Shown here: positions 1 through 64,000 of the stretch, piece after piece
Position numbering within the stretch: position 1 is the stretch's first letter
How the letters are laid out: each line of letters opens with the position of its first letter
Assembly (NCBI GenBank): GCA_030645235.1
Contig: JAUSMV010000030.1
Coordinates: 1,296,988-1,360,987, forward strand
Direction of reading: 5' to 3'
Source of the DNA: Parvibaculum sp.
GTDB taxonomy: Bacteria; Pseudomonadota; Alphaproteobacteria; Parvibaculales; Parvibaculaceae
Length of the DNA stretch: 64,000 bases
Position numbers and translations under genes: made by a program
The notes under the pieces: model-generated
Databases searched by the model: none
Told to the model about the DNA's origin: nothing
Seen by the model: only the letters and a program-made list of their open reading frames with translations

Positions 1-34
1 GTAAGGTTCGCTTTGGCGAATTGGGAGCTAAACC

Positions 35-496
35 ATGGAGCTTGATGATCTGGTGTCGCCGGAGGGCGTGATCGCCCACCTGAAGGCCACCAGCAAAAAG
101 CAGACGTTGCAGGACATGGCGGCACGCGCAGGCGAGCTGACAGGCCTGTCTGAACGCGTGATCTATGAAACGCTGCTGGAACGCGAACGCCTCGGCTCGA
201 CAGGCGTTGGCCATGGCATTGCCATTCCGCATGGCAAGCTTGCGCAACTGACGCGGCTTCACGGGCTGTTTGCCCGTCTCGACACGCCGGTTGATTTTGA
301 AAGCGTGGATGACCAGCCGGTTGATCTGGTGTTTCTGTTGCTTGCTCCTGAAGGCGCGGGCGCGGACCACCTGAAGGCACTTGCCCGCATCTCACGTTTG
401 CTGCGTAACTCAACCGTCGTCGATAAGCTGCGGGCGAGTGATGATCCGGCCGCTTTGTTTGCGATCCTCACGGAGCCTGTCAGCAGCGCGGCGTAG
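35..496 (+). CDS. ptsN: PTS IIA-like nitrogen regulatory protein EIIA(Ntr)
   Basis: ERERLGSTGVGHGIAIPHGK phospho-His motif; C-terminal HLKALARISRLLR. Confidence 0.95.
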   Translation: MELDDLVSPEGVIAHLKATSKKQTLQDMAARAGELTGLSERVIYETLLERERLGSTGVGHGIAIPHGKLAQLTRLHGLFARLDTPVDFESVDDQPVDLVFLLLAPEGAGADHLKALARISRLLRNSTVVDKLRASDDPAALFAILTEPVSSAA

Positions 497-519
497 GCTC
501 CCTTACGCATCACGACATG

Positions 520-557
520 AAAAAGCCCCGATGGAAACATCGGGGCTTTTGTTTTTG
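520..557. terminator. Bidirectional intrinsic terminator between convergent ptsN and DUF1150
   Basis: Perfect hairpin AAAAGCCCCGATG-GAAA-CATCGGGGCTTTT with A and T tracts on either side. Confidence 0.9.
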
Positions 558-583
558 GGGGGAGGATTATCCGTCAGTGCACG

Positions 584-626
584 GACTCTATTCTTAGTGA
601 ACAGACTCTATTCTTAGTGAACAGAC
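584..626. repeat. Perfect 20-bp tandem duplication GACTCTATTCTTAGTGAACA x2 (plus GAC)
   Basis: Copies at 584-603 and 604-623; the second copy contains the DUF1150 stop codon. Confidence 0.95.
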
Positions 627-934
627 AGGGGTTCCAGCTCATACTGACGGGCGCCGGCGAAGGCGGCGTCGCGGTCATCAAGGACCGCCATGCGTTCGCC
701 ATTGGCGGCATGGACCGCATAGAGGATAGCGTCGGCGGGGACATCAATCTCGGCGGTGAACTGAGCGCCAAGCTCGTCAGCCAACTCGCCCGCACGCACG
801 GGGCGGATATAGACCACACCCGGCATGCCGATGCTGGCGAAGGTTTCCGCGCTCAGGTGGCGCAAATCAACCGCGCCCCAACCGGCAGCGATGCTCATGG
901 CTCTGTTTTTGTTATCGGCAATGGACTTATTCAT
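614..934 (-). CDS. DUF1150 family protein
   Basis: VVYIRPV ... LYAVHAANGERMAVLDDRDAAFAGARQYELEPLSVH pattern; usual position downstream of an alphaproteobacterial Hsp20. Confidence 0.8.
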   Translation of the reverse strand: MNKSIADNKNRAMSIAAGWGAVDLRHLSAETFASIGMPGVVYIRPVRAGELADELGAQFTAEIDVPADAILYAVHAANGERMAVLDDRDAAFAGARQYELEPLSVH

Positions 935-1055
935 TTTACTAACTTCCTTTCACCGGGCTCCAAAGATGGCCGCCCGCGACTGGTCTTTCACGCGGTCCCT
1001 GACGTTAGGCAACTCGCATCCGGACGTCTCACTTGCACTACATGTAAGCATCACG

Positions 1056-1487
1056 TCATTCCGTTTCAGCACCCTGAGTAATCTTTATTTTGCGGATGAG
1101 GTTTTTGGGCTCAGGCCGCGCGAGGTCGATGGCGAGAAGGCCGTTGTCGAGACGCGCGCCCAAAACTTCGATCCCGTCAGCAAGCACGAAAGCGCGGCTG
1201 AACTGACGCGCCGCAATGCCGCGATGGAGAAAGGTGCGTTCCGCGTCGTCGCTCTGGCGGCCGCGAATGACGAGCTGGTTTTCCTCGACCGTCACGGCAA
1301 GCTCGTCCATCGAGAAGCCGGCGACGGCCAGTGTGATGCGCAAGACTCGGGCACCCTCTGCGGTTTCCAAATCCTCGACATTGTAAGGCGGGTAGCCGTC
1401 CGCCCCTTTGGCGAGGCGCTCGATCAGGCGCTCCATATCGTCAAAGCCGAGAAGGAAGGGCGAATTGAATTGCAGCATGCGTGTCAT
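1056..1487 (-). CDS. ibpA: Small heat shock protein (Hsp20/IbpA family)
   Basis: FLLGFD, YPPYNVE, TLAVAGF, FLHRGIAARQFSRAFVLADGIEV, LDNGLL; start moved to ATG at 1487. Confidence 0.92.
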   Translation of the reverse strand: MTRMLQFNSPFLLGFDDMERLIERLAKGADGYPPYNVEDLETAEGARVLRITLAVAGFSMDELAVTVEENQLVIRGRQSDDAERTFLHRGIAARQFSRAFVLADGIEVLGARLDNGLLAIDLARPEPKNLIRKIKITQGAETE

Positions 1488-1504
1488 GGCGGGTCTCTGT
1501 AACT

Positions 1505-1523
1505 GATCCTGAGGCAAGCGACC
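1505..1523 (-). promoter_or_regulatory. ROSE-like RNA thermometer hairpin in the Hsp20 5' UTR
   Basis: GGUCGCU-UGCCUC-AGGAUC: UCGCU pairs with AGGA with a bulged G; the AGGA lies 19 nt from the AUG, farther than usual. Confidence 0.35.
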
Positions 1524-1559
1524 GGCGGGCGACCCTATCAGTGGCATCGTCCATAGATT

Positions 1560-1588
1560 ATGTGGGGACGCCCGCCCGCCCGCACAAG
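1560..1588 (-). promoter_or_regulatory. RpoH (sigma32)-type promoter of the Hsp20 gene
   Basis: Minus strand CTTG-N17-CCCCACAT, matching the CTTG-N17/18-CC(T)ATAT type consensus. Confidence 0.7.
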
Positions 1589-1635
1589 GAAGAGGGGAAA
1601 ACGAAGTTTCATATTATGGAGAACACTCAAATAAA

Positions 1636-1675
1636 AATGACGGGGGCGTCATTATTATTGATGACAGTAGCGTCA
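1636..1675. promoter_or_regulatory. Tandem TGAC-N6-GTCA palindromes upstream of CYP153 (candidate operator)
   Basis: TGACGGGGGCGTCA (1638-1651) and TGACAGTAGCGTCA (1662-1675), 24 bp apart. Confidence 0.5.
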
Positions 1676-1756
1676 GCGCGGGTCTAAGCTTGCTTTAACA
1701 AGAAACAATGACCGCTATGAAGCGGACCCTGCGCATTTGGTTGGAGGACCCCCGAG

Positions 1757-3073
1757 ATGAGTGAAGCCGTTATTCGTGAAGCACCCAGCATCGACATTAC
1801 CGTCACAGAACGCGTGGTCATGCCTTCGAGCGCCCCTTACGTCAAAGGCGAAGACCCCTATTCGATCCCGCTCGACAAGATGGACGTCGCTCAGCCGGAA
1901 ATCTGGCGCGACTATGCGATGATGCCTTACTTCGAACGTCTGCGTAAGGAAGATCCCGTCCATTACTGCCCGTCGAGCGAATGGGGTCCATATTGGTCGG
2001 TCACAAAATACAATGACATTATGGCGGTCGATACGAACCATCAGGTGTTCTCGTCGGACGCACATCTCGGCGGCATCACGCTCGGCCAGCCCGACAACGA
2101 TTTCATTCTGCCGATGTTCATTGCGATGGATCCGCCCAAGCATGATGCGCAACGCAAAGTGGTGAGCCCCATCGTTGCGCCTGCGAACCTTGCCAAACTC
2201 GAAGGCACGATCCGTGAACGCGTCATCAAACTCGTTGATGAAATGCCGGTGGGAGAAGCGTTTGACTGGGTTGATCACATCTCGATCGAACTGACGACGC
2301 AGATGCTCGCCACGCTGTTCGATTTCCCCTGGGAAGATCGTCGCAAACTCACACGTTGGTCGGACGTGGCCACTGCGCGGCCTGACAGCGGCATCATTGA
2401 ATCAGAAGAAGCCCGCCGCGCTGAACTCCTCGAATGTCTCGCCTATTTCACCGATCTGTGGAACCAGCGCGTCAACGCAAAGGAGCCCAACGGCGATCTC
2501 ATCTCAATGCTGGCGCATGGTGAATCGACGCGCAATATGGACCAGATGGAATATCTCGGTAACATCATTCTGCTGATCGTTGGCGGCAATGATACGACGC
2601 GCAATTCGATCACGGGCGGCCTTCTCGCGCTCAACGAAAATCCCGCCGAGTACGACAAGCTGCGCGCCGACCACAGCCTGATCCCGAATATGGTCTCGGA
2701 AATCATCCGCTGGCAGACGCCGCTCGCCCATATGCGTCGCACGGCACTGTCCGACTATGAGCTTGGCGGCAAGCTGATCAAAAAGGGCGATCAGGTTGCC
2801 ATGTGGTATGTGTCGGGCAACCGCGACGATGAAGTGATTGCCAATGCCAATCAGTTCATCATCGACCGCGAACGGGCACGTCAGCATCTCTCCTTCGGCT
2901 TCGGCATTCATCGCTGCGTCGGTAATCGCCTCGCTGAAATGCAACTGAAGATCGTGTGGGAAGAGCTGATGAAGCGCCATCCCCGCATCGAAGTGGTCGA
3001 AGCGCCGACACGCATCCTGTCAAGCTTTGTGAAGGGCTATGAAAAGATGATGGTGAAGATTCCGGCGAAGTAA
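1757..3073 (+). CDS. Cytochrome P450, CYP153 family (alkane omega-hydroxylase-like)
   Basis: FIAMDPPKHD, LLIVGGNDTTRNS I-helix, EIIRWQTP, FGFGIHRCVG heme Cys; SD GGAGG. Confidence 0.92.
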   Translation: MSEAVIREAPSIDITVTERVVMPSSAPYVKGEDPYSIPLDKMDVAQPEIWRDYAMMPYFERLRKEDPVHYCPSSEWGPYWSVTKYNDIMAVDTNHQVFSSDAHLGGITLGQPDNDFILPMFIAMDPPKHDAQRKVVSPIVAPANLAKLEGTIRERVIKLVDEMPVGEAFDWVDHISIELTTQMLATLFDFPWEDRRKLTRWSDVATARPDSGIIESEEARRAELLECLAYFTDLWNQRVNAKEPNGDLISMLAHGESTRNMDQMEYLGNIILLIVGGNDTTRNSITGGLLALNENPAEYDKLRADHSLIPNMVSEIIRWQTPLAHMRRTALSDYELGGKLIKKGDQVAMWYVSGNRDDEVIANANQFIIDRERARQHLSFGFGIHRCVGNRLAEMQLKIVWEELMKRHPRIEVVEAPTRILSSFVKGYEKMMVKIPAK

Positions 3074-3116
3074 GGAAGAGCGTCTCTACCCTCTCCTCAA
3101 GGGCAGAAAAGATAAG

Positions 3117-3150
3117 AAGCCGGAACTTTTGTTCCGGCTTTTTTGTTTTT
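3117..3150 (+). terminator. Intrinsic terminator after CYP153
   Basis: AAGCCGGAAC-TTTT-GTTCCGGCTT followed by a T tract. Confidence 0.85.
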
Positions 3151-3179
3151 CGGGCATGCTCGCGCAAGGGAGATATTCG

Positions 3180-4277
3180 ATGACAGACAATCAAGACGAC
3201 GTGCTCGACGCCATTATGGCGGTGGTACCGCAACTGCTGGAGGCGCTTGAAGGGCTGCATTTCATCGCCCGCCATTTGCACCCGCCGCGGCTTGAGGAAT
3301 TGCTGCAGAAATTCGGCGAAGGTGACTTGCCGGTGCGGTTGGGGCTTGAGGCTTTCAATGCGATCGACTGGCCTGACGATCTGAAACCCTTTGCAGCGCA
3401 GGTAAACCTTGTCGCCACTGAAGTACTCACCGCCTACGAAGAGTTGCGCGGGGCGGAGACGGAGGCGAACCCGATTGTCGGCGCTTACCGCGCGTTGCGC
3501 CATGTGAGCCGCGCGGCGGAGGCGCTTTATCCGATTTCGGCAATGCTGCCGCCGGTCAGTCCTTTCTTTCTGGAGCCACAGGCACGCGGCGACAAGGCCC
3601 TCGCCGCACGGCTTGCTGCCGCCGACATGGGGCGCGAGGATGCGGGCCTGCGCCACCTCAGCAATGACAAACAGGAACGCGGCGGGTTTTCGATTTATGT
3701 GCCGGAAACCTATGACGCGGCGGTGCCCTGCCCGCTCATCATCGCCATGCATGGCGGCAGCGGGCACGGGCGCGACATGCTGTGGACATGGATCGCGAGC
3801 GCGCGGACACGCGGCGCGATTTTGCTGTCGCCAACCTCCATCGGTCCGACATGGTCGCTGATGGAGCCGGAACTCGACCATCAAAACCTGATGCGCATGA
3901 TTGAATATGTGAAAGAGAACTGGTCCGTTGACGGAGAGCATATCCTGCTCACCGGCATGTCGGACGGGGGGACGTTTACTTATGTGCTCGGGTTACAATC
4001 GGGTGCGCCGTTTACGCATTTGGCGCCTATTGCTGCGAGTTTCCATCCGTTTCTCATCGAAATGGCCGACCCTGCGCGCGTGAAAGATCTGCCCGTCTAT
4101 ATCACGCACGGGGCACTGGACTGGATGTTTGACAAGGAGATGGGGCGCGTGGCGAACCGCGCGATGACGGGTGCCGGTGCGCGCGTTGTCTATCGCGAGA
4201 TTGCTGACCTGTCGCATACCTATCCGCGCGATGAAAACCCGCACATAATGGATTGGTTTTTGGGAGAAAGAAAATAG
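3180..4277 (+). CDS. Phospholipase/carboxylesterase-type alpha/beta hydrolase with an N-terminal helical extension
   Basis: AMHGGSG, GMSDG nucleophile elbow, HGALD, LSHTY; start at ATG 3180 with SD GGGAGA. Confidence 0.8.
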   Translation: MTDNQDDVLDAIMAVVPQLLEALEGLHFIARHLHPPRLEELLQKFGEGDLPVRLGLEAFNAIDWPDDLKPFAAQVNLVATEVLTAYEELRGAETEANPIVGAYRALRHVSRAAEALYPISAMLPPVSPFFLEPQARGDKALAARLAAADMGREDAGLRHLSNDKQERGGFSIYVPETYDAAVPCPLIIAMHGGSGHGRDMLWTWIASARTRGAILLSPTSIGPTWSLMEPELDHQNLMRMIEYVKENWSVDGEHILLTGMSDGGTFTYVLGLQSGAPFTHLAPIAASFHPFLIEMADPARVKDLPVYITHGALDWMFDKEMGRVANRAMTGAGARVVYREIADLSHTYPRDENPHIMDWFLGERK

Positions 4278-5005
4278 TGATCGAGAAAATCATCGACATC
4301 AAAACGGATGCGGGCGCTTGCCCCACATTCACCGTTGCACCGGGCGATGGCGCTTATCCGCCGGTCATTATCTATATGGATGCGCCGGGCATCCGCGAGG
4401 AGCTTTATGATTTCGCGCGGCGCATTGCAGGCGAGGGATATTTTGTGCTGCTGCCGGATATGTACTACCGGCTTGGCACCAAGCGGTTTGATATGTCGAA
4501 GGGCGATCCTGAATTTGCCCGCATGTTTGAGGCCATGTCCTCGCTCACCAATGCACTGGTGATTGAGGATACGAAGGGTTTGCTTGCATTCCTGAAATCC
4601 TATCCGAGCGCGAAGGCGGGTCCGCGCGGATGCATCGGCTATTGCATGTCGGGGCAATATATCGTTTCGGTCGCCGGTGCTTTTCCCAATGACTTTGCCG
4701 CAACTGCCTCGCTATACGGCGTCGGCATTGTGACGGACAAGCCAGACAGTCCACATCTCCTCGCGCCCAAAATCAAGGGTGAGCTTTATTTAGGCTTTGC
4801 CGAGAAGGATAAATGGGTGCCGGACAATGTGATCCCTGATCTCAAGGCGGCACTCGACAAAAACGGCGTGACCTACAAGCTCGATATCTGGCCGGGCACC
4901 GACCACGGCTTTTGTTTTCCGCAGCGTCCGGCTTATGTGAAAGAGGCGGCGGAATCTGTGTGGAAGATCGTCTTCGACATGTACAAGCGCCGCTTAAAGC
5001 CCTGA
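4277..5005 (+). CDS. Dienelactone hydrolase family protein
   Basis: GYCMSG nucleophile Cys, FAEKD, GTDHGF; GTG start overlaps the upstream stop. Confidence 0.88.
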   Translation: MIEKIIDIKTDAGACPTFTVAPGDGAYPPVIIYMDAPGIREELYDFARRIAGEGYFVLLPDMYYRLGTKRFDMSKGDPEFARMFEAMSSLTNALVIEDTKGLLAFLKSYPSAKAGPRGCIGYCMSGQYIVSVAGAFPNDFAATASLYGVGIVTDKPDSPHLLAPKIKGELYLGFAEKDKWVPDNVIPDLKAALDKNGVTYKLDIWPGTDHGFCFPQRPAYVKEAAESVWKIVFDMYKRRLKP

Positions 5006-5070
5006 CAGGTGAGGCAACCGGATGCACCCCAAAAAGGGGCGGTTCACTTTTAAGTCATCAGGAATACGAA

Positions 5071-5556
5071 TTGAGCGTCATAACTCCGTTTTCACTATTC
5101 CGGTCATTTGTCCTCAGATCGGTCTCTCTGTCCGGCCTCGGTATGACGGCTTTGTTCCTCCTTGCTTATTCTTCTGCGCTGCCAATCTCTTTGCGCATTT
5201 CGGGAGTCTTCTATGTCAGCGTCTCGATAGGTGTTCTTGTCGTCACCCGACTAATGTTGAAGTGGTTCCGAACGCAGCAGAAGATGCTGCATGTGACGAC
5301 GTGGAATGACGCTGCGCTATTCTATTTCATCTTCATTCCGTCTTTCTCGTGGATGTTCATCTGCGGCTACAGCTTCGACAGTTTTTTTGTAGCGGGAAGT
5401 TTTGCGACCAAATTACTGGTCGTCCTTTTGATGGGGGCATCAATTTCCGGTGCTGCGACAACCATTTTTGTCGTGATGCATGAGCTTAGATTGTTCAGAT
5501 TTGGCGAGGGTGTCGGGACAGCGCCAGCGCCCGACGATCTGGACCACATGGGCTAA
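5071..5556 (+). CDS. Hypothetical multi-pass membrane protein (orphan-like, AT-richer)
   Basis: About four hydrophobic segments; TTG start with AGGA upstream; no recognisable motif. Confidence 0.5.
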   Translation: MSVITPFSLFRSFVLRSVSLSGLGMTALFLLAYSSALPISLRISGVFYVSVSIGVLVVTRLMLKWFRTQQKMLHVTTWNDAALFYFIFIPSFSWMFICGYSFDSFFVAGSFATKLLVVLLMGASISGAATTIFVVMHELRLFRFGEGVGTAPAPDDLDHMG

Positions 5557-5639
5557 GGAACCTTCGTTTTCCCCCGCGTCCGGCTTATGCGAAGGATACC
5601 TGAACCCCAAGCTGCCAAAACGCACCCTAATTATTTTGT

Positions 5640-5670
5640 GCCCGCACTCTTTTGTGCGGGCCCTTTTCCT
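5640..5670 (+). terminator. Hairpin/terminator after the orphan ORF
   Basis: GCCCGCAC-TCTTTT-GTGCGGGC followed by CCTTTT. Confidence 0.5.
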
Positions 5671-5738
5671 AGTCTTATAGGTGACGGGAGAGACCTCTTA
5701 AGAGGCACAATGAGACATCCACGATCTGGGAGGATCAC

Positions 5739-7352
5739 ATGGCGTCGTCAGCAAATGGTCAGGACTTTGATGCGGTGATTGTCGGCGCGGGCTTTGCCGG
5801 CATGTATATGCTGCACAAGCTGCGTCAGGCGGGGCTCAGCGCGCGCGTCTTTGAGGCGGGCGACGGCGTTGGCGGCACATGGTATTGGAACCGCTATCCA
5901 GGCGCTCGTTGCGATGTTGAAAGCCTCGAATATCAATACGGGTTTTCGGACGAGATCCAGAAGGGCTGGACATGGAGCGAGCGCTATTCAGCCCAACCTG
6001 AAATTTTGCGCTATCAGAATTATGTCGCCGATAAGCTTGACCTCAAACGCGACATTCAGTTTTCGACGCGGGTGACATCGGCGACCTATGACGAACCTAA
6101 CGCGCTCTGGACGATCACTACAGATAAAGGCAACACGGTTCATGCGCGCTTCTGCATCATGGCAACCGGGTGCCTCAGTGCCGCGCGGGTACCGGATTTT
6201 GAGGGCATCGATGATTTTACCGGCGACTGGTATCACACCGGTGACTGGCCGCATGAGGGCGTCGATTTCACCGGTAAGCGCGTCGGCGTGATCGGCACGG
6301 GCTCGTCGGGCGTACAATCGATCCCGCTGATCGCGGCGCAGGCTAAGCACGTGACCGTGTTTCAGCGTACCGCCAATTTCACCCTGCCCGCTTGCAACCG
6401 GCCACTCGACCCGGCGGTGGCCGCAGCCTCCAAGCAGACATTGCTCGAAGACCGCAAACATGCGCTAACGACAGCGGGCGGCATCATCTGTTTTGAATAT
6501 AATGAACGGCTCGCCGAAGACTTCACCGAGGCGGAAGTGGAAGCCGAAATGAAGGCGCGCTGGGAAGCCGGCGGGTTCGCATTTCTGGGCGCCTTCGGCG
6601 ACGTGATGCTGACCAAGAGCGCCAATGACAAGGCGGCCGACTTTGCCCGCCGCGAGATGCGCAAGCATATTAAGAAACCCGAAGTGGTCGATCTGCTACT
6701 GCCGAACGATCATCCTATCGGGGTCAAGCGGCTTTGTCTCGATACGGATTATCTCGAAACCTTCAACGCGCCCCATGTCGAACTCGTCAATGCGCGCGCG
6801 ACGCCGGTGTCGCGGATCAGCGCCGATGGCATTGTCTGCGGCGACAAGGAATACAAGGTCGATGCCATTGTCTTTGCGACAGGCTTTGACGCGATGACCG
6901 GCGCGATCCTCGGCGTCAATATTACAGGGCGCAAAGGCGAGAAGCTGAAAGACAAATGGGCGGCGGGACCGCGCACTTATCTGGGCCTTGGCTCGGCCGG
7001 ATTTCCCAATCTCTTTTTCATCACCGGACCCGGAAGCCCGTCGGTTCTCAGCAATATGATTGTTTCGATCGAGCAACATGTCGATTGGATCACCGACTGC
7101 CTCTCACGTCTCACGAAGGGTAATCTACGCGTCATCGAGGTGAAGCCCGACGCAGAAGATACGTGGGTCGCGCATGTGAACGAGCTTGCTGCCACCACAC
7201 TCTATCCGCAGGCAAACTCGTGGTATATGGGCGCAAATATTCCCGGCAAACCTCAGGTCTTCATGCCTTATCCCGGCGGCGTCGGCGTCTATGGCGAAAA
7301 GCTCGCCGAAGTCGCCAATGCCGATTACGATGGATTTGCGCTCGGTGCCTGA
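5739..7352 (+). CDS. Type I Baeyer-Villiger monooxygenase (cyclohexanone/phenylacetone monooxygenase-like)
   Basis: GAGFAG, GGTWYWNRYPGARCD, FTGDWYHTGDWP fingerprint, GTGSSG, catalytic KR. Confidence 0.95.
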   Translation: MASSANGQDFDAVIVGAGFAGMYMLHKLRQAGLSARVFEAGDGVGGTWYWNRYPGARCDVESLEYQYGFSDEIQKGWTWSERYSAQPEILRYQNYVADKLDLKRDIQFSTRVTSATYDEPNALWTITTDKGNTVHARFCIMATGCLSAARVPDFEGIDDFTGDWYHTGDWPHEGVDFTGKRVGVIGTGSSGVQSIPLIAAQAKHVTVFQRTANFTLPACNRPLDPAVAAASKQTLLEDRKHALTTAGGIICFEYNERLAEDFTEAEVEAEMKARWEAGGFAFLGAFGDVMLTKSANDKAADFARREMRKHIKKPEVVDLLLPNDHPIGVKRLCLDTDYLETFNAPHVELVNARATPVSRISADGIVCGDKEYKVDAIVFATGFDAMTGAILGVNITGRKGEKLKDKWAAGPRTYLGLGSAGFPNLFFITGPGSPSVLSNMIVSIEQHVDWITDCLSRLTKGNLRVIEVKPDAEDTWVAHVNELAATTLYPQANSWYMGANIPGKPQVFMPYPGGVGVYGEKLAEVANADYDGFALGA

Positions 7353-7354
7353 CG

Positions 7355-8131
7355 CTAGCGGGCGGCAGGCAAAATGAAGCCTGCGCGTTTGAACGTCTCT
7401 TTGGCTTTGTCCTGCGTGAGATAATTCATGAAGGCGACAGCGTCCTTGCCTGCCCTGGTTGTGAGCGCCACAGGATAAACGACTGGCTGGTGCGAGCTTT
7501 CCGGGAAGGTGTCCACAATACGAACCTTCGGCTCGGCGCGGGCGTCTGTCTCATAAACGATGCCCAAAGGTGCTTCGTCCCGCGCGACATAAGAGAGCGC
7601 CACACGCACATTTTCAGATTGAACAAGTTTGCCCTCAACACCTGTCCAGATATTCAGCGTGGTCAGCGCCTCTTTGGCATAGCGGCCAGCGGGCACGGAG
7701 GACGGATCGGCAATGGCAAGGCGACCGTCACCCAGCGCATCCGCCAGTGAGGCATCTTTTGCGATGGTAAACGCGACGCCTGAACTTTTTGGAGCGATGA
7801 GGACAAGGCGGTTCATCGCTAATATGTGGCGGCTTGCCAAATCAATGAGATGCCGCTCGCTCAGATAATCCATCCATTGTTCATCGGCGGAGAAGACCAT
7901 TTGCGCAGGCGCGCCTGCCTCGATCTGACGGGCAATCGCTGAGGAGGCAGCAAAGGAGAATGTGACCCCTTTACCCGTATCGGCTTCATAGTCCGCACCG
8001 ACTTTGCTCAACACATCTGTAAGCGAGGCGGCGGCATAGGCCAGCAGGCGAGGCTCTTCGGCGCGGGCGGGCGCGAAGGCCGATGCGAGAACAAAAATCC
8101 CTAAAAGCGCTCCATAAAATTTACGCATCAT
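7355..8131 (-). CDS. modA: Molybdate ABC transporter substrate-binding protein
   Basis: Signal peptide; AAASL, FAASSAIARQIEAGAP, ADPSSVPAGRYA, ENVRVAL, VYETDA. Confidence 0.92.
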   Translation of the reverse strand: MMRKFYGALLGIFVLASAFAPARAEEPRLLAYAAASLTDVLSKVGADYEADTGKGVTFSFAASSAIARQIEAGAPAQMVFSADEQWMDYLSERHLIDLASRHILAMNRLVLIAPKSSGVAFTIAKDASLADALGDGRLAIADPSSVPAGRYAKEALTTLNIWTGVEGKLVQSENVRVALSYVARDEAPLGIVYETDARAEPKVRIVDTFPESSHQPVVYPVALTTRAGKDAVAFMNYLTQDKAKETFKRAGFILPAAR

Positions 8132-8209
8132 GCCTCGCCTTTCCTGCTCAGATCGCGGAGAATGGCACAAAAACAAGCACCACAATACTGAACAGGGGCA
8201 GGCCTTTCC

Positions 8210-8839
8210 ATGACGATCAAACTCTATCATTGCCAAGGCGCGCGCTCGGTTCGTCCGCTCTGGACGCTCGAAGAAATGGGCCTTTCATATGAGCTTGAAA
8301 GCATGCGCTTTCCGCCCCGTATGTTTCGCGAAGGCTATCTCGATATCAACCCTCTCGGCACCGTACCGACTTTAGTCGACAAGAGAGGGGGAGGCGACCA
8401 CGACGTGGTGATGACCGAGTCCGCCGGCATTTGCCAGTATCTCGTCGATTGCCACGGGCCGAGTGAGCTTGCGCTAACGCCAAAGGACAAGGACTACGGC
8501 GCCTATCTCAACTGGCTGCACCGCTCAGATGCGACGCTAACCTTTCCACAGACGATTGTGCTGCGTTACACGCGGCTGGAACCCAAAGAGCGGCGCCTGC
8601 AGCAGGCGGCCGATGATTACACGCAATGGTTTTTTGCCCGTCTGCGCAGTGTGGAGCAGGCCGTGAGCGACAATGAATATCTCTGCGCGGGGCGCTTCAC
8701 CATTGCTGATATCGCGGTGGGTTATGCACTTTATCTTGCATCGACGCTTGGCTTTCGAGAAAAATTCAAGCCCAATACGGAAGCCTATTTGCAGCGGCTG
8801 GAAGCGCGTCCTGCTTACCAACGCGCAATTACGCTCTAA
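8210..8839 (+). CDS. Glutathione S-transferase family protein
   Basis: ARSVRPLWTLEE, INPLGTVPTL, ESAGI, FTIADI. Confidence 0.9.
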   Translation: MTIKLYHCQGARSVRPLWTLEEMGLSYELESMRFPPRMFREGYLDINPLGTVPTLVDKRGGGDHDVVMTESAGICQYLVDCHGPSELALTPKDKDYGAYLNWLHRSDATLTFPQTIVLRYTRLEPKERRLQQAADDYTQWFFARLRSVEQAVSDNEYLCAGRFTIADIAVGYALYLASTLGFREKFKPNTEAYLQRLEARPAYQRAITL

Positions 8840-8851
8840 GCGGAGTTGAGA

Positions 8852-10075
8852 ATGAAAAAGCAGGCAGGGTATTCAATTGTTTTGACAGCCGGTTTGCTTC
8901 TGTGCGCCACACCGCTTGCCGCTGACGATCTGCCTGCAGAAACCCCCTATGTCGAAACCATGCCGGAGGGACCGCGCGATCATTGGGTGGCGCTTGGCGA
9001 TCTCAATCCGCTCGGCTCACCGGATACACGCGTTGTTCTGTTCGATGCAGACAAAGGGGAAATGCTGGGACTTCTCAGCACCGGCTATTGGAGCGGGCTT
9101 TCCTACTTTCCGCGCGGTCGCAGCGATATCGTGACGCTTGAGACTTACTTTGAAAAAGGCACGCGCGGCAAACGCACAGACTATGCCGTGATCTATGACG
9201 GTAAAACGCTGCTGCCATTGCACGAAATTGAAATTCCGCCACGCCGGATGACAGCATTGACGCAAACACGGATGGCAGATCTGACCGACGACGGGCGCTT
9301 TTTGGCCGTCACGAATTTCACGCCCGCGCAATCTGTGAGTATTGTTGATCTCGCAGAACATCGCTTTGTGGGCGAGGTGGCAACGCCGGGCTGCGGACAG
9401 ATTTATCCCGTGAGTGCACGGAGCTTCGGCATTCTTTGCGGCGATGGTTCGCTACGGATTATGACGCTCGACGATGCCGGCCAAGTCGCAACGCAGGCGG
9501 AGGGCGAGCCTTTTTTTGATGCGTTCAAGGACCCTGTGCTGGTGCCCGCCGCGAGATGGGGCGCGGCCTGGCTTTTTGTGTCGATGGACGGAATGATCCA
9601 TGAGGTCGCCGCTGAGAATGACGTCGCCAAACTCAGGGCCACTTGGTCGCTCATCACTGACCGTGAACGCAAAGACCGCTGGCGCACCGGCGGAGTGCAA
9701 CCTCTTGCCATACATGAAGCCACAAGCAAGCTCTATGCGCTGATGCGGCAAGGCGGGCCGGAGACTTACGAGGAGCCTGCCGAAGAAGTTTGGGTCTATG
9801 ATCTCAAGACACATGCGAAGATCGACACCATCCCGCTGACAAACCTTACGCTCGCTATCAATGTAAGCCGCGATGACAAGCCGTTGCTGAATGCAGCGGC
9901 GTTGAAAACTGTGGTGCCTTACTGGTCGCTGGCACTCGTGTCAATATTGGGAAATAAGTTTGCAGATTTCGATGTTGTGAAGCCAGCACTTGATATTTAT
10001 GACGCGCATACGGGACACCATTTGCGTACTATTGACCATGCTGCGAATTTCGCCACGTCGGTGACGCAACCATGA
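8852..10075 (+). CDS. mauB: TTQ amine dehydrogenase large (heavy, beta-propeller) subunit, MauB/AauB-like
   Basis: Signal peptide; DADKGEMLGLLSTG, NFTPAQSVSIVDL, TPGC, CGDGSL, VWVYDL; first gene of a mau-like operon. Confidence 0.85.
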   Translation: MKKQAGYSIVLTAGLLLCATPLAADDLPAETPYVETMPEGPRDHWVALGDLNPLGSPDTRVVLFDADKGEMLGLLSTGYWSGLSYFPRGRSDIVTLETYFEKGTRGKRTDYAVIYDGKTLLPLHEIEIPPRRMTALTQTRMADLTDDGRFLAVTNFTPAQSVSIVDLAEHRFVGEVATPGCGQIYPVSARSFGILCGDGSLRIMTLDDAGQVATQAEGEPFFDAFKDPVLVPAARWGAAWLFVSMDGMIHEVAAENDVAKLRATWSLITDRERKDRWRTGGVQPLAIHEATSKLYALMRQGGPETYEEPAEEVWVYDLKTHAKIDTIPLTNLTLAINVSRDDKPLLNAAALKTVVPYWSLALVSILGNKFADFDVVKPALDIYDAHTGHHLRTIDHAANFATSVTQP

Positions 10076-10611
10076 TGATTTCCAGCATTGACCCCATCGC
10101 TGATTTTGCTTTGCGCGGCGGACTTGCCCTCATCCTCGTGATCGCCGCCATGCATAAGCTCAACGAGCGAGCGACCTTTGAAAGCCAGCTTGGGGCTTAT
10201 GATCTGCTGCCCGATGTGATGGTCCATGCAGCGAGCCGTGCAATACCTTTGTGTGAGTTGGCGATTGCGCTGTGTCTGCTCGTGCGGTCTGAAAACTCAG
10301 CCTATCTGGGTGCGGGTCTATTTGCGATTTATGCAGGAGCCATCGGCATCAATCTTTTGCGCGGGCGGCGCGATATTGATTGCGGCTGCGGGACGACGGA
10401 CGGACACCAATCGCTTCACCCTGCCCTTGTGGTGCGCAATCTTTTGCTCGCCATCGGCGCGGGGTTGATCCTGTTGCCACAGACGCCGCGTCCGACCTTC
10501 TTTTCCGACTATGCGATAGCCGCATTTGCAGGTCTTGCCGGTGTCGCGCTTTATCTCGCCGCCAATGTGCTGATTGCCCAGCTTCCCGCCTCCGGCCGTT
10601 TGAAAGTGTGA
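10072..10611 (+). CDS. mauE: Methylamine utilisation membrane protein MauE
   Basis: NLLRGRRDIDCGCG motif, TM helices, VRN. Confidence 0.9.
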   Translation: MMISSIDPIADFALRGGLALILVIAAMHKLNERATFESQLGAYDLLPDVMVHAASRAIPLCELAIALCLLVRSENSAYLGAGLFAIYAGAIGINLLRGRRDIDCGCGTTDGHQSLHPALVVRNLLLAIGAGLILLPQTPRPTFFSDYAIAAFAGLAGVALYLAANVLIAQLPASGRLKV

Positions 10612-11211
10612 GTGATGGAGCAAACGCTGATCATTTCAAATTTTCTGCTCTGGCTCATTGTGCTGGCCCTGTCGGGTATTGTCGTCATGCTGGCGCGCCA
10701 GATCGGCGTGCTGCATGAGCGCATTACACCTGTCGGAGCGCTGATGGTGGCCAAGGGCGTGAAGGTCGGCGAGGCCACACACCGCTTTGAGCTTGAAAAT
10801 CTCAACGGCGGCCATGTGACAATCGGCGGGACACGGGCGGACGGCGCGTCCACGCTTTTGTTTTTTGTGTCACCCACCTGCCCTGTCTGCGCCTCGCTCC
10901 TGCCGACGCTGCGCACGCTTGTAGCGCAGACGCCGAAACTTAAGCTGATACTGGCCAGTGACGGAGAGATTTCGATGCAGCGCGATTTTGTGGCACGAAA
11001 GAATCTCGGTGATTTGCCTTATGTGCTTTCAACTGATCTCGGCCTGAGTTTTGGCATCGGCAAATTGCCTTATGCTGTGCTGATTGACGGGGACGGTATT
11101 TTGCGTGCGCACGGGCTCGTCAATAGTCGAGAGCATATTGAGAGCCTGCTGGAAGCAGAGCGCGAAGGCGTTGCGTCCATTCAGGATTATATGGCGCGGG
11201 GAGGTCACTGA
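10612..11211 (+). CDS. mauD: Methylamine dehydrogenase accessory thioredoxin-like protein MauD
   Basis: RQIGVLHERITPVGAL, FVSPTCPVC, LPYAVLID, GLVNSREHIESL. Confidence 0.92.
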   Translation: MMEQTLIISNFLLWLIVLALSGIVVMLARQIGVLHERITPVGALMVAKGVKVGEATHRFELENLNGGHVTIGGTRADGASTLLFFVSPTCPVCASLLPTLRTLVAQTPKLKLILASDGEISMQRDFVARKNLGDLPYVLSTDLGLSFGIGKLPYAVLIDGDGILRAHGLVNSREHIESLLEAEREGVASIQDYMARGGH

Positions 11212-11717
11212 TGGGACGGCTCGACAAATGGTTTGAAGCGCGGACCCGCGCGATTGCACGCGGCACGTCGCGACGCGGCTTTCTGGCCGGCGCAAGTGCT
11301 GCTCTTTTGGGAACTGCGGCTGTGCCCTTGTTGCCGGTCGCACGCGTGCAGGCTGCGATGCCGACCGACGGCGACGCGACGAGCTGCGACTATTGGCGCT
11401 ACTGCGCGATTGACGGATTTTTGTGCGGCTGTTGCGGCGGATCACCAAGCTCGTGTCCACCCGGTACGGTCGTATCTGCCGTGACATGGGTCGGCACCTG
11501 CCGCAACCCGAACGACAATAAAGACTATATCATCTCTTATAATGACTGCTGCGGCCGCAGCTCCTGCGGGCGCTGCGCCTGTCAGCGCGATGAAGGTGAC
11601 ATGCCACTTTACCGGACCGATGCGGCCAATGACATCAACTGGTGCGCAGGCAGCACGGCCGACATTGCTTACAATTGCTCGACCGCCGTTATCATGGGCG
11701 TGAGTACGGGCGAATAG
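11211..11717 (+). CDS. mauA: TTQ amine dehydrogenase small (light) subunit, aromatic amine dehydrogenase-like
   Basis: Tat motif SRRGFL; CDYWRYCAIDG; both TTQ Trp present (TWVGTC, NDINWC); YNDCC catalytic Asp. Confidence 0.92.
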   Translation: MGRLDKWFEARTRAIARGTSRRGFLAGASAALLGTAAVPLLPVARVQAAMPTDGDATSCDYWRYCAIDGFLCGCCGGSPSSCPPGTVVSAVTWVGTCRNPNDNKDYIISYNDCCGRSSCGRCACQRDEGDMPLYRTDAANDINWCAGSTADIAYNCSTAVIMGVSTGE

Positions 11718-11720
11718 AGC

Positions 11721-12134
11721 ATGCGGCTTTTCCTCGTTTTAATTATGACAATATGCATGATCACAGGCGCGGCACACGCTGATCCGCAGACGGATTATAT
11801 GCTGAAATGCATGGGCTGCCACGGGCCGGATGGAGCCGAGGTTGTCGGTAAGGTACCTGCGCTCAAAGACAATGTGGCACGGTTTTTCTCGGTTGAGGGC
11901 GGGCGCGCTTATGTGGTGCAGGTGCCCGGCACGCGGCAAGCGACGCTTCCGGATAAAGATTTGGCGGCACTTTTGAACTGGCTTGGGCCGCGCTTTGATG
12001 CCGCTCATATGCCGAAGGATTTTTCGCCCTATACGGAAGCCGAAGTGCGGCACTTGCGCCAGACGCGGCTCAGCGATGTCAATGCAATACGTGCGAGCCT
12101 GATGGCAGCACTGGCGGAAGCTGCAGAAGACTGA
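11721..12134 (+). CDS. Periplasmic monoheme cytochrome c
   Basis: Signal peptide; single CMGCH heme motif. Confidence 0.85.
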   Translation: MRLFLVLIMTICMITGAAHADPQTDYMLKCMGCHGPDGAEVVGKVPALKDNVARFFSVEGGRAYVVQVPGTRQATLPDKDLAALLNWLGPRFDAAHMPKDFSPYTEAEVRHLRQTRLSDVNAIRASLMAALAEAAED

Positions 12135-12136
12135 AT

Positions 12137-13078
12137 TCAGGCTGAGCAGGACGCGCCGCCGAGAACGCAGAATTGCGCGCAAAAGTGATGGTTCAGCGAA
12201 ACATCCCGCGCCGCATCAGCCAAAGTCGCGCCCATATTAAAATCCGATGTGTAGGGCAAAAGCGTGCAACTGACCACATGGGGATCGGGGGCGCCTTTGG
12301 ACTTCACCACCATGCGCGAATTTGAACACATGACGGAGGCCGGCGATTTCTTCAGGATCGACCAACATGCCGTGGTGATTTCAGGCACGTCATGTGTCAG
12401 GTCCATTTCGGGGAAGAGGACGAGGCGCGAGGGGTCATGCGCGTCAAGCACGAGACCAAGGCGGGAGAAGAGCGCGGCGAAACCGACACGGGCCTCAAGC
12501 TCGCTCTCACCATTTACAGTGCGGCCGGCAATGGCGATGTTGAACCCTTCGGCGGCGAGCCATGTGAGACCGTCAATGGTTGGCTGCCATGAGCGGGGTC
12601 CGCGCAGGGCCTCATGATCAGCCGCATTGTGACCATCGAGTGAGACGCGCAGCGCAAGGCGGTCCCCATGAGCTTCACGCAAGGCGGCAAGCTTTGCTCT
12701 CACATGATGCATCGGCTTCATCGCGTTGGTGAGGATCAGCACATGGAAGCCTCTGGTAAGAGCGTCGTCTGCCATCGCGATCATGTCGGGATTCATGAAA
12801 GGCTCGCCGCCCGTGAAGCCGATTTCACGGGGGCGCGGCAACATGATTTCTGCTTCATCGAGGAAGCGCGACACTTCTGCGCGCGTCAGATAGACGAGCG
12901 CGTCGTTTGTCGGACTTGATTCAATGTAGCAATTTTTGCAGGTGAGATTGCAGAGCGTGCCGGTGTTGAACCAGAGCGTGTTAAGGCCTGTAAAAGGTAC
13001 GCGCGCACGTTCTGAGCCATCGAGCGTGACATGCGGATCTAAAAATTTCTGACGCGTGGCGGTAAGAACGGTTGTCAT
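12137..13078 (-). CDS. Radical SAM protein (ArsS-related group)
   Basis: CNLTCKNC cluster motif, FTGGEPF, LTNA, RVSLD; C-terminal Cys-rich CAQFCVLGGASCS. Confidence 0.85.
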   Translation of the reverse strand: MTTVLTATRQKFLDPHVTLDGSERARVPFTGLNTLWFNTGTLCNLTCKNCYIESSPTNDALVYLTRAEVSRFLDEAEIMLPRPREIGFTGGEPFMNPDMIAMADDALTRGFHVLILTNAMKPMHHVRAKLAALREAHGDRLALRVSLDGHNAADHEALRGPRSWQPTIDGLTWLAAEGFNIAIAGRTVNGESELEARVGFAALFSRLGLVLDAHDPSRLVLFPEMDLTHDVPEITTACWSILKKSPASVMCSNSRMVVKSKGAPDPHVVSCTLLPYTSDFNMGATLADAARDVSLNHHFCAQFCVLGGASCSA

Positions 13079-13097
13079 AGCTTAAGAATAGACCCGA

Positions 13098-13715
13098 TTA
13101 AGGTATGCGGCCAATAGCGAAGACTTTATGCGCCGCCATGACGCGCCCTGCTACCGTTGCAAGGCAAAGCGTCGCGAAGGCGTAGGCGAGCAACGGATAA
13201 TGCTGCGGCCAAAGGCAGAAGGCGACAAAGGTCAGGATCGTCTCTGTGCCTTCGGCAAGACCGGCCATGTAGTAAAAACTCTTCTGGCCCTGCGCCTCGG
13301 TTTTGAGACCATGCTTTTCGGCCAAAGCGGCGTAAGCGAGAAAGCTCACCGCCGTCAGAATGAAGGAGCTGATAAGGATGAGCGAGGGAAACTGATTCTG
13401 CGGAGCAGCACAGGCAAAACCCAGCGGCACTGCAATGTAGAAAACATAGTCACAAAGGCTATCGAGATAGCCGCCAAAATCGGTCGGGGCCGTCTCGCGC
13501 GCCACAGCGCCGTCAAGCCCGTCGAGAAGACGGTTGAGGGCGATGAGGGCGAGGCCCGGGACATACCATGATGAAGCGAGCGCGAGACCTGCAAGCGCGG
13601 CGATGCCCGCTCCTGTGAGGCTTAGCGTATTGGCACTGACGTCTGCCTGCGACAAACAGGCGGCGATGCGCTTCAGTGGCGGGTCGATCAGAGGCCGCAT
13701 CAGGCGGTCGAGCAT
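13098..13715 (-). CDS. CDP-alcohol phosphatidyltransferase family protein (YnjF-like)
   Basis: LDGLDGAVARE...GGYLDSLCD signature; GLAEGTET. Confidence 0.88.
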   Translation of the reverse strand: MLDRLMRPLIDPPLKRIAACLSQADVSANTLSLTGAGIAALAGLALASSWYVPGLALIALNRLLDGLDGAVARETAPTDFGGYLDSLCDYVFYIAVPLGFACAAPQNQFPSLILISSFILTAVSFLAYAALAEKHGLKTEAQGQKSFYYMAGLAEGTETILTFVAFCLWPQHYPLLAYAFATLCLATVAGRVMAAHKVFAIGRIP

Positions 13716-13768
13716 TACGGACCTCTTGTGACAGTTACTGCGGAAGGATGTCAGGCTTAAATCCGCAG

Positions 13769-15754
13769 TTAATGAGCCAATTGTCTACGAGCGCGCAGGA
13801 CTTCATCTTCAACTTTGGGACAGATGTAGGATGGTTCGGCCTTCTTCACGTGTTCGAACGTAGCGCAGTCTGAACAATGAGCAGATTTGGCTTCGATGTG
13901 TGTGGCTGCATGAAGCGGCACATTGTCGAAGGTAAATACCTTGCCCGTTGAATGCTGAGAAGCAAACTCCTTGCCGTCCACGAACAAGGTAACGTCCGGC
14001 TCATTGGAATAGACCTTAACTCTGAACGTGTCGCCGGTGCGCTTTGCATAGCGCTTGGATGTGATGTGCAGCATCGGTTTTTTCGACCAATGGGCCTGAA
14101 ATATATAGAAGCTGTCTTTGCGCGTCCTGTGATCGTGGGTCACGATGCCTTTATTGTTGCGACCTTTGACGCCGCCTTCGTCGCGAAAGTCGGACGCAAA
14201 ATCAAACATGTTCCAGACGAAGGTGCCCCAGAGTTTCTGGTGACGAGAGAAAATGTCGAGCGTCCCTTCGTGATAAAGTGCCTGATATTCTTCAGTATAG
14301 TCAGACCTTTGCGGCGTATCGGTGTGATAGGCGAGGACCGCTTCGCAGCCATATTCGGAGATACCGAGCGTGACATCGGGATGATTTTCGGCAAAGCTTG
14401 TGAGCCAACGATCCAACCCGCCAATGTCTGAATAGGACCAGCCAAAATATTTGTTGTAGGCGGTGACATCGGAGACGAGGTTCATCGCATCTTCGTCAGG
14501 CAGATTGCTCGCTTGCGCCTGTGTCGTGAGGCGATAGGGGTCAAGCGTTTTTGCCAGATCATTGAGGCTTTGCACAATGCCTCGCAAATTATTGTCAAAG
14601 CCGCCAAACGTCACCGAATTCTGGATACCCCAGAAGACAATCGAGGAATGATTGTAATTCTGCTTCACAAGCTCGCTCATCTGCGAAAGTGCGTTGGCAC
14701 CGCTTGTGTCGGTCGATGATGTGATTGAGATGTAAGGAATTTCGGCCCAGACGACGAGACCGGCACGATCACACAATTCGTAAAAATAATCATTGTGCTG
14801 GTAATGCGCGAGGCGAATGGCGTTGGCGCCAACCTGTTGGATGATACGCATGTCGTCATACATATGGGCAGGCGAGAGAGCCCAGCCGGTATCCTCGCGA
14901 CACTGATGGCGGCAAACGCCATTCAAACGCCAAGGCTTGCCATTCAGAAAGAAGCCCTTATCCGGCGTTACTTCGAAAAAGCGCAGACCTGTAGGAATAT
15001 CGCGGCGGTCGATCTCAATGCCATCAGCCAGAAGGCGCACGGAAAGAGAATACAAATACGGATCCTCGATGCCTTGCCAGAGATGTGGATTGTCGAGCGA
15101 AAGTTTCAGGGTCTGGCGCGAATGATCAGAAAAACACACACGCGTTGTGGCACCGGCAACGCCTGCGCCGACGGCATCGATAAGCTCAAGCACACATTCA
15201 ACTGTGGTCTCGATACCGCTTGCATTGGTGAGTAAGACATCGACCGAAAGATCGGCATGGGCAGCGCTCACCTTTTTCTGTGAGACATAAACGCCGGATG
15301 AACCCTCATCGTCGAGGTCAATGCGAACGGGATTGGTGATAATGAGATGAGCGTCACGGTAGAGCCCCCCCATGAAGGTGAAGTCGGCAAATAATGGATA
15401 GATATCGTCAAAAGCGGAGTTATTGACTTCAACGCGGACACTGTTTGCCTCGCCACGCTTGGCCACTGCGCTAATGTCCATGCGGAAGGTGGAGTAGCCG
15501 CCCTTATGGGCACCGACACTCATGCCATTGACGAAGACTTCAGCAACTGCATTGGCCGCTTCAAATTCGAGATAAAGACCCGGGACCGGATCGGCGTCGA
15601 GTTTCAGCACGCGCTCATAGGCGCAGAGACCACGATAATAATCATTGCCACCATCCTGCCCGTCGAGATTGTTCCAAGTATGGGGCAGCGTGACGGCTTT
15701 ACTCTTACCCTGCTGGGTGAATGTCCAGCCGTCATTGATGGAAAGGCGTTTCAT
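13769..15754 (-). CDS. Glycoside hydrolase family 2 (beta-galactosidase/glucuronidase-like) with an atypical active site
   Basis: LPHTWN, HKGGYSTF, GGLYRD, NAIRLAHYQ, SEYG nucleophile, WNMFDF; the acid/base motif reads QNS instead of NE. Confidence 0.88.
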   Translation of the reverse strand: MKRLSINDGWTFTQQGKSKAVTLPHTWNNLDGQDGGNDYYRGLCAYERVLKLDADPVPGLYLEFEAANAVAEVFVNGMSVGAHKGGYSTFRMDISAVAKRGEANSVRVEVNNSAFDDIYPLFADFTFMGGLYRDAHLIITNPVRIDLDDEGSSGVYVSQKKVSAAHADLSVDVLLTNASGIETTVECVLELIDAVGAGVAGATTRVCFSDHSRQTLKLSLDNPHLWQGIEDPYLYSLSVRLLADGIEIDRRDIPTGLRFFEVTPDKGFFLNGKPWRLNGVCRHQCREDTGWALSPAHMYDDMRIIQQVGANAIRLAHYQHNDYFYELCDRAGLVVWAEIPYISITSSTDTSGANALSQMSELVKQNYNHSSIVFWGIQNSVTFGGFDNNLRGIVQSLNDLAKTLDPYRLTTQAQASNLPDEDAMNLVSDVTAYNKYFGWSYSDIGGLDRWLTSFAENHPDVTLGISEYGCEAVLAYHTDTPQRSDYTEEYQALYHEGTLDIFSRHQKLWGTFVWNMFDFASDFRDEGGVKGRNNKGIVTHDHRTRKDSFYIFQAHWSKKPMLHITSKRYAKRTGDTFRVKVYSNEPDVTLFVDGKEFASQHSTGKVFTFDNVPLHAATHIEAKSAHCSDCATFEHVKKAEPSYICPKVEDEVLRARRQLAH

Positions 15755-16034
15755 CGGGTCAGTCCTTGTTATTCAATCACTCAAATATTCAAACGCCGGT
15801 GTCTGAGAGGCATCAGACAGTTAAATTGGCCCTGTCCGCGCGCAACGGTGCGCCCAGCAAAGCATTGCCTTCGAAATGAAAATTCGGGTGGTCGTTATAG
15901 TCCGGAGGATGCGATTTTGATGATGCAATCCGCCTCAACTCCAGATGTGAGGATATTTCATAGAATTGATCGGACCAATGTTTCAAACTCATTAGAACCG
16001 GTCAAGCCACTAAGGTCCTCCAATAGCTAAGTCT

Positions 16035-16215
16035 AGGGTTCCCTTCGCAAATTCAACCGCTTCCCCAAAGCTAAAGATAAGATCGTATCCGCCGTCCCGG
16101 TCAACACGCCCTACCTACCGTGAAGGTGCTGATTGGGTACCGGCTCATGCCGGAGCGTGACAAGCCCGGCGGGACCGAACCACAGGCAGGCGCGTCTTAG
16201 GCGATCAGACGTTCG
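16035..16215 (+). ncRNA. Structured non-coding element resembling the 5' non-coding (bridge-RNA-encoding) end of an IS110-family element; no transposase follows
   Basis: Nested complementarity: GATCG 16081/CGATC 16206, GTATCC/GGGTAC, GTCCCG 16094/CGGGAC 16175, hairpin CCGGC-TCAT-GCCGG. Motifs CGCTTCCCCAAAGCTA, GATTGGGTACCG and GCAGGCGCG recalled from alphaproteobacterial IS110 left ends (memory only, not searched). Confidence 0.45.
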
Positions 16216-16330
16216 AGTACTTTGGTGCGGTGACAGAGAAAAATATGACCTTCACCCTCAATGATCCTAAATTCATCTATCCGTGGCATGATCATGGTGC
16301 AAAGCACAAGCCAGAGGGGGGGCGGCAGGC

Positions 16331-18106
16331 TTGGACCATATCAGCGAGATGCGCATACACCGGCTTGACCCCGACACGCTTGAAATTGCGCAAGCCCGTC
16401 TCCTCATCGAACGTGCGCGCAGCTCCGGCTTTTCAGTTTTTTGCCTCTTGAGTTTTTACGTGGTGGTCCTGATGGTCTCCGCCCCTTTGCTGCCGGTTCT
16501 GATCTGGTATGCGCTGGGACTTGGCTCTATCGGACTAACGCTATTGTTGCCCACGATTTTCCAAGCTGAAGGCATCACGGCGAATAATGTCAGCACCTAT
16601 CTCAATTGGCACACAACGATTTCCTGCATCACTGGCGCGGTCTGGGGCATCGGCGCGGCGATCCTGACCGATGTGAAGTCAGAGATTAGCGTCTTCACCA
16701 CGGCGGTTATTGTGCTCAGCATCACATTAGGCGGCATCTCACCGCAATCGGCTTATCGACGTTCCTACGTAGGCCTGTCGAGCTTTGCCATGCTACCTTA
16801 CGCGACATCGCTTCTGGTACAGGCCGAATGGCCGATGAGTGCAGCAGGCGCGGGGATGTTTCTGGCTTATGCGTTTTTCATGTCGGCGAGCGCACGTGTT
16901 GAAATCGGTACGCGCGATATGCTGGCGATCAAACAAAATAAATTTCTGATTGAGGAGTTGGCCCGTCAACACGACGCGCTGAAACGCGCCAACGAAGAGA
17001 AGACGCGATTTCTGGCGGCCACCAGTCACGATCTTGCGCAACCACTGCATGCTCAGGGCTTTTATCTCGCCGCGCTGCGTGAGCGAACGCGCGAGCCGGA
17101 GCAAGTGGCGCTTCTTACCAAGATTGAAGCGAGCTGGCGTGGGCTGGGGCATTTGCTCAACGGGCTTGTTGACGTGTCACGATTAGATGCAGGAGTTATC
17201 GTGCCAGATCTTCGCGCTCTTAATGTGGGCATATTGGCGCAACGCATCAGTGATGAGTTTGCCGCCGTGGCTGCCGGACGCAACATTGCCATCGTGACGG
17301 AAGCCGAACCTGCCTATACAATGACCGACGCGCTGATCCTCACCCGTATCCTGCGCAATCTCATTTCCAACGCGGTTAAATTTACCAGCGCCGGTGGCAC
17401 AGTGCACATCAACGTAAGCATGCGCAGCGGGGACATTGTCATTGCTGTTGAAGACACGGGCTGTGGCATAGAGACAGAAAATCTCAATATCATTTTTGAT
17501 GAATATGTGCAGCTTGGAAATCCAGAACGCGATCGCGAAAAAGGATTGGGATTGGGGCTTTCAATCGTGCGACGTCTGGTGCGGCTACTTAATTTGAAAC
17601 TCGACCTCACGTCAACACCCGGTCAGGGTACACGTGTTGAGCTGCGATTGCCGAAACTTACCAGCGATGTCGCGCTGAGCGACGAGGCGGAAGCGGGCTT
17701 TACGCCGAGTGTGTCGCCCATTGGCAATCTCTGCGTGCTCATCGTGGACAATGAAGATGCGATCCGCGCGGGTATGACCACGGTGCTGACGAGCTGGGGT
17801 TGCCAAGTTTTTTCGGCGCGCTCCGGCGCTGACCTTGTCGATATTCTTGATCAGGCAGGCGCGATGCCGCAAGTGCTGCTTGTCGATCAACGCTTGAGCG
17901 GGGGTGAAACCGGCATTCAGGTGATCGAAAGGCTTCGCGATGAAATCAACGAAACCGTGCCCGCCATTTTGATGACCGGTGATATTGACGGCGAAGAAAT
18001 TGTCCATGGCGTCAACGACATCACACTGATGTACAAGCCGATAGAGCCAGAACGATTACACGAAACGCTGAAGCGCGTGGCGCTGGCTACAACGCTTAAG
18101 AGATAA
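16331..18106 (+). CDS. Hybrid membrane sensor histidine kinase (TM region-HisKA-HATPase-REC)
   Basis: ATSHDLAQP H-box, NLISNAVKF, DTGCGI, GLGLGL, C-terminal receiver IVDN...LVDQ...MYKP. Confidence 0.93.
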   Translation: MDHISEMRIHRLDPDTLEIAQARLLIERARSSGFSVFCLLSFYVVVLMVSAPLLPVLIWYALGLGSIGLTLLLPTIFQAEGITANNVSTYLNWHTTISCITGAVWGIGAAILTDVKSEISVFTTAVIVLSITLGGISPQSAYRRSYVGLSSFAMLPYATSLLVQAEWPMSAAGAGMFLAYAFFMSASARVEIGTRDMLAIKQNKFLIEELARQHDALKRANEEKTRFLAATSHDLAQPLHAQGFYLAALRERTREPEQVALLTKIEASWRGLGHLLNGLVDVSRLDAGVIVPDLRALNVGILAQRISDEFAAVAAGRNIAIVTEAEPAYTMTDALILTRILRNLISNAVKFTSAGGTVHINVSMRSGDIVIAVEDTGCGIETENLNIIFDEYVQLGNPERDREKGLGLGLSIVRRLVRLLNLKLDLTSTPGQGTRVELRLPKLTSDVALSDEAEAGFTPSVSPIGNLCVLIVDNEDAIRAGMTTVLTSWGCQVFSARSGADLVDILDQAGAMPQVLLVDQRLSGGETGIQVIERLRDEINETVPAILMTGDIDGEEIVHGVNDITLMYKPIEPERLHETLKRVALATTLKR

Positions 18107-18764
18107 GGCCGAGACTGCGGGCTTTACTGACACAAGCCGTGCGGCGCGTGACATTCAGTTGACGGAATATATGCTGAATGTGCGTCTTAACGGTGTTCTC
18201 TGAAATGTTAAGCACGTCCGATATGCGCTTGTTGGAATAACCATCCGCGATGAGTTTCAGCACTTCAATCTGGCGTGGGCCGATGAGCTGGTCGGCGGAC
18301 AGTGGTATGATCATATTGCTTGGTTCTGCTGCAGATGAACGCGATTGCGTACCGAGCAGGCTCCACATTTCCTCGGACAAAAACACTTCTCCGTCAAGCA
18401 CTGTATTAATCGCCCGACGCAGCAGACTGGAAGGGGCAGATTTTGCTACAAAGCCGCGCGCGCCGAGATTGAGTACAGTTTCGACAGGCGGCATCGTGTC
18501 AATACCGGATACGATGAGCACGGGGATACGCACATGACGTGCTTTCAAGGCCTGCAAGAAAGCGACGCCGTTCATCTCTTCCATCACGAGATCACACAAA
18601 ATGAGCTCAAAGACTGCACCCGACTCAATCTGGCGTATAGCCTCACGCGGCGAGGCAAAGCTTACGCATTGGTAACGCGGATCGAGTGATTTGATGACCT
18701 CACGCAGACCATCAAGGAACATGTGGTGGTCGTCGATAAGGGCAATGCGGATCGATTGTGTCAT
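18096..18764 (-). CDS. NarL/FixJ-family response regulator (REC plus LuxR HTH)
   Basis: LIDDH, LCDLVM, GFVAK; GYSNKRISDVLNISENTVKTH. Confidence 0.93.
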   Translation of the reverse strand: MTQSIRIALIDDHHMFLDGLREVIKSLDPRYQCVSFASPREAIRQIESGAVFELILCDLVMEEMNGVAFLQALKARHVRIPVLIVSGIDTMPPVETVLNLGARGFVAKSAPSSLLRRAINTVLDGEVFLSEEMWSLLGTQSRSSAAEPSNMIIPLSADQLIGPRQIEVLKLIADGYSNKRISDVLNISENTVKTHIQHIFRQLNVTRRTACVSKARSLGLIS

Positions 18765-18859
18765 TACGGCATGAATTTTGTGGAAAGGTCAGCGGATTCC
18801 ATTGCGCCTATGCTTTGGCGACGTAGTCAATCACCCTTTTGGGCTCCCAGACCTGGCCA

Positions 18860-19940
<1,081 letters not shown>

Positions 19941-19950
19941 CACATAACTC

Positions 19951-21063
19951 TCAGGCAGCGTTGCGGACGGATTGGGTGAGAATGGTTTTGGCTTTGATGG
20001 CAGCCCAGTCCCATTCGATGCCAAGACCTGCGGTTTCGGGCGCTATCGCATAACCGTCTGCAATAACAAGGCGTGACTGCGTGATCTCATCGAGCTGCGG
20101 GATGTACTCAACCCAGCGCCCATTAGGCACGGCGCAGGCGAGCGAGACGTGAAGCTCCATCAGGAAATGGGGCGCGACAGGTATGTTATAGGCATCGGCC
20201 ATATGCGCGACTTTGAGCCAAGGCGTAATGCCACCGATGCGGGCACAATCAACTTGCACGATAGAGCAAGCATCAGCTTGCATGTAATCTTTGAACTGGC
20301 CGGCGCTATAGAGGCTTTCGCCGACAGCGACAGGAATGGATGTCATAGCCACTAAACGCGCATGACCGGAAAGATCGTCTGCAGAAAGCGGCTCTTCGAT
20401 CCAGGCAAGATCAAAATCCTTGAGCGCATGGGCACGACGGATGGCGTCGCCCGCTGTGAATGCCTGATTACAATCGACCATGACCTCAAAAGCGTTGCCG
20501 AGCGCACCACGCAACGCGCCGACACGGGCAACATCCTCACTCACATGGGGTTTGCCGATTTTCATTTTTACGCCAAAGAAACCTTCTTCCCTAGCGCGTA
20601 AGGCATCTTCGATGAGTGCACCTTCGCTCAAGTGGAGCCAACCACCTTCAGTTGTGTAGGCAGGCACGCGGGATTTGGCCCCGCCTGCAAGCTTATAAAG
20701 CGGCAGCGACTGACGCCGCGCGCGCAGGTCCCAGAGGCTCGTGTCGACGGCGGCAAGCGCCAACGATGTGATCGCCCCCACAGACGTGGCATGTGTGTGG
20801 AACAGAAGATCATGCCAGATTGCCTCGATCATGTCAGCGTCGCGGCCGATAACGCAAGGCAGTAGATGATCATTGAGAAGCGCAACGACGGATGAGCCGC
20901 CTGTACCGATTGTATATGCATAGCCTGTGCCCGTCGCGCCATCGGTATCGGTGAGACGCACCAAAATTGTTTCCTGACAGACAAAACTTTGAATGGCGTC
21001 GATACGCTTCACTTTGGGCATGAGCGGTACCAAAAAAATCTCAGCATGTTCTATACGGGCCAT
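19951..21063 (-). CDS. Mandelate racemase-subgroup enolase (acid-sugar dehydratase)
   Basis: KMKIG, VDCNQ, WIEEP, GES, APH catalytic set. Confidence 0.85.
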   Translation of the reverse strand: MARIEHAEIFLVPLMPKVKRIDAIQSFVCQETILVRLTDTDGATGTGYAYTIGTGGSSVVALLNDHLLPCVIGRDADMIEAIWHDLLFHTHATSVGAITSLALAAVDTSLWDLRARRQSLPLYKLAGGAKSRVPAYTTEGGWLHLSEGALIEDALRAREEGFFGVKMKIGKPHVSEDVARVGALRGALGNAFEVMVDCNQAFTAGDAIRRAHALKDFDLAWIEEPLSADDLSGHARLVAMTSIPVAVGESLYSAGQFKDYMQADACSIVQVDCARIGGITPWLKVAHMADAYNIPVAPHFLMELHVSLACAVPNGRWVEYIPQLDEITQSRLVIADGYAIAPETAGLGIEWDWAAIKAKTILTQSVRNAA

Positions 21064-21078
21064 CGCAATATCCCTGAT

Positions 21079-21924
21079 CTATTCAATAATACGGTAGAGG
21101 CGCGCCGCTGTGACACCCCAGATGTTTTTGGCATCAGTGGGGGCTTTGTCCAGAAGCCAGTTTTCGCAAAGCATATGCCAACTTGCATAATCGGACGCGA
21201 GATTGAGCACGGGCCAGTCGCTGCCCCACATAAGGCGGGCTGAACCAAATTTCTCAAAGAGATGATTGAGCCAAGGGCGCAGCTCGCTCAAGCCCGCGCC
21301 TGCTCTCGCCTCGGTGAACAAGCCTGAGATTTTGCAGGCGACATTGGCTTCAAGTGCGAGGCGCGCCATGTCGCGTGACCATGAGGCAAAACCGGATGAG
21401 GCCGCACCACCAGCGCGAATAGGCGGCTTGGCCGCATGGTCAATGATGATGGTGAGAACCGGATAGCGGCGCGCCAGCTCGCGGATGACCTGCACATGAT
21501 GAGGCAAGATTAGCGCATCAAATGTCAGATCGAGATCAATGAGCGTGCGGAAGACAGGATCAAAACGCGGCTCGAGCACCCAGAGCGGATCGTCGATTGA
21601 TTGCAGCATTGGACGAATGCCTCGAAACTTCGGATGCGCGGCGAGCGACTTCAAGTCTTCGATGGCGGCGTCGCTTTCCATATCGACCCAGCCGACGACG
21701 CCACACACGAATGAAGCTTTGTCGGCAACGCCAAGAATATATTTGGTTTCCGCAAGCGCAGGTGCCGCCTGCACCAGGATTGTGCCGGTGACACCCTGTT
21801 CTGCCAAAAGAGGTGCGAGATCGGCGGGCTGGAAATCACGATAGATCGCGGCCTCAACGGATGTCGGCCAATTGCAAAAGGGTTGGCTAAGTTGCCAGAC
21901 ATGCTGGTGCGCGTCGATTTTCAT
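21079..21924 (-). CDS. Amidohydrolase-family sugar lactonase (L-fucono-1,5-lactonase-like)
   Basis: IDAHQHVW, LVQAA, IDHAAKP, CKISGL, WGSDWPV; ATGA overlap with the upstream gene. Confidence 0.85.
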   Translation of the reverse strand: MKIDAHQHVWQLSQPFCNWPTSVEAAIYRDFQPADLAPLLAEQGVTGTILVQAAPALAETKYILGVADKASFVCGVVGWVDMESDAAIEDLKSLAAHPKFRGIRPMLQSIDDPLWVLEPRFDPVFRTLIDLDLTFDALILPHHVQVIRELARRYPVLTIIIDHAAKPPIRAGGAASSGFASWSRDMARLALEANVACKISGLFTEARAGAGLSELRPWLNHLFEKFGSARLMWGSDWPVLNLASDYASWHMLCENWLLDKAPTDAKNIWGVTAARLYRIIE

Positions 21925-22964
21925 AGCGCGCCTTTGAGCAAAGGCTGCGTGGGGAGCGGCACGTCGGTGCGCATGAGACCGGCCATCACCAAATCGATCC
22001 AGAGCGCGGGTGGAATCACCATGCGTGCCCATTCGAGATTCTGCATGAGTTCATCAAACGAACCGAAACCTGCAAGCACACTGATAATCGCGGGATGCGA
22101 ATAGGGAAACTGCAGCGCGGCAGCACCAAGCGGAGTATTGTGTTTGGTACAAATCGCGGCAAGTGCTTCTACGCGCGCCATGATTTCAGGTGACGCGACG
22201 TCATAGTTAAATGTGGCGCGCTCGGTATGCTTTGCCGCCAGCACGCCTGAATTGAACACACCCGCGGCGATGACACGCACATTCACGGCTGTACAGAGAT
22301 TAAGAAAATCGAGCGCCTCTTGTTCGAGAAGCGTATAGCGGCCTGCGAGCAGCATCACGTCCCAAGTGGTTTCGGCCATTGCCTCGGCGCAAATCTGCCA
22401 TTCGTTGACACCAAGACCAATGGCCCCAACATCACCTGAACGGCGCAGTTCGTCCATGGCGCGAAAGCCGCCATCCAAAGCCTGTCTGAAGTGGAAAGAA
22501 TGGTTATCACCGTGCGTCGCAGCACCTATGTCATGCATCAGTAGTATGTCGATGCGATCAAGGCCGAGGCGAATGAGGCTCGCTTCGTATGAGCGCATAA
22601 TGCCGTCATAGGAATAGTCGAAATGCGGCTCAAAAGGATCGGCGTCTATGAAATAGGCCCGCTGCTCATGGGGACCTGCATTCGCCTTCAGGACGCGGCC
22701 TGCTTTGGAGGAAATGACAAATTCATTCCGCGAACGCGTTTGCAGGAAGGCACCGAGGCGACGTTCGCTTAGACCAAAACCATAGAGGGGCGCGGTGTCA
22801 AAATAACGGAAGCCCTGAGACCATGCGGCTTCAAGCAGGCGCCCGCATTCATCATCGGAGCGCGTGCGATAGAGATTCCCCAAAGAGGCTGCACCGAAGC
22901 CAAAGGCCGGCAGCCTGTCCAAAACACTGACAGATGATCCAGACACGGATGACACAGACGACAT
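21921..22964 (-). CDS. Aldo/keto reductase, L-fucose (D-threo-aldose) 1-dehydrogenase-like
   Basis: FGAASLGNLY, FDTAPLYG.GLSERRLG, SSKAGR, FDYSYDG, LMHD, LAGRYTLL. Confidence 0.85.
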   Translation of the reverse strand: MSSVSSVSGSSVSVLDRLPAFGFGAASLGNLYRTRSDDECGRLLEAAWSQGFRYFDTAPLYGFGLSERRLGAFLQTRSRNEFVISSKAGRVLKANAGPHEQRAYFIDADPFEPHFDYSYDGIMRSYEASLIRLGLDRIDILLMHDIGAATHGDNHSFHFRQALDGGFRAMDELRRSGDVGAIGLGVNEWQICAEAMAETTWDVMLLAGRYTLLEQEALDFLNLCTAVNVRVIAAGVFNSGVLAAKHTERATFNYDVASPEIMARVEALAAICTKHNTPLGAAALQFPYSHPAIISVLAGFGSFDELMQNLEWARMVIPPALWIDLVMAGLMRTDVPLPTQPLLKGAL

Positions 22965-23047
22965 GATGCCTCCCCCATCCGTTTTATATAGCGGAAGTCA
23001 TTTCACAAGTAAATTTCTATTACGATTACGCGGCCTGCGCCACCGCG

Positions 23048-23938
23048 TCAGATTGTCGATATTTTTCTGGAAATTTCAGCAGCGGCCGCCATGAGTTTTT
23101 CAGCCACATGATCTTTGGAAATCTGATTGGTGACGAGGCGCACATAGGGCGTGGTCAGAGCCGCGACGATTGCTTCATTACCGTCGCCGAGCACGGGGCA
23201 GGAAATATCAAACACGCCTTCCATGACGCGGCTTGGTTCGATCATGACGCCGCGCGCTCTGATTTCAGCACTGTCGGATTCGAGTTTTTTTAAGTCGAGT
23301 TTGGCGTTAGCGCGACGCAAAAGTGGCATTACATATTGCAGTTGATCGGGGTTCATGTGCGCTAGAATGCAACGGCCAGAGCCTGTTTCCAACAACGGCT
23401 GGCGATAGCCGACGCGAACTGTTACGCCAACGAGATCTGGCGATTCAGCGCGTGAAATCACTACGATTTGTTCATCTGAAGCAATGGCCAAATGGCAGGG
23501 ATAGCGCGTGGTGGCAGCAAATTTCTCCATGACAGAACGCGCAACTTCGGTCAGCGCACGATATTGCGGACGACGCAGACCAACGCGCAGTAACTTGTCT
23601 GTCACCTGAAAATCATCGGTATCACGCGCGCGCTCGACATAGCCGCGTGATTCAAGAACGACGAGCATCCGGAAAATCTCACCTTTGGTGCGGCCCATTT
23701 CCTCGGCAAGTTGGGCGAGCGAGTAAGCCCGCGCACGTCCCGACAGAAACTCCATGATATCAAGGCCTTTTTCCAAAGCGGGCGCAGAATAGCGCAAAGC
23801 CTCGGGAGCCGACTTGGCCGGTGTTTTGGCGACCGCTTTTGCCGTCCGGGCTGATTTTGCGGCGGGCTTACCTGGCTTTGCCGGTTTTTTACCGAGAGGA
23901 CGCTTCGTCACGGGTTTGCTCATTTTTGTTTGCGCCAT
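23048..23938 (-). CDS. IclR-family transcriptional regulator with a basic N-terminal tail
   Basis: YSAPALEKGLDIMEFL HTH start; TGSGRCILA effector domain. Confidence 0.9.
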   Translation of the reverse strand: MAQTKMSKPVTKRPLGKKPAKPGKPAAKSARTAKAVAKTPAKSAPEALRYSAPALEKGLDIMEFLSGRARAYSLAQLAEEMGRTKGEIFRMLVVLESRGYVERARDTDDFQVTDKLLRVGLRRPQYRALTEVARSVMEKFAATTRYPCHLAIASDEQIVVISRAESPDLVGVTVRVGYRQPLLETGSGRCILAHMNPDQLQYVMPLLRRANAKLDLKKLESDSAEIRARGVMIEPSRVMEGVFDISCPVLGDGNEAIVAALTTPYVRLVTNQISKDHVAEKLMAAAAEISRKISTI

Positions 23939-23940
23939 GT

Positions 23941-23977
23941 CGTTTCATAATTGATATGCTTATTCTTATATGAAACG
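23941..23977. promoter_or_regulatory. Candidate IclR operator (inverted repeat) in the iclR/fucD divergent region
   Basis: CGTTTCATA-N19-TATGAAACG; a 9/10 matching half-site CGTTTTATAT lies at 22980-22989 upstream of the dehydrogenase operon. Confidence 0.55.
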
Positions 23978-24096
23978 CTATAATTGTCTTGTTTTTTCCT
24001 GCCACACGATACCGATGCATTGAACCTGAAGCCGAGGCAATTGGCTATAACTGTTCCGTACGCGTTATCTCTTGGCAAGTTCCTCTTTTGCGCCGG

Positions 24097-25428
24097 ATGC
24101 CATCCTCCATGCCGACCACGAACGATTTGCCCGCTACAGACAATTTGAATGATATTTCGATCACCGGTTGGCACACGCACGATATCCGTTTTCCGACATC
24201 CAGAGGTCTGCACGGTTCGGACGCGATGAACGTCGATCCGGATTATTCAGCAGCCTATATTGTATTGGAAACAAACCGCGGCGGGCTTGAGGGACACGGA
24301 CTGACCTTCACCATCGGGCGCGGCAATGATCTTTGCGTCGCGGCAGCCGAAATGCTTGCCGAAAAACTGGTCGGTAAAAATCTGAAATCCATTACTTCGG
24401 ACATGGCTGGTTTCTGGCGCTTCATCACAGGCGACAGTCAGTTGCGCTGGCTTGGGCCTGACAAGGGCGTTGTGCATCTCGCCACTGGCGCAGTGGTGAA
24501 CGCTGTTTGGGATCTATGGGCGAAGGCAGAACAAAAGCCGGTCTGGCGACTTGTCGCTGATATGACGCCCGCTCAGCTCGTTGCCTGCATCGACTTTCGT
24601 TACCTCAGCAATGCCATCACGCCTGATGAGGCGCTTGCGATTTTTAAGCGGGCCGCAACAAGCAAGGCAGAGCGCATCACAAATCTGATGAAACGCGGCT
24701 ATCCTGCCTACACAACGTCTGCCGGTTGGCTTGGCTATGACGATGCGACAGTGCGGCGTGCAGCGAGCGAGGCTTATGACAAGGGCTTCCGGCATTTCAA
24801 GTTGAAGGTCGGACAGAACATTGAGGATGATAAGCGGCGCGCGCGGATTTTACGCGACGTGATCGGCAATAACGCAAGGCTAATGTTTGACGCCAATCAG
24901 GTATGGGAAGTGAGTGAGGCGATTGCATCCATGGTGCAACTTGCGGAATTCGACCCGTGGTTCATTGAGGAACCGACATCGCCTGATGACATCTTGGGAC
25001 ACGCAGAAATCCGGCGCGCCGTTCATCCCATCAAAGTTGCAACCGGCGAGATGTGTCAGAATCGTATTTTGTTCAAGCAATTCATGCAGGCCGATGCACT
25101 GGACATTGTGCAGATCGACGCCGTGCGTGTCGGCGGACTTAATGAAAATCTTGCGACAATGGTAATGGCGGCAAAATTCGGCAAGCTCATCTGCCCGCAT
25201 GCGGGTGGCGTCGGCCTCTGTGAGTATGCCCAGCACCTGTCGATGATCGATTATCTGGTCATTTCAGGCAGCATGGAGGGGCGCGTTTGCGAATTCGTCG
25301 ACCATTTGCACGAGCATTTTATTGATCCCTGCATTGTCGAGGATGGTCACTACGTAACGCCGCTGGCTGCGGGTTTCAGTATCGAGATGAAGCCACAATC
25401 GATTGCAGACTTTACCCACATCAAATGA
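24097..25428 (+). CDS. fucD: L-fuconate dehydratase
   Basis: DIRFPTS..HGSDAMN.DPDYSAAY, FTIGRGN, YTTSAGWLGY, DANQ, CPHAGGVGLCE, HLHEHF; start codon uncertain. Confidence 0.92.
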   Translation: MPSSMPTTNDLPATDNLNDISITGWHTHDIRFPTSRGLHGSDAMNVDPDYSAAYIVLETNRGGLEGHGLTFTIGRGNDLCVAAAEMLAEKLVGKNLKSITSDMAGFWRFITGDSQLRWLGPDKGVVHLATGAVVNAVWDLWAKAEQKPVWRLVADMTPAQLVACIDFRYLSNAITPDEALAIFKRAATSKAERITNLMKRGYPAYTTSAGWLGYDDATVRRAASEAYDKGFRHFKLKVGQNIEDDKRRARILRDVIGNNARLMFDANQVWEVSEAIASMVQLAEFDPWFIEEPTSPDDILGHAEIRRAVHPIKVATGEMCQNRILFKQFMQADALDIVQIDAVRVGGLNENLATMVMAAKFGKLICPHAGGVGLCEYAQHLSMIDYLVISGSMEGRVCEFVDHLHEHFIDPCIVEDGHYVTPLAAGFSIEMKPQSIADFTHIK

Positions 25429-26413
25429 GCGTGGCGTCAACGACGCTCGCGACTTGTGCGGCAATGTCGCTGATATTTTTTTGACCGAGAATAACGGCGA
25501 GAAGAAGCCGCGCTTTAGGACCGCTTAAGTCTCCACAGAAAATGGCACCCGCACGTTTCAGATCAGCGCCCCCGCCCTGCCCGTAGATCGGCGCGACGCG
25601 CCCCTCGGGTGAGCGTGATGTGATGAGGACCGGAATTTTCTTTGCTGTGAGTTCTGCCACGATGTCTACAATCACAGGTGTTGCGTTGCCACGCCCCGTG
25701 GCGGACAGCACGAGACCTTTAGGCGGATTGTCGGCGATAAGTCGAACGAGGCGCTCGCCGCCACCCAATGTAAGCGTGATGAGATCAACAGGGCGAGCGG
25801 GCGCGACGAGGTCGAAACGCGGATAGGATGCGGGACGGCGCGTAAGACGCACAATGTCCTGATCAACTGCACCCAGTGGACCATTCGATGAACCGAACGT
25901 GTAGCGCCGCGCGCTGTGCATCTTTGTGGCATCACGCGCCGAGAGCACATCGCCGTCAAATGTGATGAGGACACCGAGACTCTGAGCCTGAGTGCTTGCG
26001 GCCACACGGATAGCGTCAGCGAGATTGCGTGGGCCGTCGCGGTCTTGTTCGTCAGCGGCAGCTTGTGCGCCTGTGAACACAACGGGCTTTCCCGGAGCGA
26101 GCATCAGATCAGCGAGGAAGGCTGTTTCCTCCAACGTGTCTGTGCCGTGAGTGACGACAATACCGATAACATCGGCACGAGCGCGTTCTATCACTATGGC
26201 GTTGACGATCAACTCAGCATCATCGAGCGAAAGGCTCGCACTGTTCTTGGCAAGGATGTTGCGGCCTTCGACTTGAGGTAAGTTCTCTACCTTCAGCCTG
26301 CTCAGCAAATCCGTAACACTCAATGAGGTGCTGACCGAGCCTTTGGTGACATCGAAGGCGGACGCAATCGTTCCTCCTGTTGTCAGAACGACAACGCGAC
26401 CAGTCTGCGACAT
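25421..26413 (-). CDS. Asparaginase/glutaminase family protein
   Basis: TTGGTIAS and HGTDTLEE catalytic Thr motifs, ATKMHS. Confidence 0.92.
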   Translation of the reverse strand: MSQTGRVVVLTTGGTIASAFDVTKGSVSTSLSVTDLLSRLKVENLPQVEGRNILAKNSASLSLDDAELIVNAIVIERARADVIGIVVTHGTDTLEETAFLADLMLAPGKPVVFTGAQAAADEQDRDGPRNLADAIRVAASTQAQSLGVLITFDGDVLSARDATKMHSARRYTFGSSNGPLGAVDQDIVRLTRRPASYPRFDLVAPARPVDLITLTLGGGERLVRLIADNPPKGLVLSATGRGNATPVIVDIVAELTAKKIPVLITSRSPEGRVAPIYGQGGGADLKRAGAIFCGDLSGPKARLLLAVILGQKNISDIAAQVASVVDATLI

Positions 26414-26505
26414 GGATCCCCCTCAGCCTTTGCTTCCTTTGTGCGAGCCTCGCATAAAGCGTTCCCCTACAAAAGAGTGTGGACAAGCAAAAAAGGTTCA
26501 CGGGC

Positions 26506-26934
26506 CTAGTTCATATATTGCTCGTTGCCGACAAAGCCGATTTTGGTGACACCTAAACGCTGAGCAGCGGACAGCACCCTAGCGACCACGTCGTACTCAA
26601 CATTACGGTCGGGGCGGAGGTGTACTTCCGGTGCGGGGTCGGCGATGGCGGCAGCGGCGAGCTTATCTTCCAGCTCCAATTCATCGGCGAGTTTGACGCC
26701 GTTCCACCATGAGAAACCTTCCGCATCGACCTGCAACTGCACGACGCTTGGCTTTACGGGTTCCTTTTGCAGTGTCACTGACTGGGGCATATCGAGTTTG
26801 ATCGCGTGCGTTTGCAACGGGATCGTGATGATGAGCATAACGAGAAGTACGAGAAGCACGTCGATCAGGGGTGTCGTATTGATCTCCATCATCGGATCGT
26901 CTTCAGCGCCCGGTCCACCAACATTCATGGCCAT
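26506..26934 (-). CDS. exbD: ExbD/TolR biopolymer transport protein
   Basis: EINTTPLIDVLLVLL. Confidence 0.92.
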   Translation of the reverse strand: MAMNVGGPGAEDDPMMEINTTPLIDVLLVLLVMLIITIPLQTHAIKLDMPQSVTLQKEPVKPSVVQLQVDAEGFSWWNGVKLADELELEDKLAAAAIADPAPEVHLRPDRNVEYDVVARVLSAAQRLGVTKIGFVGNEQYMN

Positions 26935-26947
26935 AATAATTGCTCCT

Positions 26948-27373
26948 CTAGTTGCCGAGCTGGGGTTCTGTAACGAAGCCGACTTTGGCGATGCCGGAGC
27001 GCTGGATGTCGAGGATGAGACGCCCCACAGCTTCAAAGCGCACCGACTGATCGCCGCGCACCTGAATTTCGGGTTGCGGGTCCATGATCGCAAGAGTTTC
27101 GAGCTGCTTCATCATAGCTTCACGATTAGGCACCAATGTCGCGTTCCAGAAATAGCGACCTTCTGCGTCAACAGCGATGGTGATGTTTTTAGGCTCCGTC
27201 ACGTTGATCACGCTACTGGTTTTAGGAAGCGTGATCGGTACAGTCTGAATCGCCACCGGAATGGTGATAAGGAAGATGATGAGCAGGACCAGCATTACGT
27301 CGACAAGTGGCGTTGTATTGATGGTCGAGATAACCTCATCATCGTCGTCGTCGCTCGCAAAACTCATTGCCAT
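26948..27373 (-). CDS. exbD: ExbD/TolR biopolymer transport protein
   Basis: INTTPLVDVMLVLLIIF, VRGD. Confidence 0.92.
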   Translation of the reverse strand: MAMSFASDDDDDEVISTINTTPLVDVMLVLLIIFLITIPVAIQTVPITLPKTSSVINVTEPKNITIAVDAEGRYFWNATLVPNREAMMKQLETLAIMDPQPEIQVRGDQSVRFEAVGRLILDIQRSGIAKVGFVTEPQLGN

Positions 27374-27383
27374 GATGGGCCTT

Positions 27384-28259
27384 TCAGGCAATTTTGCCGG
27401 TGAGGATGCGGAGCTGTACTTCGGTGGCAAAACGACGCGCGCAGCCAGCAATTGCCTTGTTGCGGCGGGTGAGAAGATTGTAACCAAGCACGGCGGGCAC
27501 AGCGACAGCGAGACCGATGGCCGTCATGATGAGACTTTCGCCGACGGGGCCGGCCACTTTGTCGATCGAAGCTTGTCCCGACACGCCAATGGCGACGAGC
27601 GCATGATAGATTCCCCAGACCGTGCCGAACAGACCGACGAAGGGCGCTGTTGAGCCGACGGTGGCGAGAAACGCGAGGCCGCCCTGAAGTTTAGCTGTCA
27701 GATTTTCAACAGCGCGGTGCAGGGCCGCCATCGTCCAATCAGACAGCGTGACTTCGCTTGAGAGACCTTTCGAGAATTGTACTACTGCTTCTTCGCCGCC
27801 TTCGGCGATGCCGCGATAGGTGTTATTGCGCGGCAGCGCCGCGATACCGTCACGTAAAGTCTCGGTTGGCACAAAGAGTTTGATGACACGATTGAACTGG
27901 CTGAACTGACGACGCTGTTCGATGAGCTTGGTAATGAGGAAGTACCATGTCCCCATCGACATGAAACCGAGGATCATCAACGTGCCTTTGGCAACGCTGT
28001 CACCTTGCGCCCAGAGGGCTTCGAGACCATAGGGATTTGCCGGCCCAGGCACCGCTGCGGCGTCGACAGGAGCGGCTAAGGGGTCCGTTGCTGCGACATC
28101 AGCTGTTGCCGGCGTTGCGGCGGGTGTTGTAGCGGCTGCGACCGTGGACTCGGCATCCGCCCGCGCTACGGCCGGGAGGGTCACATAAGCCACACCCAGC
28201 GCCAGCACCATTGCTGCGGTGGCGGATTTGAGGGTCACAAAAATTGCGGGGGTCTTCAT
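27384..28259 (-). CDS. exbB: ExbB (MotA/TolQ/ExbB proton channel)
   Basis: LATVGSTAPFVGLFGTVWGI, VAGPVGESLIMTAIGL. Confidence 0.93.
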   Translation of the reverse strand: MKTPAIFVTLKSATAAMVLALGVAYVTLPAVARADAESTVAAATTPAATPATADVAATDPLAAPVDAAAVPGPANPYGLEALWAQGDSVAKGTLMILGFMSMGTWYFLITKLIEQRRQFSQFNRVIKLFVPTETLRDGIAALPRNNTYRGIAEGGEEAVVQFSKGLSSEVTLSDWTMAALHRAVENLTAKLQGGLAFLATVGSTAPFVGLFGTVWGIYHALVAIGVSGQASIDKVAGPVGESLIMTAIGLAVAVPAVLGYNLLTRRNKAIAGCARRFATEVQLRILTGKIA

Positions 28260-28311
28260 TTGTTTCGTTCCTTGTACTCTCAACAGGTAAGAATTGTTCT
28301 GTGTGGCGTGA

Positions 28312-28938
28312 TCAATCGGTGAGCTTGAAAATCACCGAGTATTTCATCCAATGGCCCGCGGGACGGCCGTCGAGGATCGCGGGTTTAAAGGTCCATTTGC
28401 GGCGCGCATGAATGAGTGCCACTTTGTCGAGCCGCTCAAAGCCGCTTGACGATTCAACCTTGCCGTCTGTTACCTTGCCTGTTTCTGACACATAGAGAAG
28501 GAGGCCTACGCGACCCTCCTCGCCATTGCGACGCGAGGCGGGTGGGTAAGGCGGTTGTGTATTCCCCTGCACCGGGATGGCTTGCGGAATCGCCGGTGCG
28601 GGCTCTCGTACGACGGGCACGACTTCGGGCTTTGCCATCTGCACTTGCCTGATAGTGTTTTGCGGCGCGACCGGCGGTGGCGTGAGCTTCACCTTGGGCG
28701 GTGGCACATAGGCCTCTTTGGGTTTTACAGTTTCTGGTGGCGGTGGCGCAGTCGGAGCGGGCACGGGAGGCTCGGCGATGAGCGCCACTTCCAAAGGTTC
28801 CTGCACCGCTTCGATGACGTCACGCGCGAGACCACTCATCAAAGCCCAGATGAGGAGCGCATGGACGCCGACGGCCACACCCAATCCAATCATCCGGCGC
28901 GTCGGCGGCGGACCATCTGAATAGGCCAACATACTCAT
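28312..28938 (-). CDS. tonB: Energy transducer TonB
   Basis: N-terminal TM with VH, Pro-rich linker, YPPASRRNGEEG, SSGFERLD. Confidence 0.92.
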   Translation of the reverse strand: MSMLAYSDGPPPTRRMIGLGVAVGVHALLIWALMSGLARDVIEAVQEPLEVALIAEPPVPAPTAPPPPETVKPKEAYVPPPKVKLTPPPVAPQNTIRQVQMAKPEVVPVVREPAPAIPQAIPVQGNTQPPYPPASRRNGEEGRVGLLLYVSETGKVTDGKVESSSGFERLDKVALIHARRKWTFKPAILDGRPAGHWMKYSVIFKLTD

Positions 28939-28999
28939 TTCCTATTCCTATCCTTTAGGTGAGCAATGCCGGGGAGCGCATCGCCTGTATTGGACTCAT

Positions 29000-29015
29000 T
29001 GCACGAGAAGTGCCA
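29000..29015 (-). promoter_or_regulatory. Sigma54 (RpoN) -24/-12 promoter of the tonB-exbBDD operon
   Basis: Minus strand TGGCAC-TTCTC-GTGCA, exact GG-N10-GC spacing, about 60 bp upstream of tonB. Confidence 0.65.
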
Positions 29016-29034
29016 AGTGGATCGCTGTGAACTG

Positions 29035-29556
29035 TCACTTGTCCGCTTCACCCAAACCGACAAAGCCACCGCGGTAATAGACAAGCGGCGCAAGCTCCGG
29101 TGACACGCGTGCAGCACGCACAAAGCCTATGAGAATATCGTGATCACCGCCGCGAAAGCAGTCGTCGAGGTCGCATTCAAGCGAGGCGCTGATGCCAGCA
29201 AACAGAGGTGCGCCATTTTTACCCAAGCTATATTCGACGCCGTCAAACTTTGTTGAACCGTTCGATGTCGCAAATCTCCTGGCAATACTGCCCTGACCTG
29301 CTGAAAGAATGTTCACTGAGAAAAAACCTGCTCGTTTTATGTGCGCCAACGTTTCGCTTTTCAAAGCAAGTGAGACAAGAACGAGCGGCGGCACCAAAGA
29401 AAGCGCGGAAAAAGCACTGACTGTTGTGCCGACTGGGCTTTCGCTCGCCTTGGTTGTGAGCACAGTGACACCGCTTGCAAAGCTGCCCAGCGCGTTGCGA
29501 TAGATTGTCGGGTCCACAATCGTTTCTTTGTCATCAATATTTGTTGCGTATTCCAT
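29035..29556 (-). CDS. Flavin reductase (RutF/HpaC-like)
   Basis: YRNALGSFASGVTVLT, SLVPPLVL, FSVNIL, GGDHDI, PLVYYRG. Confidence 0.92.
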   Translation of the reverse strand: MEYATNIDDKETIVDPTIYRNALGSFASGVTVLTTKASESPVGTTVSAFSALSLVPPLVLVSLALKSETLAHIKRAGFFSVNILSAGQGSIARRFATSNGSTKFDGVEYSLGKNGAPLFAGISASLECDLDDCFRGGDHDILIGFVRAARVSPELAPLVYYRGGFVGLGEADK

Positions 29557-29575
29557 AAAATCAACTCGTCGCGTG

Positions 29576-30946
29576 TCAGAAAGGATTGTCGCCATAGACA
29601 GGCTTGTAAGAAATCTCACCCGCGTCATCGGGTGCGCGGCCACAAATGGCTAGTGCCGTAAGAGCATAGATGAGAGCGCTGTTTTTCAAATCTTCAGGTG
29701 TCGGCCGCCAGCGCGGCATGCCCGTTGTGACAGCCGGTATGCGATGCATATTGAAGACGTTTTGATCGCGCCACATGCTTGAATAAACAGGGTTGGCGCG
29801 CTGCAATGGTTCATTGAGCGTGAGCTTGGTCGCGTCTGACACAGCGGCGACAAGAGGTGCCACGTCATCAGCATTCGCTTCAAAGCCGTGACGCACCACC
29901 ATCGGTTCGATATCGAAGCCTTCGATATCGAACGTGCGCATCATCGCATTGAGCTCGTGGAGAATATCGGCGGCTTTCTGCTTTGGAGTGAGGCCGACTT
30001 CAAGATAGATCGAGACTATCTCTGTGCCGGTGCCAAACGAATAGGGGATGCCCGCCTTGATGGAATCGATTTGTGTTTTGGGAATAGCAACACCGCCTTC
30101 GCTTTCATAGCGATGGCGCTCCGGCATCGCCCTGCCCCATTTATGAAGCGTGTCGATGATGGGCCCCAAACGATAAATAGGGTTGGGATGCTCACCGATA
30201 TTTTCGGGGTGCTCCATGATCGGCGTGAATATGCCCTGACCATAGATGCGGATGCGAAAGACAGCGTAGCCTGAGCCGATCCATGTGAGGCCGAAATCGC
30301 AGCCCTCTGCAGCAATAGCATAATCAGGTGCGACGCCGCCGTGATGAAAGAGGTAATGTGCGCCAATGTCTTTGCCGAGATAGTCGACGCCTTTACGGTC
30401 CTCAATCGGCTCAGGGCCGATCTCGCCGGGACAAGCGGTGAGATAGAGCTTTCCCGCAAGCGGGATTCCTGCCTTGCGCAAGGCTTTCGCGGCGATCATG
30501 AAACAGCTCATGGGGCCGCGATCATTTGCAATCGGATAGCCAAAGAGCTTGCCGTCTTCAAGCCAGCATTCGAGCCATTCGCGATTATCGAGCGTTTGCG
30601 AGCGATACTTAGCACTATCGAGATCGGGCTCGTAAGTCGGGCTTTCTGTATCTAAATGTGCGGTGAAAAGGAGATTAGCTCCCTCGGCCTTCCCCCCATA
30701 TTCTCCGATGACGTTTTGGCGCTCCGGTGTTGCACCGACGCTGCGCGGAGAAAATCCCTCGCGCTTCATCCAGTCAAACACATACGCGCTGGCCGCTGCT
30801 TCGCTTTTGGAGGGGCTGGGAATATTGCCAAGTTCAAGCGCCAGCGCCGTCAGTTCATCGCTGTCAATTGCAGCTTCGAGGGCGGCATGCTCAGCTTCGC
30901 TCACCTTGTAAGGAGCTTTGCCTTTGATGGTGAAATAGCCACTCAT
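29576..30946 (-). CDS. M20/ArgE-DapE family metallo-amidohydrolase, atypical
   Basis: AHLDT, ANDRG, PGEIG, AAEG; the C-terminal metal-binding His motif is absent. Confidence 0.75.
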   Translation of the reverse strand: MSGYFTIKGKAPYKVSEAEHAALEAAIDSDELTALALELGNIPSPSKSEAAASAYVFDWMKREGFSPRSVGATPERQNVIGEYGGKAEGANLLFTAHLDTESPTYEPDLDSAKYRSQTLDNREWLECWLEDGKLFGYPIANDRGPMSCFMIAAKALRKAGIPLAGKLYLTACPGEIGPEPIEDRKGVDYLGKDIGAHYLFHHGGVAPDYAIAAEGCDFGLTWIGSGYAVFRIRIYGQGIFTPIMEHPENIGEHPNPIYRLGPIIDTLHKWGRAMPERHRYESEGGVAIPKTQIDSIKAGIPYSFGTGTEIVSIYLEVGLTPKQKAADILHELNAMMRTFDIEGFDIEPMVVRHGFEANADDVAPLVAAVSDATKLTLNEPLQRANPVYSSMWRDQNVFNMHRIPAVTTGMPRWRPTPEDLKNSALIYALTALAICGRAPDDAGEISYKPVYGDNPF

Positions 30947-31611
30947 GAGCATGTCCCCCACGCATCGGCGATCTCTTGCGTCGAACGGATGATTGCGCAG
31001 TTGAGTTCGAGCATTCGCAATGCCGCTTCATGAACGTCCGCACCGTAAGCAGCACAAGCATCCTCGGCGATGACGATATGATAGTCGCGATGGAAAGCGT
31101 CGCGCACCGTGCAATCGATGCAGCACTCAGTCGTGAGTCCGCACATGACAAGCGTGTCGACACCGAGTTTCTTCAATACGTCTTCAAAGCCGGTGGCGTA
31201 GAAGGCGCTGTATTTAGGTTTCATTACTACGAGATCGCCTGCCTGCGGCTGGGGACCATAGAAATCCGCACCCACCGTGCCGATCCGACAGACACTGCTT
31301 TCGGCTTCCGGATCACCTTCGCGGCGGCGCATGCGCTCGATCCAAACGGGGCTATCGGTTTCAGGTGAAGTCGCAAGGCCGATAAAGACCACTGGTACAT
31401 TTGCATCGCGCGCTGCCGCGATCAGATTTTCGGTCTGCGCAATCGCAGCGGGAACCGCACTCATATCGACGCCATAGCCACCAAGCACACCATCGGGCGA
31501 GGCGAAATCAACCTGCACGTCAATGACGCAAAGAGCCGAGCGTGCGGGCGCGATCCATTCAGGCAACCCATCCATTTGAGACATTGTGTAACTCATCGAC
31601 AGACTGCTCAT
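30943..31611 (-). CDS. Isochorismatase-family cysteine hydrolase (RutB-like)
   Basis: IDVQVDF (D), KPKYSAF (K), TECCID (C) triad; directly downstream of the RutA-like gene. Confidence 0.88.
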   Translation of the reverse strand: MSSLSMSYTMSQMDGLPEWIAPARSALCVIDVQVDFASPDGVLGGYGVDMSAVPAAIAQTENLIAAARDANVPVVFIGLATSPETDSPVWIERMRRREGDPEAESSVCRIGTVGADFYGPQPQAGDLVVMKPKYSAFYATGFEDVLKKLGVDTLVMCGLTTECCIDCTVRDAFHRDYHIVIAEDACAAYGADVHEAALRMLELNCAIIRSTQEIADAWGTCS

Positions 31612-32672
31612 GCGAAATGGGCCTTCAACCGCGGCAGGACTTCGGCACCCATGATCGAAAGGCCTTTGACGTAGTCAGGGAAAATCAGCATGACGCCGTC
31701 AAGTTCGCAGCCTTCGATCTGCTCTTTGAGTTTTTCGAGACAAGTCGCAGGAGTCCCATGCACGGTATGGGTCATGAACGTGTCTTTAGCTTTTTCGCCC
31801 ATGACAGCGGGGCTGCCATCCACTTCCATGCCATAAGAGCGCATCATACCTTGTACGGCGCCCCAATCGAGACCTTCTTTGTAATAAGCAACAGTGCGGG
31901 CCGCCTCGTCGTCGGTGTCACCGAAGACAACCGTGCTCATGGCAAAGACTTTGATCGTAGTGTTGTATTCAGACGCGACGCGGCGCGCGAGACGGCTGAT
32001 ACGCAGTGTGTCGGCCGCATCCTTGCCACCGATAAAGCAGGCATCGGTGTTTTGCACGGTGAAGCGAAGACCACGCTCAGACTGACCCGCGCAAATGAGG
32101 TAGGGACGTGGTGACGACATGGGCTTTGGTTCGGAGACGCAGTCTTTGAAGTTAAAAAACTCGCCGTCGTAGTTCACATGGTCTTGCGTCCACATGGTTG
32201 TGACGAGCTTGGTCCATTCTTCGGCATAGCGATAACGCCCGTCGTGATCAAGTTCTGGCCAGGCACCCATCTGATTGAATTCATCTTTGAACGAACCCGA
32301 CACGATGTTGAGCCCGGCTCGTCCGCCTGAAATGTGATCAAGCGTTGTAATCATCTTGGCGACGACTGCGGGATTTTGTAGCAACGTGTGAACGGTGGCG
32401 ATGATGCGCGCGTTCTTTGTCACCTCGGCAATACCTGCCATCATGGTAACACTTTCAAGCGACGTGCCCCAATGTTCGGTCTCTCCGCCAAAGCCACGCC
32501 ATTTCATCATCGACATGATGAAATCAAGCCCAATGTCATCAGCGAGAATAGCTGCTTCACGATTTTGCTTGTAGGAAGCATCAAGGCGCGGGGCGTTTTT
32601 GGATATGATCCAGCCGCCATTGGCGATAGGAAGGAAGACACCGAATTCTTTTTTCGAGGCGGGGGCATTCAT
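31608..32672 (-). CDS. Luciferase-like flavin monooxygenase, RutA-like
   Basis: GVFLPIANGGWIIS, MKWRGFGGETEHW..SLES.TMMAG, DHISGGRAGLNIVSG. Confidence 0.85.
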   Translation of the reverse strand: MNAPASKKEFGVFLPIANGGWIISKNAPRLDASYKQNREAAILADDIGLDFIMSMMKWRGFGGETEHWGTSLESVTMMAGIAEVTKNARIIATVHTLLQNPAVVAKMITTLDHISGGRAGLNIVSGSFKDEFNQMGAWPELDHDGRYRYAEEWTKLVTTMWTQDHVNYDGEFFNFKDCVSEPKPMSSPRPYLICAGQSERGLRFTVQNTDACFIGGKDAADTLRISRLARRVASEYNTTIKVFAMSTVVFGDTDDEAARTVAYYKEGLDWGAVQGMMRSYGMEVDGSPAVMGEKAKDTFMTHTVHGTPATCLEKLKEQIEGCELDGVMLIFPDYVKGLSIMGAEVLPRLKAHFA

Positions 32673-32723
32673 TGGCGCGGAACCTTTTGTTAGCGGAACT
32701 GTTAGGATTTTGTGAAGGGCGAA

Positions 32724-34007
32724 TTATTCGGCTACGGCTTTCAGCTCGCCAAGAGCGCGGGCGTCACCCTCATCTTTCGCTTCGCGCAAAGGCGGGCGCA
32801 TGAAGAGAACGGCGATAAGCATAGCAGCCGGCACAATCGTGTAGAGGAAGAAGGCGTAAGAGAAAGAACCTGTCTGGTCGCGCATATAGCCACCGAGCAC
32901 GGGGCCGAAGGCGGCGAGCGTTGCACCGACATTCATCAACGAGAAAAGTTCCAGATACGCACTACGCCCAAAATAATTCATCAACAATACGCAGGTCGCC
33001 AGAAACGTCATGCCATAGCCGATGCCGATGCCGACGGCGTAGATAATGAGAGCAAGCCAGTTGGTGCCGATGCCAAGGCCAATCATGCCTGCAACAAGCA
33101 TCGCGAGCGCGATGACAAGGAGAATTTTGGGGTCGATATATTCACCGATAAAACCACTGACCGCGCGCGAGGCCGAATTGAGGAAAGCTTCGAAGCTGAG
33201 CAGACCGCCGGCCACGCCCATAGCGACGCCAATTTCTGAAAGATGCGCGACGGAGAGACTGTTCACTGTGATACCGCAAAGGAGAAAAGACATGTGCGCG
33301 GCAGCAATGATATAGAACTGTGGTGTGCGCAGAGCCTGTTTGGCGGTCCACTTTTGTGTTGTGACGTAAACGCCAGACGTGTTTTCAATAATGGCGGCCT
33401 CTGCGATATCTTCGGCCTTTTGATCTTCATCTTTGCCTTCACGTAGGAAGGCCGCGCAGATGAGACCGGCAATCGTTGTAAGGATCGCCACAATCATCCA
33501 ATGCATGCGCCAATCGTCCCAGACGCCAACAGCGGCAAAATATATGAGCGGCCCAGCGATGCCACCGACGCCACCGATGGTGAAGTAGATGCCGAAGGCG
33601 AATGACTGCTTTTTAAACGTGCGCCCGATCATGTAGGTGCCGGGCACTGTCGCGACGAATGAAAAGCCCATGCCGGTGAGAAGCATGGCTAGAAAGTAGG
33701 TGGGCACGTCCTGCACGGTGTAGAGGAGCATAAAACCCGCGGCGAGAATGGCCGTGCCGATGAGAAGCGTGACGCGCACACCAACTTTACGGATGAGGAA
33801 AGCGGGCGGAAAACTCGACAGGCCACAGGAGATGCCCATGATCGTGAAACCGAGACCGGCGGACGTCCAATCCCAGTTAAGCTCCTTCACCATCGCCGGC
33901 AGCACAACACCAAGCGAAGTAAAGGTACCGGCTGTGACGAGAAAAAAGATGGCACTGAAAGACAGCAAAACGAACCACGGGTAGATTTTGGAATTGTCGG
34001 AGTTCAT
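32724..34007 (-). CDS. MFS transporter
   Basis: About 12 TM helices; LIRKVGVR and IGEYIDPK loop motifs. Confidence 0.9.
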   Translation of the reverse strand: MNSDNSKIYPWFVLLSFSAIFFLVTAGTFTSLGVVLPAMVKELNWDWTSAGLGFTIMGISCGLSSFPPAFLIRKVGVRVTLLIGTAILAAGFMLLYTVQDVPTYFLAMLLTGMGFSFVATVPGTYMIGRTFKKQSFAFGIYFTIGGVGGIAGPLIYFAAVGVWDDWRMHWMIVAILTTIAGLICAAFLREGKDEDQKAEDIAEAAIIENTSGVYVTTQKWTAKQALRTPQFYIIAAAHMSFLLCGITVNSLSVAHLSEIGVAMGVAGGLLSFEAFLNSASRAVSGFIGEYIDPKILLVIALAMLVAGMIGLGIGTNWLALIIYAVGIGIGYGMTFLATCVLLMNYFGRSAYLELFSLMNVGATLAAFGPVLGGYMRDQTGSFSYAFFLYTIVPAAMLIAVLFMRPPLREAKDEGDARALGELKAVAE

Positions 34008-34056
34008 GTGCTGTCCTTCAGGCTTCTTTGACGCAGTTACTCAGGCTTTAGATAGT

Positions 34057-36552
34057 TTAGAAACGGTAGGTTGCAGTTGTGCGCCATTCGCGACCTTTAC
34101 TCGGCAATACGGCGACGTCGCCATAAAGATCCTGAAGGGGCGTGAAGTATTCTTCATCGAAGACGTTGTCGATGTTGAGAGCGACACGCCAATCGGCGAA
34201 GTCCACATAGGCTGATGCCTGAACGAGGAAGTAATCAGGATACTTTACAGGTGAAGCAGCAAGACCTGCTGTTGACGACACGTAGCGCACACCAACGGTC
34301 GAACCTGCGTAACCCCAATCATATTTGTCGGATGTGAACGTGCTGTAGAGGCTCGCCACGACTTCCGGGATGCGACGATCTTCGATTTCGCCGGAGTAGT
34401 AGCTGTTGCCAGTGATGGCTGCGATGCCGCTGAACGAGTAGCCGACAAGACCTGCACCATAGTAGTCAGCCGGGTTGTAACCAAAGGTTGCCGGCGTGAA
34501 GTAGTAGAAGGCATCATAGCTGTCGAGGAAGGTTGTCTTCTGGACATTGCCCGCGAATGTGAAACTCAGATTCTTCGTGGCGAGATAGCGCAGTTCCAGT
34601 TCGACACCGCGTCCTTCGGTCTCATCAACACCGCCACCAACGGGATCAAGCACGGTGCGGTGCTGGAGGTAGTAAGCGAGAGCGCCCGTCAGCACACCGT
34701 TGAAAGCGTCGAGCTTGATGCCCGCTTCGGCAAGATCACCCTCGGAGAGCCAGTTCTTGTTCGCGATATTGGTGGGCGACACGTCACCCGCCTGGCCAAA
34801 CTCGATGGCGGATGTCTCAGCATAAGTCACATAAGGACGAATGCCATATGGACCTTTGTACATGGCCATAGCGCTGTAAGTGAAGTCAGCGTCATTATCG
34901 TGCTGTGCACCAGGCGTGCAATAGCAGAGCGCGCCTGTGTCATTGGCATCAACGGTGTAGCTATCATAGCGACCCGTCAGCGTGATCGTCATCTTGTCGT
35001 CGAGGTCAAAATCACCCATCGCGAAGAAGCCGGTATCGTCCCATGTCGAGTCGTTATTGTAATCCCATACATAGCCCGAGCCAGCGATGAAGGGTGAGCC
35101 TAGGGTGTCGGTGGGTGTGGCACCGAGCGAGATGTCGCGGCGGTCAAGCGCGATGCCGCCATAGTTAAAGGACTCTTTTTTATTGGCTTCGTAATAGCGA
35201 TAGCTTGTGCCGACATTGAAGCTCGCATTAAGCGGTAGGTTGGGCGCATTCACATCGAAGGCGTAGCTGACGCGACCCTCGGTCGTTGACGCGTCATAGT
35301 CGGCGGGAAAGCCATAGCTTACGAAACGCTGGTTCGATAACGAGTCATAGAACAGTTGCATCGACAATTTGGAACCGTTGCCGAAGGCTTTGATGAGATC
35401 GCCGTAGAGGGTGAGTGTTTCGGTATCGGAGAAATCTGAATCGCTCGTATAGACATCACGATGGCTTAGTTGTGTGGTGCCGACGCCTGTATCAAGCTGA
35501 CGATAGACGAGAGGAACATCGCAAAAGCCGAAGCATTCCGGCGCATGCGTGAGGCCGCCGGGAGGTAATTCAGAGCGATCAACATAACCATTGCCATTGG
35601 CATCGATGATGCCTGTGTTTTGACCGGTGATGTAGGTGCCGTTGTCGATCAGGCTTTGCGTGACGCGGTTCCAGCCCGGTGTCTGCACATAGCCTTCGGA
35701 GTTATAGTACATGGCACCGCCGCCATAGGTCCAACCGTCCAACGTGTCGAATTGGGCGGTGGTCTGGAGGAGCTGGTGCTCTGGCTCGATACCGCGGTAG
35801 TAGCTTTCGGAATCTTCTATTTCGCCATAGACGAAAACGCCGCCGCCGGTGTCACCGAAGTTCAACGGGATGCCAGCTTCAAAACTGCCATTCTTCTTGC
35901 CATAGGAACCGAGCGTGCCCGTCACCTGACCGGACACTTCTGTCATATAGCCGGCTTCTTCGCTGACCTTAGCGGTCTTGGGCTCAAGATTGAGCAGACC
36001 ACCGACTTTGCCGGGACCGAAATTAGCTGTCGGCGGTCCGCGCAAAATATCAACGCGCGACGTCGCCCCCAGCGGCGTCTGATAAGTACCGCGGTTTTCG
36101 ATGCGCTTGAACCCGTGGAAATAAGTTTCGGCGAGAAGACCACGCACATTGAGCGCGCCTTCGACACCATAGTATGAAGAGGTGAAGGTGCCCGGCGACA
36201 CGGCGGCGAGATCGTCCACGGTTGTCACACCATAAGCGGCCATTGTTTCATCGCTGACGAATGAGGCCGAACGCGGCGTCTCAAGCAGTGGCTTTTCGAG
36301 CCCAAGCAAAAGATTGCTCGGTTGCTTTTCGAGAAGACCCGCTTTGTCGCGTTCTGAAATGACGACCATTTCATCAACCGCGGCGGTTTTGGCTGCCTCG
36401 TCCTTTGTCTCTTGTTCTGTCGCGGCGGTGGTCGCCGCATCAGTTGTGGCTGTCGTTTCAGCCGCCCATGCGCCGAGCGGCGCAAGCCCCGTGACAACGA
36501 CGGCTGCCATTGCCGTTCGTGAGACCGAATTAATCAAACTTAACTTGCCCAT
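34057..36552 (-). CDS. TonB-dependent outer membrane receptor
   Basis: Signal peptide; plug ETPRSASFV and DILRGP; C-terminal NIDNVFDEEYF...GREWRTTATYRF. Confidence 0.95.
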   Translation of the reverse strand: MGKLSLINSVSRTAMAAVVVTGLAPLGAWAAETTATTDAATTAATEQETKDEAAKTAAVDEMVVISERDKAGLLEKQPSNLLLGLEKPLLETPRSASFVSDETMAAYGVTTVDDLAAVSPGTFTSSYYGVEGALNVRGLLAETYFHGFKRIENRGTYQTPLGATSRVDILRGPPTANFGPGKVGGLLNLEPKTAKVSEEAGYMTEVSGQVTGTLGSYGKKNGSFEAGIPLNFGDTGGGVFVYGEIEDSESYYRGIEPEHQLLQTTAQFDTLDGWTYGGGAMYYNSEGYVQTPGWNRVTQSLIDNGTYITGQNTGIIDANGNGYVDRSELPPGGLTHAPECFGFCDVPLVYRQLDTGVGTTQLSHRDVYTSDSDFSDTETLTLYGDLIKAFGNGSKLSMQLFYDSLSNQRFVSYGFPADYDASTTEGRVSYAFDVNAPNLPLNASFNVGTSYRYYEANKKESFNYGGIALDRRDISLGATPTDTLGSPFIAGSGYVWDYNNDSTWDDTGFFAMGDFDLDDKMTITLTGRYDSYTVDANDTGALCYCTPGAQHDNDADFTYSAMAMYKGPYGIRPYVTYAETSAIEFGQAGDVSPTNIANKNWLSEGDLAEAGIKLDAFNGVLTGALAYYLQHRTVLDPVGGGVDETEGRGVELELRYLATKNLSFTFAGNVQKTTFLDSYDAFYYFTPATFGYNPADYYGAGLVGYSFSGIAAITGNSYYSGEIEDRRIPEVVASLYSTFTSDKYDWGYAGSTVGVRYVSSTAGLAASPVKYPDYFLVQASAYVDFADWRVALNIDNVFDEEYFTPLQDLYGDVAVLPSKGREWRTTATYRF

Positions 36553-36614
36553 GCCTGAAAGGCCCCCTTATCTACTACGCAGAACCAGATTGTTCGCAGA
36601 TGCAGGATACAGAG

Positions 36615-36630
36615 AGCAAGGCCTATGCCA
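36615..36630 (-). promoter_or_regulatory. Sigma54 (RpoN) -24/-12 promoter of the TBDR-MFS-rutA-like operon
   Basis: Minus strand TGGCAT-AGGCC-TTGCT, near-consensus; AT-rich tract upstream (possible IHF site). Confidence 0.8.
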
Positions 36631-36734
36631 CTTGGGTAACATATTGATCTATATAGTGAAATTTATTTTTTAAGCATGCCCCGCAATGAGTTTTGACAAA
36701 AAATCATCACGCATCGCAACATCGTCCACTTGTT

Positions 36735-36780
36735 TGCACCCGTTAACGGCAGTTGGCCGTCCGCGCACAAAATTCGACAA
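36735..36780. promoter_or_regulatory. Candidate NtrC-type enhancer sites
   Basis: TGCACCCGTTAACGGCA (36735-36751) and a weaker CGCACAAAATTCGACAA (36764-36780), 105-150 bp upstream of the sigma54 promoter. Confidence 0.4.
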
Positions 36781-37156
36781 GTTTCCGTGCGCGTAAGACG
36801 CGTTTGATCAAGTGGCTTTAGGGCAACGGTTACGAGATTGCTCGTCGGCGAACCGGACAGCGCATGCGTAAAATGACGTAAGGCTTGAGAAAATGTGGTT
36901 AAGGGCGGTGTGAGCCGATGCGCGGCGGCGCGGGGGTCACAGACGTCAAACACGCGCTGAAAAATGTAGCAACGCTGTTTGAGTGCCAATTTGTTGATCA
37001 ACCCGCCCTTGTGCCAACACAACGAAAAAATCCACACAATTCATTGGGCGCTTCCATACAAGACCAGCCAAAGAATGAAGACTTAACTGCGCTCACACAT
37101 TGTTAGAAGTGACGCTGAGTCTGAAGCGACACTGGGTAAGAAGTGACGCATAGAGC

Positions 37157-38011
37157 ATGACAACCGACAACCTCATTCGTACCCGTCCGTTGATGGCGGG
37201 TTTTGGTGTAGAGATTCTTGATGTGGATCTCTCGACGGCGGACGAAGACGCAAGGCAAAATGTAATCAGACTGTTCCACGAGAATGGCGCGATAGTGTTG
37301 CGCGGTCAGACCATGGCGCCTGATGACTTGATGGCTTTCATCAAGCTCTTTGGCGAACCGGAAGACCACACACAGACAAAGTTCACCCTGCCCGGCTATC
37401 CGAAGATTTTTCTGTTGTCGAATAAGGAGGTCGATGGCAAGCCCATCGGGGCACATAATGACGGTGTAGGCTGGCACACCGACTACTCTTACAAAGAAGA
37501 GCCGGTGATGTGCACGATGCTCTATGCCATCGAAGTGCCGCCTGAAGGCAGTGACACGCTGCTCGCGGATCTTTGTGTCGCCTATAATGTTTTACCCGAT
37601 GCGCGCAAAGCAGAACTCGACGGGCTAATGTTGCATCACTCCTATCAGCACCTGATGTCGAGCCGCGAATTTGGCCGCATGGAACTTTCAGATGAGATGA
37701 AGGCGGCCAATCCTGACGTCATCCATCCGCTTATCCGAACGCATCCCGCCAATGGGCGCAAAGCCTTGTGGGTGAGCACCGGCACGGTCAAAGGTGTGAT
37801 CGGTATGGAAGACGCTCAAGCCCAAGCGTTGCTTGACGAGTTGGTAGAGTTTGTCACTGAGGAGCGTTTTGTCTATCGCCACAAATGGCAAGCGGGCGAT
37901 ATTCTCGTTTGGGATAATCGTTGCACCCTGCATACGGGCACGCTGTTTGACGATACAAAATATGTGCGCCTTATGCACCGGCTCTGGGCCAAGGGCGACA
38001 AACCTTTCTGA
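37157..38011 (+). CDS. TauD/TfdA-family Fe(II)/2-oxoglutarate dioxygenase
   Basis: GWHTD, DTLLAD, HPLIRTHP, WDNRCTLH. Confidence 0.92.
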   Translation: MTTDNLIRTRPLMAGFGVEILDVDLSTADEDARQNVIRLFHENGAIVLRGQTMAPDDLMAFIKLFGEPEDHTQTKFTLPGYPKIFLLSNKEVDGKPIGAHNDGVGWHTDYSYKEEPVMCTMLYAIEVPPEGSDTLLADLCVAYNVLPDARKAELDGLMLHHSYQHLMSSREFGRMELSDEMKAANPDVIHPLIRTHPANGRKALWVSTGTVKGVIGMEDAQAQALLDELVEFVTEERFVYRHKWQAGDILVWDNRCTLHTGTLFDDTKYVRLMHRLWAKGDKPF

Positions 38012-38042
38012 GACCGCGCCTCTCCTTCCGACTGGAAAATAT

Positions 38043-38888
38043 ATGACGAGCCTTAAGCCCAAAGTCTGGTGGATCACCGGCGTCAGTTCAGGATTTGGCA
38101 GAGCGATTGCCGAGGCGGCACTCGCGCGTGGTGACACAGTTGTGGGTACGGTGCGGCGCGAGGCGGACGCCAAGGGCTTTGAAGCACTCGCCTCTGGACG
38201 CTCTTTAAGTTTCATCCTCGATGTCACGGACGATGAAGCGGTGCACAAAACTGTTTCATTCATTGAGATCGCAACAGGTGGCATCGACATTCTTGTCAAT
38301 AATGCAGGCTATGGTCTTGTCGGCGCGATTGAAGAGGCAACATCTGCTGAAATCCGTTCGCTGTTTGACGTTAATGTATTTGGGGCGATCAGCGTCATTC
38401 AAGCAGTCTTACCCTATATGCGCGGGCGGCGAGCGGGGCGCATTATCAATGTTACATCAGTGAGCGGACTAGCACCCTGGATGGGTACGGGAATTTATGG
38501 CGCGAGCAAATTTGCGCTGGAATGTATAGGTCAGACGCTCGCTGAAGAGGTGAAGCCACTTGGTATTAAGGTAACAAACGTGGCGCCCGGCGGCTTGCGA
38601 ACGGATTTTGCCACGCGATCGCTCACGACGTGCAAGGCCGAGATTGCCGATTACGAACCGACGGCGCATATGGCTCGCAGCATTTTGTCGAGAGGCGGCG
38701 GTAGCGAGAAGGGCGATCCGGAAAAAGCGGCGCACGCGGTACTGGCTATCGCTGACGCGGACGAGCCGCCAATGCATCTTCTGCTCGGTGCCGACGCGAT
38801 GCATTATGTCGGGCGCTCGCTCGGTGCCTTTCATGCGGAAATAGCTGACTGGGCACCGCTTACGGTTTCAATCGCCTACGACAAATAG
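38043..38888 (+). CDS. SDR oxidoreductase
   Basis: ITGVSSGFG, NNAGYG, YGASK. Confidence 0.92.
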   Translation: MTSLKPKVWWITGVSSGFGRAIAEAALARGDTVVGTVRREADAKGFEALASGRSLSFILDVTDDEAVHKTVSFIEIATGGIDILVNNAGYGLVGAIEEATSAEIRSLFDVNVFGAISVIQAVLPYMRGRRAGRIINVTSVSGLAPWMGTGIYGASKFALECIGQTLAEEVKPLGIKVTNVAPGGLRTDFATRSLTTCKAEIADYEPTAHMARSILSRGGGSEKGDPEKAAHAVLAIADADEPPMHLLLGADAMHYVGRSLGAFHAEIADWAPLTVSIAYDK

Positions 38889-38906
38889 CTTCAGAGAAGG
38901 CCAAAG

Positions 38907-38940
38907 AAAAAGAGCGGCACTTATATGCCGCTCTTTTTGT
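38907..38940. terminator. Bidirectional intrinsic terminator
   Basis: AAAAAGAGCGGCA-CTTATA-TGCCGCTCTTTTT between convergent genes. Confidence 0.88.
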
Positions 38941-38953
38941 ATCTGCGTTGCGC

Positions 38954-39769
38954 TCAGGTCGGTCGGCGCGTCTCAGCGACAGTGACGCGGTAGCCAGAAC
39001 GGACCTGCGGGAAATAGTCCCAGACTGCCAAATGCCATGTGCAGCGATTGTCCCAGAAGGCTACCGATTTCGGCTGCCAGCGAAAACGCACATGGAAATT
39101 GGGGTTGGAACAATGCTTGTAAAGCATCTCCAACACACCATCGCTTTCGGCTTTGCCCAAGCCCACAATGTTTGTCGTGTATGACGGATTGACAAAGATA
39201 CCCTTCTTACCGGTCACGGGATGCGTGCGCACAACGGGATGCGTGCTGCAAGGAAAGCGTTTATTCGGGTTGTTGGTGATCGGTCGATAGACGTGCTCAC
39301 CATCATGAACCGCCATCAAGCCATCGAGATAGGTCTGCATGCCGGGCGAAAGCGCATCATAGGCGGCATACATACTCGCAAACATCGTGTCGCCGCCGAA
39401 CTCCGGCACGATGGGTAAATAGAGAATGCTGCCCATGGGGGGAGTATCATTGCAGGTAAGGTCGGAATGCCAGTTTTCACCTGCGACAAATTTTGAATTC
39501 TCATCAGCATGGATCGCGACGATTTCTGGGTGCTCAGTAAGTCCCGCCACGCCGCTATGGATAGCAAGCTCACCAAAGGCGCGGCCAAGTTCTTTGTGGC
39601 GCTCATGCGTCAGATCCTGATCGCGCAGGAAAATCACCTGATGTTCCATCAGGGCACCATGCAACTCGTCGATGAGTTTGTTGGTGATCGGTTTGGAAAG
39701 ATCAATGCCTCCGATTTCCGCGCCAATGCGTGCTGTCATTGGTTTTACAGTCAATATTTCGTATTCCAT
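38954..39769 (-). CDS. TauD-family Fe(II)/2-oxoglutarate dioxygenase
   Basis: IGAEIGGIDL, NWHSD, GGDTMFA, HPVVRTHPVTG, WDNRCTWH. Confidence 0.93.
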   Translation of the reverse strand: MEYEILTVKPMTARIGAEIGGIDLSKPITNKLIDELHGALMEHQVIFLRDQDLTHERHKELGRAFGELAIHSGVAGLTEHPEIVAIHADENSKFVAGENWHSDLTCNDTPPMGSILYLPIVPEFGGDTMFASMYAAYDALSPGMQTYLDGLMAVHDGEHVYRPITNNPNKRFPCSTHPVVRTHPVTGKKGIFVNPSYTTNIVGLGKAESDGVLEMLYKHCSNPNFHVRFRWQPKSVAFWDNRCTWHLAVWDYFPQVRSGYRVTVAETRRPT

Positions 39770-40104
39770 AAACCCAAATCCTCTACAGCGCACCTGAACC
39801 CAACGAACCATGCTCACCCCTGAATGCTAAACAAAAGCCGTTCCACATGCTTGTCTCTACGCGCCCGCGCATTTGTCTCGCAGCACATTTTCTGGCAGCC
39901 GTCGCCGTAAGCTGCTGCTGCTTTTCGCGGCGTTTGCACGCCCGTTAAATAGGCAAAGGGGTACGCGCGTGGACCTTTGGCAATAGTTTGGACGCGTGGC
40001 GCCAAGCGGACGGGACCGCTTTCTGCCTAATCTGATGTCTCGCCCGATGAGGCCCGATATTTGCTCTGTCGTTCAACGACAGTTGCGTATGAGCGGAGAC
40101 AAGA

Positions 40105-41313
40105 ATGCCGAGCACTATTCTCACCCCTGAATTCTTCGACGGGCTGCAAAGCTCGGTGATTGGTGTCAGCAAAGCCGAAACTTTGCCGCCCGCTTGTTAC
40201 ACAAGCGAAGAATTCTTTGAGTTTGAGAAAGAAGCCCTGTTTAACCGCGAATGGCTTTGCACCGGCCGCGCCGATTGGGTGAAGAGCCCCGGCGATTTTT
40301 TCACCGTCACCCATATTGGCGAACCGCTCATCATCACACGCACACGCGCAGGTGAGCTCAAAGCCCTCTCTGCTGTCTGTCAGCACCGCGCAATGCTGGT
40401 CGCTGAAGGTCGGGGCAATACCAAGGCTTTCGTCTGCCCTTATCACCACTGGACCTATGCACTCGACGGGCGCCTGATGGCGGCCCCTGCCATGAGCGAG
40501 ACCTGTGACTTCAGCCGTGATGAGATAAGGCTACCTGAGATCAAAACCGAAGTCTGGCAAGGCTTTGTCTTTGTGAATTTTGACGCGGAAGCCGCGCCGC
40601 TTGCGCCGCGATTGACGACAGTCAGCGAGGCTTTAGCGAACTACGATCTAATGAGCGCTGAAGGCGCGGTGCCCGACGCACCAATGAGTTTTCCATGGAA
40701 CTGGAAAGTCATGATGGAAAACAACAATGACGGCTATCACGCCAACAAGCTCCATAAAGGCCCTCTCCACGATTTCATCCCGAGCGAATTAGCGACCTTT
40801 CCTGAGATGCCCGAAGGAAGCGCGGGCTACCTGCGCTTCAACGGCACGCTGCATAAAGATGCCGCCTTCAACATTTTGCAAAAAGCGATCTTGCCGGTCT
40901 TCCCGAAGCTCACTGACGAGGAACGCCACCGCGCACTCTTTGCCAATATCCCGCCAACACTATCGCTCGTCGTCACGGCCGACATGGTGATTTACCTGAT
41001 CCTGCATGCGGAAAGCGCCAACACCCATTCCATGACAATCGGCTGGCTTGTGGCACCTAGCGCTATGTCGGAACCCTTATTCCAAGAGCGCCTCGACATG
41101 AATATGCAATCGGCCATGGAAATCACCAAGCAGGATCTCCACGTTGATAAGCTTGTGCAGATCGGCCTCAAATCACGCTTTGCGGTGCGCGGGCGGTATT
41201 CGTGGCAGGAACGTGCGCAGAGCGATCTCAATCAATGGCTCGTTTCGCGCTACCGCGCTTGCTGGGATGAGATGCAAGAGCCGCAGTCACGTCTCAAAGT
41301 GCACGCCGAATAA
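40105..41313 (+). CDS. Rieske non-heme iron oxygenase alpha subunit (choline monooxygenase-like group)
   Basis: CQH...CPYH Rieske ligands; NNDGYH..KLH mononuclear Fe ligands; QD. Confidence 0.92.
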   Translation: MPSTILTPEFFDGLQSSVIGVSKAETLPPACYTSEEFFEFEKEALFNREWLCTGRADWVKSPGDFFTVTHIGEPLIITRTRAGELKALSAVCQHRAMLVAEGRGNTKAFVCPYHHWTYALDGRLMAAPAMSETCDFSRDEIRLPEIKTEVWQGFVFVNFDAEAAPLAPRLTTVSEALANYDLMSAEGAVPDAPMSFPWNWKVMMENNNDGYHANKLHKGPLHDFIPSELATFPEMPEGSAGYLRFNGTLHKDAAFNILQKAILPVFPKLTDEERHRALFANIPPTLSLVVTADMVIYLILHAESANTHSMTIGWLVAPSAMSEPLFQERLDMNMQSAMEITKQDLHVDKLVQIGLKSRFAVRGRYSWQERAQSDLNQWLVSRYRACWDEMQEPQSRLKVHAE

Positions 41314-42113
41314 TGCCTGAGAAGAACCACGTCATGCAAAAAACCGCTCCCGCCATTTTCTTCGGCCATGGCAGTCCGGGTAATGTGATGGAAGACAATG
41401 CCATAACACAATGTTGGGAAGCGCTTGGTCATGAGATCGGCAAGCCCAGAGGCATCATCTGTGTATCAGCTCATTGGTATACGCATGGCATCTATGTGAG
41501 TGCCGCAGCAAAGCCCGACACCATTCACGATTTTGGCGGCTTCCCGCAAGAGATGTATCGCCTGCAATATCCCGCTGCCGGTGCGCCAGAACTCGCAGCG
41601 GCGATTGCGGCCCGTCTTGCGCCGCTTGATGTGACGCCCGATCCGGAACGTGGCTTTGATCACGGCTCTTGGTGTGTACTTTCTAAAGTCTATCCGGATG
41701 CTGACGTGCCCGTTGTGCAGGTGAGCATGGACATGACTTTGCCGCCGGAAGCGCATTTTGAGATCGGGAAACGTCTCGGCACGTTTCGTGATGAAGGCTA
41801 TCTGCTCATGGGTTCCGGTAACATTGTGCACAACCTGCCAGAAATGGATTGGCAGATGCGTAGTGGCGCTTACGACTGGGCGACGCGTTTTGGTGATCAT
41901 ATCCGCGCGAGCATTGAGGCCGACACCCCTCAGGGCATTGTCAATTATGCTGCTCAAGGACGCGACGCGACGCTTTCTGTCCCGTCGCCTGATCATTACC
42001 TGCCACTGCTCTATGTCATGGGCGCGCGCCGTCCAAATGACTCACTGCGCTTTGAAACAACAGTCGTCGAGTATGGCTCGCTCGACATGACGAGTGTGGT
42101 GATCGGCGCATGA
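41313..42113 (+). CDS. 4,5-DOPA extradiol dioxygenase-like (YgiD/LigB family)
   Basis: FFGHGSP, SAHW, TIHDFGGFP, GFDHG, GSGNIVHNL, PSPDHYLPL. Confidence 0.9.
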   Translation: MPEKNHVMQKTAPAIFFGHGSPGNVMEDNAITQCWEALGHEIGKPRGIICVSAHWYTHGIYVSAAAKPDTIHDFGGFPQEMYRLQYPAAGAPELAAAIAARLAPLDVTPDPERGFDHGSWCVLSKVYPDADVPVVQVSMDMTLPPEAHFEIGKRLGTFRDEGYLLMGSGNIVHNLPEMDWQMRSGAYDWATRFGDHIRASIEADTPQGIVNYAAQGRDATLSVPSPDHYLPLLYVMGARRPNDSLRFETTVVEYGSLDMTSVVIGA

Positions 42114-42211
42114 ATAAACGTCTCTTGGCCATATCTATTGCGTGCTGACACAAGACGGCAGATCACGCTCAGCTGACACTCAAATATCTGTCTTAGTTCT
42201 CTGGAGTTCTC

Positions 42212-43291
42212 ATGGCGCATACACCTGTACAGGCTTCTCAAGGTTCAGACCGCACAACGCCGTCTGCCCTTCACGTTCTCAAAGCAACACCTGAGACCTG
42301 CCATTGGGGTTATTTCGATGCGTCGCTTGCGCCTGTGATCAAAGTCAAAAGTGGCGATCTTATTCAGGCCGAGGCTGTCACTCATCACGCGGGCGACGCG
42401 CCTGACATTATGATGGATGAATCCGTGCGCCACATCTTCACGACAATCCCTGAGGCCGACCGCAATCCTGGCGTCCATCTGATGACGGGGCCGATCTGGG
42501 TGGAAAATGCCAAACCCGGCGATATGCTTGAAGTGCGCTATCTGCGCATGACGCCACGCTTTGACTATGGCTCGAACCTCGCGGCCAATTGGGGGCATCT
42601 CTACAAGGAGTTCGGCGAAAGAGAGCGCGTAACGATCTATCGTCTCGATAAAGCAACCAATCAGGCTGAAGCTTTCTACGCCTATGACTTTCAGGGTAAG
42701 TATGAAATGCCAGGCAAGATCACCAATTGCCCTGAATGTGACCGCCAGGCGGCGCTAAACGGCGTGCGTGTACCAGTGCGCCCGCATCTCGGTACTGCGG
42801 GCGTCGCCCCTGACGTGAAAGGTCGCGTCAGTACCATTCCACCGGGTGCGCATGGCGGCAATATTGACAATTGGCGCATCGGTGCGGGCGCCACAATGTT
42901 TTATCCCGTTGCAGTGGACGGGGCGCTTTTCTCCATTGGTGACCCGCATATCTCGCAAGGAGATGGAGAGATTAGCGGCACGGCGATTGAAGCCTCACTC
43001 GACGTGCTCTTTCAGATCGTGCTTCGTAAGGATTTCCGTTTTCCCTCGCCGCTGCTTGAAACACCAAAGTTCTGGATTGTGCATGGCTTTGATGAGGATC
43101 TTAATGTCGCCATGCGCGGCGCCTCGCTCGACATGTTGAAATTCCTCAATGAGGAACGCGGATTGAGCAAGAACGACGCCTATTCACTTATGAGCATTAC
43201 AGCGGACTTCACCGTGACGCAGGTGGTGGACGGGCGGCAGGGCGTACATGTGCGCATCCCGCGGAGCATTTTCCCGACAAGCGCTAAGTAA
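42212..43291 (+). CDS. Acetamidase/formamidase family protein
   Basis: HWGYFD, TGPI...AKPGD, HGGNIDNW, GDPH.SQGDGE.SGTAIE. Confidence 0.92.
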   Translation: MAHTPVQASQGSDRTTPSALHVLKATPETCHWGYFDASLAPVIKVKSGDLIQAEAVTHHAGDAPDIMMDESVRHIFTTIPEADRNPGVHLMTGPIWVENAKPGDMLEVRYLRMTPRFDYGSNLAANWGHLYKEFGERERVTIYRLDKATNQAEAFYAYDFQGKYEMPGKITNCPECDRQAALNGVRVPVRPHLGTAGVAPDVKGRVSTIPPGAHGGNIDNWRIGAGATMFYPVAVDGALFSIGDPHISQGDGEISGTAIEASLDVLFQIVLRKDFRFPSPLLETPKFWIVHGFDEDLNVAMRGASLDMLKFLNEERGLSKNDAYSLMSITADFTVTQVVDGRQGVHVRIPRSIFPTSAK

Positions 43292-43489
43292 AGCACCGTT
43301 ATCTGTACCTTTGGTCTGCGGGCACGCTTCTTGCGAAGTCTCACATGTGCGACGCAGCCAAAGGTGTCCTTCTGCCAGTTTTTTGCAAAAGGCATTGAGG
43401 AGACCATTTGAGCTGCACAAATTTTTGGCAAGAGGCGCGGCTATGAGCAGTGAATGCCTTAGGCCATTGTAATGAGTGTGTGAGACCTT

Positions 43490-45868
43490 ATGGATGCTTG
43501 GCGCTTTTCTACTGAATCTTATCCTAAGCCGGACCGCTACGAAGCTTGGCAGGAGGCACTGGAGCGCCTTGCGCTGAAGCCCACGGGCCACTCGACCAAT
43601 GACGGTGCCTACGGCGTCTTGTCTGCCGTAATCGCACAGTCGGGCATGAGCTTCACGCGGCTCACGTCTACACCGCAAGACCTAAGCGCCATTCAGGAGA
43701 TCAACAAGGAGGCAGGCAAGGACGGCGTTTGGGTGACGTCGCTGCTCGAAGGCCGTGTCACGTTCCATGATGCTGGCCACGACATAAAAGCGTCGGCCGG
43801 TGACATCGTTTATGGCGCTGTCGGATCTGACACGACCTTCACGCTCGAAACCAACTGCCGCATGGTCATCGTCTACATCCCGCGCTCGGCCTTTCGCCCG
43901 CGCCTGATGGCACCCCTTCCCACAAAGGTTATTCATCTGTCGGGCCGTGCAGGCATCGGCCATGTGCTGGCGGGCTTTCTCGCCTCTGTCTCCGAAGCGC
44001 TGGAGGATCTGAGCGTCGATCAACTGCGCCCCATTGAAATGGCGCTACCTGAATTTTTAATGGCGGGAATTTTCAAACAAGCTGACACGCGCGCGCTCGG
44101 TGGTGCAGCGGGCGTGCGCGCGGCGCTGCTTCACCGCGTGTGCCAGACAGTTGAAGCACAACTTGGCGATCCGGACCTTTCGCTCACCCAAATTGCGGAG
44201 AGCCACGGTATTTCACCGCGCTATGTGCAGAAACTTTTCGAAAATGTGGGGCAGAGCTTCACGCGCTATATCCGTTATCGCCGTCTCGAACGGTGCCGCT
44301 ATGACCTTGAAAGCCCTATTCACAATCAGCTATCCATCTCAGATATTTGTTTCCGCTGGGGCTTCAACGATGCGGCACATTTCAGCCGCGCTTTTCGCGA
44401 TCAGTATAATATCTCACCGCGTGAGTATCGTCGTGCATCTCCCGCCGAACGAGAGGCGGGAGATGCATGGGTAGCCAACCGCGGTAAGCCTGCCGAGCGC
44501 GTCGGCGCGCAGCGTGATGATTCACGCCAGTACGAGCATGAGCCGGAAGGCGAGCTGGCCGTGGCCTCCCCGCCTGCGATGACGCCTGAACCTGAGTTCG
44601 TCAGCGTGCCGTTGTCAGAAGACGGTGCAAGGCATCACTATTTGCCAGCGACTGCCAACACAGTACATTGGGGCTATTTCAGCCGCTCGATCCCACCGGT
44701 CCTCAACATGCGCACGGGCGATTTCGTCACCATTGAAACGCTGACGCAGCATGCCAACGACGACCATGAACGCATGATCGACAATGATGCGGGCGCCGAA
44801 AGCGTATTTCATTGGACGAAAGAAGGTAAAAATGTCGACCGACGCGGCGCAGGGCCAACCGATGCATCAATCTATGGCCGTGGCTCCGGCGAAGGTTTCG
44901 GCGTTCATATTTGTACCGGACCCATTTACATTCAGGACGCGATGCCTGGAGATATTGTTGAGCTTCGTGTGCTCGACATTCAACCGCGCCCTTGCGCCAG
45001 CGAGCGCTTCGAGGGACGACACTTTGGCAGCAATGCCGCCGCGTGGTGGGGATTTCACTATAGTGAATTGTTGACACAGCCGACGAACCGCGAAGTCATC
45101 ACGATCTATGAAATTGAAAAACGGCGCAGCGGCGATGTGGCGCGCGCAGTTTACAATTACCGCTGGACACCGCAAACCGATCCATTCGGTGTCGTTCATT
45201 CGATCATCGACTATCCAGGCGTACCGGTTGATCACACGACGATTGAGAAGAATTTTGATGTCCTCAAAAATATCGAGATACCATTGCGGGCGCATTTTGG
45301 TGTGGTGGCGCTCGCCCCTGATCACTGGGGCGCAGTGGATAGCGTGCCACCCGCGCATTTCGGCGGCAATATTGACAACTGGCGGCTAGGTGCGGGGGCT
45401 TGTGTCTTTCTGCCTGTCTCCGTTCCCGGTGGACTTTTATCAGTTGGTGATCCCCATGCCTCGCAAGGTGACTCAGAGCTATGCGGCACAGCGATTGAAT
45501 GTTCATTGACGGGTGTGTTTCAGGTGGTCCTACACAAGAAACGCGAGCTACCCGGTAAGCTCGTCGATCTCGATTATCCGCTCATTGAAACTGATGATGA
45601 ATGGGTGATCACGGGATTCTCTCATCCAAATTATCTGAAGGAACTCGGACGCAACGCGCAGACGGAAGTTTACAAGCAGGCTTCCGTTGACCTTGCGATG
45701 CGCGACGCATTTCGCAAGACGCGGCGCTTTTTGATGACCACTAAGGGGTTAACCGAAGACGAGGCGATTTCGCTCATGTCAGTCGCCGTTGATTTTGGCA
45801 TCACGCAGATTGTGGATGGCAATTGGGGCGTTCATGCCGTGATCAGAAAATCCATGTTTCGCGACTGA
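43490..45868 (+). CDS. Fusion of an AraC-family regulator (FeaR-like sensor plus HTH) and an acetamidase/formamidase domain
   Basis: ISPRYVQKLF...SISDICFRWGFNDAAHFSRAFRDQYNISPREYR, then HWGYF, GGNIDNW, GDPHASQGDSELCGTAIE in one reading frame. Confidence 0.9.
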   Translation: MDAWRFSTESYPKPDRYEAWQEALERLALKPTGHSTNDGAYGVLSAVIAQSGMSFTRLTSTPQDLSAIQEINKEAGKDGVWVTSLLEGRVTFHDAGHDIKASAGDIVYGAVGSDTTFTLETNCRMVIVYIPRSAFRPRLMAPLPTKVIHLSGRAGIGHVLAGFLASVSEALEDLSVDQLRPIEMALPEFLMAGIFKQADTRALGGAAGVRAALLHRVCQTVEAQLGDPDLSLTQIAESHGISPRYVQKLFENVGQSFTRYIRYRRLERCRYDLESPIHNQLSISDICFRWGFNDAAHFSRAFRDQYNISPREYRRASPAEREAGDAWVANRGKPAERVGAQRDDSRQYEHEPEGELAVASPPAMTPEPEFVSVPLSEDGARHHYLPATANTVHWGYFSRSIPPVLNMRTGDFVTIETLTQHANDDHERMIDNDAGAESVFHWTKEGKNVDRRGAGPTDASIYGRGSGEGFGVHICTGPIYIQDAMPGDIVELRVLDIQPRPCASERFEGRHFGSNAAAWWGFHYSELLTQPTNREVITIYEIEKRRSGDVARAVYNYRWTPQTDPFGVVHSIIDYPGVPVDHTTIEKNFDVLKNIEIPLRAHFGVVALAPDHWGAVDSVPPAHFGGNIDNWRLGAGACVFLPVSVPGGLLSVGDPHASQGDSELCGTAIECSLTGVFQVVLHKKRELPGKLVDLDYPLIETDDEWVITGFSHPNYLKELGRNAQTEVYKQASVDLAMRDAFRKTRRFLMTTKGLTEDEAISLMSVAVDFGITQIVDGNWGVHAVIRKSMFRD

Positions 45869-46760
45869 GATGAGAGCCGAGGCGCGCCAAGGCCTCGACG
45901 GGCGCCCTTGGGCCCATGTGCTCGCAGGCAAGTGCCGCCACACGTGCGGCGATGGTCATGGCTTTGCCGAAGGAAGCGCCTGACATGTCGGCAAAGAGAA
46001 AGCCTGCATGAAAGGCATCACCCGCACCCGTCGTATCAACCACATGACAGGGCGCGGCCGGAACGATCACTATGTCGCCACCATGGAGCGCACCCAATGC
46101 TCCAGCACTGCCCATCGTCACGATATGGCGATGTCCGCCAAGAGCGGCGAGCGCAGCGAGCATGTCAGCTGGCGCGTCCGAGCCTGCAATTTCTGCGGCT
46201 ACCGATTTGGGCACGATGGCTGTCTCAACAAGCGTCAAAAGTTCCAATGTTTGCGCAGTGACCGCCTCAGCATCGCATGTTGTCGCAATGCCTCGCTTAG
46301 CTGCCTCGCGCGCAATGACGACGGAGGCTGCGGTCTCGTGGCCGTCGAAATAAACATGCGTAAACTTAGCCCAATCGGCCTCAGAAATCCGGCCTGAATG
46401 AGGGGGAAAGGCGAGAGAAGCCGTCTCGATGATAGATCTTTCGCCGTTTTCACTATCAACAAAAATATAGGCGCATGGGTTTTGATGACCATCCGCCCGC
46501 TCAACGGCGCTCGCATCGACGCCTGCACTTCCCAGAGCGTTCAACACACGCGCGCCACTGCTGTCCGCACCCACAACTCCAGCATAAGTGACTGGGATGC
46601 CAAGGGCTGACAACGTCACCGCCGCATTCAAGCACTGGCCGCCAATCACAATGACGGGCTCTTGTGTGCGTTGTTTGGCATCACTCGCTAGCGCCGACAA
46701 TTTTACCTTAAAGATGTAGTCCACGCTGTTACGCCCGACACAGAGAACTCTCGACGCCAT
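45843..46760 (-). CDS. PfkB/ribokinase-family sugar kinase
   Basis: GGQCLNAAVTL, VTMGSAG, DTTGAGDAFHAG; SD GGAGG. Confidence 0.92.
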   Translation of the reverse strand: MASRVLCVGRNSVDYIFKVKLSALASDAKQRTQEPVIVIGGQCLNAAVTLSALGIPVTYAGVVGADSSGARVLNALGSAGVDASAVERADGHQNPCAYIFVDSENGERSIIETASLAFPPHSGRISEADWAKFTHVYFDGHETAASVVIAREAAKRGIATTCDAEAVTAQTLELLTLVETAIVPKSVAAEIAGSDAPADMLAALAALGGHRHIVTMGSAGALGALHGGDIVIVPAAPCHVVDTTGAGDAFHAGFLFADMSGASFGKAMTIAARVAALACEHMGPRAPVEALARLGSHLSRETWIF

Positions 46761-46967
46761 AATCACCTCCTTTACATGCAAGCTCACTCTAGCTCTGGCA
46801 CATGCGTCATGCTCGGACAGAGGTGCTCGAAAAATTGGATCAGATACCCGATATCTGAGCTTTCACATTTTGTGAGGTGTATTGCACAAGTTTCGGGGCG
46901 TATGGGCACCTGCATAGAACTTCAATCCGCCACAAAATGAACCTTCAAAACTATGTTCAGGGGTTGA

Positions 46968-48848
46968 GTGATGAGACAGTCGGGCGCAACACGGCGAGAG
47001 GCATTGAAGGCCTTGACGGCCAGCGGGCTGGCAACCCTTTCATTGCCGGCGCTCACCGCTCCTGCTTCAGCTACACAAGGCACTCCCTTTCAGCACGGTG
47101 TAGCGAGCGGCGCCCCTGAAGAGCAGGCTGTTATTCTCTGGACACGCGTCACGGTTGAAGGTGCACGTGACCTCACTTTGCGCTGGCAGGTAGCGTTGGA
47201 TGACACGTTTGAAACCCTCGTGCTCGAAGGCGAGATTGTGGCCCGCGCATCTCATGACCACACTGCCAAAATCGATGTACGCGAACTCAAAGCCGGCCAT
47301 CGTTATGCCTATCGCTTTCTGCTTGGCGACGCGCGTTCACCGACTGGATACACACGGACGCTTGCAGGCGTGGATGCCATGCGGCTCGTACTCGGTGTGG
47401 TCTCCTGCTCACACTACGGCTTTGGCTTTTTCAATGCCTATAGAGAGCTTGGTAAACGCGATGACCTTGATGCCATCGTGCATCTGGGTGACTACATTTA
47501 TGAATACGGACCGGATGGCTATGGCGGCGATGTGGCTAAGGAGATCGGCCGCGAGCATGAACCGGCGCATGAAATTCTGACGCTAGCCGATTATCGCGTA
47601 CGCTTTGCACAGTATCGCCGTGACCCTGATTTGCAGGCAGCGCATGCAGCCGCTCCCTTCATCGCTATGTGGGACGATCACGAGACAGCTAATAATTCCT
47701 GGGCTGCAGGGGCAGACAATCACAATCCGGAAAAAGAGGGTTCATGGGAAGGGCGACGCGATGCGGCGCTTAGAGCCTATTTCGAATGGATGCCGATGCG
47801 TGACCCCAAACCCGGCAAAGCGTTTCATACGCTCCACAGAACTTATGAGATGGGGCGCCTTGCCAGCTTGCACACAATCGAGACGCGGCTCACCGCGAGG
47901 AGCCAAGAAGTGAACTATGAAGACGAAATGCTCTATGCCGAAACGCATTATGACGTCTCAGATGCTCGCCATCCTGTACCTGTTACGCCCGAAGGAGCAT
48001 CGCTCTTGCCCGAAGCGTATGTCGAAATATTGAAAACGCCTTTTTCTGAAAACGATGGCATGCCTGTTTATGATTATGCACGCACCAAACTATGGATGAC
48101 ATCGGCCCTGCCAGAGGGATATTCTTATCGTCCTGATACGGATCGTTTTCGTCGCGAAGTGCTGGGTGACCCCAAACGCATGCTGATGGGGACAGCACAA
48201 CTGGGCTGGTTGGCCCAAGAACTGAAAACGTCGCGCGCCAAGGGTACGCCTTGGCAGATTCTTGGCAATCAGATCGTAATGGCACGCATGGACGCACCGG
48301 ATTTTACCAAAGCTTTCCCCGAGGACGTGATCGCACCTGCAATCGCTACGAATAAGTACAACCGCCAATGGGTTGAGCGAACAAAACTAGGCCTCCCGAT
48401 CAGCCCTGGCGCATGGGACGGCTATCCCGCTGACCGGCAGCGGCTTTACAAGGTCGTGCGCGAGGCGAAAGCCAATTTCATTGTTCTGTCAGGTGATTCA
48501 CATCAGTTCTGGGCGAACGATCTGCGCGAAACGCCGCAAGGAAACCGCATCGGTATTGAGTTTGCCACAAGCAGTGTCAGCTCCAAAGGAGGATACGACT
48601 ATCTTGCTGCTGACCCGCGCGTTTATGACATCGCCGAGGAAGTGTTGCAGCGCGACGTGCCGGAAATCCATTGGTGTGATACGCGCCATCGTGGATTTAT
48701 TGTGTTGGAAGTCACAGCGGAGAGCATTTGCGCCGACTATATGGCTGTCTCGACTGTAAAGTCGCGTGACTACACCGTGACGCGCCTGCGTCGGTTTGAG
48801 GTTTCTCAAGAAGGCGCAGGCATTTTATCGGAATTGAAAGAAGTGTAA
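46968..48848 (+). CDS. phoD: PhoD-family alkaline phosphatase/phosphodiesterase, Tat-exported
   Basis: TRREALK, FQHGVASG, HLGDYIYEY, WDDHETANN, WDGYP, SGDSH. Confidence 0.93.
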   Translation: MMRQSGATRREALKALTASGLATLSLPALTAPASATQGTPFQHGVASGAPEEQAVILWTRVTVEGARDLTLRWQVALDDTFETLVLEGEIVARASHDHTAKIDVRELKAGHRYAYRFLLGDARSPTGYTRTLAGVDAMRLVLGVVSCSHYGFGFFNAYRELGKRDDLDAIVHLGDYIYEYGPDGYGGDVAKEIGREHEPAHEILTLADYRVRFAQYRRDPDLQAAHAAAPFIAMWDDHETANNSWAAGADNHNPEKEGSWEGRRDAALRAYFEWMPMRDPKPGKAFHTLHRTYEMGRLASLHTIETRLTARSQEVNYEDEMLYAETHYDVSDARHPVPVTPEGASLLPEAYVEILKTPFSENDGMPVYDYARTKLWMTSALPEGYSYRPDTDRFRREVLGDPKRMLMGTAQLGWLAQELKTSRAKGTPWQILGNQIVMARMDAPDFTKAFPEDVIAPAIATNKYNRQWVERTKLGLPISPGAWDGYPADRQRLYKVVREAKANFIVLSGDSHQFWANDLRETPQGNRIGIEFATSSVSSKGGYDYLAADPRVYDIAEEVLQRDVPEIHWCDTRHRGFIVLEVTAESICADYMAVSTVKSRDYTVTRLRRFEVSQEGAGILSELKEV

Positions 48849-48851
48849 GTA

Positions 48852-49343
48852 TCACTCTTTAGTGAAGTGATCAGGCACGACGGGATCGGCACCGGCTTTG
48901 CCCCAGAGCACAATCTCATTGCCCCACGGATCACGAAACGCATGGTTATAGCCGTTGAACTCCTTCCAATAGTGATTGCGCCAAAGCACAGTCGCACCTT
49001 TAGCCACCGCCGTTGACATGATACGTTCTTCGCTATCGTCTGCACTAATAAGCACCCAGATTCGCGCCTTACGGCCTTCGCAGTTTAGTTGACGAGGCTC
49101 AACACCTTCGGGCACCGGATGGGGACGCGCGTTGCCAGCATCATGAATACCAATGTGGAAATTGCCGATCAGGCTTTCAGTTCCGTCCGGATTGAGAGCA
49201 TTGCGGCCCGGCACCATGCGGTGATAGACGCCATAGGGCCGCGGATCGTTTTGCCAACCGAACACCTCCGCATAAAACGCGGCGCAGGCGGCCGGATCAT
49301 CCGATGTTAAATCTACAAAGATGAGCGTATTAGGGTATGACAA
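48852..49343 (-). CDS. VOC/glyoxalase superfamily protein
   Basis: AFYAEVFGW; FRDPWGNEIVL. Confidence 0.8.
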   Translation of the reverse strand: MSYPNTLIFVDLTSDDPAACAAFYAEVFGWQNDPRPYGVYHRMVPGRNALNPDGTESLIGNFHIGIHDAGNARPHPVPEGVEPRQLNCEGRKARIWVLISADDSEERIMSTAVAKGATVLWRNHYWKEFNGYNHAFRDPWGNEIVLWGKAGADPVVPDHFTKE

Positions 49344-49438
49344 GATATGTTTCCTGAATGCTAAAATTTGAGCATCAAGAATGACGACTTATGCCTGCTT
49401 GTTCTTGCCTACATACGCCGAATTGTCGGAACAACAAT

Positions 49439-50095
49439 TCATATTCCGATAAATTTCTGGACAACTCGCGCGGCAATGCTTCTAAAACGCAAAGGAGCAT
49501 CAGTAACAGCGAGACAAATACAATCTTCGCCCGGCGCAGCGACGGGCATGTGTTCGATACTGCCGTCAGCTACTTCAACATCACCGCGTTCGAACATACC
49601 CTGATGGGTATGGAACGCACCGACGAGGACAATTGTAAGCTCATTGCCCTTATGTCCGTGCATCGGCACCGGTCGCCCCGCCGGAACTTTAAGCATACGC
49701 GCCTTGACGCCTGTATCGCCCGTCGTGATCGGTATGTGAAAAACGCCCTTACCCAGACGACGCCATTTCAACGCGTGAAGGTCAGAACCCAGATAGGATA
49801 TCAAAGGTTCAGGTAAGATGGCAGGAACGGAGCGTTTTGCTGATGCGGGCTGCACATCGTCCATGGGCAAATCATCAATCGCACGCATCAAACGATCAAA
49901 TGCCTGTTCATCCGTCTCCGTCTGCTCAATCATCTCAAGCAGCGTACCGCCTACGTCGTCGATAACGCTGACAGTTGCTCGACAATCAGGGCAGAGCGCC
50001 AGGTGGGTGGCAACAACTAGACTCCAAGCTTCGCTCAGACTTCCCGAACTGTAAGCGATTAATATGTCTTCCGGAATATGATGGGCAATGGTCAT
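49439..50095 (-). CDS. chrR: ChrR anti-sigma factor (zinc anti-sigma domain plus cupin)
   Basis: HH...HLALCPDC (HxxxCxxC); HGHKGNELTIVLVG; HMP. Confidence 0.92.
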   Translation of the reverse strand: MTIAHHIPEDILIAYSSGSLSEAWSLVVATHLALCPDCRATVSVIDDVGGTLLEMIEQTETDEQAFDRLMRAIDDLPMDDVQPASAKRSVPAILPEPLISYLGSDLHALKWRRLGKGVFHIPITTGDTGVKARMLKVPAGRPVPMHGHKGNELTIVLVGAFHTHQGMFERGDVEVADGSIEHMPVAAPGEDCICLAVTDAPLRFRSIAARVVQKFIGI

Positions 50096-50775
50096 TCGGC
50101 CGACTCCTCAGCCAACGGCCCTGAAGGTCCGTCCAATTGTTTACGCAACTTTGCAAGCGCGAGGCGCAAGCGCGATTTGACAGTACCAAGCGGCAAGCTC
50201 TCTTGTTGCGCAATATCGCTATGTGACATGTCTTGAAAAAAGGCCATATGCAGCAAGTTCTTTTGTTCTTCAGGTAATGTTTTAATCACGCGAGCAAGGT
50301 TGTCTTCAGCTTCTGCTTGCTCAAGCAACATGTCTGCAGGCGTTTCCGAGTCGGGAATGAAACACGGATCGTTCGGATCAAATTCCGGATGATGCTCTCG
50401 ACGGAAACTGTCGATGCGCTGATTACGTGCGATCCGAAAAACCCAGGTTGAGGGCGCTGACTTCGCCGGATCAAACAAATGGGCTTTGCGCCAGATTTTG
50501 ACCATTGTGTCTTGTGCTAACTCTTCAGCCTGAGTCTGCGTCGAGCCAAGCCGCGCTCCATAGGCCTTGATCCTCGGGGCGAAGTGAATAAACAGACGAT
50601 GAAACGCAGTTCGGTCCTGATGCTGACCCACAGCAAGCAGACAAGCAGCCAGTTCTCTGGTCTCCGTTTGTCTCTTTGCTTCGTTGCTCACCATTATCGA
50701 ACCATATCCCCGCACCCGTGCCTTTGCGGTCTCACCGGCTGACACCAGACGCAAATATGACCGAGGCTGAGACAT
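50092..50775 (-). CDS. rpoE: ECF sigma factor RpoE (ChrR-coupled group)
   Basis: DRTAFHRLF, FDPAKSAPSTWVFRIARN, LPLGTVKSRLRLA; ATGA overlap with chrR. Confidence 0.92.
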   Translation of the reverse strand: MSQPRSYLRLVSAGETAKARVRGYGSIMVSNEAKRQTETRELAACLLAVGQHQDRTAFHRLFIHFAPRIKAYGARLGSTQTQAEELAQDTMVKIWRKAHLFDPAKSAPSTWVFRIARNQRIDSFRREHHPEFDPNDPCFIPDSETPADMLLEQAEAEDNLARVIKTLPEEQKNLLHMAFFQDMSHSDIAQQESLPLGTVKSRLRLALAKLRKQLDGPSGPLAEESAE

Positions 50776-50809
50776 AAGAACAGGTTTCCTGAGCTAACGT
50801 GTGAGTTGA

Positions 50810-50835
50810 TACGCGGCATGACTTTCGCCGGATCA
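50810..50835 (-). promoter_or_regulatory. RpoE-ChrR type promoter of rpoE-chrR (autoregulatory)
   Basis: TGATCC-N15-GCGTA. Confidence 0.85.
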
Positions 50836-50869
50836 CTCAAATGTCCGAAATTCACCTGATTAGCTGGTA

Positions 50870-50895
50870 TGATCCATCGCCGCTGGCGGCGCGTA
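50870..50895 (+). promoter_or_regulatory. RpoE-type promoter of the oxidoreductase-DUF1365-cfa operon
   Basis: TGATCC-N15-GCGTA, back-to-back with the rpoE promoter. Confidence 0.85.
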
Positions 50896-50929
50896 AGCTC
50901 TCACAGAAACCAGAAGAAAGGTCCCAACC

Positions 50930-52282
50930 TTGCCCCGTGAGACAACAGAACCCGTTCGTCGCAGAAAGATTGCCATTGTCGGCTCAGGTATTGCAGGCAT
51001 GTCCGCCGCTTGGCTCACCAATAAGTGCCATGACATTACTTTGTTTGAGGCGGGAGACCATGTCGGCGGACATTCCAATACGGTTCTGACAGGTCCCCAT
51101 CATGGGGCCGTCGCGGTTGATACGGGCTTCATCGTTTACAATGAAGCAAACTATCCAAACCTCGTTGCGCTCTTCAAACATCTAGATGTGTCGACGAAAC
51201 CATCACACATGAGCTTTGCGGCCTCCATCGACGACGGGCGGTTTGAATATTCCGGTACCGGCCTTAATGGACTTCTCGCGCAGCGAGGGAATATTGTTAA
51301 TCCGCGCTTCTGGTCGATGCTCAAAGACATCACACGGTTTTATAAGTCCGCACCCACAATTGTGAAGGATGCCGCTTATCTTGACCTGACGCTTGGCGAA
51401 TTTCTGAAACAAGAAAAATATTCCACCGCCTTTGTATGTGACCATATTGCCCCGATGGGAGCCGCAATCTGGTCAACGACAGCGAAAGACATGCTTGATT
51501 ATCCGCTCGCGACCTTTGTACGCTTCTTCGAAAGTCATGGACTGCTGAACTTTACCGGACGACCGCAATGGAGGACGGTTGACGGTGGTAGCATAGAATA
51601 TGTGAAGCGGCTGACAGCATCCTTCACTGAGAAAATACGACGTGAAACCGTTGTAAGAATATACCGCCTGAACAATGGCGTCACAGTGGAACTCGCCAGC
51701 GGCGAACGCCTAGATTTTGATGAAGTGGTAATTGCAACCCATGCTGACGAGGCGCTCGCATTGCTTGCGGAGCCTCGCCCTCAGGAGCGTGAACATCTCG
51801 GCGCCTTTCGCTACACAACCAATCATACGTATTTGCACAATGACGAGCGCCTGATGCCAAAGCGCAAGCGCGTCTGGTCAAGTTGGAACTATATCAGTAG
51901 TGGACAATCTTCCGGTGATAACGCGCTCACTGTCTCCTATTGGATGAACGAATTACAAGGATTGGACAAAGCCTATCCGCTCTTTGTGACGCTCAACCCA
52001 TATGCGCCACCGCGTGAACGGTCGATAATCCGTGAGTTTTCCTATCAGCATCCTCTCTTCGACCGGGCTGCCATTTCGGCTCAACACAACCTTTGGGCCT
52101 TACAGGGGCAGGATCATGTGTGGTTCTGCGGCAGCTATTTCGGCTATGGCTTCCATGAAGACGCGCTACAGGCGGGACTTGCTGTCGGAGAACAATTATC
52201 AGGCCAAAAACGCCCTTGGGAATTAAGTCGCCAAGCGCCTAGAATACACCAGAGCGACATACCAGCTTTGGCGGCAGATTAA
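50930..52282 (+). CDS. FAD-dependent oxidoreductase (RSP_1091/UfaD-like fatty acyl desaturase)
   Basis: VGSGIAG, GGHSNT, VDTGFIVYN...YPNL, SSWNY, YFGYGFHEDAL. Confidence 0.88.
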   Translation: MPRETTEPVRRRKIAIVGSGIAGMSAAWLTNKCHDITLFEAGDHVGGHSNTVLTGPHHGAVAVDTGFIVYNEANYPNLVALFKHLDVSTKPSHMSFAASIDDGRFEYSGTGLNGLLAQRGNIVNPRFWSMLKDITRFYKSAPTIVKDAAYLDLTLGEFLKQEKYSTAFVCDHIAPMGAAIWSTTAKDMLDYPLATFVRFFESHGLLNFTGRPQWRTVDGGSIEYVKRLTASFTEKIRRETVVRIYRLNNGVTVELASGERLDFDEVVIATHADEALALLAEPRPQEREHLGAFRYTTNHTYLHNDERLMPKRKRVWSSWNYISSGQSSGDNALTVSYWMNELQGLDKAYPLFVTLNPYAPPRERSIIREFSYQHPLFDRAAISAQHNLWALQGQDHVWFCGSYFGYGFHEDALQAGLAVGEQLSGQKRPWELSRQAPRIHQSDIPALAAD

Positions 52283-52284
52283 AG

Positions 52285-53064
52285 ATGAAGTCTTGCCTCT
52301 ATCAGGGACATGTTTTTCACGCGCGGCATGAGCCTAAACGCCATGCTTTCCGCTACAGCGTATTTTCGCTCCTACTTGATCTTGATGAGTTGGATTTCAT
52401 TTCAGCGCGAAGCCGCGTCTTTGGTGTCAACAAGACGGCGCTTCTATCGTTTCGCGAACGCGATCACGGAAACGGCACAACAAACGGCCTCAAATCTTGG
52501 GTGATCTCTGAGCTTCACGCAGCAGGCATTGAGACCTCCGGCGTCAGCATTCGCGTTCTCTGTTATCCACGGATTCTTGGTTACGTCTTTAACCCACTAA
52601 CGGTCTATTACTGTTTCGCCAAGACGGGAGAACTCATCGCAACACTGCATGAAGTTCACAATACGTTTAATGAGAAGCATACTTATATCCTACCCATTGA
52701 GAACAGCGCCAAACAAATGGCGACCAAGGTAATGCATGTCTCACCCTTTACAGAAATGACATCGCGTTATCAGTTTGAATACGGTACGCCTAATGAGAAG
52801 GTGCACCTTGTCATCCGCCTCTATACAAACGATGAGTTGATACTTTCAACCTCGTTTGCGGGGACACGCCATGAGATGAGCGACAGAGCATTACTCGCGA
52901 CTTTTTTTCGCTATCCGCTGATGACACTCAAAATCATTTCCGCCATTCATTTCGAAGCTTTTAGATTGTGGCACAAAGGCGTGCCTCTGGTCGCACGCGT
53001 CGTGATGCCGGAAAAGATTACGGCCTCGTATGTCACGCCTCAAAAAAAAGAAGGCCGACCATGA
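52285..53064 (+). CDS. DUF1365 family protein (RSP_1090/UfaO-like)
   Basis: HARHEPKRHAFRY, GYVFNPLTVYYC, EVHNTF, HVSPF, IHFEA. Confidence 0.9.
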   Translation: MKSCLYQGHVFHARHEPKRHAFRYSVFSLLLDLDELDFISARSRVFGVNKTALLSFRERDHGNGTTNGLKSWVISELHAAGIETSGVSIRVLCYPRILGYVFNPLTVYYCFAKTGELIATLHEVHNTFNEKHTYILPIENSAKQMATKVMHVSPFTEMTSRYQFEYGTPNEKVHLVIRLYTNDELILSTSFAGTRHEMSDRALLATFFRYPLMTLKIISAIHFEAFRLWHKGVPLVARVVMPEKITASYVTPQKKEGRP

Positions 53065-54248
53065 TTGCCAAGGCCATGTTGAAGCGCGTCTTGCGCCATA
53101 TCAAAGTTGGTACACTGGACGTGCAGTTTCCTGACGCTACTCAGTTTCGCGTATCAGGATCAGATGGGCCGCAAGCCAGATTAATGATCCACAACTGGCG
53201 CTTTGTGCGGCGTTTTATGACGAAAGGCTATTTGGCTATTGCAGAAGCCTATATGGATGGTGACTGGTCAACCGACAGCCTGTCGCAATTGATGGAACTC
53301 GGAACACAAAACCTCGGAGCCTTCAAACCCAATCGACTTCTTACCATGCTGTTCGAGACGGGAGGTTATCTTGCACATCGCAGGAATGCCAATACTCCCA
53401 AGGGATCCAAGCGTAATATTGCTTTTCATTACGATCTCGGTAACGCATTTTACGGAGCATGGCTGGATCCCTCGATGACTTATTCATCGGCGCTGTTTAA
53501 TGACGAAACAGACGATGTGAGTGCTGCGCAATTACACAAATACCGTCGACTCGCTGATTACATTGGTTTGAAGTCAGGAGATCGCGTGCTGGAGATCGGC
53601 TGCGGCTGGGGCGGCTTTGCGGAAGTCGCTGCACGCGATTACGGCGCACATATCGTGGGCCTTACACTCTCGCAGGAGCAAAAGGCATATGCAGATCAAC
53701 GTATGCTGCGGGCGGGCCTCAGTGATAAAGTTGACGTTCGCTTGCAGGACTACCGCCATGTTGACGGACAGTTCGACAAAATCGTCTCGATCGAAATGTT
53801 TGAAGCTGTGGGCGAAGAGAACTGGCCCGTCTATTTCAAAGTGCTAAATGAACGCTTGGCACCTGGCGGACAAATTGCGCTCCAGATCATTACAATTGAT
53901 GAAAGCCTGTTCGGCGCTTACCGGAGGCGCATTGACTTCATTCAAAGATACATTTTTCCGGGCGGCATGTTACCGACATCTGAAGCGCTGAACCGTGAAA
54001 TTGCTCAACAAGGTCTTACCCTGACTGACCGACATTTCTTCGGTGGGTCCTATGCGCAGACATTGGAGATTTGGCGTAGCCGTTTTCTAGACGCTTGGCC
54101 GCAAATTTCTAGCCTCGGCTTTGATCAACGCTTCAAACGCATGTGGCTCTTTTATCTATGTTATTGCGAAAGCGGCTTTCGCGCTGGTCGCATCAACGTC
54201 GGGCAATTCATGCTATCGAAAGAACCTCTGACCACATCTAAACTTTGA
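53061..54248 (+). CDS. cfa: Cyclopropane-fatty-acyl-phospholipid synthase family methyltransferase (UfaM-like)
   Basis: NIAFHYDLGNAFY, MTYSSA, LEIGCGWG, QDYR, SIEMFEAVG, YIFPGG. Confidence 0.92.
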   Translation: MIAKAMLKRVLRHIKVGTLDVQFPDATQFRVSGSDGPQARLMIHNWRFVRRFMTKGYLAIAEAYMDGDWSTDSLSQLMELGTQNLGAFKPNRLLTMLFETGGYLAHRRNANTPKGSKRNIAFHYDLGNAFYGAWLDPSMTYSSALFNDETDDVSAAQLHKYRRLADYIGLKSGDRVLEIGCGWGGFAEVAARDYGAHIVGLTLSQEQKAYADQRMLRAGLSDKVDVRLQDYRHVDGQFDKIVSIEMFEAVGEENWPVYFKVLNERLAPGGQIALQIITIDESLFGAYRRRIDFIQRYIFPGGMLPTSEALNREIAQQGLTLTDRHFFGGSYAQTLEIWRSRFLDAWPQISSLGFDQRFKRMWLFYLCYCESGFRAGRINVGQFMLSKEPLTTSKL

Positions 54249-54666
54249 CGGTCAGGTTTTTTCGGATAGCCCTGAGTATCCAGCCGACCACGGGGAAATG
54301 CTCATAGAAATCGCGTGCGGCATCCCAGTGATCGATATGGGAGACAACTTTGCCCGCCGTATTGAAAGTTAGATGGCTGACACCTTCAACTTCCCATGGC
54401 CTTCCGCGCAGAGTGGCGGAGAGGCGCCAATGTAGAAAACCTGTCTGGTCTTCGGTGGCCTGATGCAAAATCTCAAAATGCACATCTCCCAGAGTCGCGT
54501 ACATATCTTCAAAGATGTGCAACATCTTGTCAGCACCGAGCACTTTATTGAACGGGTCTGAGAAAAAAACATCGGGCGACACATGCCGTCGAAGATCTCT
54601 GACATTGTCCTTGTTCAAACTTTCAAGAAAGTCCGCATAGGACGAGATAAGGGACGTTTCATTCAT
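54238..54666 (-). CDS. NTF2/SnoaL-like protein
   Basis: VFFSDPFN, HIDHWDAA...YEHFPVVG. Confidence 0.85.
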   Translation of the reverse strand: MNETSLISSYADFLESLNKDNVRDLRRHVSPDVFFSDPFNKVLGADKMLHIFEDMYATLGDVHFEILHQATEDQTGFLHWRLSATLRGRPWEVEGVSHLTFNTAGKVVSHIDHWDAARDFYEHFPVVGWILRAIRKNLTVKV

Positions 54667-55412
54667 GGTGTCACCATGCGTGAGGTGAGAAAAAAGAACA
54701 GTCGGTAGGGCAACAGGCGCATCAATTTGAGCAAAAGAACGAATGTCCACGGAAATGAAATTTCGAATTTCTTATTGATAAGACCTTTGTAGATCGTAGT
54801 GGCAGCCTCCTCTGCGGAGATGAGAAAGGGCATCGGAAATTTGTTTTTTTCCGTCAGAGGCGTTTCAACAAAACCGGGATTGATGAGCGAGAGATCGATT
54901 CCGTCTCGCACAAGTTCGGGCTTTAGGGCTTCACACATATTGATGAGCGCGGCTTTAGTTGCACCATAAGCAGATGACGTCGGAAGACCGCGATAGCCTG
55001 CAACAGAGGCTACAACCGCTATATGGCCGCGTCCGCGAACTCGGAAGAGAGGTAGCAGAACTCCGAGCCCGTTGACCGGTCCCATCAGATTGACGTCGAC
55101 CAGCTTACGAAAAGTTGCGACGCTGAAATTTTCTGCTGACATTGCAACATGCGTCCCGGCATTAAGAATGGCCATATCAATAGGACCAAGCTCCCCTTCA
55201 ATCTTTACAATGGTCTTTTGCGTGGCGTCCAAATCTGTCACGTCGAGCGCAAAAACATGTATCCGACCCGCCTCGCCTTCAACAGCTAGCGAGGTCAAAT
55301 CCTCTACCGTTCGAGCACTCGCGGCGACAGACCATCCTTCACGCGCCATATGAAGCGCCAGCGCACGGCCTATACCTTTGCCTGCTCCTGTGATCCAAAC
55401 CGTTTTTCTCAT
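54663..55412 (-). CDS. SDR oxidoreductase
   Basis: ITGAGKGIG, LNAG, YGATK, PGFVETPLT. Confidence 0.92.
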   Translation of the reverse strand: MRKTVWITGAGKGIGRALALHMAREGWSVAASARTVEDLTSLAVEGEAGRIHVFALDVTDLDATQKTIVKIEGELGPIDMAILNAGTHVAMSAENFSVATFRKLVDVNLMGPVNGLGVLLPLFRVRGRGHIAVVASVAGYRGLPTSSAYGATKAALINMCEALKPELVRDGIDLSLINPGFVETPLTEKNKFPMPFLISAEEAATTIYKGLINKKFEISFPWTFVLLLKLMRLLPYRLFFFLTSRMVTP

Positions 55413-56134
55413 GAAGCTTTCTCACCGTTCCCTGCAAAACATTTGCGGCAACGAAACTCAATAAGTGAGCCATCATCACCGTTGAACTTCATATGTACCC
55501 AGCGACCATCGGCGTCATACCAAACCTCGTTTTGGATTTCGCCCTCATACTTATAGTGCGTTGCCTTGACCACGCCTCGCTCCGTCTGCACGTCTTCGAC
55601 GCCTTGCGGCACGAGGCGGACTTTGTTGACGCTGCCATTTATCGTGTTGATGAGCTCCGTCGTCGAAATAACACCCGCATTCCAATGGTCAGTTGGATAG
55701 GTATCTAGCGGCGCGGCAAACAGACCTTTCGGGCCGTCACCCTTTAGACTCGTGCTCGCAGCTTGTGCGTCCACTTCCGTCACTTCGCCGTTACGGTCGG
55801 TCTTGGCCGACAGCATAACGAGCTTGCCGTTGCGCCATAGTGAGCGGGATTGGTAGCGCATTTTGTAAAAAGTGATGTACAGCGCCTCGATCTTCAGTTG
55901 AAAATCAATATCCACAAAAAGCGCACCGTCCCTCTCGCTGAAATTCACGGTTTGGGCGCCCACAAGGGTCCCATTACGCCACACATCAAAACTAATGTGC
56001 TCACCATAGAGCGCCCGAACGGACGCGAAATCTGCGGCTATACCTTTAACGTCTTGGGCATGGGCTGAGCCAAGCGTCAGAAAAACAGCCAATCCAACAG
56101 CAAAACATCGAAAAACACGAGGAAAACGGGGCAT
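55409..56134 (-). CDS. Secreted protein, DUF6134-like
   Basis: Signal peptide, beta-rich sequence, HWN, WYDADGRWV. Confidence 0.65.
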   Translation of the reverse strand: MPRFPRVFRCFAVGLAVFLTLGSAHAQDVKGIAADFASVRALYGEHISFDVWRNGTLVGAQTVNFSERDGALFVDIDFQLKIEALYITFYKMRYQSRSLWRNGKLVMLSAKTDRNGEVTEVDAQAASTSLKGDGPKGLFAAPLDTYPTDHWNAGVISTTELINTINGSVNKVRLVPQGVEDVQTERGVVKATHYKYEGEIQNEVWYDADGRWVHMKFNGDDGSLIEFRCRKCFAGNGEKAS

Positions 56135-56168
56135 GGGGACCTGCTCTGTCGGGTGACTACGAGAGCTT

Positions 56169-56194
56169 TACGCAAGCTATCGCCAATCGGATGA
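56169..56194 (-). promoter_or_regulatory. Third RpoE-type promoter (DUF6134-SDR-NTF2 operon)
   Basis: TCATCC-N15-GCGTA, one mismatch to the other two. Confidence 0.7.
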
Positions 56195-56379
56195 CTGCGA
56201 AGTCGCCCAGTTCATTGGCAGCGCGCTTGTAGTGACATCTGAGCCAAGGCATCATACCGGTCTGTCTTGCTTGCCCATGTAGCTACAGGTCCATGCGGCG
56301 ATAAGAAAATCAGTTCGGAGACAGATTCCTGGGGAGGGAAGCCGGACTGCTCAATATGTTCGTTCGGGGAGAGTGAAAC

Positions 56380-58197
56380 ATGTCGGAGCAACACACAGCG
56401 CCTATCGCTGACAAAAAGCCATCCGCAAAAGCCAAGAACACGCGCAAACCTGCCGCAAAACGCAAATCGGAGGCGCGCAAGGCCCCAGCCCCTGATATAG
56501 CGACGGAAGCTATGAAGGCCGCAGGCATCGGCGCGGGTATCGGTGAACAGGCCGCGCAATCGCCCAATGCGATGAGTCCGATCATCGGCATCAGCCGCGA
56601 AGATGTGCTGGCCGCCGTTGTCTCGATTGTCGGCGGCGCCGCGCGCCAACCTTTCACCTTCATGCAGCATGTCGGCGCCTTCGGCCGCAAAGTCGTGGAC
56701 ATTGTGGGCGGCGAGGCAAAGTTTGCACCCGAACCCAAAGACCGTCGTTTCACCGATGCCGCTTTTCAGAAAAGCCCTTTCTATAGCCGCGTGATGCAGA
56801 GCTGGCTCGCGTTTCAGGTCGAGGTTCACGATTTCATTGACACGCTGGGTCTTGATCCGATTGAGCATCGTCGCGCCATGCTGGTCGCCGACATTCTCGT
56901 CGATGCGGTTGCGCCCACCAACACGCTGGTTGGCAATCCGTCCGCCGTCAAATTAGCGCTTGATACGGGCGGCGCATCGCTTGTGCAAGGCGTTAAAAAC
57001 TTTGTCGACGACATGAAGAACAATAACGGCATGCCCTCGCAGGTCGATAAATCGCCCTTCTCGGTTGGCGGCAACCTCGCCACCACCGAAGGTAAGATTG
57101 TTTTCCGCAATGAAATGCTGGAGCTTATTCAGTACACGCCGAAAACTGAGAATGTGAAAGCGATCCCGCTCCTTTTCGTACCACCGCAGATCAACAAATA
57201 TTATGTGCTCGATCTCACTGCCGAAAAGAGCATCTCGCAGTTTCTCGTCAATCAGGGCTTTCAGGTCTATGTGGTGAGTTGGCGCAATCCCGGACCGGAG
57301 CATCGCGACTGGGGTCTTGCTGATTATGTGTCCGCACTCACCGGCGTCATTGATGTTGTCACGGGCATTTCCGGTTCCAAGACGATCAATGTATCTGGCG
57401 GTTGCTCGGGCGGCATCACCACTGCAACATTGCTGAGCCACCTCGCTGCCACGGGCGATACGCGCGTTAACTCGGTGACTTTCTGGGTCTGTGTGCTTGA
57501 TCCACAAATGGAAGACAGCGATGTCGGCGCGATGGTGACAAAGCGTGGCATCGACATGGCACGACAACGCTCGGCCAAGAAGGGCGTGTTATCAGGCTCT
57601 GACTTGTCGCGTGTCTTTGCGTGGCTACGCCCCAATGATCTGGTCTGGAACTATGTAGTGAACAACTATCTCCACGGCCAGAAGCCGCCAGCCTTTGACG
57701 TGCTGTTCTGGAATAATGACAGCACGAACCTGACCGCACAGCTTCATTCAGACTATCTCTCGCTTTATGAGACGCAGCCTTTTGCCAATCCCGGCAAGGA
57801 GGAAATTCTCGGCCATCCGATTGACCTCAGCAAAGTAACGATTGACGCTTTCATCGTCGGCGGCACGACTGACCACATCACGCCGTGGAAGGCATGCTAT
57901 CGCACCACGCAGATGCTCGGCGGCAAGCGTGAATTTGTGCTGTCGAACAGTGGCCACATTCAGGCGATCCTGAACCCGCCCGGAAATCCCAAAGCCAAAT
58001 ATTTCATCAATCCGGACTTACCGGGCACGGCGGATGAATGGGTTGCCAATGCAGTACCCGTTACGGGCTCATGGTGGGAGCGCTGGGCAGTCTGGCTTGG
58101 CGAACGCTCCGGCGAGAGCCTGCCCGCACCCAAAAAACATGGCAGTAAAAAATATGAGCCTCTTTGCGACGCGCCGGGGACTTATGTTCTGGGTTAA
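56380..58197 (+). CDS. phaC: Polyhydroxyalkanoate synthase, class II-like
   Basis: VPPQINKYYVLDL, VSWRNP, GGCSGG lipase box, LRPNDLVWNY, DHITPW, SGHIQAILNPPGNPK. Confidence 0.92.
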   Translation: MSEQHTAPIADKKPSAKAKNTRKPAAKRKSEARKAPAPDIATEAMKAAGIGAGIGEQAAQSPNAMSPIIGISREDVLAAVVSIVGGAARQPFTFMQHVGAFGRKVVDIVGGEAKFAPEPKDRRFTDAAFQKSPFYSRVMQSWLAFQVEVHDFIDTLGLDPIEHRRAMLVADILVDAVAPTNTLVGNPSAVKLALDTGGASLVQGVKNFVDDMKNNNGMPSQVDKSPFSVGGNLATTEGKIVFRNEMLELIQYTPKTENVKAIPLLFVPPQINKYYVLDLTAEKSISQFLVNQGFQVYVVSWRNPGPEHRDWGLADYVSALTGVIDVVTGISGSKTINVSGGCSGGITTATLLSHLAATGDTRVNSVTFWVCVLDPQMEDSDVGAMVTKRGIDMARQRSAKKGVLSGSDLSRVFAWLRPNDLVWNYVVNNYLHGQKPPAFDVLFWNNDSTNLTAQLHSDYLSLYETQPFANPGKEEILGHPIDLSKVTIDAFIVGGTTDHITPWKACYRTTQMLGGKREFVLSNSGHIQAILNPPGNPKAKYFINPDLPGTADEWVANAVPVTGSWWERWAVWLGERSGESLPAPKKHGSKKYEPLCDAPGTYVLG

Positions 58198-58244
58198 GTC
58201 GTTATACACATCGACAATCAGTAACGAAGAATGAGTGATTACGC

Positions 58245-59072
58245 ATGAGCGAGTACAAACCGCAATATCACGACATCAAAGCGGACTCCAATGTGCTGCG
58301 CGTGGCGGTGTGGGCGGGAGCAGACAATGGCAAGAGCAAGCACCGGCCAATTCTTTTTTTCAACGGCATCGGAGCTAATGTCGAACTTATTGCTCCCTTT
58401 GCAGAGGCACTCACTGACCGCGATGTAATTGCTTTTGATGCACCTGGTATCGGCGGTTCGGCGGCGGCAGTCATCCCCTACCGCCCGCGTCAATTCGCGC
58501 GCATGGCGACTATCATTCTCGATCAGCTAGGCTACACCGACGTTGATGTGATGGGCGTATCATGGGGCGGCGTCATGGCCCAGCAATTTGCCTATCAGTA
58601 CCCAGACCGCACGCGGCATCTCATATTATGTGCTACCGCGGCAGGCGTTGTTATGGTGCCGGGGAACCCCAAGGCTCTCGTCAAGATGGCTCATCCACGC
58701 CGTTATATGGACCCCCAATATATGCTGAAACATTTTCAGACGCTCTACGGCGACGAAGCGGGCGGGGCGACGGATCATTCAAGCCGGTTGCGCGCACCGA
58801 CCTTGCGTGGCTATTTCTATCAGTTGCTCGCGGGTATCGGCTGGACGAGTGTAGGGTTTTTGCCGTTCCTGAAAATACCGGCGCTCGTGCTCGCAGGCGA
58901 CAATGATCAGATCGTGCCTTTGATCAACGGGAGGTTTCTCGCGCGGCTTATTCCGAACTCACGGCTTGAGATTGTCAAAGGTGGGCACTTGTTTTTAGTA
59001 TCACGCGCGCAGGAAGTTATTCCAATGATCCGGAGCTTTCTTGATGCGCCTGCCTATGTGCCGGGCCGCTGA
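58245..59072 (+). CDS. phaZ: Intracellular PHA depolymerase (Pseudomonas mcl-type)
   Basis: FFNGIGANVEL, FDAPGIGGS, GVSWGG, YQYPDR, GGHLFL. Confidence 0.88.
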   Translation: MSEYKPQYHDIKADSNVLRVAVWAGADNGKSKHRPILFFNGIGANVELIAPFAEALTDRDVIAFDAPGIGGSAAAVIPYRPRQFARMATIILDQLGYTDVDVMGVSWGGVMAQQFAYQYPDRTRHLILCATAAGVVMVPGNPKALVKMAHPRRYMDPQYMLKHFQTLYGDEAGGATDHSSRLRAPTLRGYFYQLLAGIGWTSVGFLPFLKIPALVLAGDNDQIVPLINGRFLARLIPNSRLEIVKGGHLFLVSRAQEVIPMIRSFLDAPAYVPGR

Positions 59073-59074
59073 CT

Positions 59075-59851
59075 TCAGGCCAGAATAACTGAGCGTCCGT
59101 CAGGACGTACCATCACTTCAACAGGCAAATCAAAGCAGATACTGAGATTGTCTTCGCTGAGGGTGGCTTTCGTTTCGCCTGCCGACAATATCTCACCATG
59201 ACGCAACAAAACGACCTCGTCTGCATAGTCGGCGGCGAGATTGAGATCATGCAGTACGGCAAGAACACCGATGCCGCTATCTGCAAGGAGACGCGCGGTT
59301 TCCAAGAGTGCACGTCGGTGACGCAGATCGAGCGCCGAGGTTGGCTCATCGAGGAAAAGATAACGCGGTGTTTCATCACCGCGACGATGCCAGATTTGTG
59401 CAAGTGCGCGCGCAAATTGCACGCGCTGGCGCTCTCCACCCGAAAGTGTTTGATAAAGCTGCTCCCAAAGCTCCTCAATGCCTGCAATGCGACGCACATC
59501 GGACAAGGCGGCTTCGTCGTCAGCGGCCTGCTCGCTCGCCGTAAAGGGCAAACGTCCAAGCCCCACGACTTCGGCAACCGTGAAGGCAAAATCAAGCGTT
59601 GAGTTTTGCAATAGCACAGCGCGTTGACGGGCGAGCGCTAGAGGTTTAACCAATTTCAGATCAACGCCGTCAATAAGAACCGAGCCCTCATCAGGGCGGC
59701 GCTCGCCTGACAAAACAGAAATCATCGTGGACTTGCCGGCGCCATTGGGGCCTAGCAAAGCTGTGATGCGGCCAGGCATTACATTGAACGAAATGTCTTT
59801 AATAAGCGCGCGATTGCCGGCGCGCACCGTGATGCCATGGGCCTCAATCAT
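59075..59851 (-). CDS. hmuV: Heme ABC transporter ATP-binding protein
   Basis: GPNGAGKST, LSGGERQRVQFARALAQ, LDEPTSALD, LHDLNLA. Confidence 0.92.
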   Translation of the reverse strand: MIEAHGITVRAGNRALIKDISFNVMPGRITALLGPNGAGKSTMISVLSGERRPDEGSVLIDGVDLKLVKPLALARQRAVLLQNSTLDFAFTVAEVVGLGRLPFTASEQAADDEAALSDVRRIAGIEELWEQLYQTLSGGERQRVQFARALAQIWHRRGDETPRYLFLDEPTSALDLRHRRALLETARLLADSGIGVLAVLHDLNLAADYADEVVLLRHGEILSAGETKATLSEDNLSICFDLPVEVMVRPDGRSVILA

Positions 59852-60906
59852 GATTTAAGCCCCTTGCGATGAAGGAGCAGCCACAGGAAGAAGGGACTGC
59901 CGATGAGGCTGGTCATGAGACCGATAGGCAGTTCTGCGGGTATGACGATGACACGGGCGAGGCTGTCGGCCACGAGAAGGAGCGACGCCCCAAGCAACGC
60001 CGAACCGGGCAACACAATGCGATGATCGGGACCAGCAGCCATGCGCACGAGATGGGGCACAACGACACCGACGAAAGCGATAATGCCGGTGACGGCAACA
60101 GATGCGCCAACAGCGAGGGCGGCTGCGACCATAACGATGCGCTTTAAGCGCTCAACCGACACACCTAGGTGCATGGCTTCGCGCTCACCGAGCAGCATTG
60201 CGTTCAGGGCTTGCGAGTAACGCAACATCACGAGGATGGCGAGAACTACGAAAGGTCCGGCGAGAAGCGCACCTGACCAACCGCCTTTAGCAAGGCTGCC
60301 CATGGTCCAGAAGGTGATTTCGCGCAGCTGATTGTCGTCACTCATAAAAATCAAAATGCCCATAAGGGCACCTGCAATGGCGTTGATCGCGATGCCTGCA
60401 AGCAGCAGTGTGCCTGTCGCCGCAACACCTCTGTGATGCGCGAGACGCTCTGTCGCGAATGTGGCGATGAGACCACCGACAAACGCGGCAAGCGGCATCA
60501 GACGCGGGTCTGCCGCAAAAGGAATGATAGCAACGAGCATGTGACCCAAGACGATAATGCCGACAGCACCGAGCGCCGCCCCACCCGAAATGCCGATAAG
60601 ACCTGGGTCGGCCAACGGATTGCGGAAGAGGCCTTGCAGTGCGGCACCCGACAAGCCCAAGCCAGCACCAACGAGAATAGCGAGCACAGCACGCGGCAGA
60701 CGCAGACCTAAGATGATGGCTTGTGACTGACTGTCTGCATCAAAGCCAAACAGAATTGCGATGACCTCACGCAAGGGAATCGGCATGGCACCGACTGCCA
60801 ATGCCAGCACGAAGGTGAGGCCGAGCAGAACAGCAAGTCCCGCCAACACGAAGGGGCGACGTACCAGCCGCAAGGGCGGCAGGCTTGCCTGAACGATGTC
60901 AGTCAT
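59848..60906 (-). CDS. hmuU: Heme ABC transporter permease (FecCD)
   Basis: LRLPR, RNPLADPGLIGI, GEREAMHLG, PIGLMTSLIG. Confidence 0.92.
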   Translation of the reverse strand: MTDIVQASLPPLRLVRRPFVLAGLAVLLGLTFVLALAVGAMPIPLREVIAILFGFDADSQSQAIILGLRLPRAVLAILVGAGLGLSGAALQGLFRNPLADPGLIGISGGAALGAVGIIVLGHMLVAIIPFAADPRLMPLAAFVGGLIATFATERLAHHRGVAATGTLLLAGIAINAIAGALMGILIFMSDDNQLREITFWTMGSLAKGGWSGALLAGPFVVLAILVMLRYSQALNAMLLGEREAMHLGVSVERLKRIVMVAAALAVGASVAVTGIIAFVGVVVPHLVRMAAGPDHRIVLPGSALLGASLLLVADSLARVIVIPAELPIGLMTSLIGSPFFLWLLLHRKGLKS

Positions 60907-61790
60907 TGGGCCTTTGTCCATGCGCGGTCCGGCAGAGGCGGAAATTTATGCTCGGGATGGAACTCGGCGGCGAGATCATGCGCGGCATGGGCCAGCCGCG
61001 GGCCGAAGCCGAGCGCATAAACCCCGTCAATTACAATGAGCTTACCGTTACGCACAGCCGGCGTTTCAGCAAGCTCGGTCAAGGCCAGCACTTTGTCCGC
61101 GCCGCCAATAGCGTCAACCGATTGCTTCATCATGATGATGATGTCGGGCTTGGCGATAATCGCCGCTTCCGGCGACAAAGGCTTGTAGCCGCGAATATCG
61201 GAGGCCGCGTTGATACCGCCGGCGAGCACGATGATACCGTCAGCGGCTGTATTGGTTCCACCCGCCATCGGTGCACCGCGTCCGGCCTGCAGCAGAAACA
61301 AAACGCGCGGATGCGATTTGATCGTCGCCAGTTCCTTTTGCACCGAGGCCAGATCGGCGATGAGCGCCGTTGTGATTTCTTTGGCCTCAGTATCACGATC
61401 AAGCGCCTTGCCAATCAGGACAATGCGTTCGATTGCTTTGTCGGGCGTGTAGCCATCAGGCAAACGCACCACGCGGAGACCCGCCATCTCAACTTGATCA
61501 AGAATCGCGGGCGGGCCTGCTTCCGGACCCGCGAGTAAAATTTCAGCCTTCAGCGACAAGAGGCCTTCGGCGGCAAGCGCACGGACATAGCCGACATTGG
61601 GCAGGAGATGCGTTTTCTCCCACGGATAAAGGCTTGTCTGATCGACGGCGACGAGACTGTCTCCAGCGCCCAGCGCATAGACTGTTTCAGTGACGGCACC
61701 GCCAACCGAGAGCACACGCTTTGGCGCATCGGCTTGACCAGCGCTGACACTGACCAGCACTGTCAGGCACGCAACAAAAAGAAAACGCAT
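60903..61790 (-). CDS. hmuT: Periplasmic heme-binding protein
   Basis: GGAVTETVYALG, VGY heme Tyr, EGLLSL, LGFGPR. Confidence 0.92.
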   Translation of the reverse strand: MRFLFVACLTVLVSVSAGQADAPKRVLSVGGAVTETVYALGAGDSLVAVDQTSLYPWEKTHLLPNVGYVRALAAEGLLSLKAEILLAGPEAGPPAILDQVEMAGLRVVRLPDGYTPDKAIERIVLIGKALDRDTEAKEITTALIADLASVQKELATIKSHPRVLFLLQAGRGAPMAGGTNTAADGIIVLAGGINAASDIRGYKPLSPEAAIIAKPDIIIMMKQSVDAIGGADKVLALTELAETPAVRNGKLIVIDGVYALGFGPRLAHAAHDLAAEFHPEHKFPPLPDRAWTKAQ

Positions 61791-62836
61791 TATGCAGCTT
61801 CCTTCGTGAGCAGGCCCGCAACGAGATTGCGCCATGCTTCATCTTCGGGCTGGCCGGGCTTGCGCTTGCCAAAGAGGGTAGCAATCGTGTCGCCTTCGGC
61901 GTCGAACAATTCAAGCGAAGTCACAACGCCGTCATCGGTGGGCTTCCACACGACCCATGCTGTCGCAATGCGGTCTTCGCGCAGATGCAGGTTGAATTTT
62001 TCATCGAGCACGTTGAACCAGGGGCCCATCGGCTTTAGGTTGGCAACAGGACCTGTATGGATTTGGATCATGCCGGGATTGCCGACAAAGACCATGATGG
62101 GTGTTGTACGCGCGCCTGCCGACATCAGAATATTACGCAAAGATGATGCATCCACACCACGTGCACGACGCTCGCCTGCAAGACGCAGAGCCTGAACACG
62201 CTGAAGTTTGAATTTGACAAGAAGCCCGTGGAACTCATGTGTGTCTTTCAGAGCGTCCCATGCGGCATGGAAGGCAGTCACGTCAACGGAATTGTCAGCC
62301 ACCGGGGCAGCGCGCTCTTTACGCGGCGTGATTTCAATCATTGTTTCGGGCGCCGCAAAATTGGCAACCAGCGCATCAAAAGCGCTGACATCGGACGTGT
62401 CGGTCAGATAAATCTTGTGGATCGCAACGCCTGCTGCGTCGAAGAACTGCAAGCTGCGGCGCGGGCCCATTTTTGTTTCTTCGATGAGCGCAAAGCCTGT
62501 GCGCCATTCGGTGAAGAAAATACGCAGATCAATATCGTCACCGACGATGAGACCAACATGCGCGCCTCCGCCGAGCTTGCCATACGTGCCCTTACGTTCA
62601 TGGACGCAAGATTCGTTACGCGTGAGCGCCATAACATTGCCGAGTGTCGGCACGGCACCGATGATCGCGGGAAACTCAGCGCGGAGACGCGTGGTCACCA
62701 CACCTTCTTTGCCCAGCGCCACAAGCTCTGCTTCCGAGATGTTGAGCTTGGCGGCCACGTCGCGCGCACGCATTTGCGGTTCGGCGGCGATGAGAGCTGC
62801 GCGGCGCGCCTTGAGGTCTTGCACATTATCGATCAT
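61790..62836 (-). CDS. hmuS: Heme degradation/storage protein HmuS/ChuS
   Basis: RARDVA, NESCVHE, DLRIF, HEF, VGNPGMIQIH, FNLHL. Confidence 0.93.
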   Translation of the reverse strand: MIDNVQDLKARRAALIAAEPQMRARDVAAKLNISEAELVALGKEGVVTTRLRAEFPAIIGAVPTLGNVMALTRNESCVHERKGTYGKLGGGAHVGLIVGDDIDLRIFFTEWRTGFALIEETKMGPRRSLQFFDAAGVAIHKIYLTDTSDVSAFDALVANFAAPETMIEITPRKERAAPVADNSVDVTAFHAAWDALKDTHEFHGLLVKFKLQRVQALRLAGERRARGVDASSLRNILMSAGARTTPIMVFVGNPGMIQIHTGPVANLKPMGPWFNVLDEKFNLHLREDRIATAWVVWKPTDDGVVTSLELFDAEGDTIATLFGKRKPGQPEDEAWRNLVAGLLTKEAA

Positions 62837-62857
62837 GTCATGTCTCCTTTATTCAAA

Positions 62858-63655
62858 TCAATTCAATGTAAAACGCACAGGTACGTGTACCCATGCGACA
62901 ACCGGTGTTCCGTTCCTGCGACCAGGCTCAAAATGCCATCGTCGCACCGCAGCCATCGCTGAATTGTCCAGGAGAACGTGGCCTGAACTTTTCAAAACCA
63001 TCACCTCTTCGGCGTTGCCTTCAAAATCGAGGCGCGCACGGACAAAAACGATTCCATGCTGGCCCAAATCCTTTGCGCGCTTTGGATAGACCGGCGGTTT
63101 TGGTTTTTCGCGGTAACGGGGACTGGTGATGATCAACTCGTCCTCGGCGTCTTCGCCCTGTTTGGCGAGCGGCGCAGGTCTGGCGCCTACTTTCTGCGCT
63201 GCATAGAAAACGGGCGTGGTGTGGACCGGAAGGTCGGAATCTGCCAATTGCGGCAGCGTTTCTCTAACGGTCTTTTGCTCGACTGAGGCCGATGCTGGCT
63301 TGAAAACCGCTTCGGCTTTCTCGATCACCGGCAGCGGTTCAGGCTTAGGCACATCAAGCTTCACTACCGGCGTTTGGAACTCAGCGGCTTTAGTGTCCGG
63401 GTTTGTCACGACAGGCTTTGAGGCCGGCGTGGACGGTGCCATGTCAACCATGACGACGGCATCGGTCGCAGGACCGCCAAACGAAATGCTGCGCTCAGGC
63501 ATCATCGCGATGATAAAAAATCCGAGCGCAGCATGAGCGGCGAACGAGGTCGCCATCGACATTTGCAAACCACGCGAGCGGAAAGACATGACCGAGGAAC
63601 TGCCATCCTGTCCGTCCTGTGTTGCTATGTCTTGTGCGACCCCGTTCATTGTCAC
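62858..63655 (-). CDS. tonB: Energy transducer TonB of the heme operon
   Basis: TM with SxxxH, PPVYPKRA, KSSGHVLLD, VHVPVRF. Confidence 0.9.
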   Translation of the reverse strand: MTMNGVAQDIATQDGQDGSSSVMSFRSRGLQMSMATSFAAHAALGFFIIAMMPERSISFGGPATDAVVMVDMAPSTPASKPVVTNPDTKAAEFQTPVVKLDVPKPEPLPVIEKAEAVFKPASASVEQKTVRETLPQLADSDLPVHTTPVFYAAQKVGARPAPLAKQGEDAEDELIITSPRYREKPKPPVYPKRAKDLGQHGIVFVRARLDFEGNAEEVMVLKSSGHVLLDNSAMAAVRRWHFEPGRRNGTPVVAWVHVPVRFTLN

Positions 63656-63661
63656 ACCCCT

Positions 63662-64000
63662 TTAGAAGCGGACAGTTGTGTTGACGGCGAAGTTACGGCC
63701 CGGCTGGCTGTAGCGGTCAAGCACTGTGCTCGTTGCGGCAACGCCACGTACGTCTTGCGACAACCAGTACTTTTCGTCCGTGATATTGTAGATACCGGCA
63801 TTGATTGTGAAGGTCGGCATGATCTCGTAATAAGCCGTGAGATCGAAGGTGGTGTAATCCGGCGCCTGATATTGTGCAGGTGTCGCCGGACTCACGCGGC
63901 TGTGTGTCCACGCATGTGTGGTGGTGAATTCCGCACCCCAGCTTTCGCTTGAGTAACCAAGACCAGCGACGAGACGGACAGGGTCAACGCTGTCGATCGA
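63662..64000 (-). CDS. TonB-dependent heme/hemoglobin receptor, C-terminal part (5' end outside the window)
   Basis: Open frame to the window edge; NITDEKYWLSQDVRG...RYSQPGRNF...VRF, terminal Phe. Confidence 0.88.
   Translation of the reverse strand, partial: SIDSVDPVRLVAGLGYSSESWGAEFTTTHAWTHSRVSPATPAQYQAPDYTTFDLTAYYEIMPTFTINAGIYNITDEKYWLSQDVRGVAATSTVLDRYSQPGRNFAVNTTVRF

What the first reader, a model, noticed from the sequence alone, without database searches (positions are those of the whole stretch)
25421..48848. Sigma54-controlled nitrogen-scavenging island for an unknown N-heterocycle
Two operons have -24/-12 promoters (36615-36630 and 29000-29015). NtrC-like 17-mers occur at 36735, 36984, 39939 and 43414, and the sites at 36735 and 39935-39955 share TGCAC..CCGTTAA..GGCA. 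The island combines a TBDR and MFS with their own TonB motor, a RutA-like/RutB-like/flavin reductase trio, and several N-releasing hydrolases (asparaginase, M20, two acetamidases). It also has four more oxygenases (two TauD, Rieske, DODA). It lacks rutC, rutD, rutE, rutG and rutR, so it is not the E. coli Rut pathway. It looks like an uncharacterised route for ring-opening and deaminating a modified nucleobase, nucleoside or similar compound.
Basis: partly seen in the sequence, partly recalled or inferred. Interest (0 to 1): 0.72.

Follow-up and report, generated by a model that had tools for sequence, protein, structure and literature searches.

The report
Conserved nitrogen-regulated ring-degradation gene island
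This is a real, widely shared but uncharacterised bacterial gene island that most likely imports a nitrogen-rich ring compound (my untested best guess is a flavin-like molecule with a uracil-type ring fused to an aromatic ring), strips out its nitrogen by chemistry related to the E. coli uracil (Rut) pathway, and in this genus is switched on through sigma-54 promoters.

Summary
All the genes named are present, and both -24/-12 promoters sit at the stated coordinates. Both promoters are invariant in related Parvibaculaceae genomes. I found a third conserved sigma-54 promoter (43321-43334) in front of the AraC-acetamidase regulator gene.

The "M20" protein is a full-length homologue of NaaA, a hydrolase that deaminates an aromatic amine lying next to a carboxylate.

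The sub-operons co-occur across Alpha-, Beta- and Gammaproteobacteria and on a Kozakia plasmid. Within Parvibaculum they are present or absent as one unit. The island also runs past the stated end, to a conserved VOC gene at 48852-49343.

The asparaginase is not a conserved member, and the TonB motor is specific to Parvibaculaceae. PfkB and PhoD are conserved only within the genus.

The genome has no true RutA, RutC or RutD. The RutA-like, RutB-like and NaaA-like trio, followed by Rieske, extradiol and amidase genes, matches the reaction logic of the published lumichrome pathway, but with different enzymes for ring opening.

My best reading is oxidative, Rut-like removal of a uracil-type ring fused to an aromatic system, then cleavage of the remainder. 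The substrate is inferred, and NtrC control is inferred by elimination. No publication on this island was found.

The parts
34057..36552 (-). TonB-dependent outer-membrane receptor, first gene of the main sigma-54 operon
   Evidence: Pfam Plug + TonB_dep_Rec. In Gammaproteobacteria and Betaproteobacteria a Tsx channel takes its place.
32724..34007 (-). MFS transporter (monocarboxylate / oxalate-formate-like)
   Evidence: Pfam MFS_1. Best NCBIfam hits are the L-lactate and oxalate/formate MFS families, all below cut-off. Found next to the LLM in 73 of 80 loci.
31608..32672 (-). RutA-like luciferase-like flavin monooxygenase (sister family, not RutA)
   Evidence: TIGR03612 scores 251.6 bits against a cut-off of 498.3. 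The best solved relative is E. coli RutA at 209 bits. Family members from four other lineages all score 249-276 bits.
30943..31611 (-). RutB/BiuH-like isochorismatase-family cysteine hydrolase
   Evidence: Pfam Isochorismatase. RutB 95 bits and BiuH 98 bits, both below cut-off. PDB relatives are biuret hydrolase and RutB.
29576..30961 (-). NaaA-like (M20-related) aminohydrolase
   Evidence: No Pfam hit. Full-length match to 5-nitroanthranilate aminohydrolase 5K8P, E 2.6e-80. Present in 51 of 80 loci.
29035..29556 (-). NAD(P)H:flavin reductase, partner of the LLM
   Evidence: Pfam Flavin_Reduct. ATG at 29556 gives 173 aa, the same length as in the P. lavamentivorans-like locus.
36615..36630 (-). 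Sigma-54 promoter 1 (TGGCATAGGCCTTGCT), 62 nt upstream of the TBDR start
   Evidence: TGGCA and TTGC are invariant in 7 Parvibaculaceae loci.
36735..36751 (.). Conserved dyad TGCACCCGTTAACGGCA, about 105 bp upstream of promoter 1 (candidate enhancer site)
   Evidence: Conserved as TGCC-N9/10-GCA in the aligned loci. One of 16 genome-wide TGCAC-N7-YGGCA sites, two of which lie in this island.
36854..36865 (-). 12-mer ATGCGCTGTCCG shared only with the glnK upstream region
   Evidence: Occurs only twice in the 3.8-Mb genome. The other copy is upstream of the glnK sigma-54 promoter, beside a near-copy.
29000..29015 (-). Sigma-54 promoter 2 (TGGCACTTCTCGTGCA) upstream of tonB
   Evidence: GGCA and TGCA are invariant in 7 loci.
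26509..28938 (-). tonB-exbB-exbD1-exbD2 energising system
   Evidence: Pfam; two ExbD paralogues. Linked to the island only in Parvibaculaceae.
25421..26413 (-). Asparaginase/glutaminase-family gene at the operon tail (not conserved)
   Evidence: Pfam Asparaginase. Absent from all 80 loci. Only a 38-aa remnant remains in the closest relative.
37157..38011 (+). TauD/TfdA-family Fe(II)/2-oxoglutarate dioxygenase 1
   Evidence: Pfam TauD. 62-81% identical orthologues sit in clusters of three classes.
38043..38888 (+). Short-chain dehydrogenase
   Evidence: Pfam adh_short, NF004824. ATG at 38043. Orthologues are present in Caulobacterales and Parvibaculaceae clusters.
38954..39817 (-). TauD-family dioxygenase 2 (closest to taurine dioxygenase, below cut-off)
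   Evidence: NF007104 scores 260 bits against 313; PDB TauD 215 bits.
40050..40065 (+). Candidate weak sigma-54-like element AGGCCCGATATTTGCT upstream of the Rieske gene
   Evidence: The GG-N10-GC spacing is conserved in the alignment of 9 loci. The -24 element is non-canonical, so this is uncertain.
40105..41313 (+). Rieske non-haem iron oxygenase, alpha subunit only
   Evidence: Pfam Rieske + Ring_hydroxyl_A. Nearest relatives are CntA and GbcA. A VanB-type reductase is encoded in the Kozakia and Alteromonas clusters. In this genome the reductase homologue lies 115 kb away.
41313..42113 (+). YgiD/DODA LigB-type extradiol dioxygenase
   Evidence: NF007914 scores 317 bits, above the 233 cut-off.
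42212..43291 (+). Acetamidase/formamidase-family amidase (Amd1), the most conserved island enzyme
   Evidence: Pfam FmdA_AmdA. 73-78% identity across classes.
43321..43334 (+).
   Evidence: Invariant in 6 Parvibaculum genomes. Sigma-54 motifs also precede the AraC gene in Pseudoduganella, Alteromonas and Halioxenophilus loci.
43414..43430 (.). Conserved dyad TGCACAAATTTTTGGCA, downstream of promoter 3
   Evidence: CTGCACA...GCA is invariant in 6 genomes.
43490..45868 (+). One-component regulator: FeaR-like AraC sensor + HTH fused to an acetamidase-like domain (Amd2)
   Evidence: Pfam. A single ORF of about 800 aa is also found in Paraglaciecola and in 6 other Parvibaculum genomes. Amd2 is 36% identical to Amd1 and keeps the shared motifs.
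45843..46787 (-). PfkB-family (ribokinase-like) sugar kinase; a member of the island at genus level only
   Evidence: Pfam PfkB. The position between the fusion gene and VOC is conserved in 3-4 Parvibaculum genomes. Absent from other lineages.
46968..48848 (+). Tat-exported PhoD-type phosphatase/phosphodiesterase; a member at genus level only
   Evidence: Pfam PhoD. Twin-arginine leader. Conserved position in G013, G005 and G006.
48852..49343 (-). 163-aa VOC/glyoxalase-fold protein, a core island gene lying beyond the finding's stated end
   Evidence: Pfam Glyoxalase_6. 72% identical to the cluster-embedded orthologue in Caulobacter. Also present in the Kozakia plasmid cluster. 84% mean column identity.

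Best explanation
The region is an accessory, horizontally mobile catabolic island with two modules.

Module A comprises an outer-membrane gate, an MFS transporter, the RutA-like monooxygenase with its flavin reductase, the RutB-like hydrolase and the NaaA-like aminohydrolase. It imports a compound that carries a uracil-type (pyrimidine-2,4-dione) ring fused to an aromatic system. The proposed steps are:
1. The monooxygenase opens the ring oxidatively at the amide, giving a ureido-aryl carboxylate.
2. The isochorismatase-family enzyme removes the carbamoyl group as carbamate, leaving an amino group next to a carboxylate on an aromatic ring.
3. That enamine is aromatic and stable, so it cannot hydrolyse spontaneously as in the Rut pathway. 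The NaaA-like enzyme replaces the amino group with a hydroxyl. Two nitrogens are released.

Module B comprises two TauD-type dioxygenases, an SDR, a VOC protein, a Rieske oxygenase, a LigB-type extradiol dioxygenase and an amidase. It dealkylates or hydroxylates what is left, cleaves it, and hydrolyses the small amide fragment that holds the remaining nitrogen. The AraC regulator fused to an amidase-like domain probably senses that amide.

The substrate I favour is a flavin or alloxazine (riboflavin, FMN or lumichrome), with a pteridine or folate second. In Parvibaculum the uptake/ring-opening operon, the TonB motor and the regulator gene each have a sigma-54 promoter, most likely activated by NtrC under nitrogen limitation.

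Shown: gene identities, promoter conservation and co-occurrence. Inferred: every reaction, the substrate, and the identity of the activator.
For: A functional unit:
- In 80 genome loci found through the LLM, isochorismatase (58), NaaA-like (51), TBDR (46), TauD2 (46), TauD1 (37), Rieske (35), DODA (32) and Amd1 (24, many loci being cut off at 10 kb) lie within 10 kb. These loci span Parvibaculaceae, Caulobacterales, Alteromonadales and Variovorax.
- The Kozakia plasmid carries the whole set, plus a VanB-type reductase.
- Among 31 relatives, LLM, Rieske and the AraC-Amd2 fusion are present together in the same 6 genomes. They are absent from 24 genomes. One genome has the fusion alone, at a contig edge.
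- Module A occurs alone, flanked by IS elements, in a Pseudomonas chromosome and an Acinetobacter plasmid.

Chemistry:
- The LLM's nearest family is RutA.
- The hydrolase is nearest to RutB and biuret hydrolase.
- The 461-aa protein is homologous along its whole length to NaaA, which deaminates an ortho-amino aryl carboxylate.
- The published lumichrome pathway uses the same three reaction types in the same order: ring opening to a ureido-quinoxaline carboxylate, removal of the urea moiety, then hydrolysis of 3-amino-quinoxaline-2-carboxylate. A Rieske oxygenase, an extradiol dioxygenase and oxamate release follow (PMC12746152 and PMC12752717).
- That paper states that the genes of Stadtman's Pseudomonas RF riboflavin route are unknown and that variants may exist.
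- A Tat-exported PhoD and a ribokinase-like PfkB inside the Parvibaculum island fit a phosphorylated substrate bearing a ribityl or ribosyl group.

Regulation:
- There are three conserved sigma-54 promoters.
- The genome has one rpoN and five enhancer-binding proteins: NtrC (with GAFTGA), NtrX (without), FlbD, a TacA-like protein and one unknown.
- A TGCAC-N9-GCA site and a unique 12-mer are shared with the glnK promoter region.
- All ten proteins of the two sigma-54 operons fall at or below the 30th percentile for side-chain nitrogen.
- Caulobacter NtrC lacks GAFTGA and acts with sigma-70 (bioRxiv 10.1101/2023.06.06.543975). This fits the absence of sigma-54 promoters in Caulobacter versions of the island.
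Against: - There is no experimental or expression evidence. The genome is a groundwater MAG with no RNA runs.
- I could not test whether LumI and LumM belong to the same families as the isochorismatase and the NaaA-like protein.
- The island has no P450, ThDP decarboxylase or molybdenum hydroxylase, so several lumichrome-pathway steps have no assigned counterpart here.
- The Rieske enzyme is closest to N-demethylase/monooxygenase types (CntA, GbcA), not to ring-dihydroxylating types.
- Tsx channels in the gammaproteobacterial versions, together with PfkB and PhoD, equally fit a nucleoside or nucleotide.
- Environmental flavins are very dilute for use as a nitrogen source.
- Membrane proteins are nitrogen-poor in any case, which weakens the composition argument.
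- One conserved dyad lies downstream of its promoter.
- The unknown enhancer-binding protein (contig C41) cannot be excluded as the activator.
Confidence: 0.5

Rival explanations
1. The substrate is an ordinary or modified nucleobase or nucleoside, such as xanthine, methylated purines, or thymine and its oxidation products. The TauD and Rieske enzymes would act as N-demethylases or hydroxylases, and the Rut-like trio would open the pyrimidine part.
For: - Tsx nucleoside-channel homologues replace the TBDR in Pseudomonas, Xenorhabdus, Photorhabdus and Thalassolituus.
- PfkB (ribokinase-like) and an exported PhoD lie in the Parvibaculum island.
- The Rieske enzyme is nearest to N-demethylase-type enzymes.
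- From memory: fungal XanA, a TauD-family enzyme, hydroxylates xanthine.
- Opening xanthine by this route would give 4-aminoimidazole-5-carboxylate, which is also an ortho-amino carboxylate.
Against: - A LigB-type extradiol dioxygenase, an SDR and a VOC protein are co-conserved with the trio in three classes and on a plasmid. None has an obvious role on a purine or pyrimidine skeleton.
- The MFS is not of the nucleoside or nucleobase permease families.
- There is no nucleoside phosphorylase, nucleoside hydrolase or RutG-type permease in the island.
Confidence: 0.2
2. The substrate is a pteridine or folate-type compound. A TauD enzyme would cleave the C9-N10 link, the amino-pterin would be deaminated to a lumazine, the Rut-like enzymes would open the dione ring, and Rieske/DODA would degrade the p-aminobenzoate part.
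For: The arguments for a fused pyrimidine ring apply here as for the best explanation. Folate contains a benzene ring and several nitrogens, which would give work to both modules. M20-type enzymes are known to act on p-aminobenzoyl-glutamate (from memory).
Against: NaaA's precedent is an amino group next to a carboxylate, not the 2-amino group of a pterin. No enzyme in the island is specific to pterins or folates, and no glutamate-processing gene is conserved. This reading is inference only.
Confidence: 0.15
3. The region is a sulfur-scavenging (sulfonate or sulfone) regulon. The TauD enzymes and an SfnG/SsuD-like LLM with its flavin reductase would release sulfite, with sigma-54 control as in the Pseudomonas sfn system.
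For: - There are two TauD-family genes, one close to taurine dioxygenase.
- The LLM's second-best family is SfnG, at 175 bits.
- An SsuE-like FMN reductase sits in related clusters.
- An arylsulfatase lies beside a remnant cluster in Caulobacter.
- From memory: the sfn genes depend on sigma-54.
Against: - The LLM, isochorismatase, MFS, TauD and Rieske proteins are sulfur-rich (86th-99th percentile for Cys+Met). Sulfate-starvation proteins are usually the opposite.
- Four conserved C-N hydrolases (isochorismatase, NaaA-like, Amd1, Amd2) have no role in desulfonation.
- RutA scores higher than SfnG (251 against 175 bits).
- There is no sulfonate ABC transporter and no CysB- or Cbl-type regulator.
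Confidence: 0.05
4. The region is a chance neighbourhood of unrelated operons with no single pathway or regulon.
For: - Gene order is shuffled between lineages.
- Module A occurs alone in some genomes.
- Xenorhabdus and Photorhabdus keep only Tsx-MFS-LLM.
- Base composition does not set the region apart from its flanks.
Against: The genes are linked in three proteobacterial classes and on a plasmid despite rearrangement. Presence and absence match exactly within the genus. Conserved promoter and operator blocks are shared between the intergenic regions.
Confidence: 0.05

Closest known systems
E. coli Rut pathway (rutABCDEFG with RutR; sigma-54/NtrC dependent)
   Same: Both have a two-component flavin monooxygenase of the RutA lineage with a flavin reductase, followed by an isochorismatase-family hydrolase. 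Both use sigma-54 promoters and have a likely role in nitrogen scavenging.
   Different: - RutA, RutB and RutF all score below the equivalog cut-offs (251/498, 95/378 and 64/255 bits).
- The genome has no RutC or RutD, and the island has no RutE, RutG or RutR.
- A NaaA-like aminohydrolase stands where RutC would act.
- A TBDR or Tsx gate, an MFS transporter and a whole second module (TauD x2, SDR, VOC, Rieske, DODA, amidases) are added.
Lumichrome (lum) catabolic cluster of Nocardioides simplex (PMC12746152)
   Same: The order of reaction types is the same: open the uracil ring to a ureido-aryl carboxylate, remove the ureido carbon and nitrogen, hydrolyse the ortho-amino group, then a Rieske oxygenase, an extradiol dioxygenase and release of an oxamic-type amide. 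[quoted passage not shown]
   Different: - Ring opening in the lum cluster is hydrolytic (LumH, 80 kDa). Here it would be oxidative, by an LLM.
- The island has no P450 (LumU), no ThDP decarboxylase (LumKL) and no molybdenum hydroxylase (LumJ).
- The Rieske enzyme here has only an alpha subunit.
- TauD, VOC and acetamidase genes, and the AraC-amidase regulator, are not described in the lum cluster.
- Sequence homology to the Lum proteins could not be tested.
Stadtman's Pseudomonas RF riboflavin pathway (biochemistry only; genes unknown)
   Same: As summarised in PMC12746152, the pyrimidine ring is degraded first, the ribityl chain is removed later, and a quinoxalinedione is cleaved to a pyrone with urea and oxamide as products. 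The island contains plausible enzymes for each of these steps, including amidases for oxamide and a sugar kinase.
   Different: No gene or protein sequence from that organism exists for comparison. The assignment is purely by chemical logic.
NaaA, 5-nitroanthranilate aminohydrolase of Bradyrhizobium sp. JS329 (PDB 5K8M-5K8P)
   Same: The 461-aa protein shows full-length homology (273 bits, residues 37-444 against 21-425). It is proposed to carry out the same reaction type, hydrolytic replacement of an aryl amino group next to a carboxylate.
   Different: It is only a distant relative. It sits in a different operon context, with no NaaB or NaaC. Its substrate is unknown and its catalytic residues were not examined.

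Membership tests
E. coli-type Rut pathway | RutA equivalog (TIGR03612 at or above 498.3 bits) | tested here: not met
   251.6 bits. Orthologues in four other lineages score 249-276 bits. No other candidate exists in the genome.
E. coli-type Rut pathway | RutB (TIGR03614) and RutF (TIGR03615) equivalogs | tested here: not met
   RutB 95.4 bits against 378; RutF 64.3 bits against 254.75.
E. coli-type Rut pathway | RutC and RutD present | tested here: not met
   The best genome-wide scores are 44.7 bits (cut-off 169.1) and 53.4 bits (cut-off 238.5). The control search found both above cut-off in two control genomes.
E. coli-type Rut pathway | RutE, RutG permease and RutR repressor in the cluster | tested here: not met
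   No nitroreductase, xanthine/uracil permease or TetR-type gene lies between 25421 and 49343. These were not searched genome-wide.
E. coli-type Rut pathway | Sigma-54 promoter with NtrC activation | tested here: inconclusive
   The sigma-54 promoters are conserved. NtrC is the most plausible activator by elimination, but its binding could not be tested.
Two-component group C flavin monooxygenase (LLM + flavin reductase) | Bac_luciferase fold plus a separately encoded flavin reductase | tested here: met
   PF00296 E 1.4e-52 and PF01613 E 4.6e-38 in the same operon.
NaaA-type M20-like aminohydrolase | Full-length homology to the solved NaaA | tested here: met
   E 2.6e-80, query residues 37-444 against chain residues 21-425 of 425.
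NaaA-type M20-like aminohydrolase | Metal-binding and catalytic residues, and activity on ortho-amino aryl carboxylates | not tested
   Residue-level comparison and enzyme assay were not done.
Nocardioides lum (lumichrome) cluster | Homologues of LumH, LumI and LumM | not testable with these tools
   The paper and its supplement give no sequences or accession numbers. No handle to an N. simplex genome could be obtained.
Nocardioides lum (lumichrome) cluster | P450 LumU, ThDP decarboxylase LumKL and molybdenum hydroxylase LumJ | tested here: not met
   None of these families appears among the island genes.
Sigma-54-dependent promoter | GG and GC dinucleotides at the -24/-12 spacing, upstream of an operon, conserved in relatives, with rpoN in the genome | tested here: met
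   rpoN.
Sulfate-starvation (ssu/tau/sfn) regulon | Sulfur-poor proteins, a sulfonate transporter and a Cbl/CysB/SfnR-type regulator | tested here: not met
   The proteins are sulfur-rich. No such transporter or regulator is present.

The most novel reading that the evidence does not exclude
This island is the missing genetic basis of an oxidative, 'pyrimidine-ring-first' route of flavin (riboflavin, FMN or lumichrome) catabolism, like the one Stadtman described biochemically in Pseudomonas RF. In that reading a flavin-dependent RutA-like enzyme destroys the flavin's own uracil-type ring. The route would be widespread in aquatic and soil Proteobacteria, and in Parvibaculum it would be wired to NtrC/sigma-54 so that vitamins are mined for nitrogen.
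Probability: 0.25. Interest if true: 0.8.

Novelty: new variant of a known kind. Interest (0 to 1): 0.62.

Why it matters
If the reading is right, it would have four consequences.
- It would define a second, oxidative way for bacteria to dismantle fused pyrimidinedione rings such as flavins or pteridines. It would also give genes to a pathway known only biochemically since the 1960s.
- It would extend RutA-type chemistry beyond uracil. It would also give NaaA-type aromatic deaminases a mainstream physiological role, as the step that replaces RutC when the enamine is aromatic.
- The AraC regulator fused to an amidase-like domain would be a clear example of an enzyme paralogue recruited as a ligand sensor.
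- The island is present in cultivable strains (Parvibaculum lavamentivorans, Caulobacter, Alteromonas, Variovorax), so all of this can be tested directly.

Tried and rejected
- Sulfur-scavenging reading: rejected. The proteins are sulfur-rich and the conserved hydrolases act on C-N bonds.
- 'Uracil pathway with rutCD elsewhere': rejected. The genome has no RutA, RutC or RutD.
- Riboswitch or other RNA control: no Rfam hit in the window.
- Expression data: only DNA runs from groundwater metagenomes hold the sequence.
- Literature: four searches found no paper on this gene set.
- The Lachnospiraceae 'fin' riboflavin neighbourhood is unrelated. It encodes enzymes of other families: a RibF homologue, an aldolase, dehydrogenases and glycine-reductase-like subunits. 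This is so even though one NaaA-like relative comes from a Lachnospiraceae MAG.
- Reaching the N. simplex Lum protein sequences failed. The paper's supplement has none. Twenty cluster look-ups among NaaA-like representatives gave no actinobacterial name. Genome search does not accept a taxon name.
- Structure of the VOC protein: the AlphaFold model had mean pLDDT 60, with almost half the residues below 50, so no fold search was run. A sequence search of solved structures gave nothing useful.
- The 124-aa ORF at 36663-37037 has no family hit. It lies in the conserved regulatory intergenic region and is treated as spurious.

Full report
WHAT IS THERE

The window lies in a 3.83-Mb, 86-contig genome (G000:C58) assembled from a groundwater metagenome. 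The organism is a Parvibaculum: the LLM is 87% identical to that of P. lavamentivorans DS-1.

- Minus strand, main operon: TonB-dependent receptor (34057-36552), MFS transporter (32724-34007), luciferase-like monooxygenase (LLM, 31608-32672), isochorismatase-family hydrolase (30943-31611), a 461-aa protein with no Pfam hit (29576-30961) and a flavin reductase (29035-29556).
- Minus strand, second operon: tonB, exbB, two exbD paralogues and an asparaginase-family gene.
- Other side of the 600-bp control region: TauD-SDR (+), a second TauD (-), Rieske-DODA-acetamidase (+), a 792-aa AraC-acetamidase fusion (+), PfkB (-) and PhoD (+).

The flanks are unrelated. Sugar-acid catabolism lies to the left, and a ChrR/ECF-sigma and cyclopropane-fatty-acid synthase cluster lies to the right.

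PROMOTERS

The two -24/-12 elements read TGGCATAGGCCTTGCT (36615-36630, minus strand) and TGGCACTTCTCGTGCA (29000-29015, minus strand).
- They are the only two matches to TGGCAYN5KTGCW in the 64 kb, where 0.42 are expected.
- Each lies 60-80 nt upstream of an operon start.
- In alignments of seven Parvibaculaceae loci whose intergenic DNA is otherwise only 36-49% conserved, the GGCA and TTGC/TGCA cores are invariant.

A third promoter, GGCACGCTTCTTGC (43321-43334, plus strand), lies between the acetamidase gene and the AraC-acetamidase gene. It is invariant in six Parvibaculum genomes.

Sigma-54-type motifs also precede the AraC gene in Pseudoduganella, Alteromonas and Halioxenophilus loci. 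A weaker GG-N10-GC element at 40050-40065, upstream of the Rieske gene, is conserved but non-canonical.

WHO ACTIVATES THE PROMOTERS

The genome has one rpoN, about 1 kb to the left of the window. It has five enhancer-binding proteins:
- NtrC (712 bits, GAFTGA intact);
- NtrX (no GAFTGA);
- FlbD;
- a TacA-like regulator;
- one protein of unknown role, on contig C41.

By elimination NtrC is the likely activator. Three further observations fit this.
- The canonical NtrC target glnK has a sigma-54 promoter with a TGCAC-N9-GCA site about 80 bp upstream. That site resembles the island dyads at 36735 and 43414.
- The 12-mer ATGCGCTGTCCG occurs only twice in the genome: upstream of glnK and upstream of the island's main promoter. 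This was noticed after the fact and is only suggestive.
- All ten proteins of the two sigma-54 operons fall at or below the 30th percentile of genome ORFs for side-chain nitrogen, while the module B proteins are average.

Sigma-54 promoters are absent from the Caulobacter and Phenylobacterium versions of the island. This fits the report that Caulobacter NtrC lacks GAFTGA and works with sigma-70. NtrC binding and nitrogen control remain inferences.

IS IT ONE UNIT?

A pattern scan of one genome per species returned 80 loci encoding the LLM family. tblastn with every island protein gave these counts within 10 kb:

| Protein | Loci of 80 |
|---|---|
| MFS | 73 |
| Isochorismatase | 58 |
| 461-aa NaaA-like protein | 51 |
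| TBDR | 46 |
| TauD2 | 46 |
| Flavin reductase | 39 |
| TauD1 | 37 |
| Rieske | 35 |
| DODA | 32 |
| SDR | 31 |
| Acetamidase (Amd1) | 24 |

- Many loci are cut off at the 10-kb limit, so the counts are minima.
- The loci span Parvibaculaceae, Caulobacterales, Alteromonadales and Variovorax, and gene order is shuffled between them.
- Amd1 is 73-78% identical across classes.
- Clustering of all unlabelled ORFs revealed one more core gene, a 163-aa VOC-fold protein. The window's copy at 48852-49343 is 72% identical to the Caulobacter one, so the island runs past the stated end.
- A mobilizable Kozakia plasmid carries a divergent full set, with a VanB-type reductase for the Rieske enzyme.
- In 31 relatives, the LLM, the Rieske enzyme and the AraC-acetamidase fusion are present together in the same six Parvibaculum genomes. 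They are absent from twelve other same-genus genomes and from twelve genomes of other families. One genome shows only the fusion, at a contig edge.

Not every gene belongs to the conserved unit.
- The asparaginase is in none of the 80 loci, and only a 38-aa remnant survives in the closest relative.
- tonB-exbBD is linked to the island only in Parvibaculaceae.
- PfkB and PhoD are absent elsewhere. Within Parvibaculum, however, they keep their place between the fusion gene and the VOC gene.

Module A (gate, MFS, LLM, isochorismatase, 461-aa protein, reductase, AraC) occurs alone and flanked by IS elements in a Pseudomonas chromosome and an Acinetobacter plasmid. There a Tsx channel replaces the TBDR. 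Xenorhabdus and Photorhabdus keep only Tsx-MFS-LLM.

WHAT THE ENZYMES SAY

- The LLM belongs to a sister family of RutA: 251.6 bits against a cut-off of 498.3. SfnG is second at 175 bits, and E. coli RutA is the best solved relative. Orthologues from Caulobacter, Pseudomonas and Xenorhabdus score the same.
- The hydrolase is equally distant from RutB and from biuret hydrolase.
- The 461-aa 'M20' protein is a full-length homologue of NaaA (E 2.6e-80). NaaA is the metal-dependent enzyme that replaces the amino group of 5-nitroanthranilate, which lies next to the carboxylate, with a hydroxyl.
- The genome has no RutA, RutC or RutD above cut-off. The idea that this is a uracil pathway completed by genes elsewhere is therefore not supported.

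MECHANISM PROPOSED (INFERENCE)

In the Rut pathway, RutA opens uracil to ureidoacrylate and RutB releases carbamate and aminoacrylate. Aminoacrylate then hydrolyses spontaneously or with the help of RutC.

If the C5-C6 bond of the uracil ring is part of an aromatic ring, the same two steps leave a stable aromatic amine next to a carboxylate. That is exactly the type of substrate NaaA handles. This explains why a NaaA-like gene, rather than rutC, always follows the RutB-like gene.

The recently reconstituted lumichrome pathway of Nocardioides simplex uses the same sequence of reaction types (PMC12746152 and PMC12752717):
1. LumH opens the ring to a ureido-quinoxaline carboxylate.
2. LumI removes the urea moiety.
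3. LumM hydrolyses 3-amino-quinoxaline-2-carboxylate.
4. A Rieske oxygenase opens the quinoxalinedione and oxamate is released.
5. An extradiol dioxygenase cleaves the resulting catechol.

The island offers a counterpart for most of these steps:

| Lum step | Proposed counterpart here |
|---|---|
| LumH | LLM with its reductase |
| LumI | Isochorismatase |
| LumM | NaaA-like protein |
| LumABCD | Rieske oxygenase |
| LumE | DODA |
| Oxamate/oxamide hydrolysis | Acetamidase |

A TauD enzyme might stand in for the molybdenum hydroxylase. From memory, fungal XanA replaces xanthine dehydrogenase in the same way. A second TauD could remove an N-alkyl (ribityl) chain.

The regulator's amidase-like domain is 36% identical to Amd1 and keeps the shared motifs. 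It is a single ORF in Paraglaciecola as well. It probably senses the small amide product.

Within Parvibaculum, an exported PhoD and a ribokinase-like PfkB would suit FMN or FAD and the released sugar.

The same paper notes that the genes of Stadtman's Pseudomonas RF riboflavin route are unknown. In that route the pyrimidine ring goes first, the ribityl chain is removed later, and urea and oxamide are formed.

CAVEATS

- I could not obtain the Lum protein sequences, so homology to LumI and LumM is untested.
- The island lacks a P450, a ThDP decarboxylase and a molybdenum hydroxylase.
- The Rieske enzyme is nearest to demethylase types.
- Tsx, PfkB and PhoD fit nucleosides equally well.
- Flavins are scarce in the environment.

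I therefore hold 'uracil-type ring fused to an aromatic system' at roughly 0.6 and 'flavin/alloxazine' at roughly 0.35-0.4. Pteridine/folate and purine/modified-base readings are the main rivals. The sulfur-scavenging reading is disfavoured, because the key proteins are sulfur-rich and four conserved enzymes are C-N hydrolases.

NOVELTY

Four literature searches found no description of this gene set. Earlier notes of this scan, on other genomes, reached similar guesses. They are not independent evidence.

All the parts belong to known families and the logic is Rut-like, so I class the island as a new variant of a known kind. It is directly testable in cultivable carrier strains.

Noticed in passing
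window 43490-45868: The AraC regulator fused to a complete acetamidase-like domain is a single ORF of about 800 aa in Paraglaciecola (Gammaproteobacteria) as well, and in six other Parvibaculum genomes. It always lies next to a free-standing paralogue. This looks like an enzyme paralogue recruited as the ligand sensor of a one-component regulator.
   Followed up: partly
L006, L018-L038 (Xenorhabdus and Photorhabdus loci): These insect pathogens keep only a Tsx-MFS-LLM trio and lack the hydrolases. In Xenorhabdus bovienii the trio lies beside flagellar genes. The LLM alone would only open a ring, which could mean detoxification or modification of a uracil-like compound and not nitrogen scavenging.
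   Followed up: no
G000:C58:1294573-1296066 (about 1 kb left of the window start): The genome's only rpoN gene lies about 30 kb from the island that carries three sigma-54 promoters.
   Followed up: no
window 36854-36865 and G000:C58:138351-138382: The 12-mer ATGCGCTGTCCG occurs only twice in the 3.8-Mb genome: upstream of the glnK sigma-54 promoter (beside a near-copy 20 bp away) and upstream of the island's main sigma-54 promoter. It is a possible shared activator site.
   Followed up: partly
window 37040-37065 and 39840-39870: Both TauD genes are preceded, 40-60 bp from their starts, by a similar conserved box (GGGCGC-N8-ACAAG on the coding strand, seen as GGTCTTG...GCGCCC in the alignments). 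This suggests a common operator or promoter element distinct from the sigma-54 sites.
   Followed up: partly
L090 (Acinetobacter baumannii plasmid p2DB053) and L007 (Pseudomonas sp. ADAK13): Module A (MFS-LLM-isochorismatase-NaaA-like-flavin reductase plus an AraC-type gene) is flanked by IS66 and IS3 elements. This points to recent horizontal movement of the ring-opening module on its own.
   Followed up: no
L066 (Caulobacter vibrioides DSM 9893): A remnant of the island, consisting only of the LLM and the isochorismatase, sits beside an arylsulfatase-like gene. The rest of the cluster is missing from this locus.
   Followed up: no
window 26509-27373: There are two tandem ExbD paralogues (about 35-38% identical to each other) downstream of exbB, as in P. 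lavamentivorans. The automatic ORF list merges or extends them.
   Followed up: yes
L005, L014 and Alteromonadales loci: Other Parvibaculum clusters and the Alteromonadales clusters carry an SsuE-like NADPH:FMN reductase (PF03358) between the Rieske and TauD genes. This genome has no homologue of it anywhere.
   Followed up: partly

Follow-up and report, generated by a model that had tools for sequence, protein, structure and literature searches.

The window analysed here, a stretch of 64,000 nucleotides from Parvibaculum sp., carries on its plus strand a gene (43490 to 45868) coding for a protein of 792 amino acids in which an AraC-type regulator is joined to an amidase. Four Pfam domains were found in the product, bearing out the first-pass annotation, which had read this ORF as a FeaR-like N-domain, an AraC double helix-turn-helix, a linker and a full amidase. 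The first module (residues 1-197, 43490 to 44080) is a cupin-like, beta-rich AraC_binding_2 domain (PF14525, residues 52-175, 27.2 bits, barely above the cut-off of 27), for which AF2 gave confident strands at residues 2-131 and then helices up to residue 197, and which Foldseek matched to CuxR (5NLA) and to the AraC dimerisation domain. Next comes the DNA-binding domain (residues 205-322, 44102 to 44455), a double helix-turn-helix of the AraC/XylS type, recognised by HTH_18 (residues 236-315, 77.4 bits, 1.1e-21, cut-off 33.6) and HTH_AraC (61.8 bits, 5.7e-17, cut-off 26.6), modelled as seven helices and matched by Foldseek to AraC-family DNA-binding domains. These two modules place the protein in the AraC/XylS family, whose members pair a DNA-binding domain of about 100 residues and two helix-turn-helix motifs with a separate N-terminal domain for effector binding or dimerisation. 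The linker behind it (residues 323-380, 44456 to 44629) is of low identity and variable length, with a pLDDT below 50 across residues 324-369 (about 46 residues) that predicts disorder, and with a conserved R-G-x-P (residues 331-334) directly behind the DNA-binding domain. The model as a whole (pTM 0.55) has no fixed packing between the domains. FeaR is defined by its control of the adjacent feaB and tynA, the genes for phenylacetaldehyde dehydrogenase and an amine oxidase. The NCBIfam FeaR model (NF007243) aligned to residues 15-316 of the fusion with 119.5 bits, under its cut-off of 199, and the neighbours are TauD, Rieske, LigB, FmdA and PfkB genes with no feaB/tynA context; the fusion was therefore rejected as a true FeaR and is best called FeaR-like.

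The remainder of the protein (residues 381-792, 44630 to 45865) is a complete amidase domain of the FmdA/AmdA family; phmmer, Foldseek and invariant columns assign it to the long, 3B9T-like type. The Pfam model FmdA_AmdA (PF03069) matched residues 472-776 (95.3 bits, cut-off 27, model positions 64-356 of 373), and PDB entry 3B9T was matched with a phmmer E-value of 5.6e-184 and, by Foldseek, with a target-normalised TM-score of 0.92 at 63% identity; the fold also matches 2F4L, 2II1, 3TKK and 5UBU. The motifs of the domain (FGGNIDNW...VGDPHASQGDSELCGTAIECS), namely GGNxD and GDxHxxxGDxE...TAxE, align to the same motifs in 2F4L and 5UBU, and across 76 fusions the family motif positions are nearly all invariant, the remainder being at least 90% conserved. 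The FmdA/AmdA family is related to a bi-zinc formamidase, according to a review (PMC4602302). An enzyme-fold domain and a nucleic-acid-binding domain thus lie on a single polypeptide, which is the architecture of a trigger enzyme, and the word "intact" is used here for the conservation of motifs only.

Upstream lies a free amidase gene of the short FmdA/AmdA type (42212 to 43291, plus strand, 359 amino acids; FmdA_AmdA 117.6 bits, 7.7e-34), with the motifs HGGNIDNW...IGDPHISQGDGEISGTAIEAS. The two are the only FmdA-family genes in the 3.83-Mb genome. The first-pass annotation had described GGNIDN, GDPH, SQGD and GTAIE as kept in both proteins, and all four were found in both; its free-standing paralogue is indeed an FmdA/AmdA member with the same motifs, but it is only 37% identical to the fused domain and falls in a deeply separated clade. 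Against the NCBIfam formamidase equivalog FmdA (NF045496, cut-off 500 bits) the fusion scored 50.1 bits and the free protein 72, and neither should therefore be named a formamidase.

Both amidase genes sit in an accessory island. A TauD-family dioxygenase gene, tauD1 (37157 to 38011), and an SDR oxidoreductase gene with an adh_short match (about 38043 to 38888) form a predicted target unit on the plus strand (37157 to 38888); tauD1 was assigned from a Pfam TauD match on its orthologue (L001), and its NCBIfam taurine dioxygenase score of 163.8 bits is under the cut-off of that model. A second TauD-family gene, tauD2 (38954 to 39817, Pfam TauD 1.3e-69), lies on the minus strand and is also a predicted target. 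The third predicted unit (40105 to 42113, plus strand) consists of a Rieske/Ring_hydroxyl_A oxygenase gene (40105 to 41313) and a LigB-type extradiol dioxygenase gene (41313 to 42113), both assigned by Pfam; the latter scored 317 bits against the NCBIfam 4,5-DOPA-extradiol-dioxygenase model (cut-off 233). The rest of the island (29035 to 36552, minus strand; Pfam, NCBIfam) codes for a TonB-dependent receptor, an MFS transporter, a RutA-like monooxygenase, an isochorismatase-family hydrolase, an ArgE/DapE-like protein and a flavin reductase, and the RutA-like and isochorismatase genes were found at 44-45 of 84 fused loci.

It was established that the fusion is real, ancient and conserved over three proteobacterial classes. 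More than 3000 full-length homologues (760-890 amino acids) with the same domains were found in alpha-, beta- and gammaproteobacteria, among them Parvibaculum, sphingomonads, Alteromonadaceae, Burkholderiaceae and Xanthomonadales. In trees the amidase domains of the fusions group as a single clade (support 98/95), sister to exported free enzymes, and the AraC cores divide without mixing between fused and standalone proteins; only three standalone proteins in the sampled trees grouped with the fused side, all apparently incomplete and two of them labelled partial by their source. Both halves of the protein go back to one fusion event.

The standalone side consists of AraC proteins of 315-350 amino acids that lie inside the same Rieske-LigB(-FmdA) clusters and carry no amidase. 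Found in Phenylobacterium, Caulobacterales, Paremcibacter and others, these regulators are 45-50% identical to the fusion over the N-domain and DNA-binding domain and share with it the synteny Rieske-LigB(-FmdA)-regulator-PfkB, the rieske-ligB order being kept at fused and standalone loci. Unlike the fusion, they stop right after the DNA-binding domain, just past SPREYRR, and have no linker.

A conserved, asymmetric site, CAA-N6-GGGCGC-N7-CAAGAC, was found to be common to both clades. The 34-nt matrix was built from 34 sites of other genomes, with the window and its closest relative left out, and loci of standalone regulators never formed part of it; the latter nonetheless carry sites of 22-33 bits in the same spacers. 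In the 3.83-Mb genome the four local sites rank 1, 2, 8 and 18, lie within 5.2 kb, are all intergenic and oriented with the downstream gene, and stand 28-94 nt upstream of four local genes, and the site is nearly unique in the genome; the other top matches are mostly inside ORFs, and the reversed genome gave no match of at least 20 bits and 12 of at least 14.6 bits. Predicted operator 1 (37033 to 37066, plus strand, CACACAATTCATTGGGCGCTTCCATACAAGACCA) is the best match of the genome (29.9 bits) and stands 90 nt upstream of tauD1. Predicted operator 2 (39846 to 39879, minus strand, 20.1 bits, second in the genome) is upstream of tauD2, 28 nt from the GTG of the longest ORF and about 76 nt, by our own count, from the likely ATG at 39769. 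Predicted operator 3 (39977 to 40010, plus strand, 14.6 bits, rank 18) precedes the Rieske oxygenase gene by 94 nt, and a divergent pair like operators 2 and 3 was also seen in the tauD/Rieske spacer of two standalone loci (L086, L087). Predicted operator 4 (42125 to 42158, plus strand, 17.4 bits, rank 8) lies 53 nt ahead of the gene for the free amidase, and orthologous sites precede this gene in Parvibaculum, Hyphomonas, Novosphingobium and Paraburkholderia. No matrix match above 10 bits, and hence no operator, was detected in the stretch from 29035 to 36552 of the window, and in the Parvibaculum genome neither the fusion gene itself nor the receptor operon was found to have a matrix site upstream; in Sphingomonas (L003) the equivalents of the genes in the receptor stretch do carry sites. 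Consensus sigma-70 promoters were not found ahead of the target genes, as expected for activator-dependent promoters. AraC/XylS regulators bind beside the -35 region of the promoters that they activate. We infer that the fusion protein binds the predicted site and activates.

The modules of the fusion are unequally conserved. The amidase is the slowest-evolving part: it is 70% identical to distant members, and 124 of its 411 columns never vary, among them those of GGNxD, GDPHASQGDxE and GTAIE; D629, H656, D661, E663 and E670 are examples of the invariant motif residues. The tree gave its clade short branches with no pseudoenzyme-like acceleration. The DNA-binding domain follows with 64% identity (20 of 111 columns invariant), whereas the N-domain, at 36%, is the least conserved folded module, and the linker (17%) also varies in length. 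The N-domain is more conserved in standalone than in fused regulators: at equal divergence of the DNA-binding domain its conservation was 0.35 in fused against 0.51 in standalone proteins, and 0.505 against 0.737, the pairs compared being non-independent. This weaker conservation agrees with sensing having moved to another part of the protein than the N-domain.

The retention of all amidase motifs and the slow evolution of the domain make an active amidase coupled to signalling the best reading. We propose, with a probability of roughly 0.55, that the protein is a local AraC/XylS-type activator of the island, acting through the predicted site, with a tethered and probably active amidase that is coupled to its signalling. 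The AraC core, that is, the cupin-like N-domain and the double helix-turn-helix, would bind CAA-N6-GGGCGC-N7-CAAGAC just upstream of weak promoters, and the bound protein would switch on at least four local units, tauD1-sdr, tauD2, rieske-ligB and the free amidase. These would be part of an accessory island for the uptake and breakdown of a nitrogen-containing compound, probably an amide, a lactam or an N-heterocycle. The complete and probably catalytically competent 3B9T-type metallo-amidase would be tethered behind a flexible linker of at least 46 residues. Its ligand may be an amide that serves the pathway as substrate or intermediate; the domain probably hydrolyses this amide as well, and would thereby set the activity of the switch. 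It could do so as sensor of the effector, as maker of the true inducer or as its destroyer. Both the activity and its coupling to regulation are what we infer. Rigid allosteric coupling is unlikely, since the modelled linker is long, disordered and poorly conserved and no inter-domain packing is predicted.

The same disordered, variable linker and lack of packing would also suit a bifunctional protein whose halves are not coupled, in which the N-domain senses the inducer, as it presumably does in the sister regulators, and the amidase is a co-translated pathway enzyme with no effect on transcription. Homologous clusters with the same synteny are run through the same DNA site by regulators with no amidase, and the basic switch can therefore do without this domain. 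Furthermore, the fused domain and free exported enzymes share 63-68% identity, and hydantoinase A/B genes were found at 4 of 6 sampled standalone loci against 0 of 84 fused loci (hypergeometric P about 6e-6 by our own arithmetic, on a small sample), suggesting that the fused amidase fills a metabolic slot. The same four loci carry an IclR gene, which is absent from every fused locus. However, the fusion was kept intact since its single origin over three classes, its N-domain is relaxed relative to that of the standalone clade, and regulators are normally made in few copies, which suits a bulk catabolic enzyme badly. Most fused loci also have a free amidase already: an FmdA-family gene of any type lies within 10 kb of the fusion at 72 of 84 loci, so the fused copy is not simply the sole amidase of the pathway. 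Such an uncoupled protein is a serious possibility, though we hold it to be unlikely.

The coupling that we prefer could take a more specific form, which we put forward tentatively and with some doubt. The first-pass annotation had proposed a possible trigger enzyme that senses by turnover or destroys its inducer. In a flux-sensing trigger enzyme of a new type, activation of the island might be gated by the tethered metallo-amidase as it turns over an amide or lactam, instead of by mere ligand binding at the classical AraC N-domain, a 3B9T-type enzyme having been captured once by an AraC activator and sensing having moved to the enzyme.

One-component regulators often have sensor domains derived from enzymes, and the amidase fold might just bind a ligand or give oligomerisation, with no turnover. 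Where the canonical motif is GDGE, the fused domain has GDSE, as would suit a dead enzyme, but GDSE is also found in the free 3B9T protein and is therefore a trait of the subfamily and not a sign of decay. With the 124 invariant columns and short branches speaking against a loss of catalytic constraint, we regard a dead sensor as improbable.

It was also suggested in the first-pass annotation that the two amidases might hetero-oligomerise and so couple flux to transcription. In such a partner switch the amount or occupancy of the enzyme would feed back on transcription. The 3B9T entry has four chains, the FmdA of M. methylotrophus is a homotrimer according to the Pfam family description, and a free FmdA-family gene accompanies the fusion at most loci, as noted above. 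The partner is nonetheless inconstant: an orthologue of the short free amidase (at least 60% identity) lies within 10 kb at 63 of the 84 loci, a different, long cytoplasmic type replaces it at 9, and 12 have none. Distant in sequence, replaceable, found also beside amidase-less regulators and provided with its own predicted operator, the free amidase fits a regulated pathway enzyme and not a partner subunit, and mixed oligomers now seem very improbable. Finally, there is a negligible chance that two genes were joined by mis-assembly or by the loss of a stop codon in one strain, as intact 792-amino-acid orthologues (96% and 91% identity) from other assemblies, the thousands of further independent full-length homologues, the occurrence of the fusion at 80 genome loci and an even composition over the junction exclude an assembly artefact and make read support unnecessary.

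New here are the amidase-less sister clade, the shared conserved site and the contrast in module conservation. Coupling of amidase and switch, if real, would make these proteins an unstudied class of enzyme-regulators that numbers thousands among proteobacteria of soil and sea, and for which sister regulators using the same DNA site with no enzyme offer a ready comparison. The family would then be a tractable system for the recruitment of catalytic domains as sensors and could supply a possible amide- or lactam-responsive expression switch. Should flux sensing prove true, the sister and fused clades would be a natural before-and-after pair for the evolution of an enzyme into a sensor. The identity of the inducer would probably reveal what the island breaks down and what the 3B9T-type amidases as a subfamily act on.

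Among known proteins, 3B9T, a predicted acetamidase/formamidase of Methylobacillus flagellatus KT (YP_546212.1), shares with the fusion the long subtype and the motifs GGNID, GDPHASQGDSE and GTAIECS; unlike the fusion it is a free protein of 484 amino acids that has an export signal, lacks a DNA-binding part and is of no known function. Its structure was solved in 2007 and deposited under the molecule name "Twin-arginine translocation pathway signal protein". Exported relatives are isolated genes with no conserved neighbours. FeaR and CuxR have the same two-module core of an AraC_binding_2 or cupin N-domain and a helix-turn-helix, with CuxR 5NLA as the best structural match for that of the fusion, but neither has a C-terminal enzyme domain. 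Our literature search found no paper on a combination of the FmdA/AmdA fold with an AraC partner. Catalytic folds and DNA binding do occur in one polypeptide, allowing the chemistry of a substrate to set transcription, in PutA, BirA, E. coli Ada, in which an AraC-type helix-turn-helix lies between methyltransferase domains, and GabR/MocR; in these the coupling was demonstrated, whereas for the fusion it is proposed. A further comparison is with GbdR, CdhR and ArgR of Pseudomonas, AraC regulators in which a class-I glutamine-amidotransferase-like domain is believed to sense a small nitrogen compound. As in the fusion, an AraC DNA-binding domain is paired with a hydrolase-type fold; in these regulators, however, the enzyme-like domain takes the place of the classical sensor at the N-terminus, whereas in the fusion an amidase of unrelated fold, with all its motifs kept, stands at the C-terminus and the N-domain is retained.

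The 792-aa ORF at 43490-45868 of the window (plus strand) joins an AraC-type regulator to an FmdA/AmdA amidase, and lies downstream of a free amidase of the same family, a 359-aa ORF at 42212-43291 (plus strand). In the fusion, Pfam placed AraC_binding_2 at residues 52-175, HTH_18 and HTH_AraC at residues 236-315, and FmdA_AmdA at residues 472-776. The NCBIfam FeaR model aligned to residues 15-316 with a score of 119.5, below its cut-off of 199, and the formamidase equivalog fell far under its cut-off for the fusion and the free amidase alike; thus the fusion is FeaR-like and of the amidase family, but is an orthologue of neither FeaR nor formamidase. The motifs GGNIDN, GDPH, SQGD and GTAIE, which the first-pass annotation had read in both proteins, were indeed found in each. 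The two amidase domains share only 37% identity, and the 3.83-Mb genome has no third gene of the FmdA family. At its 3' end the fusion gene shares 26 bp (45843-45868) with the 3' end of a convergent gene for a PfkB-family kinase (45843-46787, minus strand). Since the same convergent gene also lies behind an amidase-less regulator in Phenylobacterium (locus L086), the kinase may belong to the surrounding breakdown gene cluster, or island.

It had been considered that the fusion could be a strain-specific stop-loss or an assembly artefact. This is rejected, as full-length relatives are many and GC content shows no shift across the fusion junction. When 5.8 billion proteins were searched with the fusion, 3153 matches were obtained, the best 120 of which were all 762-893 aa long, had the identical domain set at 54-96% identity, and came from Parvibaculum, sphingomonads, Alteromonas, Paraglaciecola, Nevskia, Paraburkholderia and Nitrobacteraceae. 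When a single genome of each species was scanned, at least 571 related stretches turned up, and 80 loci were retained. A repeat search and composition analysis revealed nothing out of the ordinary, and no Rfam families were found within 36000-47200. The observation of an AraC-amidase fusion holds.

An AlphaFold model built from 76 family members (mean pLDDT 82, pTM 0.55) was confident for a beta-rich N-domain (residues 1-197), a DNA-binding domain of seven helices (205-322) and the amidase (381-792), while residues 324-369 had a pLDDT below 50. By Foldseek the regulator core, that is the N-domain and DNA-binding domain, corresponds to the AraC-like activator CuxR, and the amidase to PDB entry 3B9T, a free predicted acetamidase/formamidase of Methylobacillus flagellatus KT with an export signal (target-normalised TM-score 0.92, 63% identity; E 5.6e-184 by sequence). 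Conservation was very uneven among the modules: identity to 61 distant members was 70% in the amidase (124 of 411 columns invariant), 64% in the DNA-binding domain (20 of 111), 36% in the N-domain (4 of 205) and 17% in the linker (3 of 65). GGNxD, GDPHASQGDxE and GTAIE are among the invariant amidase columns, and the invariant motifs are those that align with distant solved members of the family. The fused domain has GDSE for the usual GDGE, but as free 3B9T has it too, this is a trait of the subfamily and not a sign of decay.

In a tree of amidase domains the fused copies formed one clade with short internal branches (support 98/95), sister to the free exported enzymes, and the cytoplasmic free amidases of the long, 3B9T-like type and those of the neighbour's short type formed separate clades. 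With residues 1-330 alone as query, about 1250 standalone AraC regulators were retrieved, 315-350 aa long and matching the full core at 45-50% identity; their C-terminal end lies just past the DNA-binding domain. In the core tree 57 of 60 sampled standalone proteins fell in one clade, the three exceptions being longer and apparently incomplete (two of them carry the label partial in their source). Fused and standalone regulators are thus divided by a single split, and the fusion is the outcome of one event. None of ten other long amidase relatives checked (517-950 aa) carried a DNA-binding domain, and among an even sample of 401 alphaproteobacterial genomes the long amidase type occurred in only five, twice fused and three times free. 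Three genomes of the same family have neither the long amidase nor the regulator, so the island is accessory. The free exported 3B9T-like amidases (L090 and L091, the latter G300:C2) are isolated genes for proteins of about 465-500 aa with a signal peptide; no conserved partner or clue to a substrate was found beside them, and transposase or unrelated genes adjoin.

What the amidase does in the fused protein is best accounted for by coupling to regulation, as a sensor or as a maker or breaker of the inducer, a reading to which we give a probability of roughly 55%. The amidase is the most constrained module of the fusion, most fused loci already have a free amidase, and the architecture has been stable after its single origin. 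Furthermore, at 60-70% identity of the DNA-binding domain the conservation of the N-domain was 0.35 in fused and 0.51 in standalone proteins, and at 80-90% the values were 0.505 and 0.737. At equal divergence of the DNA-binding domain the N-domain is thus clearly less conserved in the fused proteins, a pattern that fits sensing having shifted off this domain. That the two parts are uncoupled within a bifunctional protein seems less likely to us, though it would agree with a sister clade that works without an amidase and with a tether that is long, disordered and without predicted packing. On a Phenylobacterium contig (L086) the order is TauD and SDR (divergent), then Rieske, LigB, FmdA (363 aa), AraC (323 aa) and convergent PfkB, which is the order of the window without the fused amidase, and one further standalone locus is similar. 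The four other standalone loci (L087, L088, L094 and L095) have no FmdA and instead carry hydantoinase A/B, a small cupin, a glyoxalase-like gene and an IclR regulator. Hydantoinase A/B was present in 4 of 6 standalone loci, a small sample, versus none of 84 fused loci. This too would agree with uncoupled parts, as it hints that the fused amidase may take the place of a metabolic lactam- or amide-opening step, the two being perhaps non-orthologous replacements. As a trigger enzyme is by definition both enzyme and regulator, evidence for coupling and for uncoupling is not mutually exclusive. The remaining readings are less probable still.

It was also proposed that the free paralogue might hetero-oligomerise with the fused domain. 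An orthologue of the short amidase (at least 60% identity) lies within 10 kb of the fusion in 63 of 84 fused loci; in nine a free long amidase beginning MKHH and lacking a signal peptide takes its place, and in 12, about half of them with truncated flanks, there is none. The short amidase is found beside amidase-less regulators as well, and its gene has its own predicted operator, both of which speak against such a partnership. For these reasons we read the free amidase as a regulated pathway enzyme rather than a dedicated partner.

The predicted operator is an asymmetric element, CAA-N6-GGGCGC-N7-CAAGAC, that recurs ahead of the genes for TauD, Rieske and free amidase orthologues in loci of alpha-, beta- and gammaproteobacteria. 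It was found by eye and by an anchored search and then checked on independent genomes; the two CAA anchors were imposed by the search, whereas the T, the GGGCGC and the trailing AC, all strongly conserved, were not. A description as two equal direct repeats 22 bp apart was abandoned, since the second half has no GGGCGC-like conservation, and the site is thus asymmetric. A blind EM motif search of upstream regions returned mostly conserved coding sequence (the C-terminal ends of LigB and of a glyoxalase gene) and was discarded. From 34 sites in other genomes, with the window and its closest relative left out, a 34-nt matrix was made and run over both strands of the window's whole genome. The highest match (29.9 bits) was at 37033-37066 (plus), 90 nt ahead of tauD1, the first of two TauD-family dioxygenase genes, and the second (20.1 bits) at 39846-39879 (minus), upstream of tauD2. 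Rank 8 (17.4 bits) lies at 42125-42158 (plus), 53 nt ahead of the free amidase, and rank 18 (14.6 bits) at 39977-40010 (plus), 94 nt ahead of the Rieske gene. The reversed genome gave no matches that reached 20 bits, three that reached 17.4 and 12 that reached 14.6, and the other high-scoring matches in the genome were mostly inside ORFs. By our own arithmetic, the chance that 4 of 19 matches would fall within a single 5.2-kb stretch, specified in advance, of a 3.8-Mb genome is about 1e-8. Standalone loci, which are outside the matrix, have sites of 22-33 bits in the same divergent TauD/Rieske spacers, and a Sphingomonas locus has further sites ahead of its RutA-like, MFS and LigB units. From this co-occurrence we infer that the AraC core binds the predicted site.

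No consensus sigma-70 promoter was found ahead of the target genes, as expected for activator-dependent promoters, and in the window neither the fusion gene nor the receptor operon has a site ahead of it. Sigma-54 promoters at the sites were considered and set aside: TGGCAC-like elements follow some of them, but in Parvibaculum a -35-like TTGGCA fits equally well. Linking regulator to site through an exact degenerate pattern of 13 fixed bases proved too loose, as it matched 85 of 401 alphaproteobacterial genomes and also quite a few of the reversed controls; the companion search for the regulator gave only three other genomes. The longest tauD2 ORF (38954-39817, minus) has a GTG start, and orthologues together with the operator position suggest that translation in fact begins with the ATG at 39769 (MEYEILTV...). 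In the spacer between free amidase and fusion, GGGCACGCTTCTTGCGA (43320-43336) and CTGCACAAATTTTTGGCA (43413-43430) are kept among Parvibaculum (the window, L007, L001, L009 and L010), while the rest is not conserved and the island operator is absent; these elements could serve as promoter of the regulator gene or as the site of another factor. In Paraburkholderia/Caballeronia (L004, L034, L039, L040, L042, L043 and L061) the fusion gene has TGGCACGGACATTGC about 60-80 nt ahead of it, which matches a sigma-54 -24/-12 promoter well, although in such closely related genomes conservation alone proves little. If it is one, the regulator would be under nitrogen or enhancer-binding-protein control.

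The rest of the island (29035-36552, minus) encodes a TonB-dependent receptor, an MFS transporter, a RutA-like luciferase-type monooxygenase (252 bits, under cut-off), an isochorismatase-family hydrolase (best matches BiuH and RutB, under cut-off), an ArgE/DapE-like protein and a flavin reductase, with TonB and ExbB genes next to it (27384-28938). The RutA-like and isochorismatase genes occur in about half of the fused loci. LigB scores above the cut-off of the 4,5-DOPA-extradiol-dioxygenase model. With several amide hydrolases alongside oxygenases and enzymes of ring cleavage, the island may, tentatively, serve to degrade a nitrogenous ring or amide compound. The genes at 29035-36552 recall the Rut pathway for pyrimidines, yet every one of their scores is under the curated cut-off.

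In the literature searched no paper was found on an FmdA/AmdA amidase behind a complete AraC regulator, or on its gene cluster; one paper on FmdA_AmdA operons deals with an AmiC/AmiR-type system, which differs from that of the fusion. Trigger enzymes and sensors derived from enzymes have precedents in PutA, BirA, Ada and GabR, and AraC proteins of the GbdR type have an amidotransferase-like N-domain. In the fusion, the core is an AraC/XylS activator of the usual FeaR/CuxR kind, and the amidase is a close relative of 3B9T.
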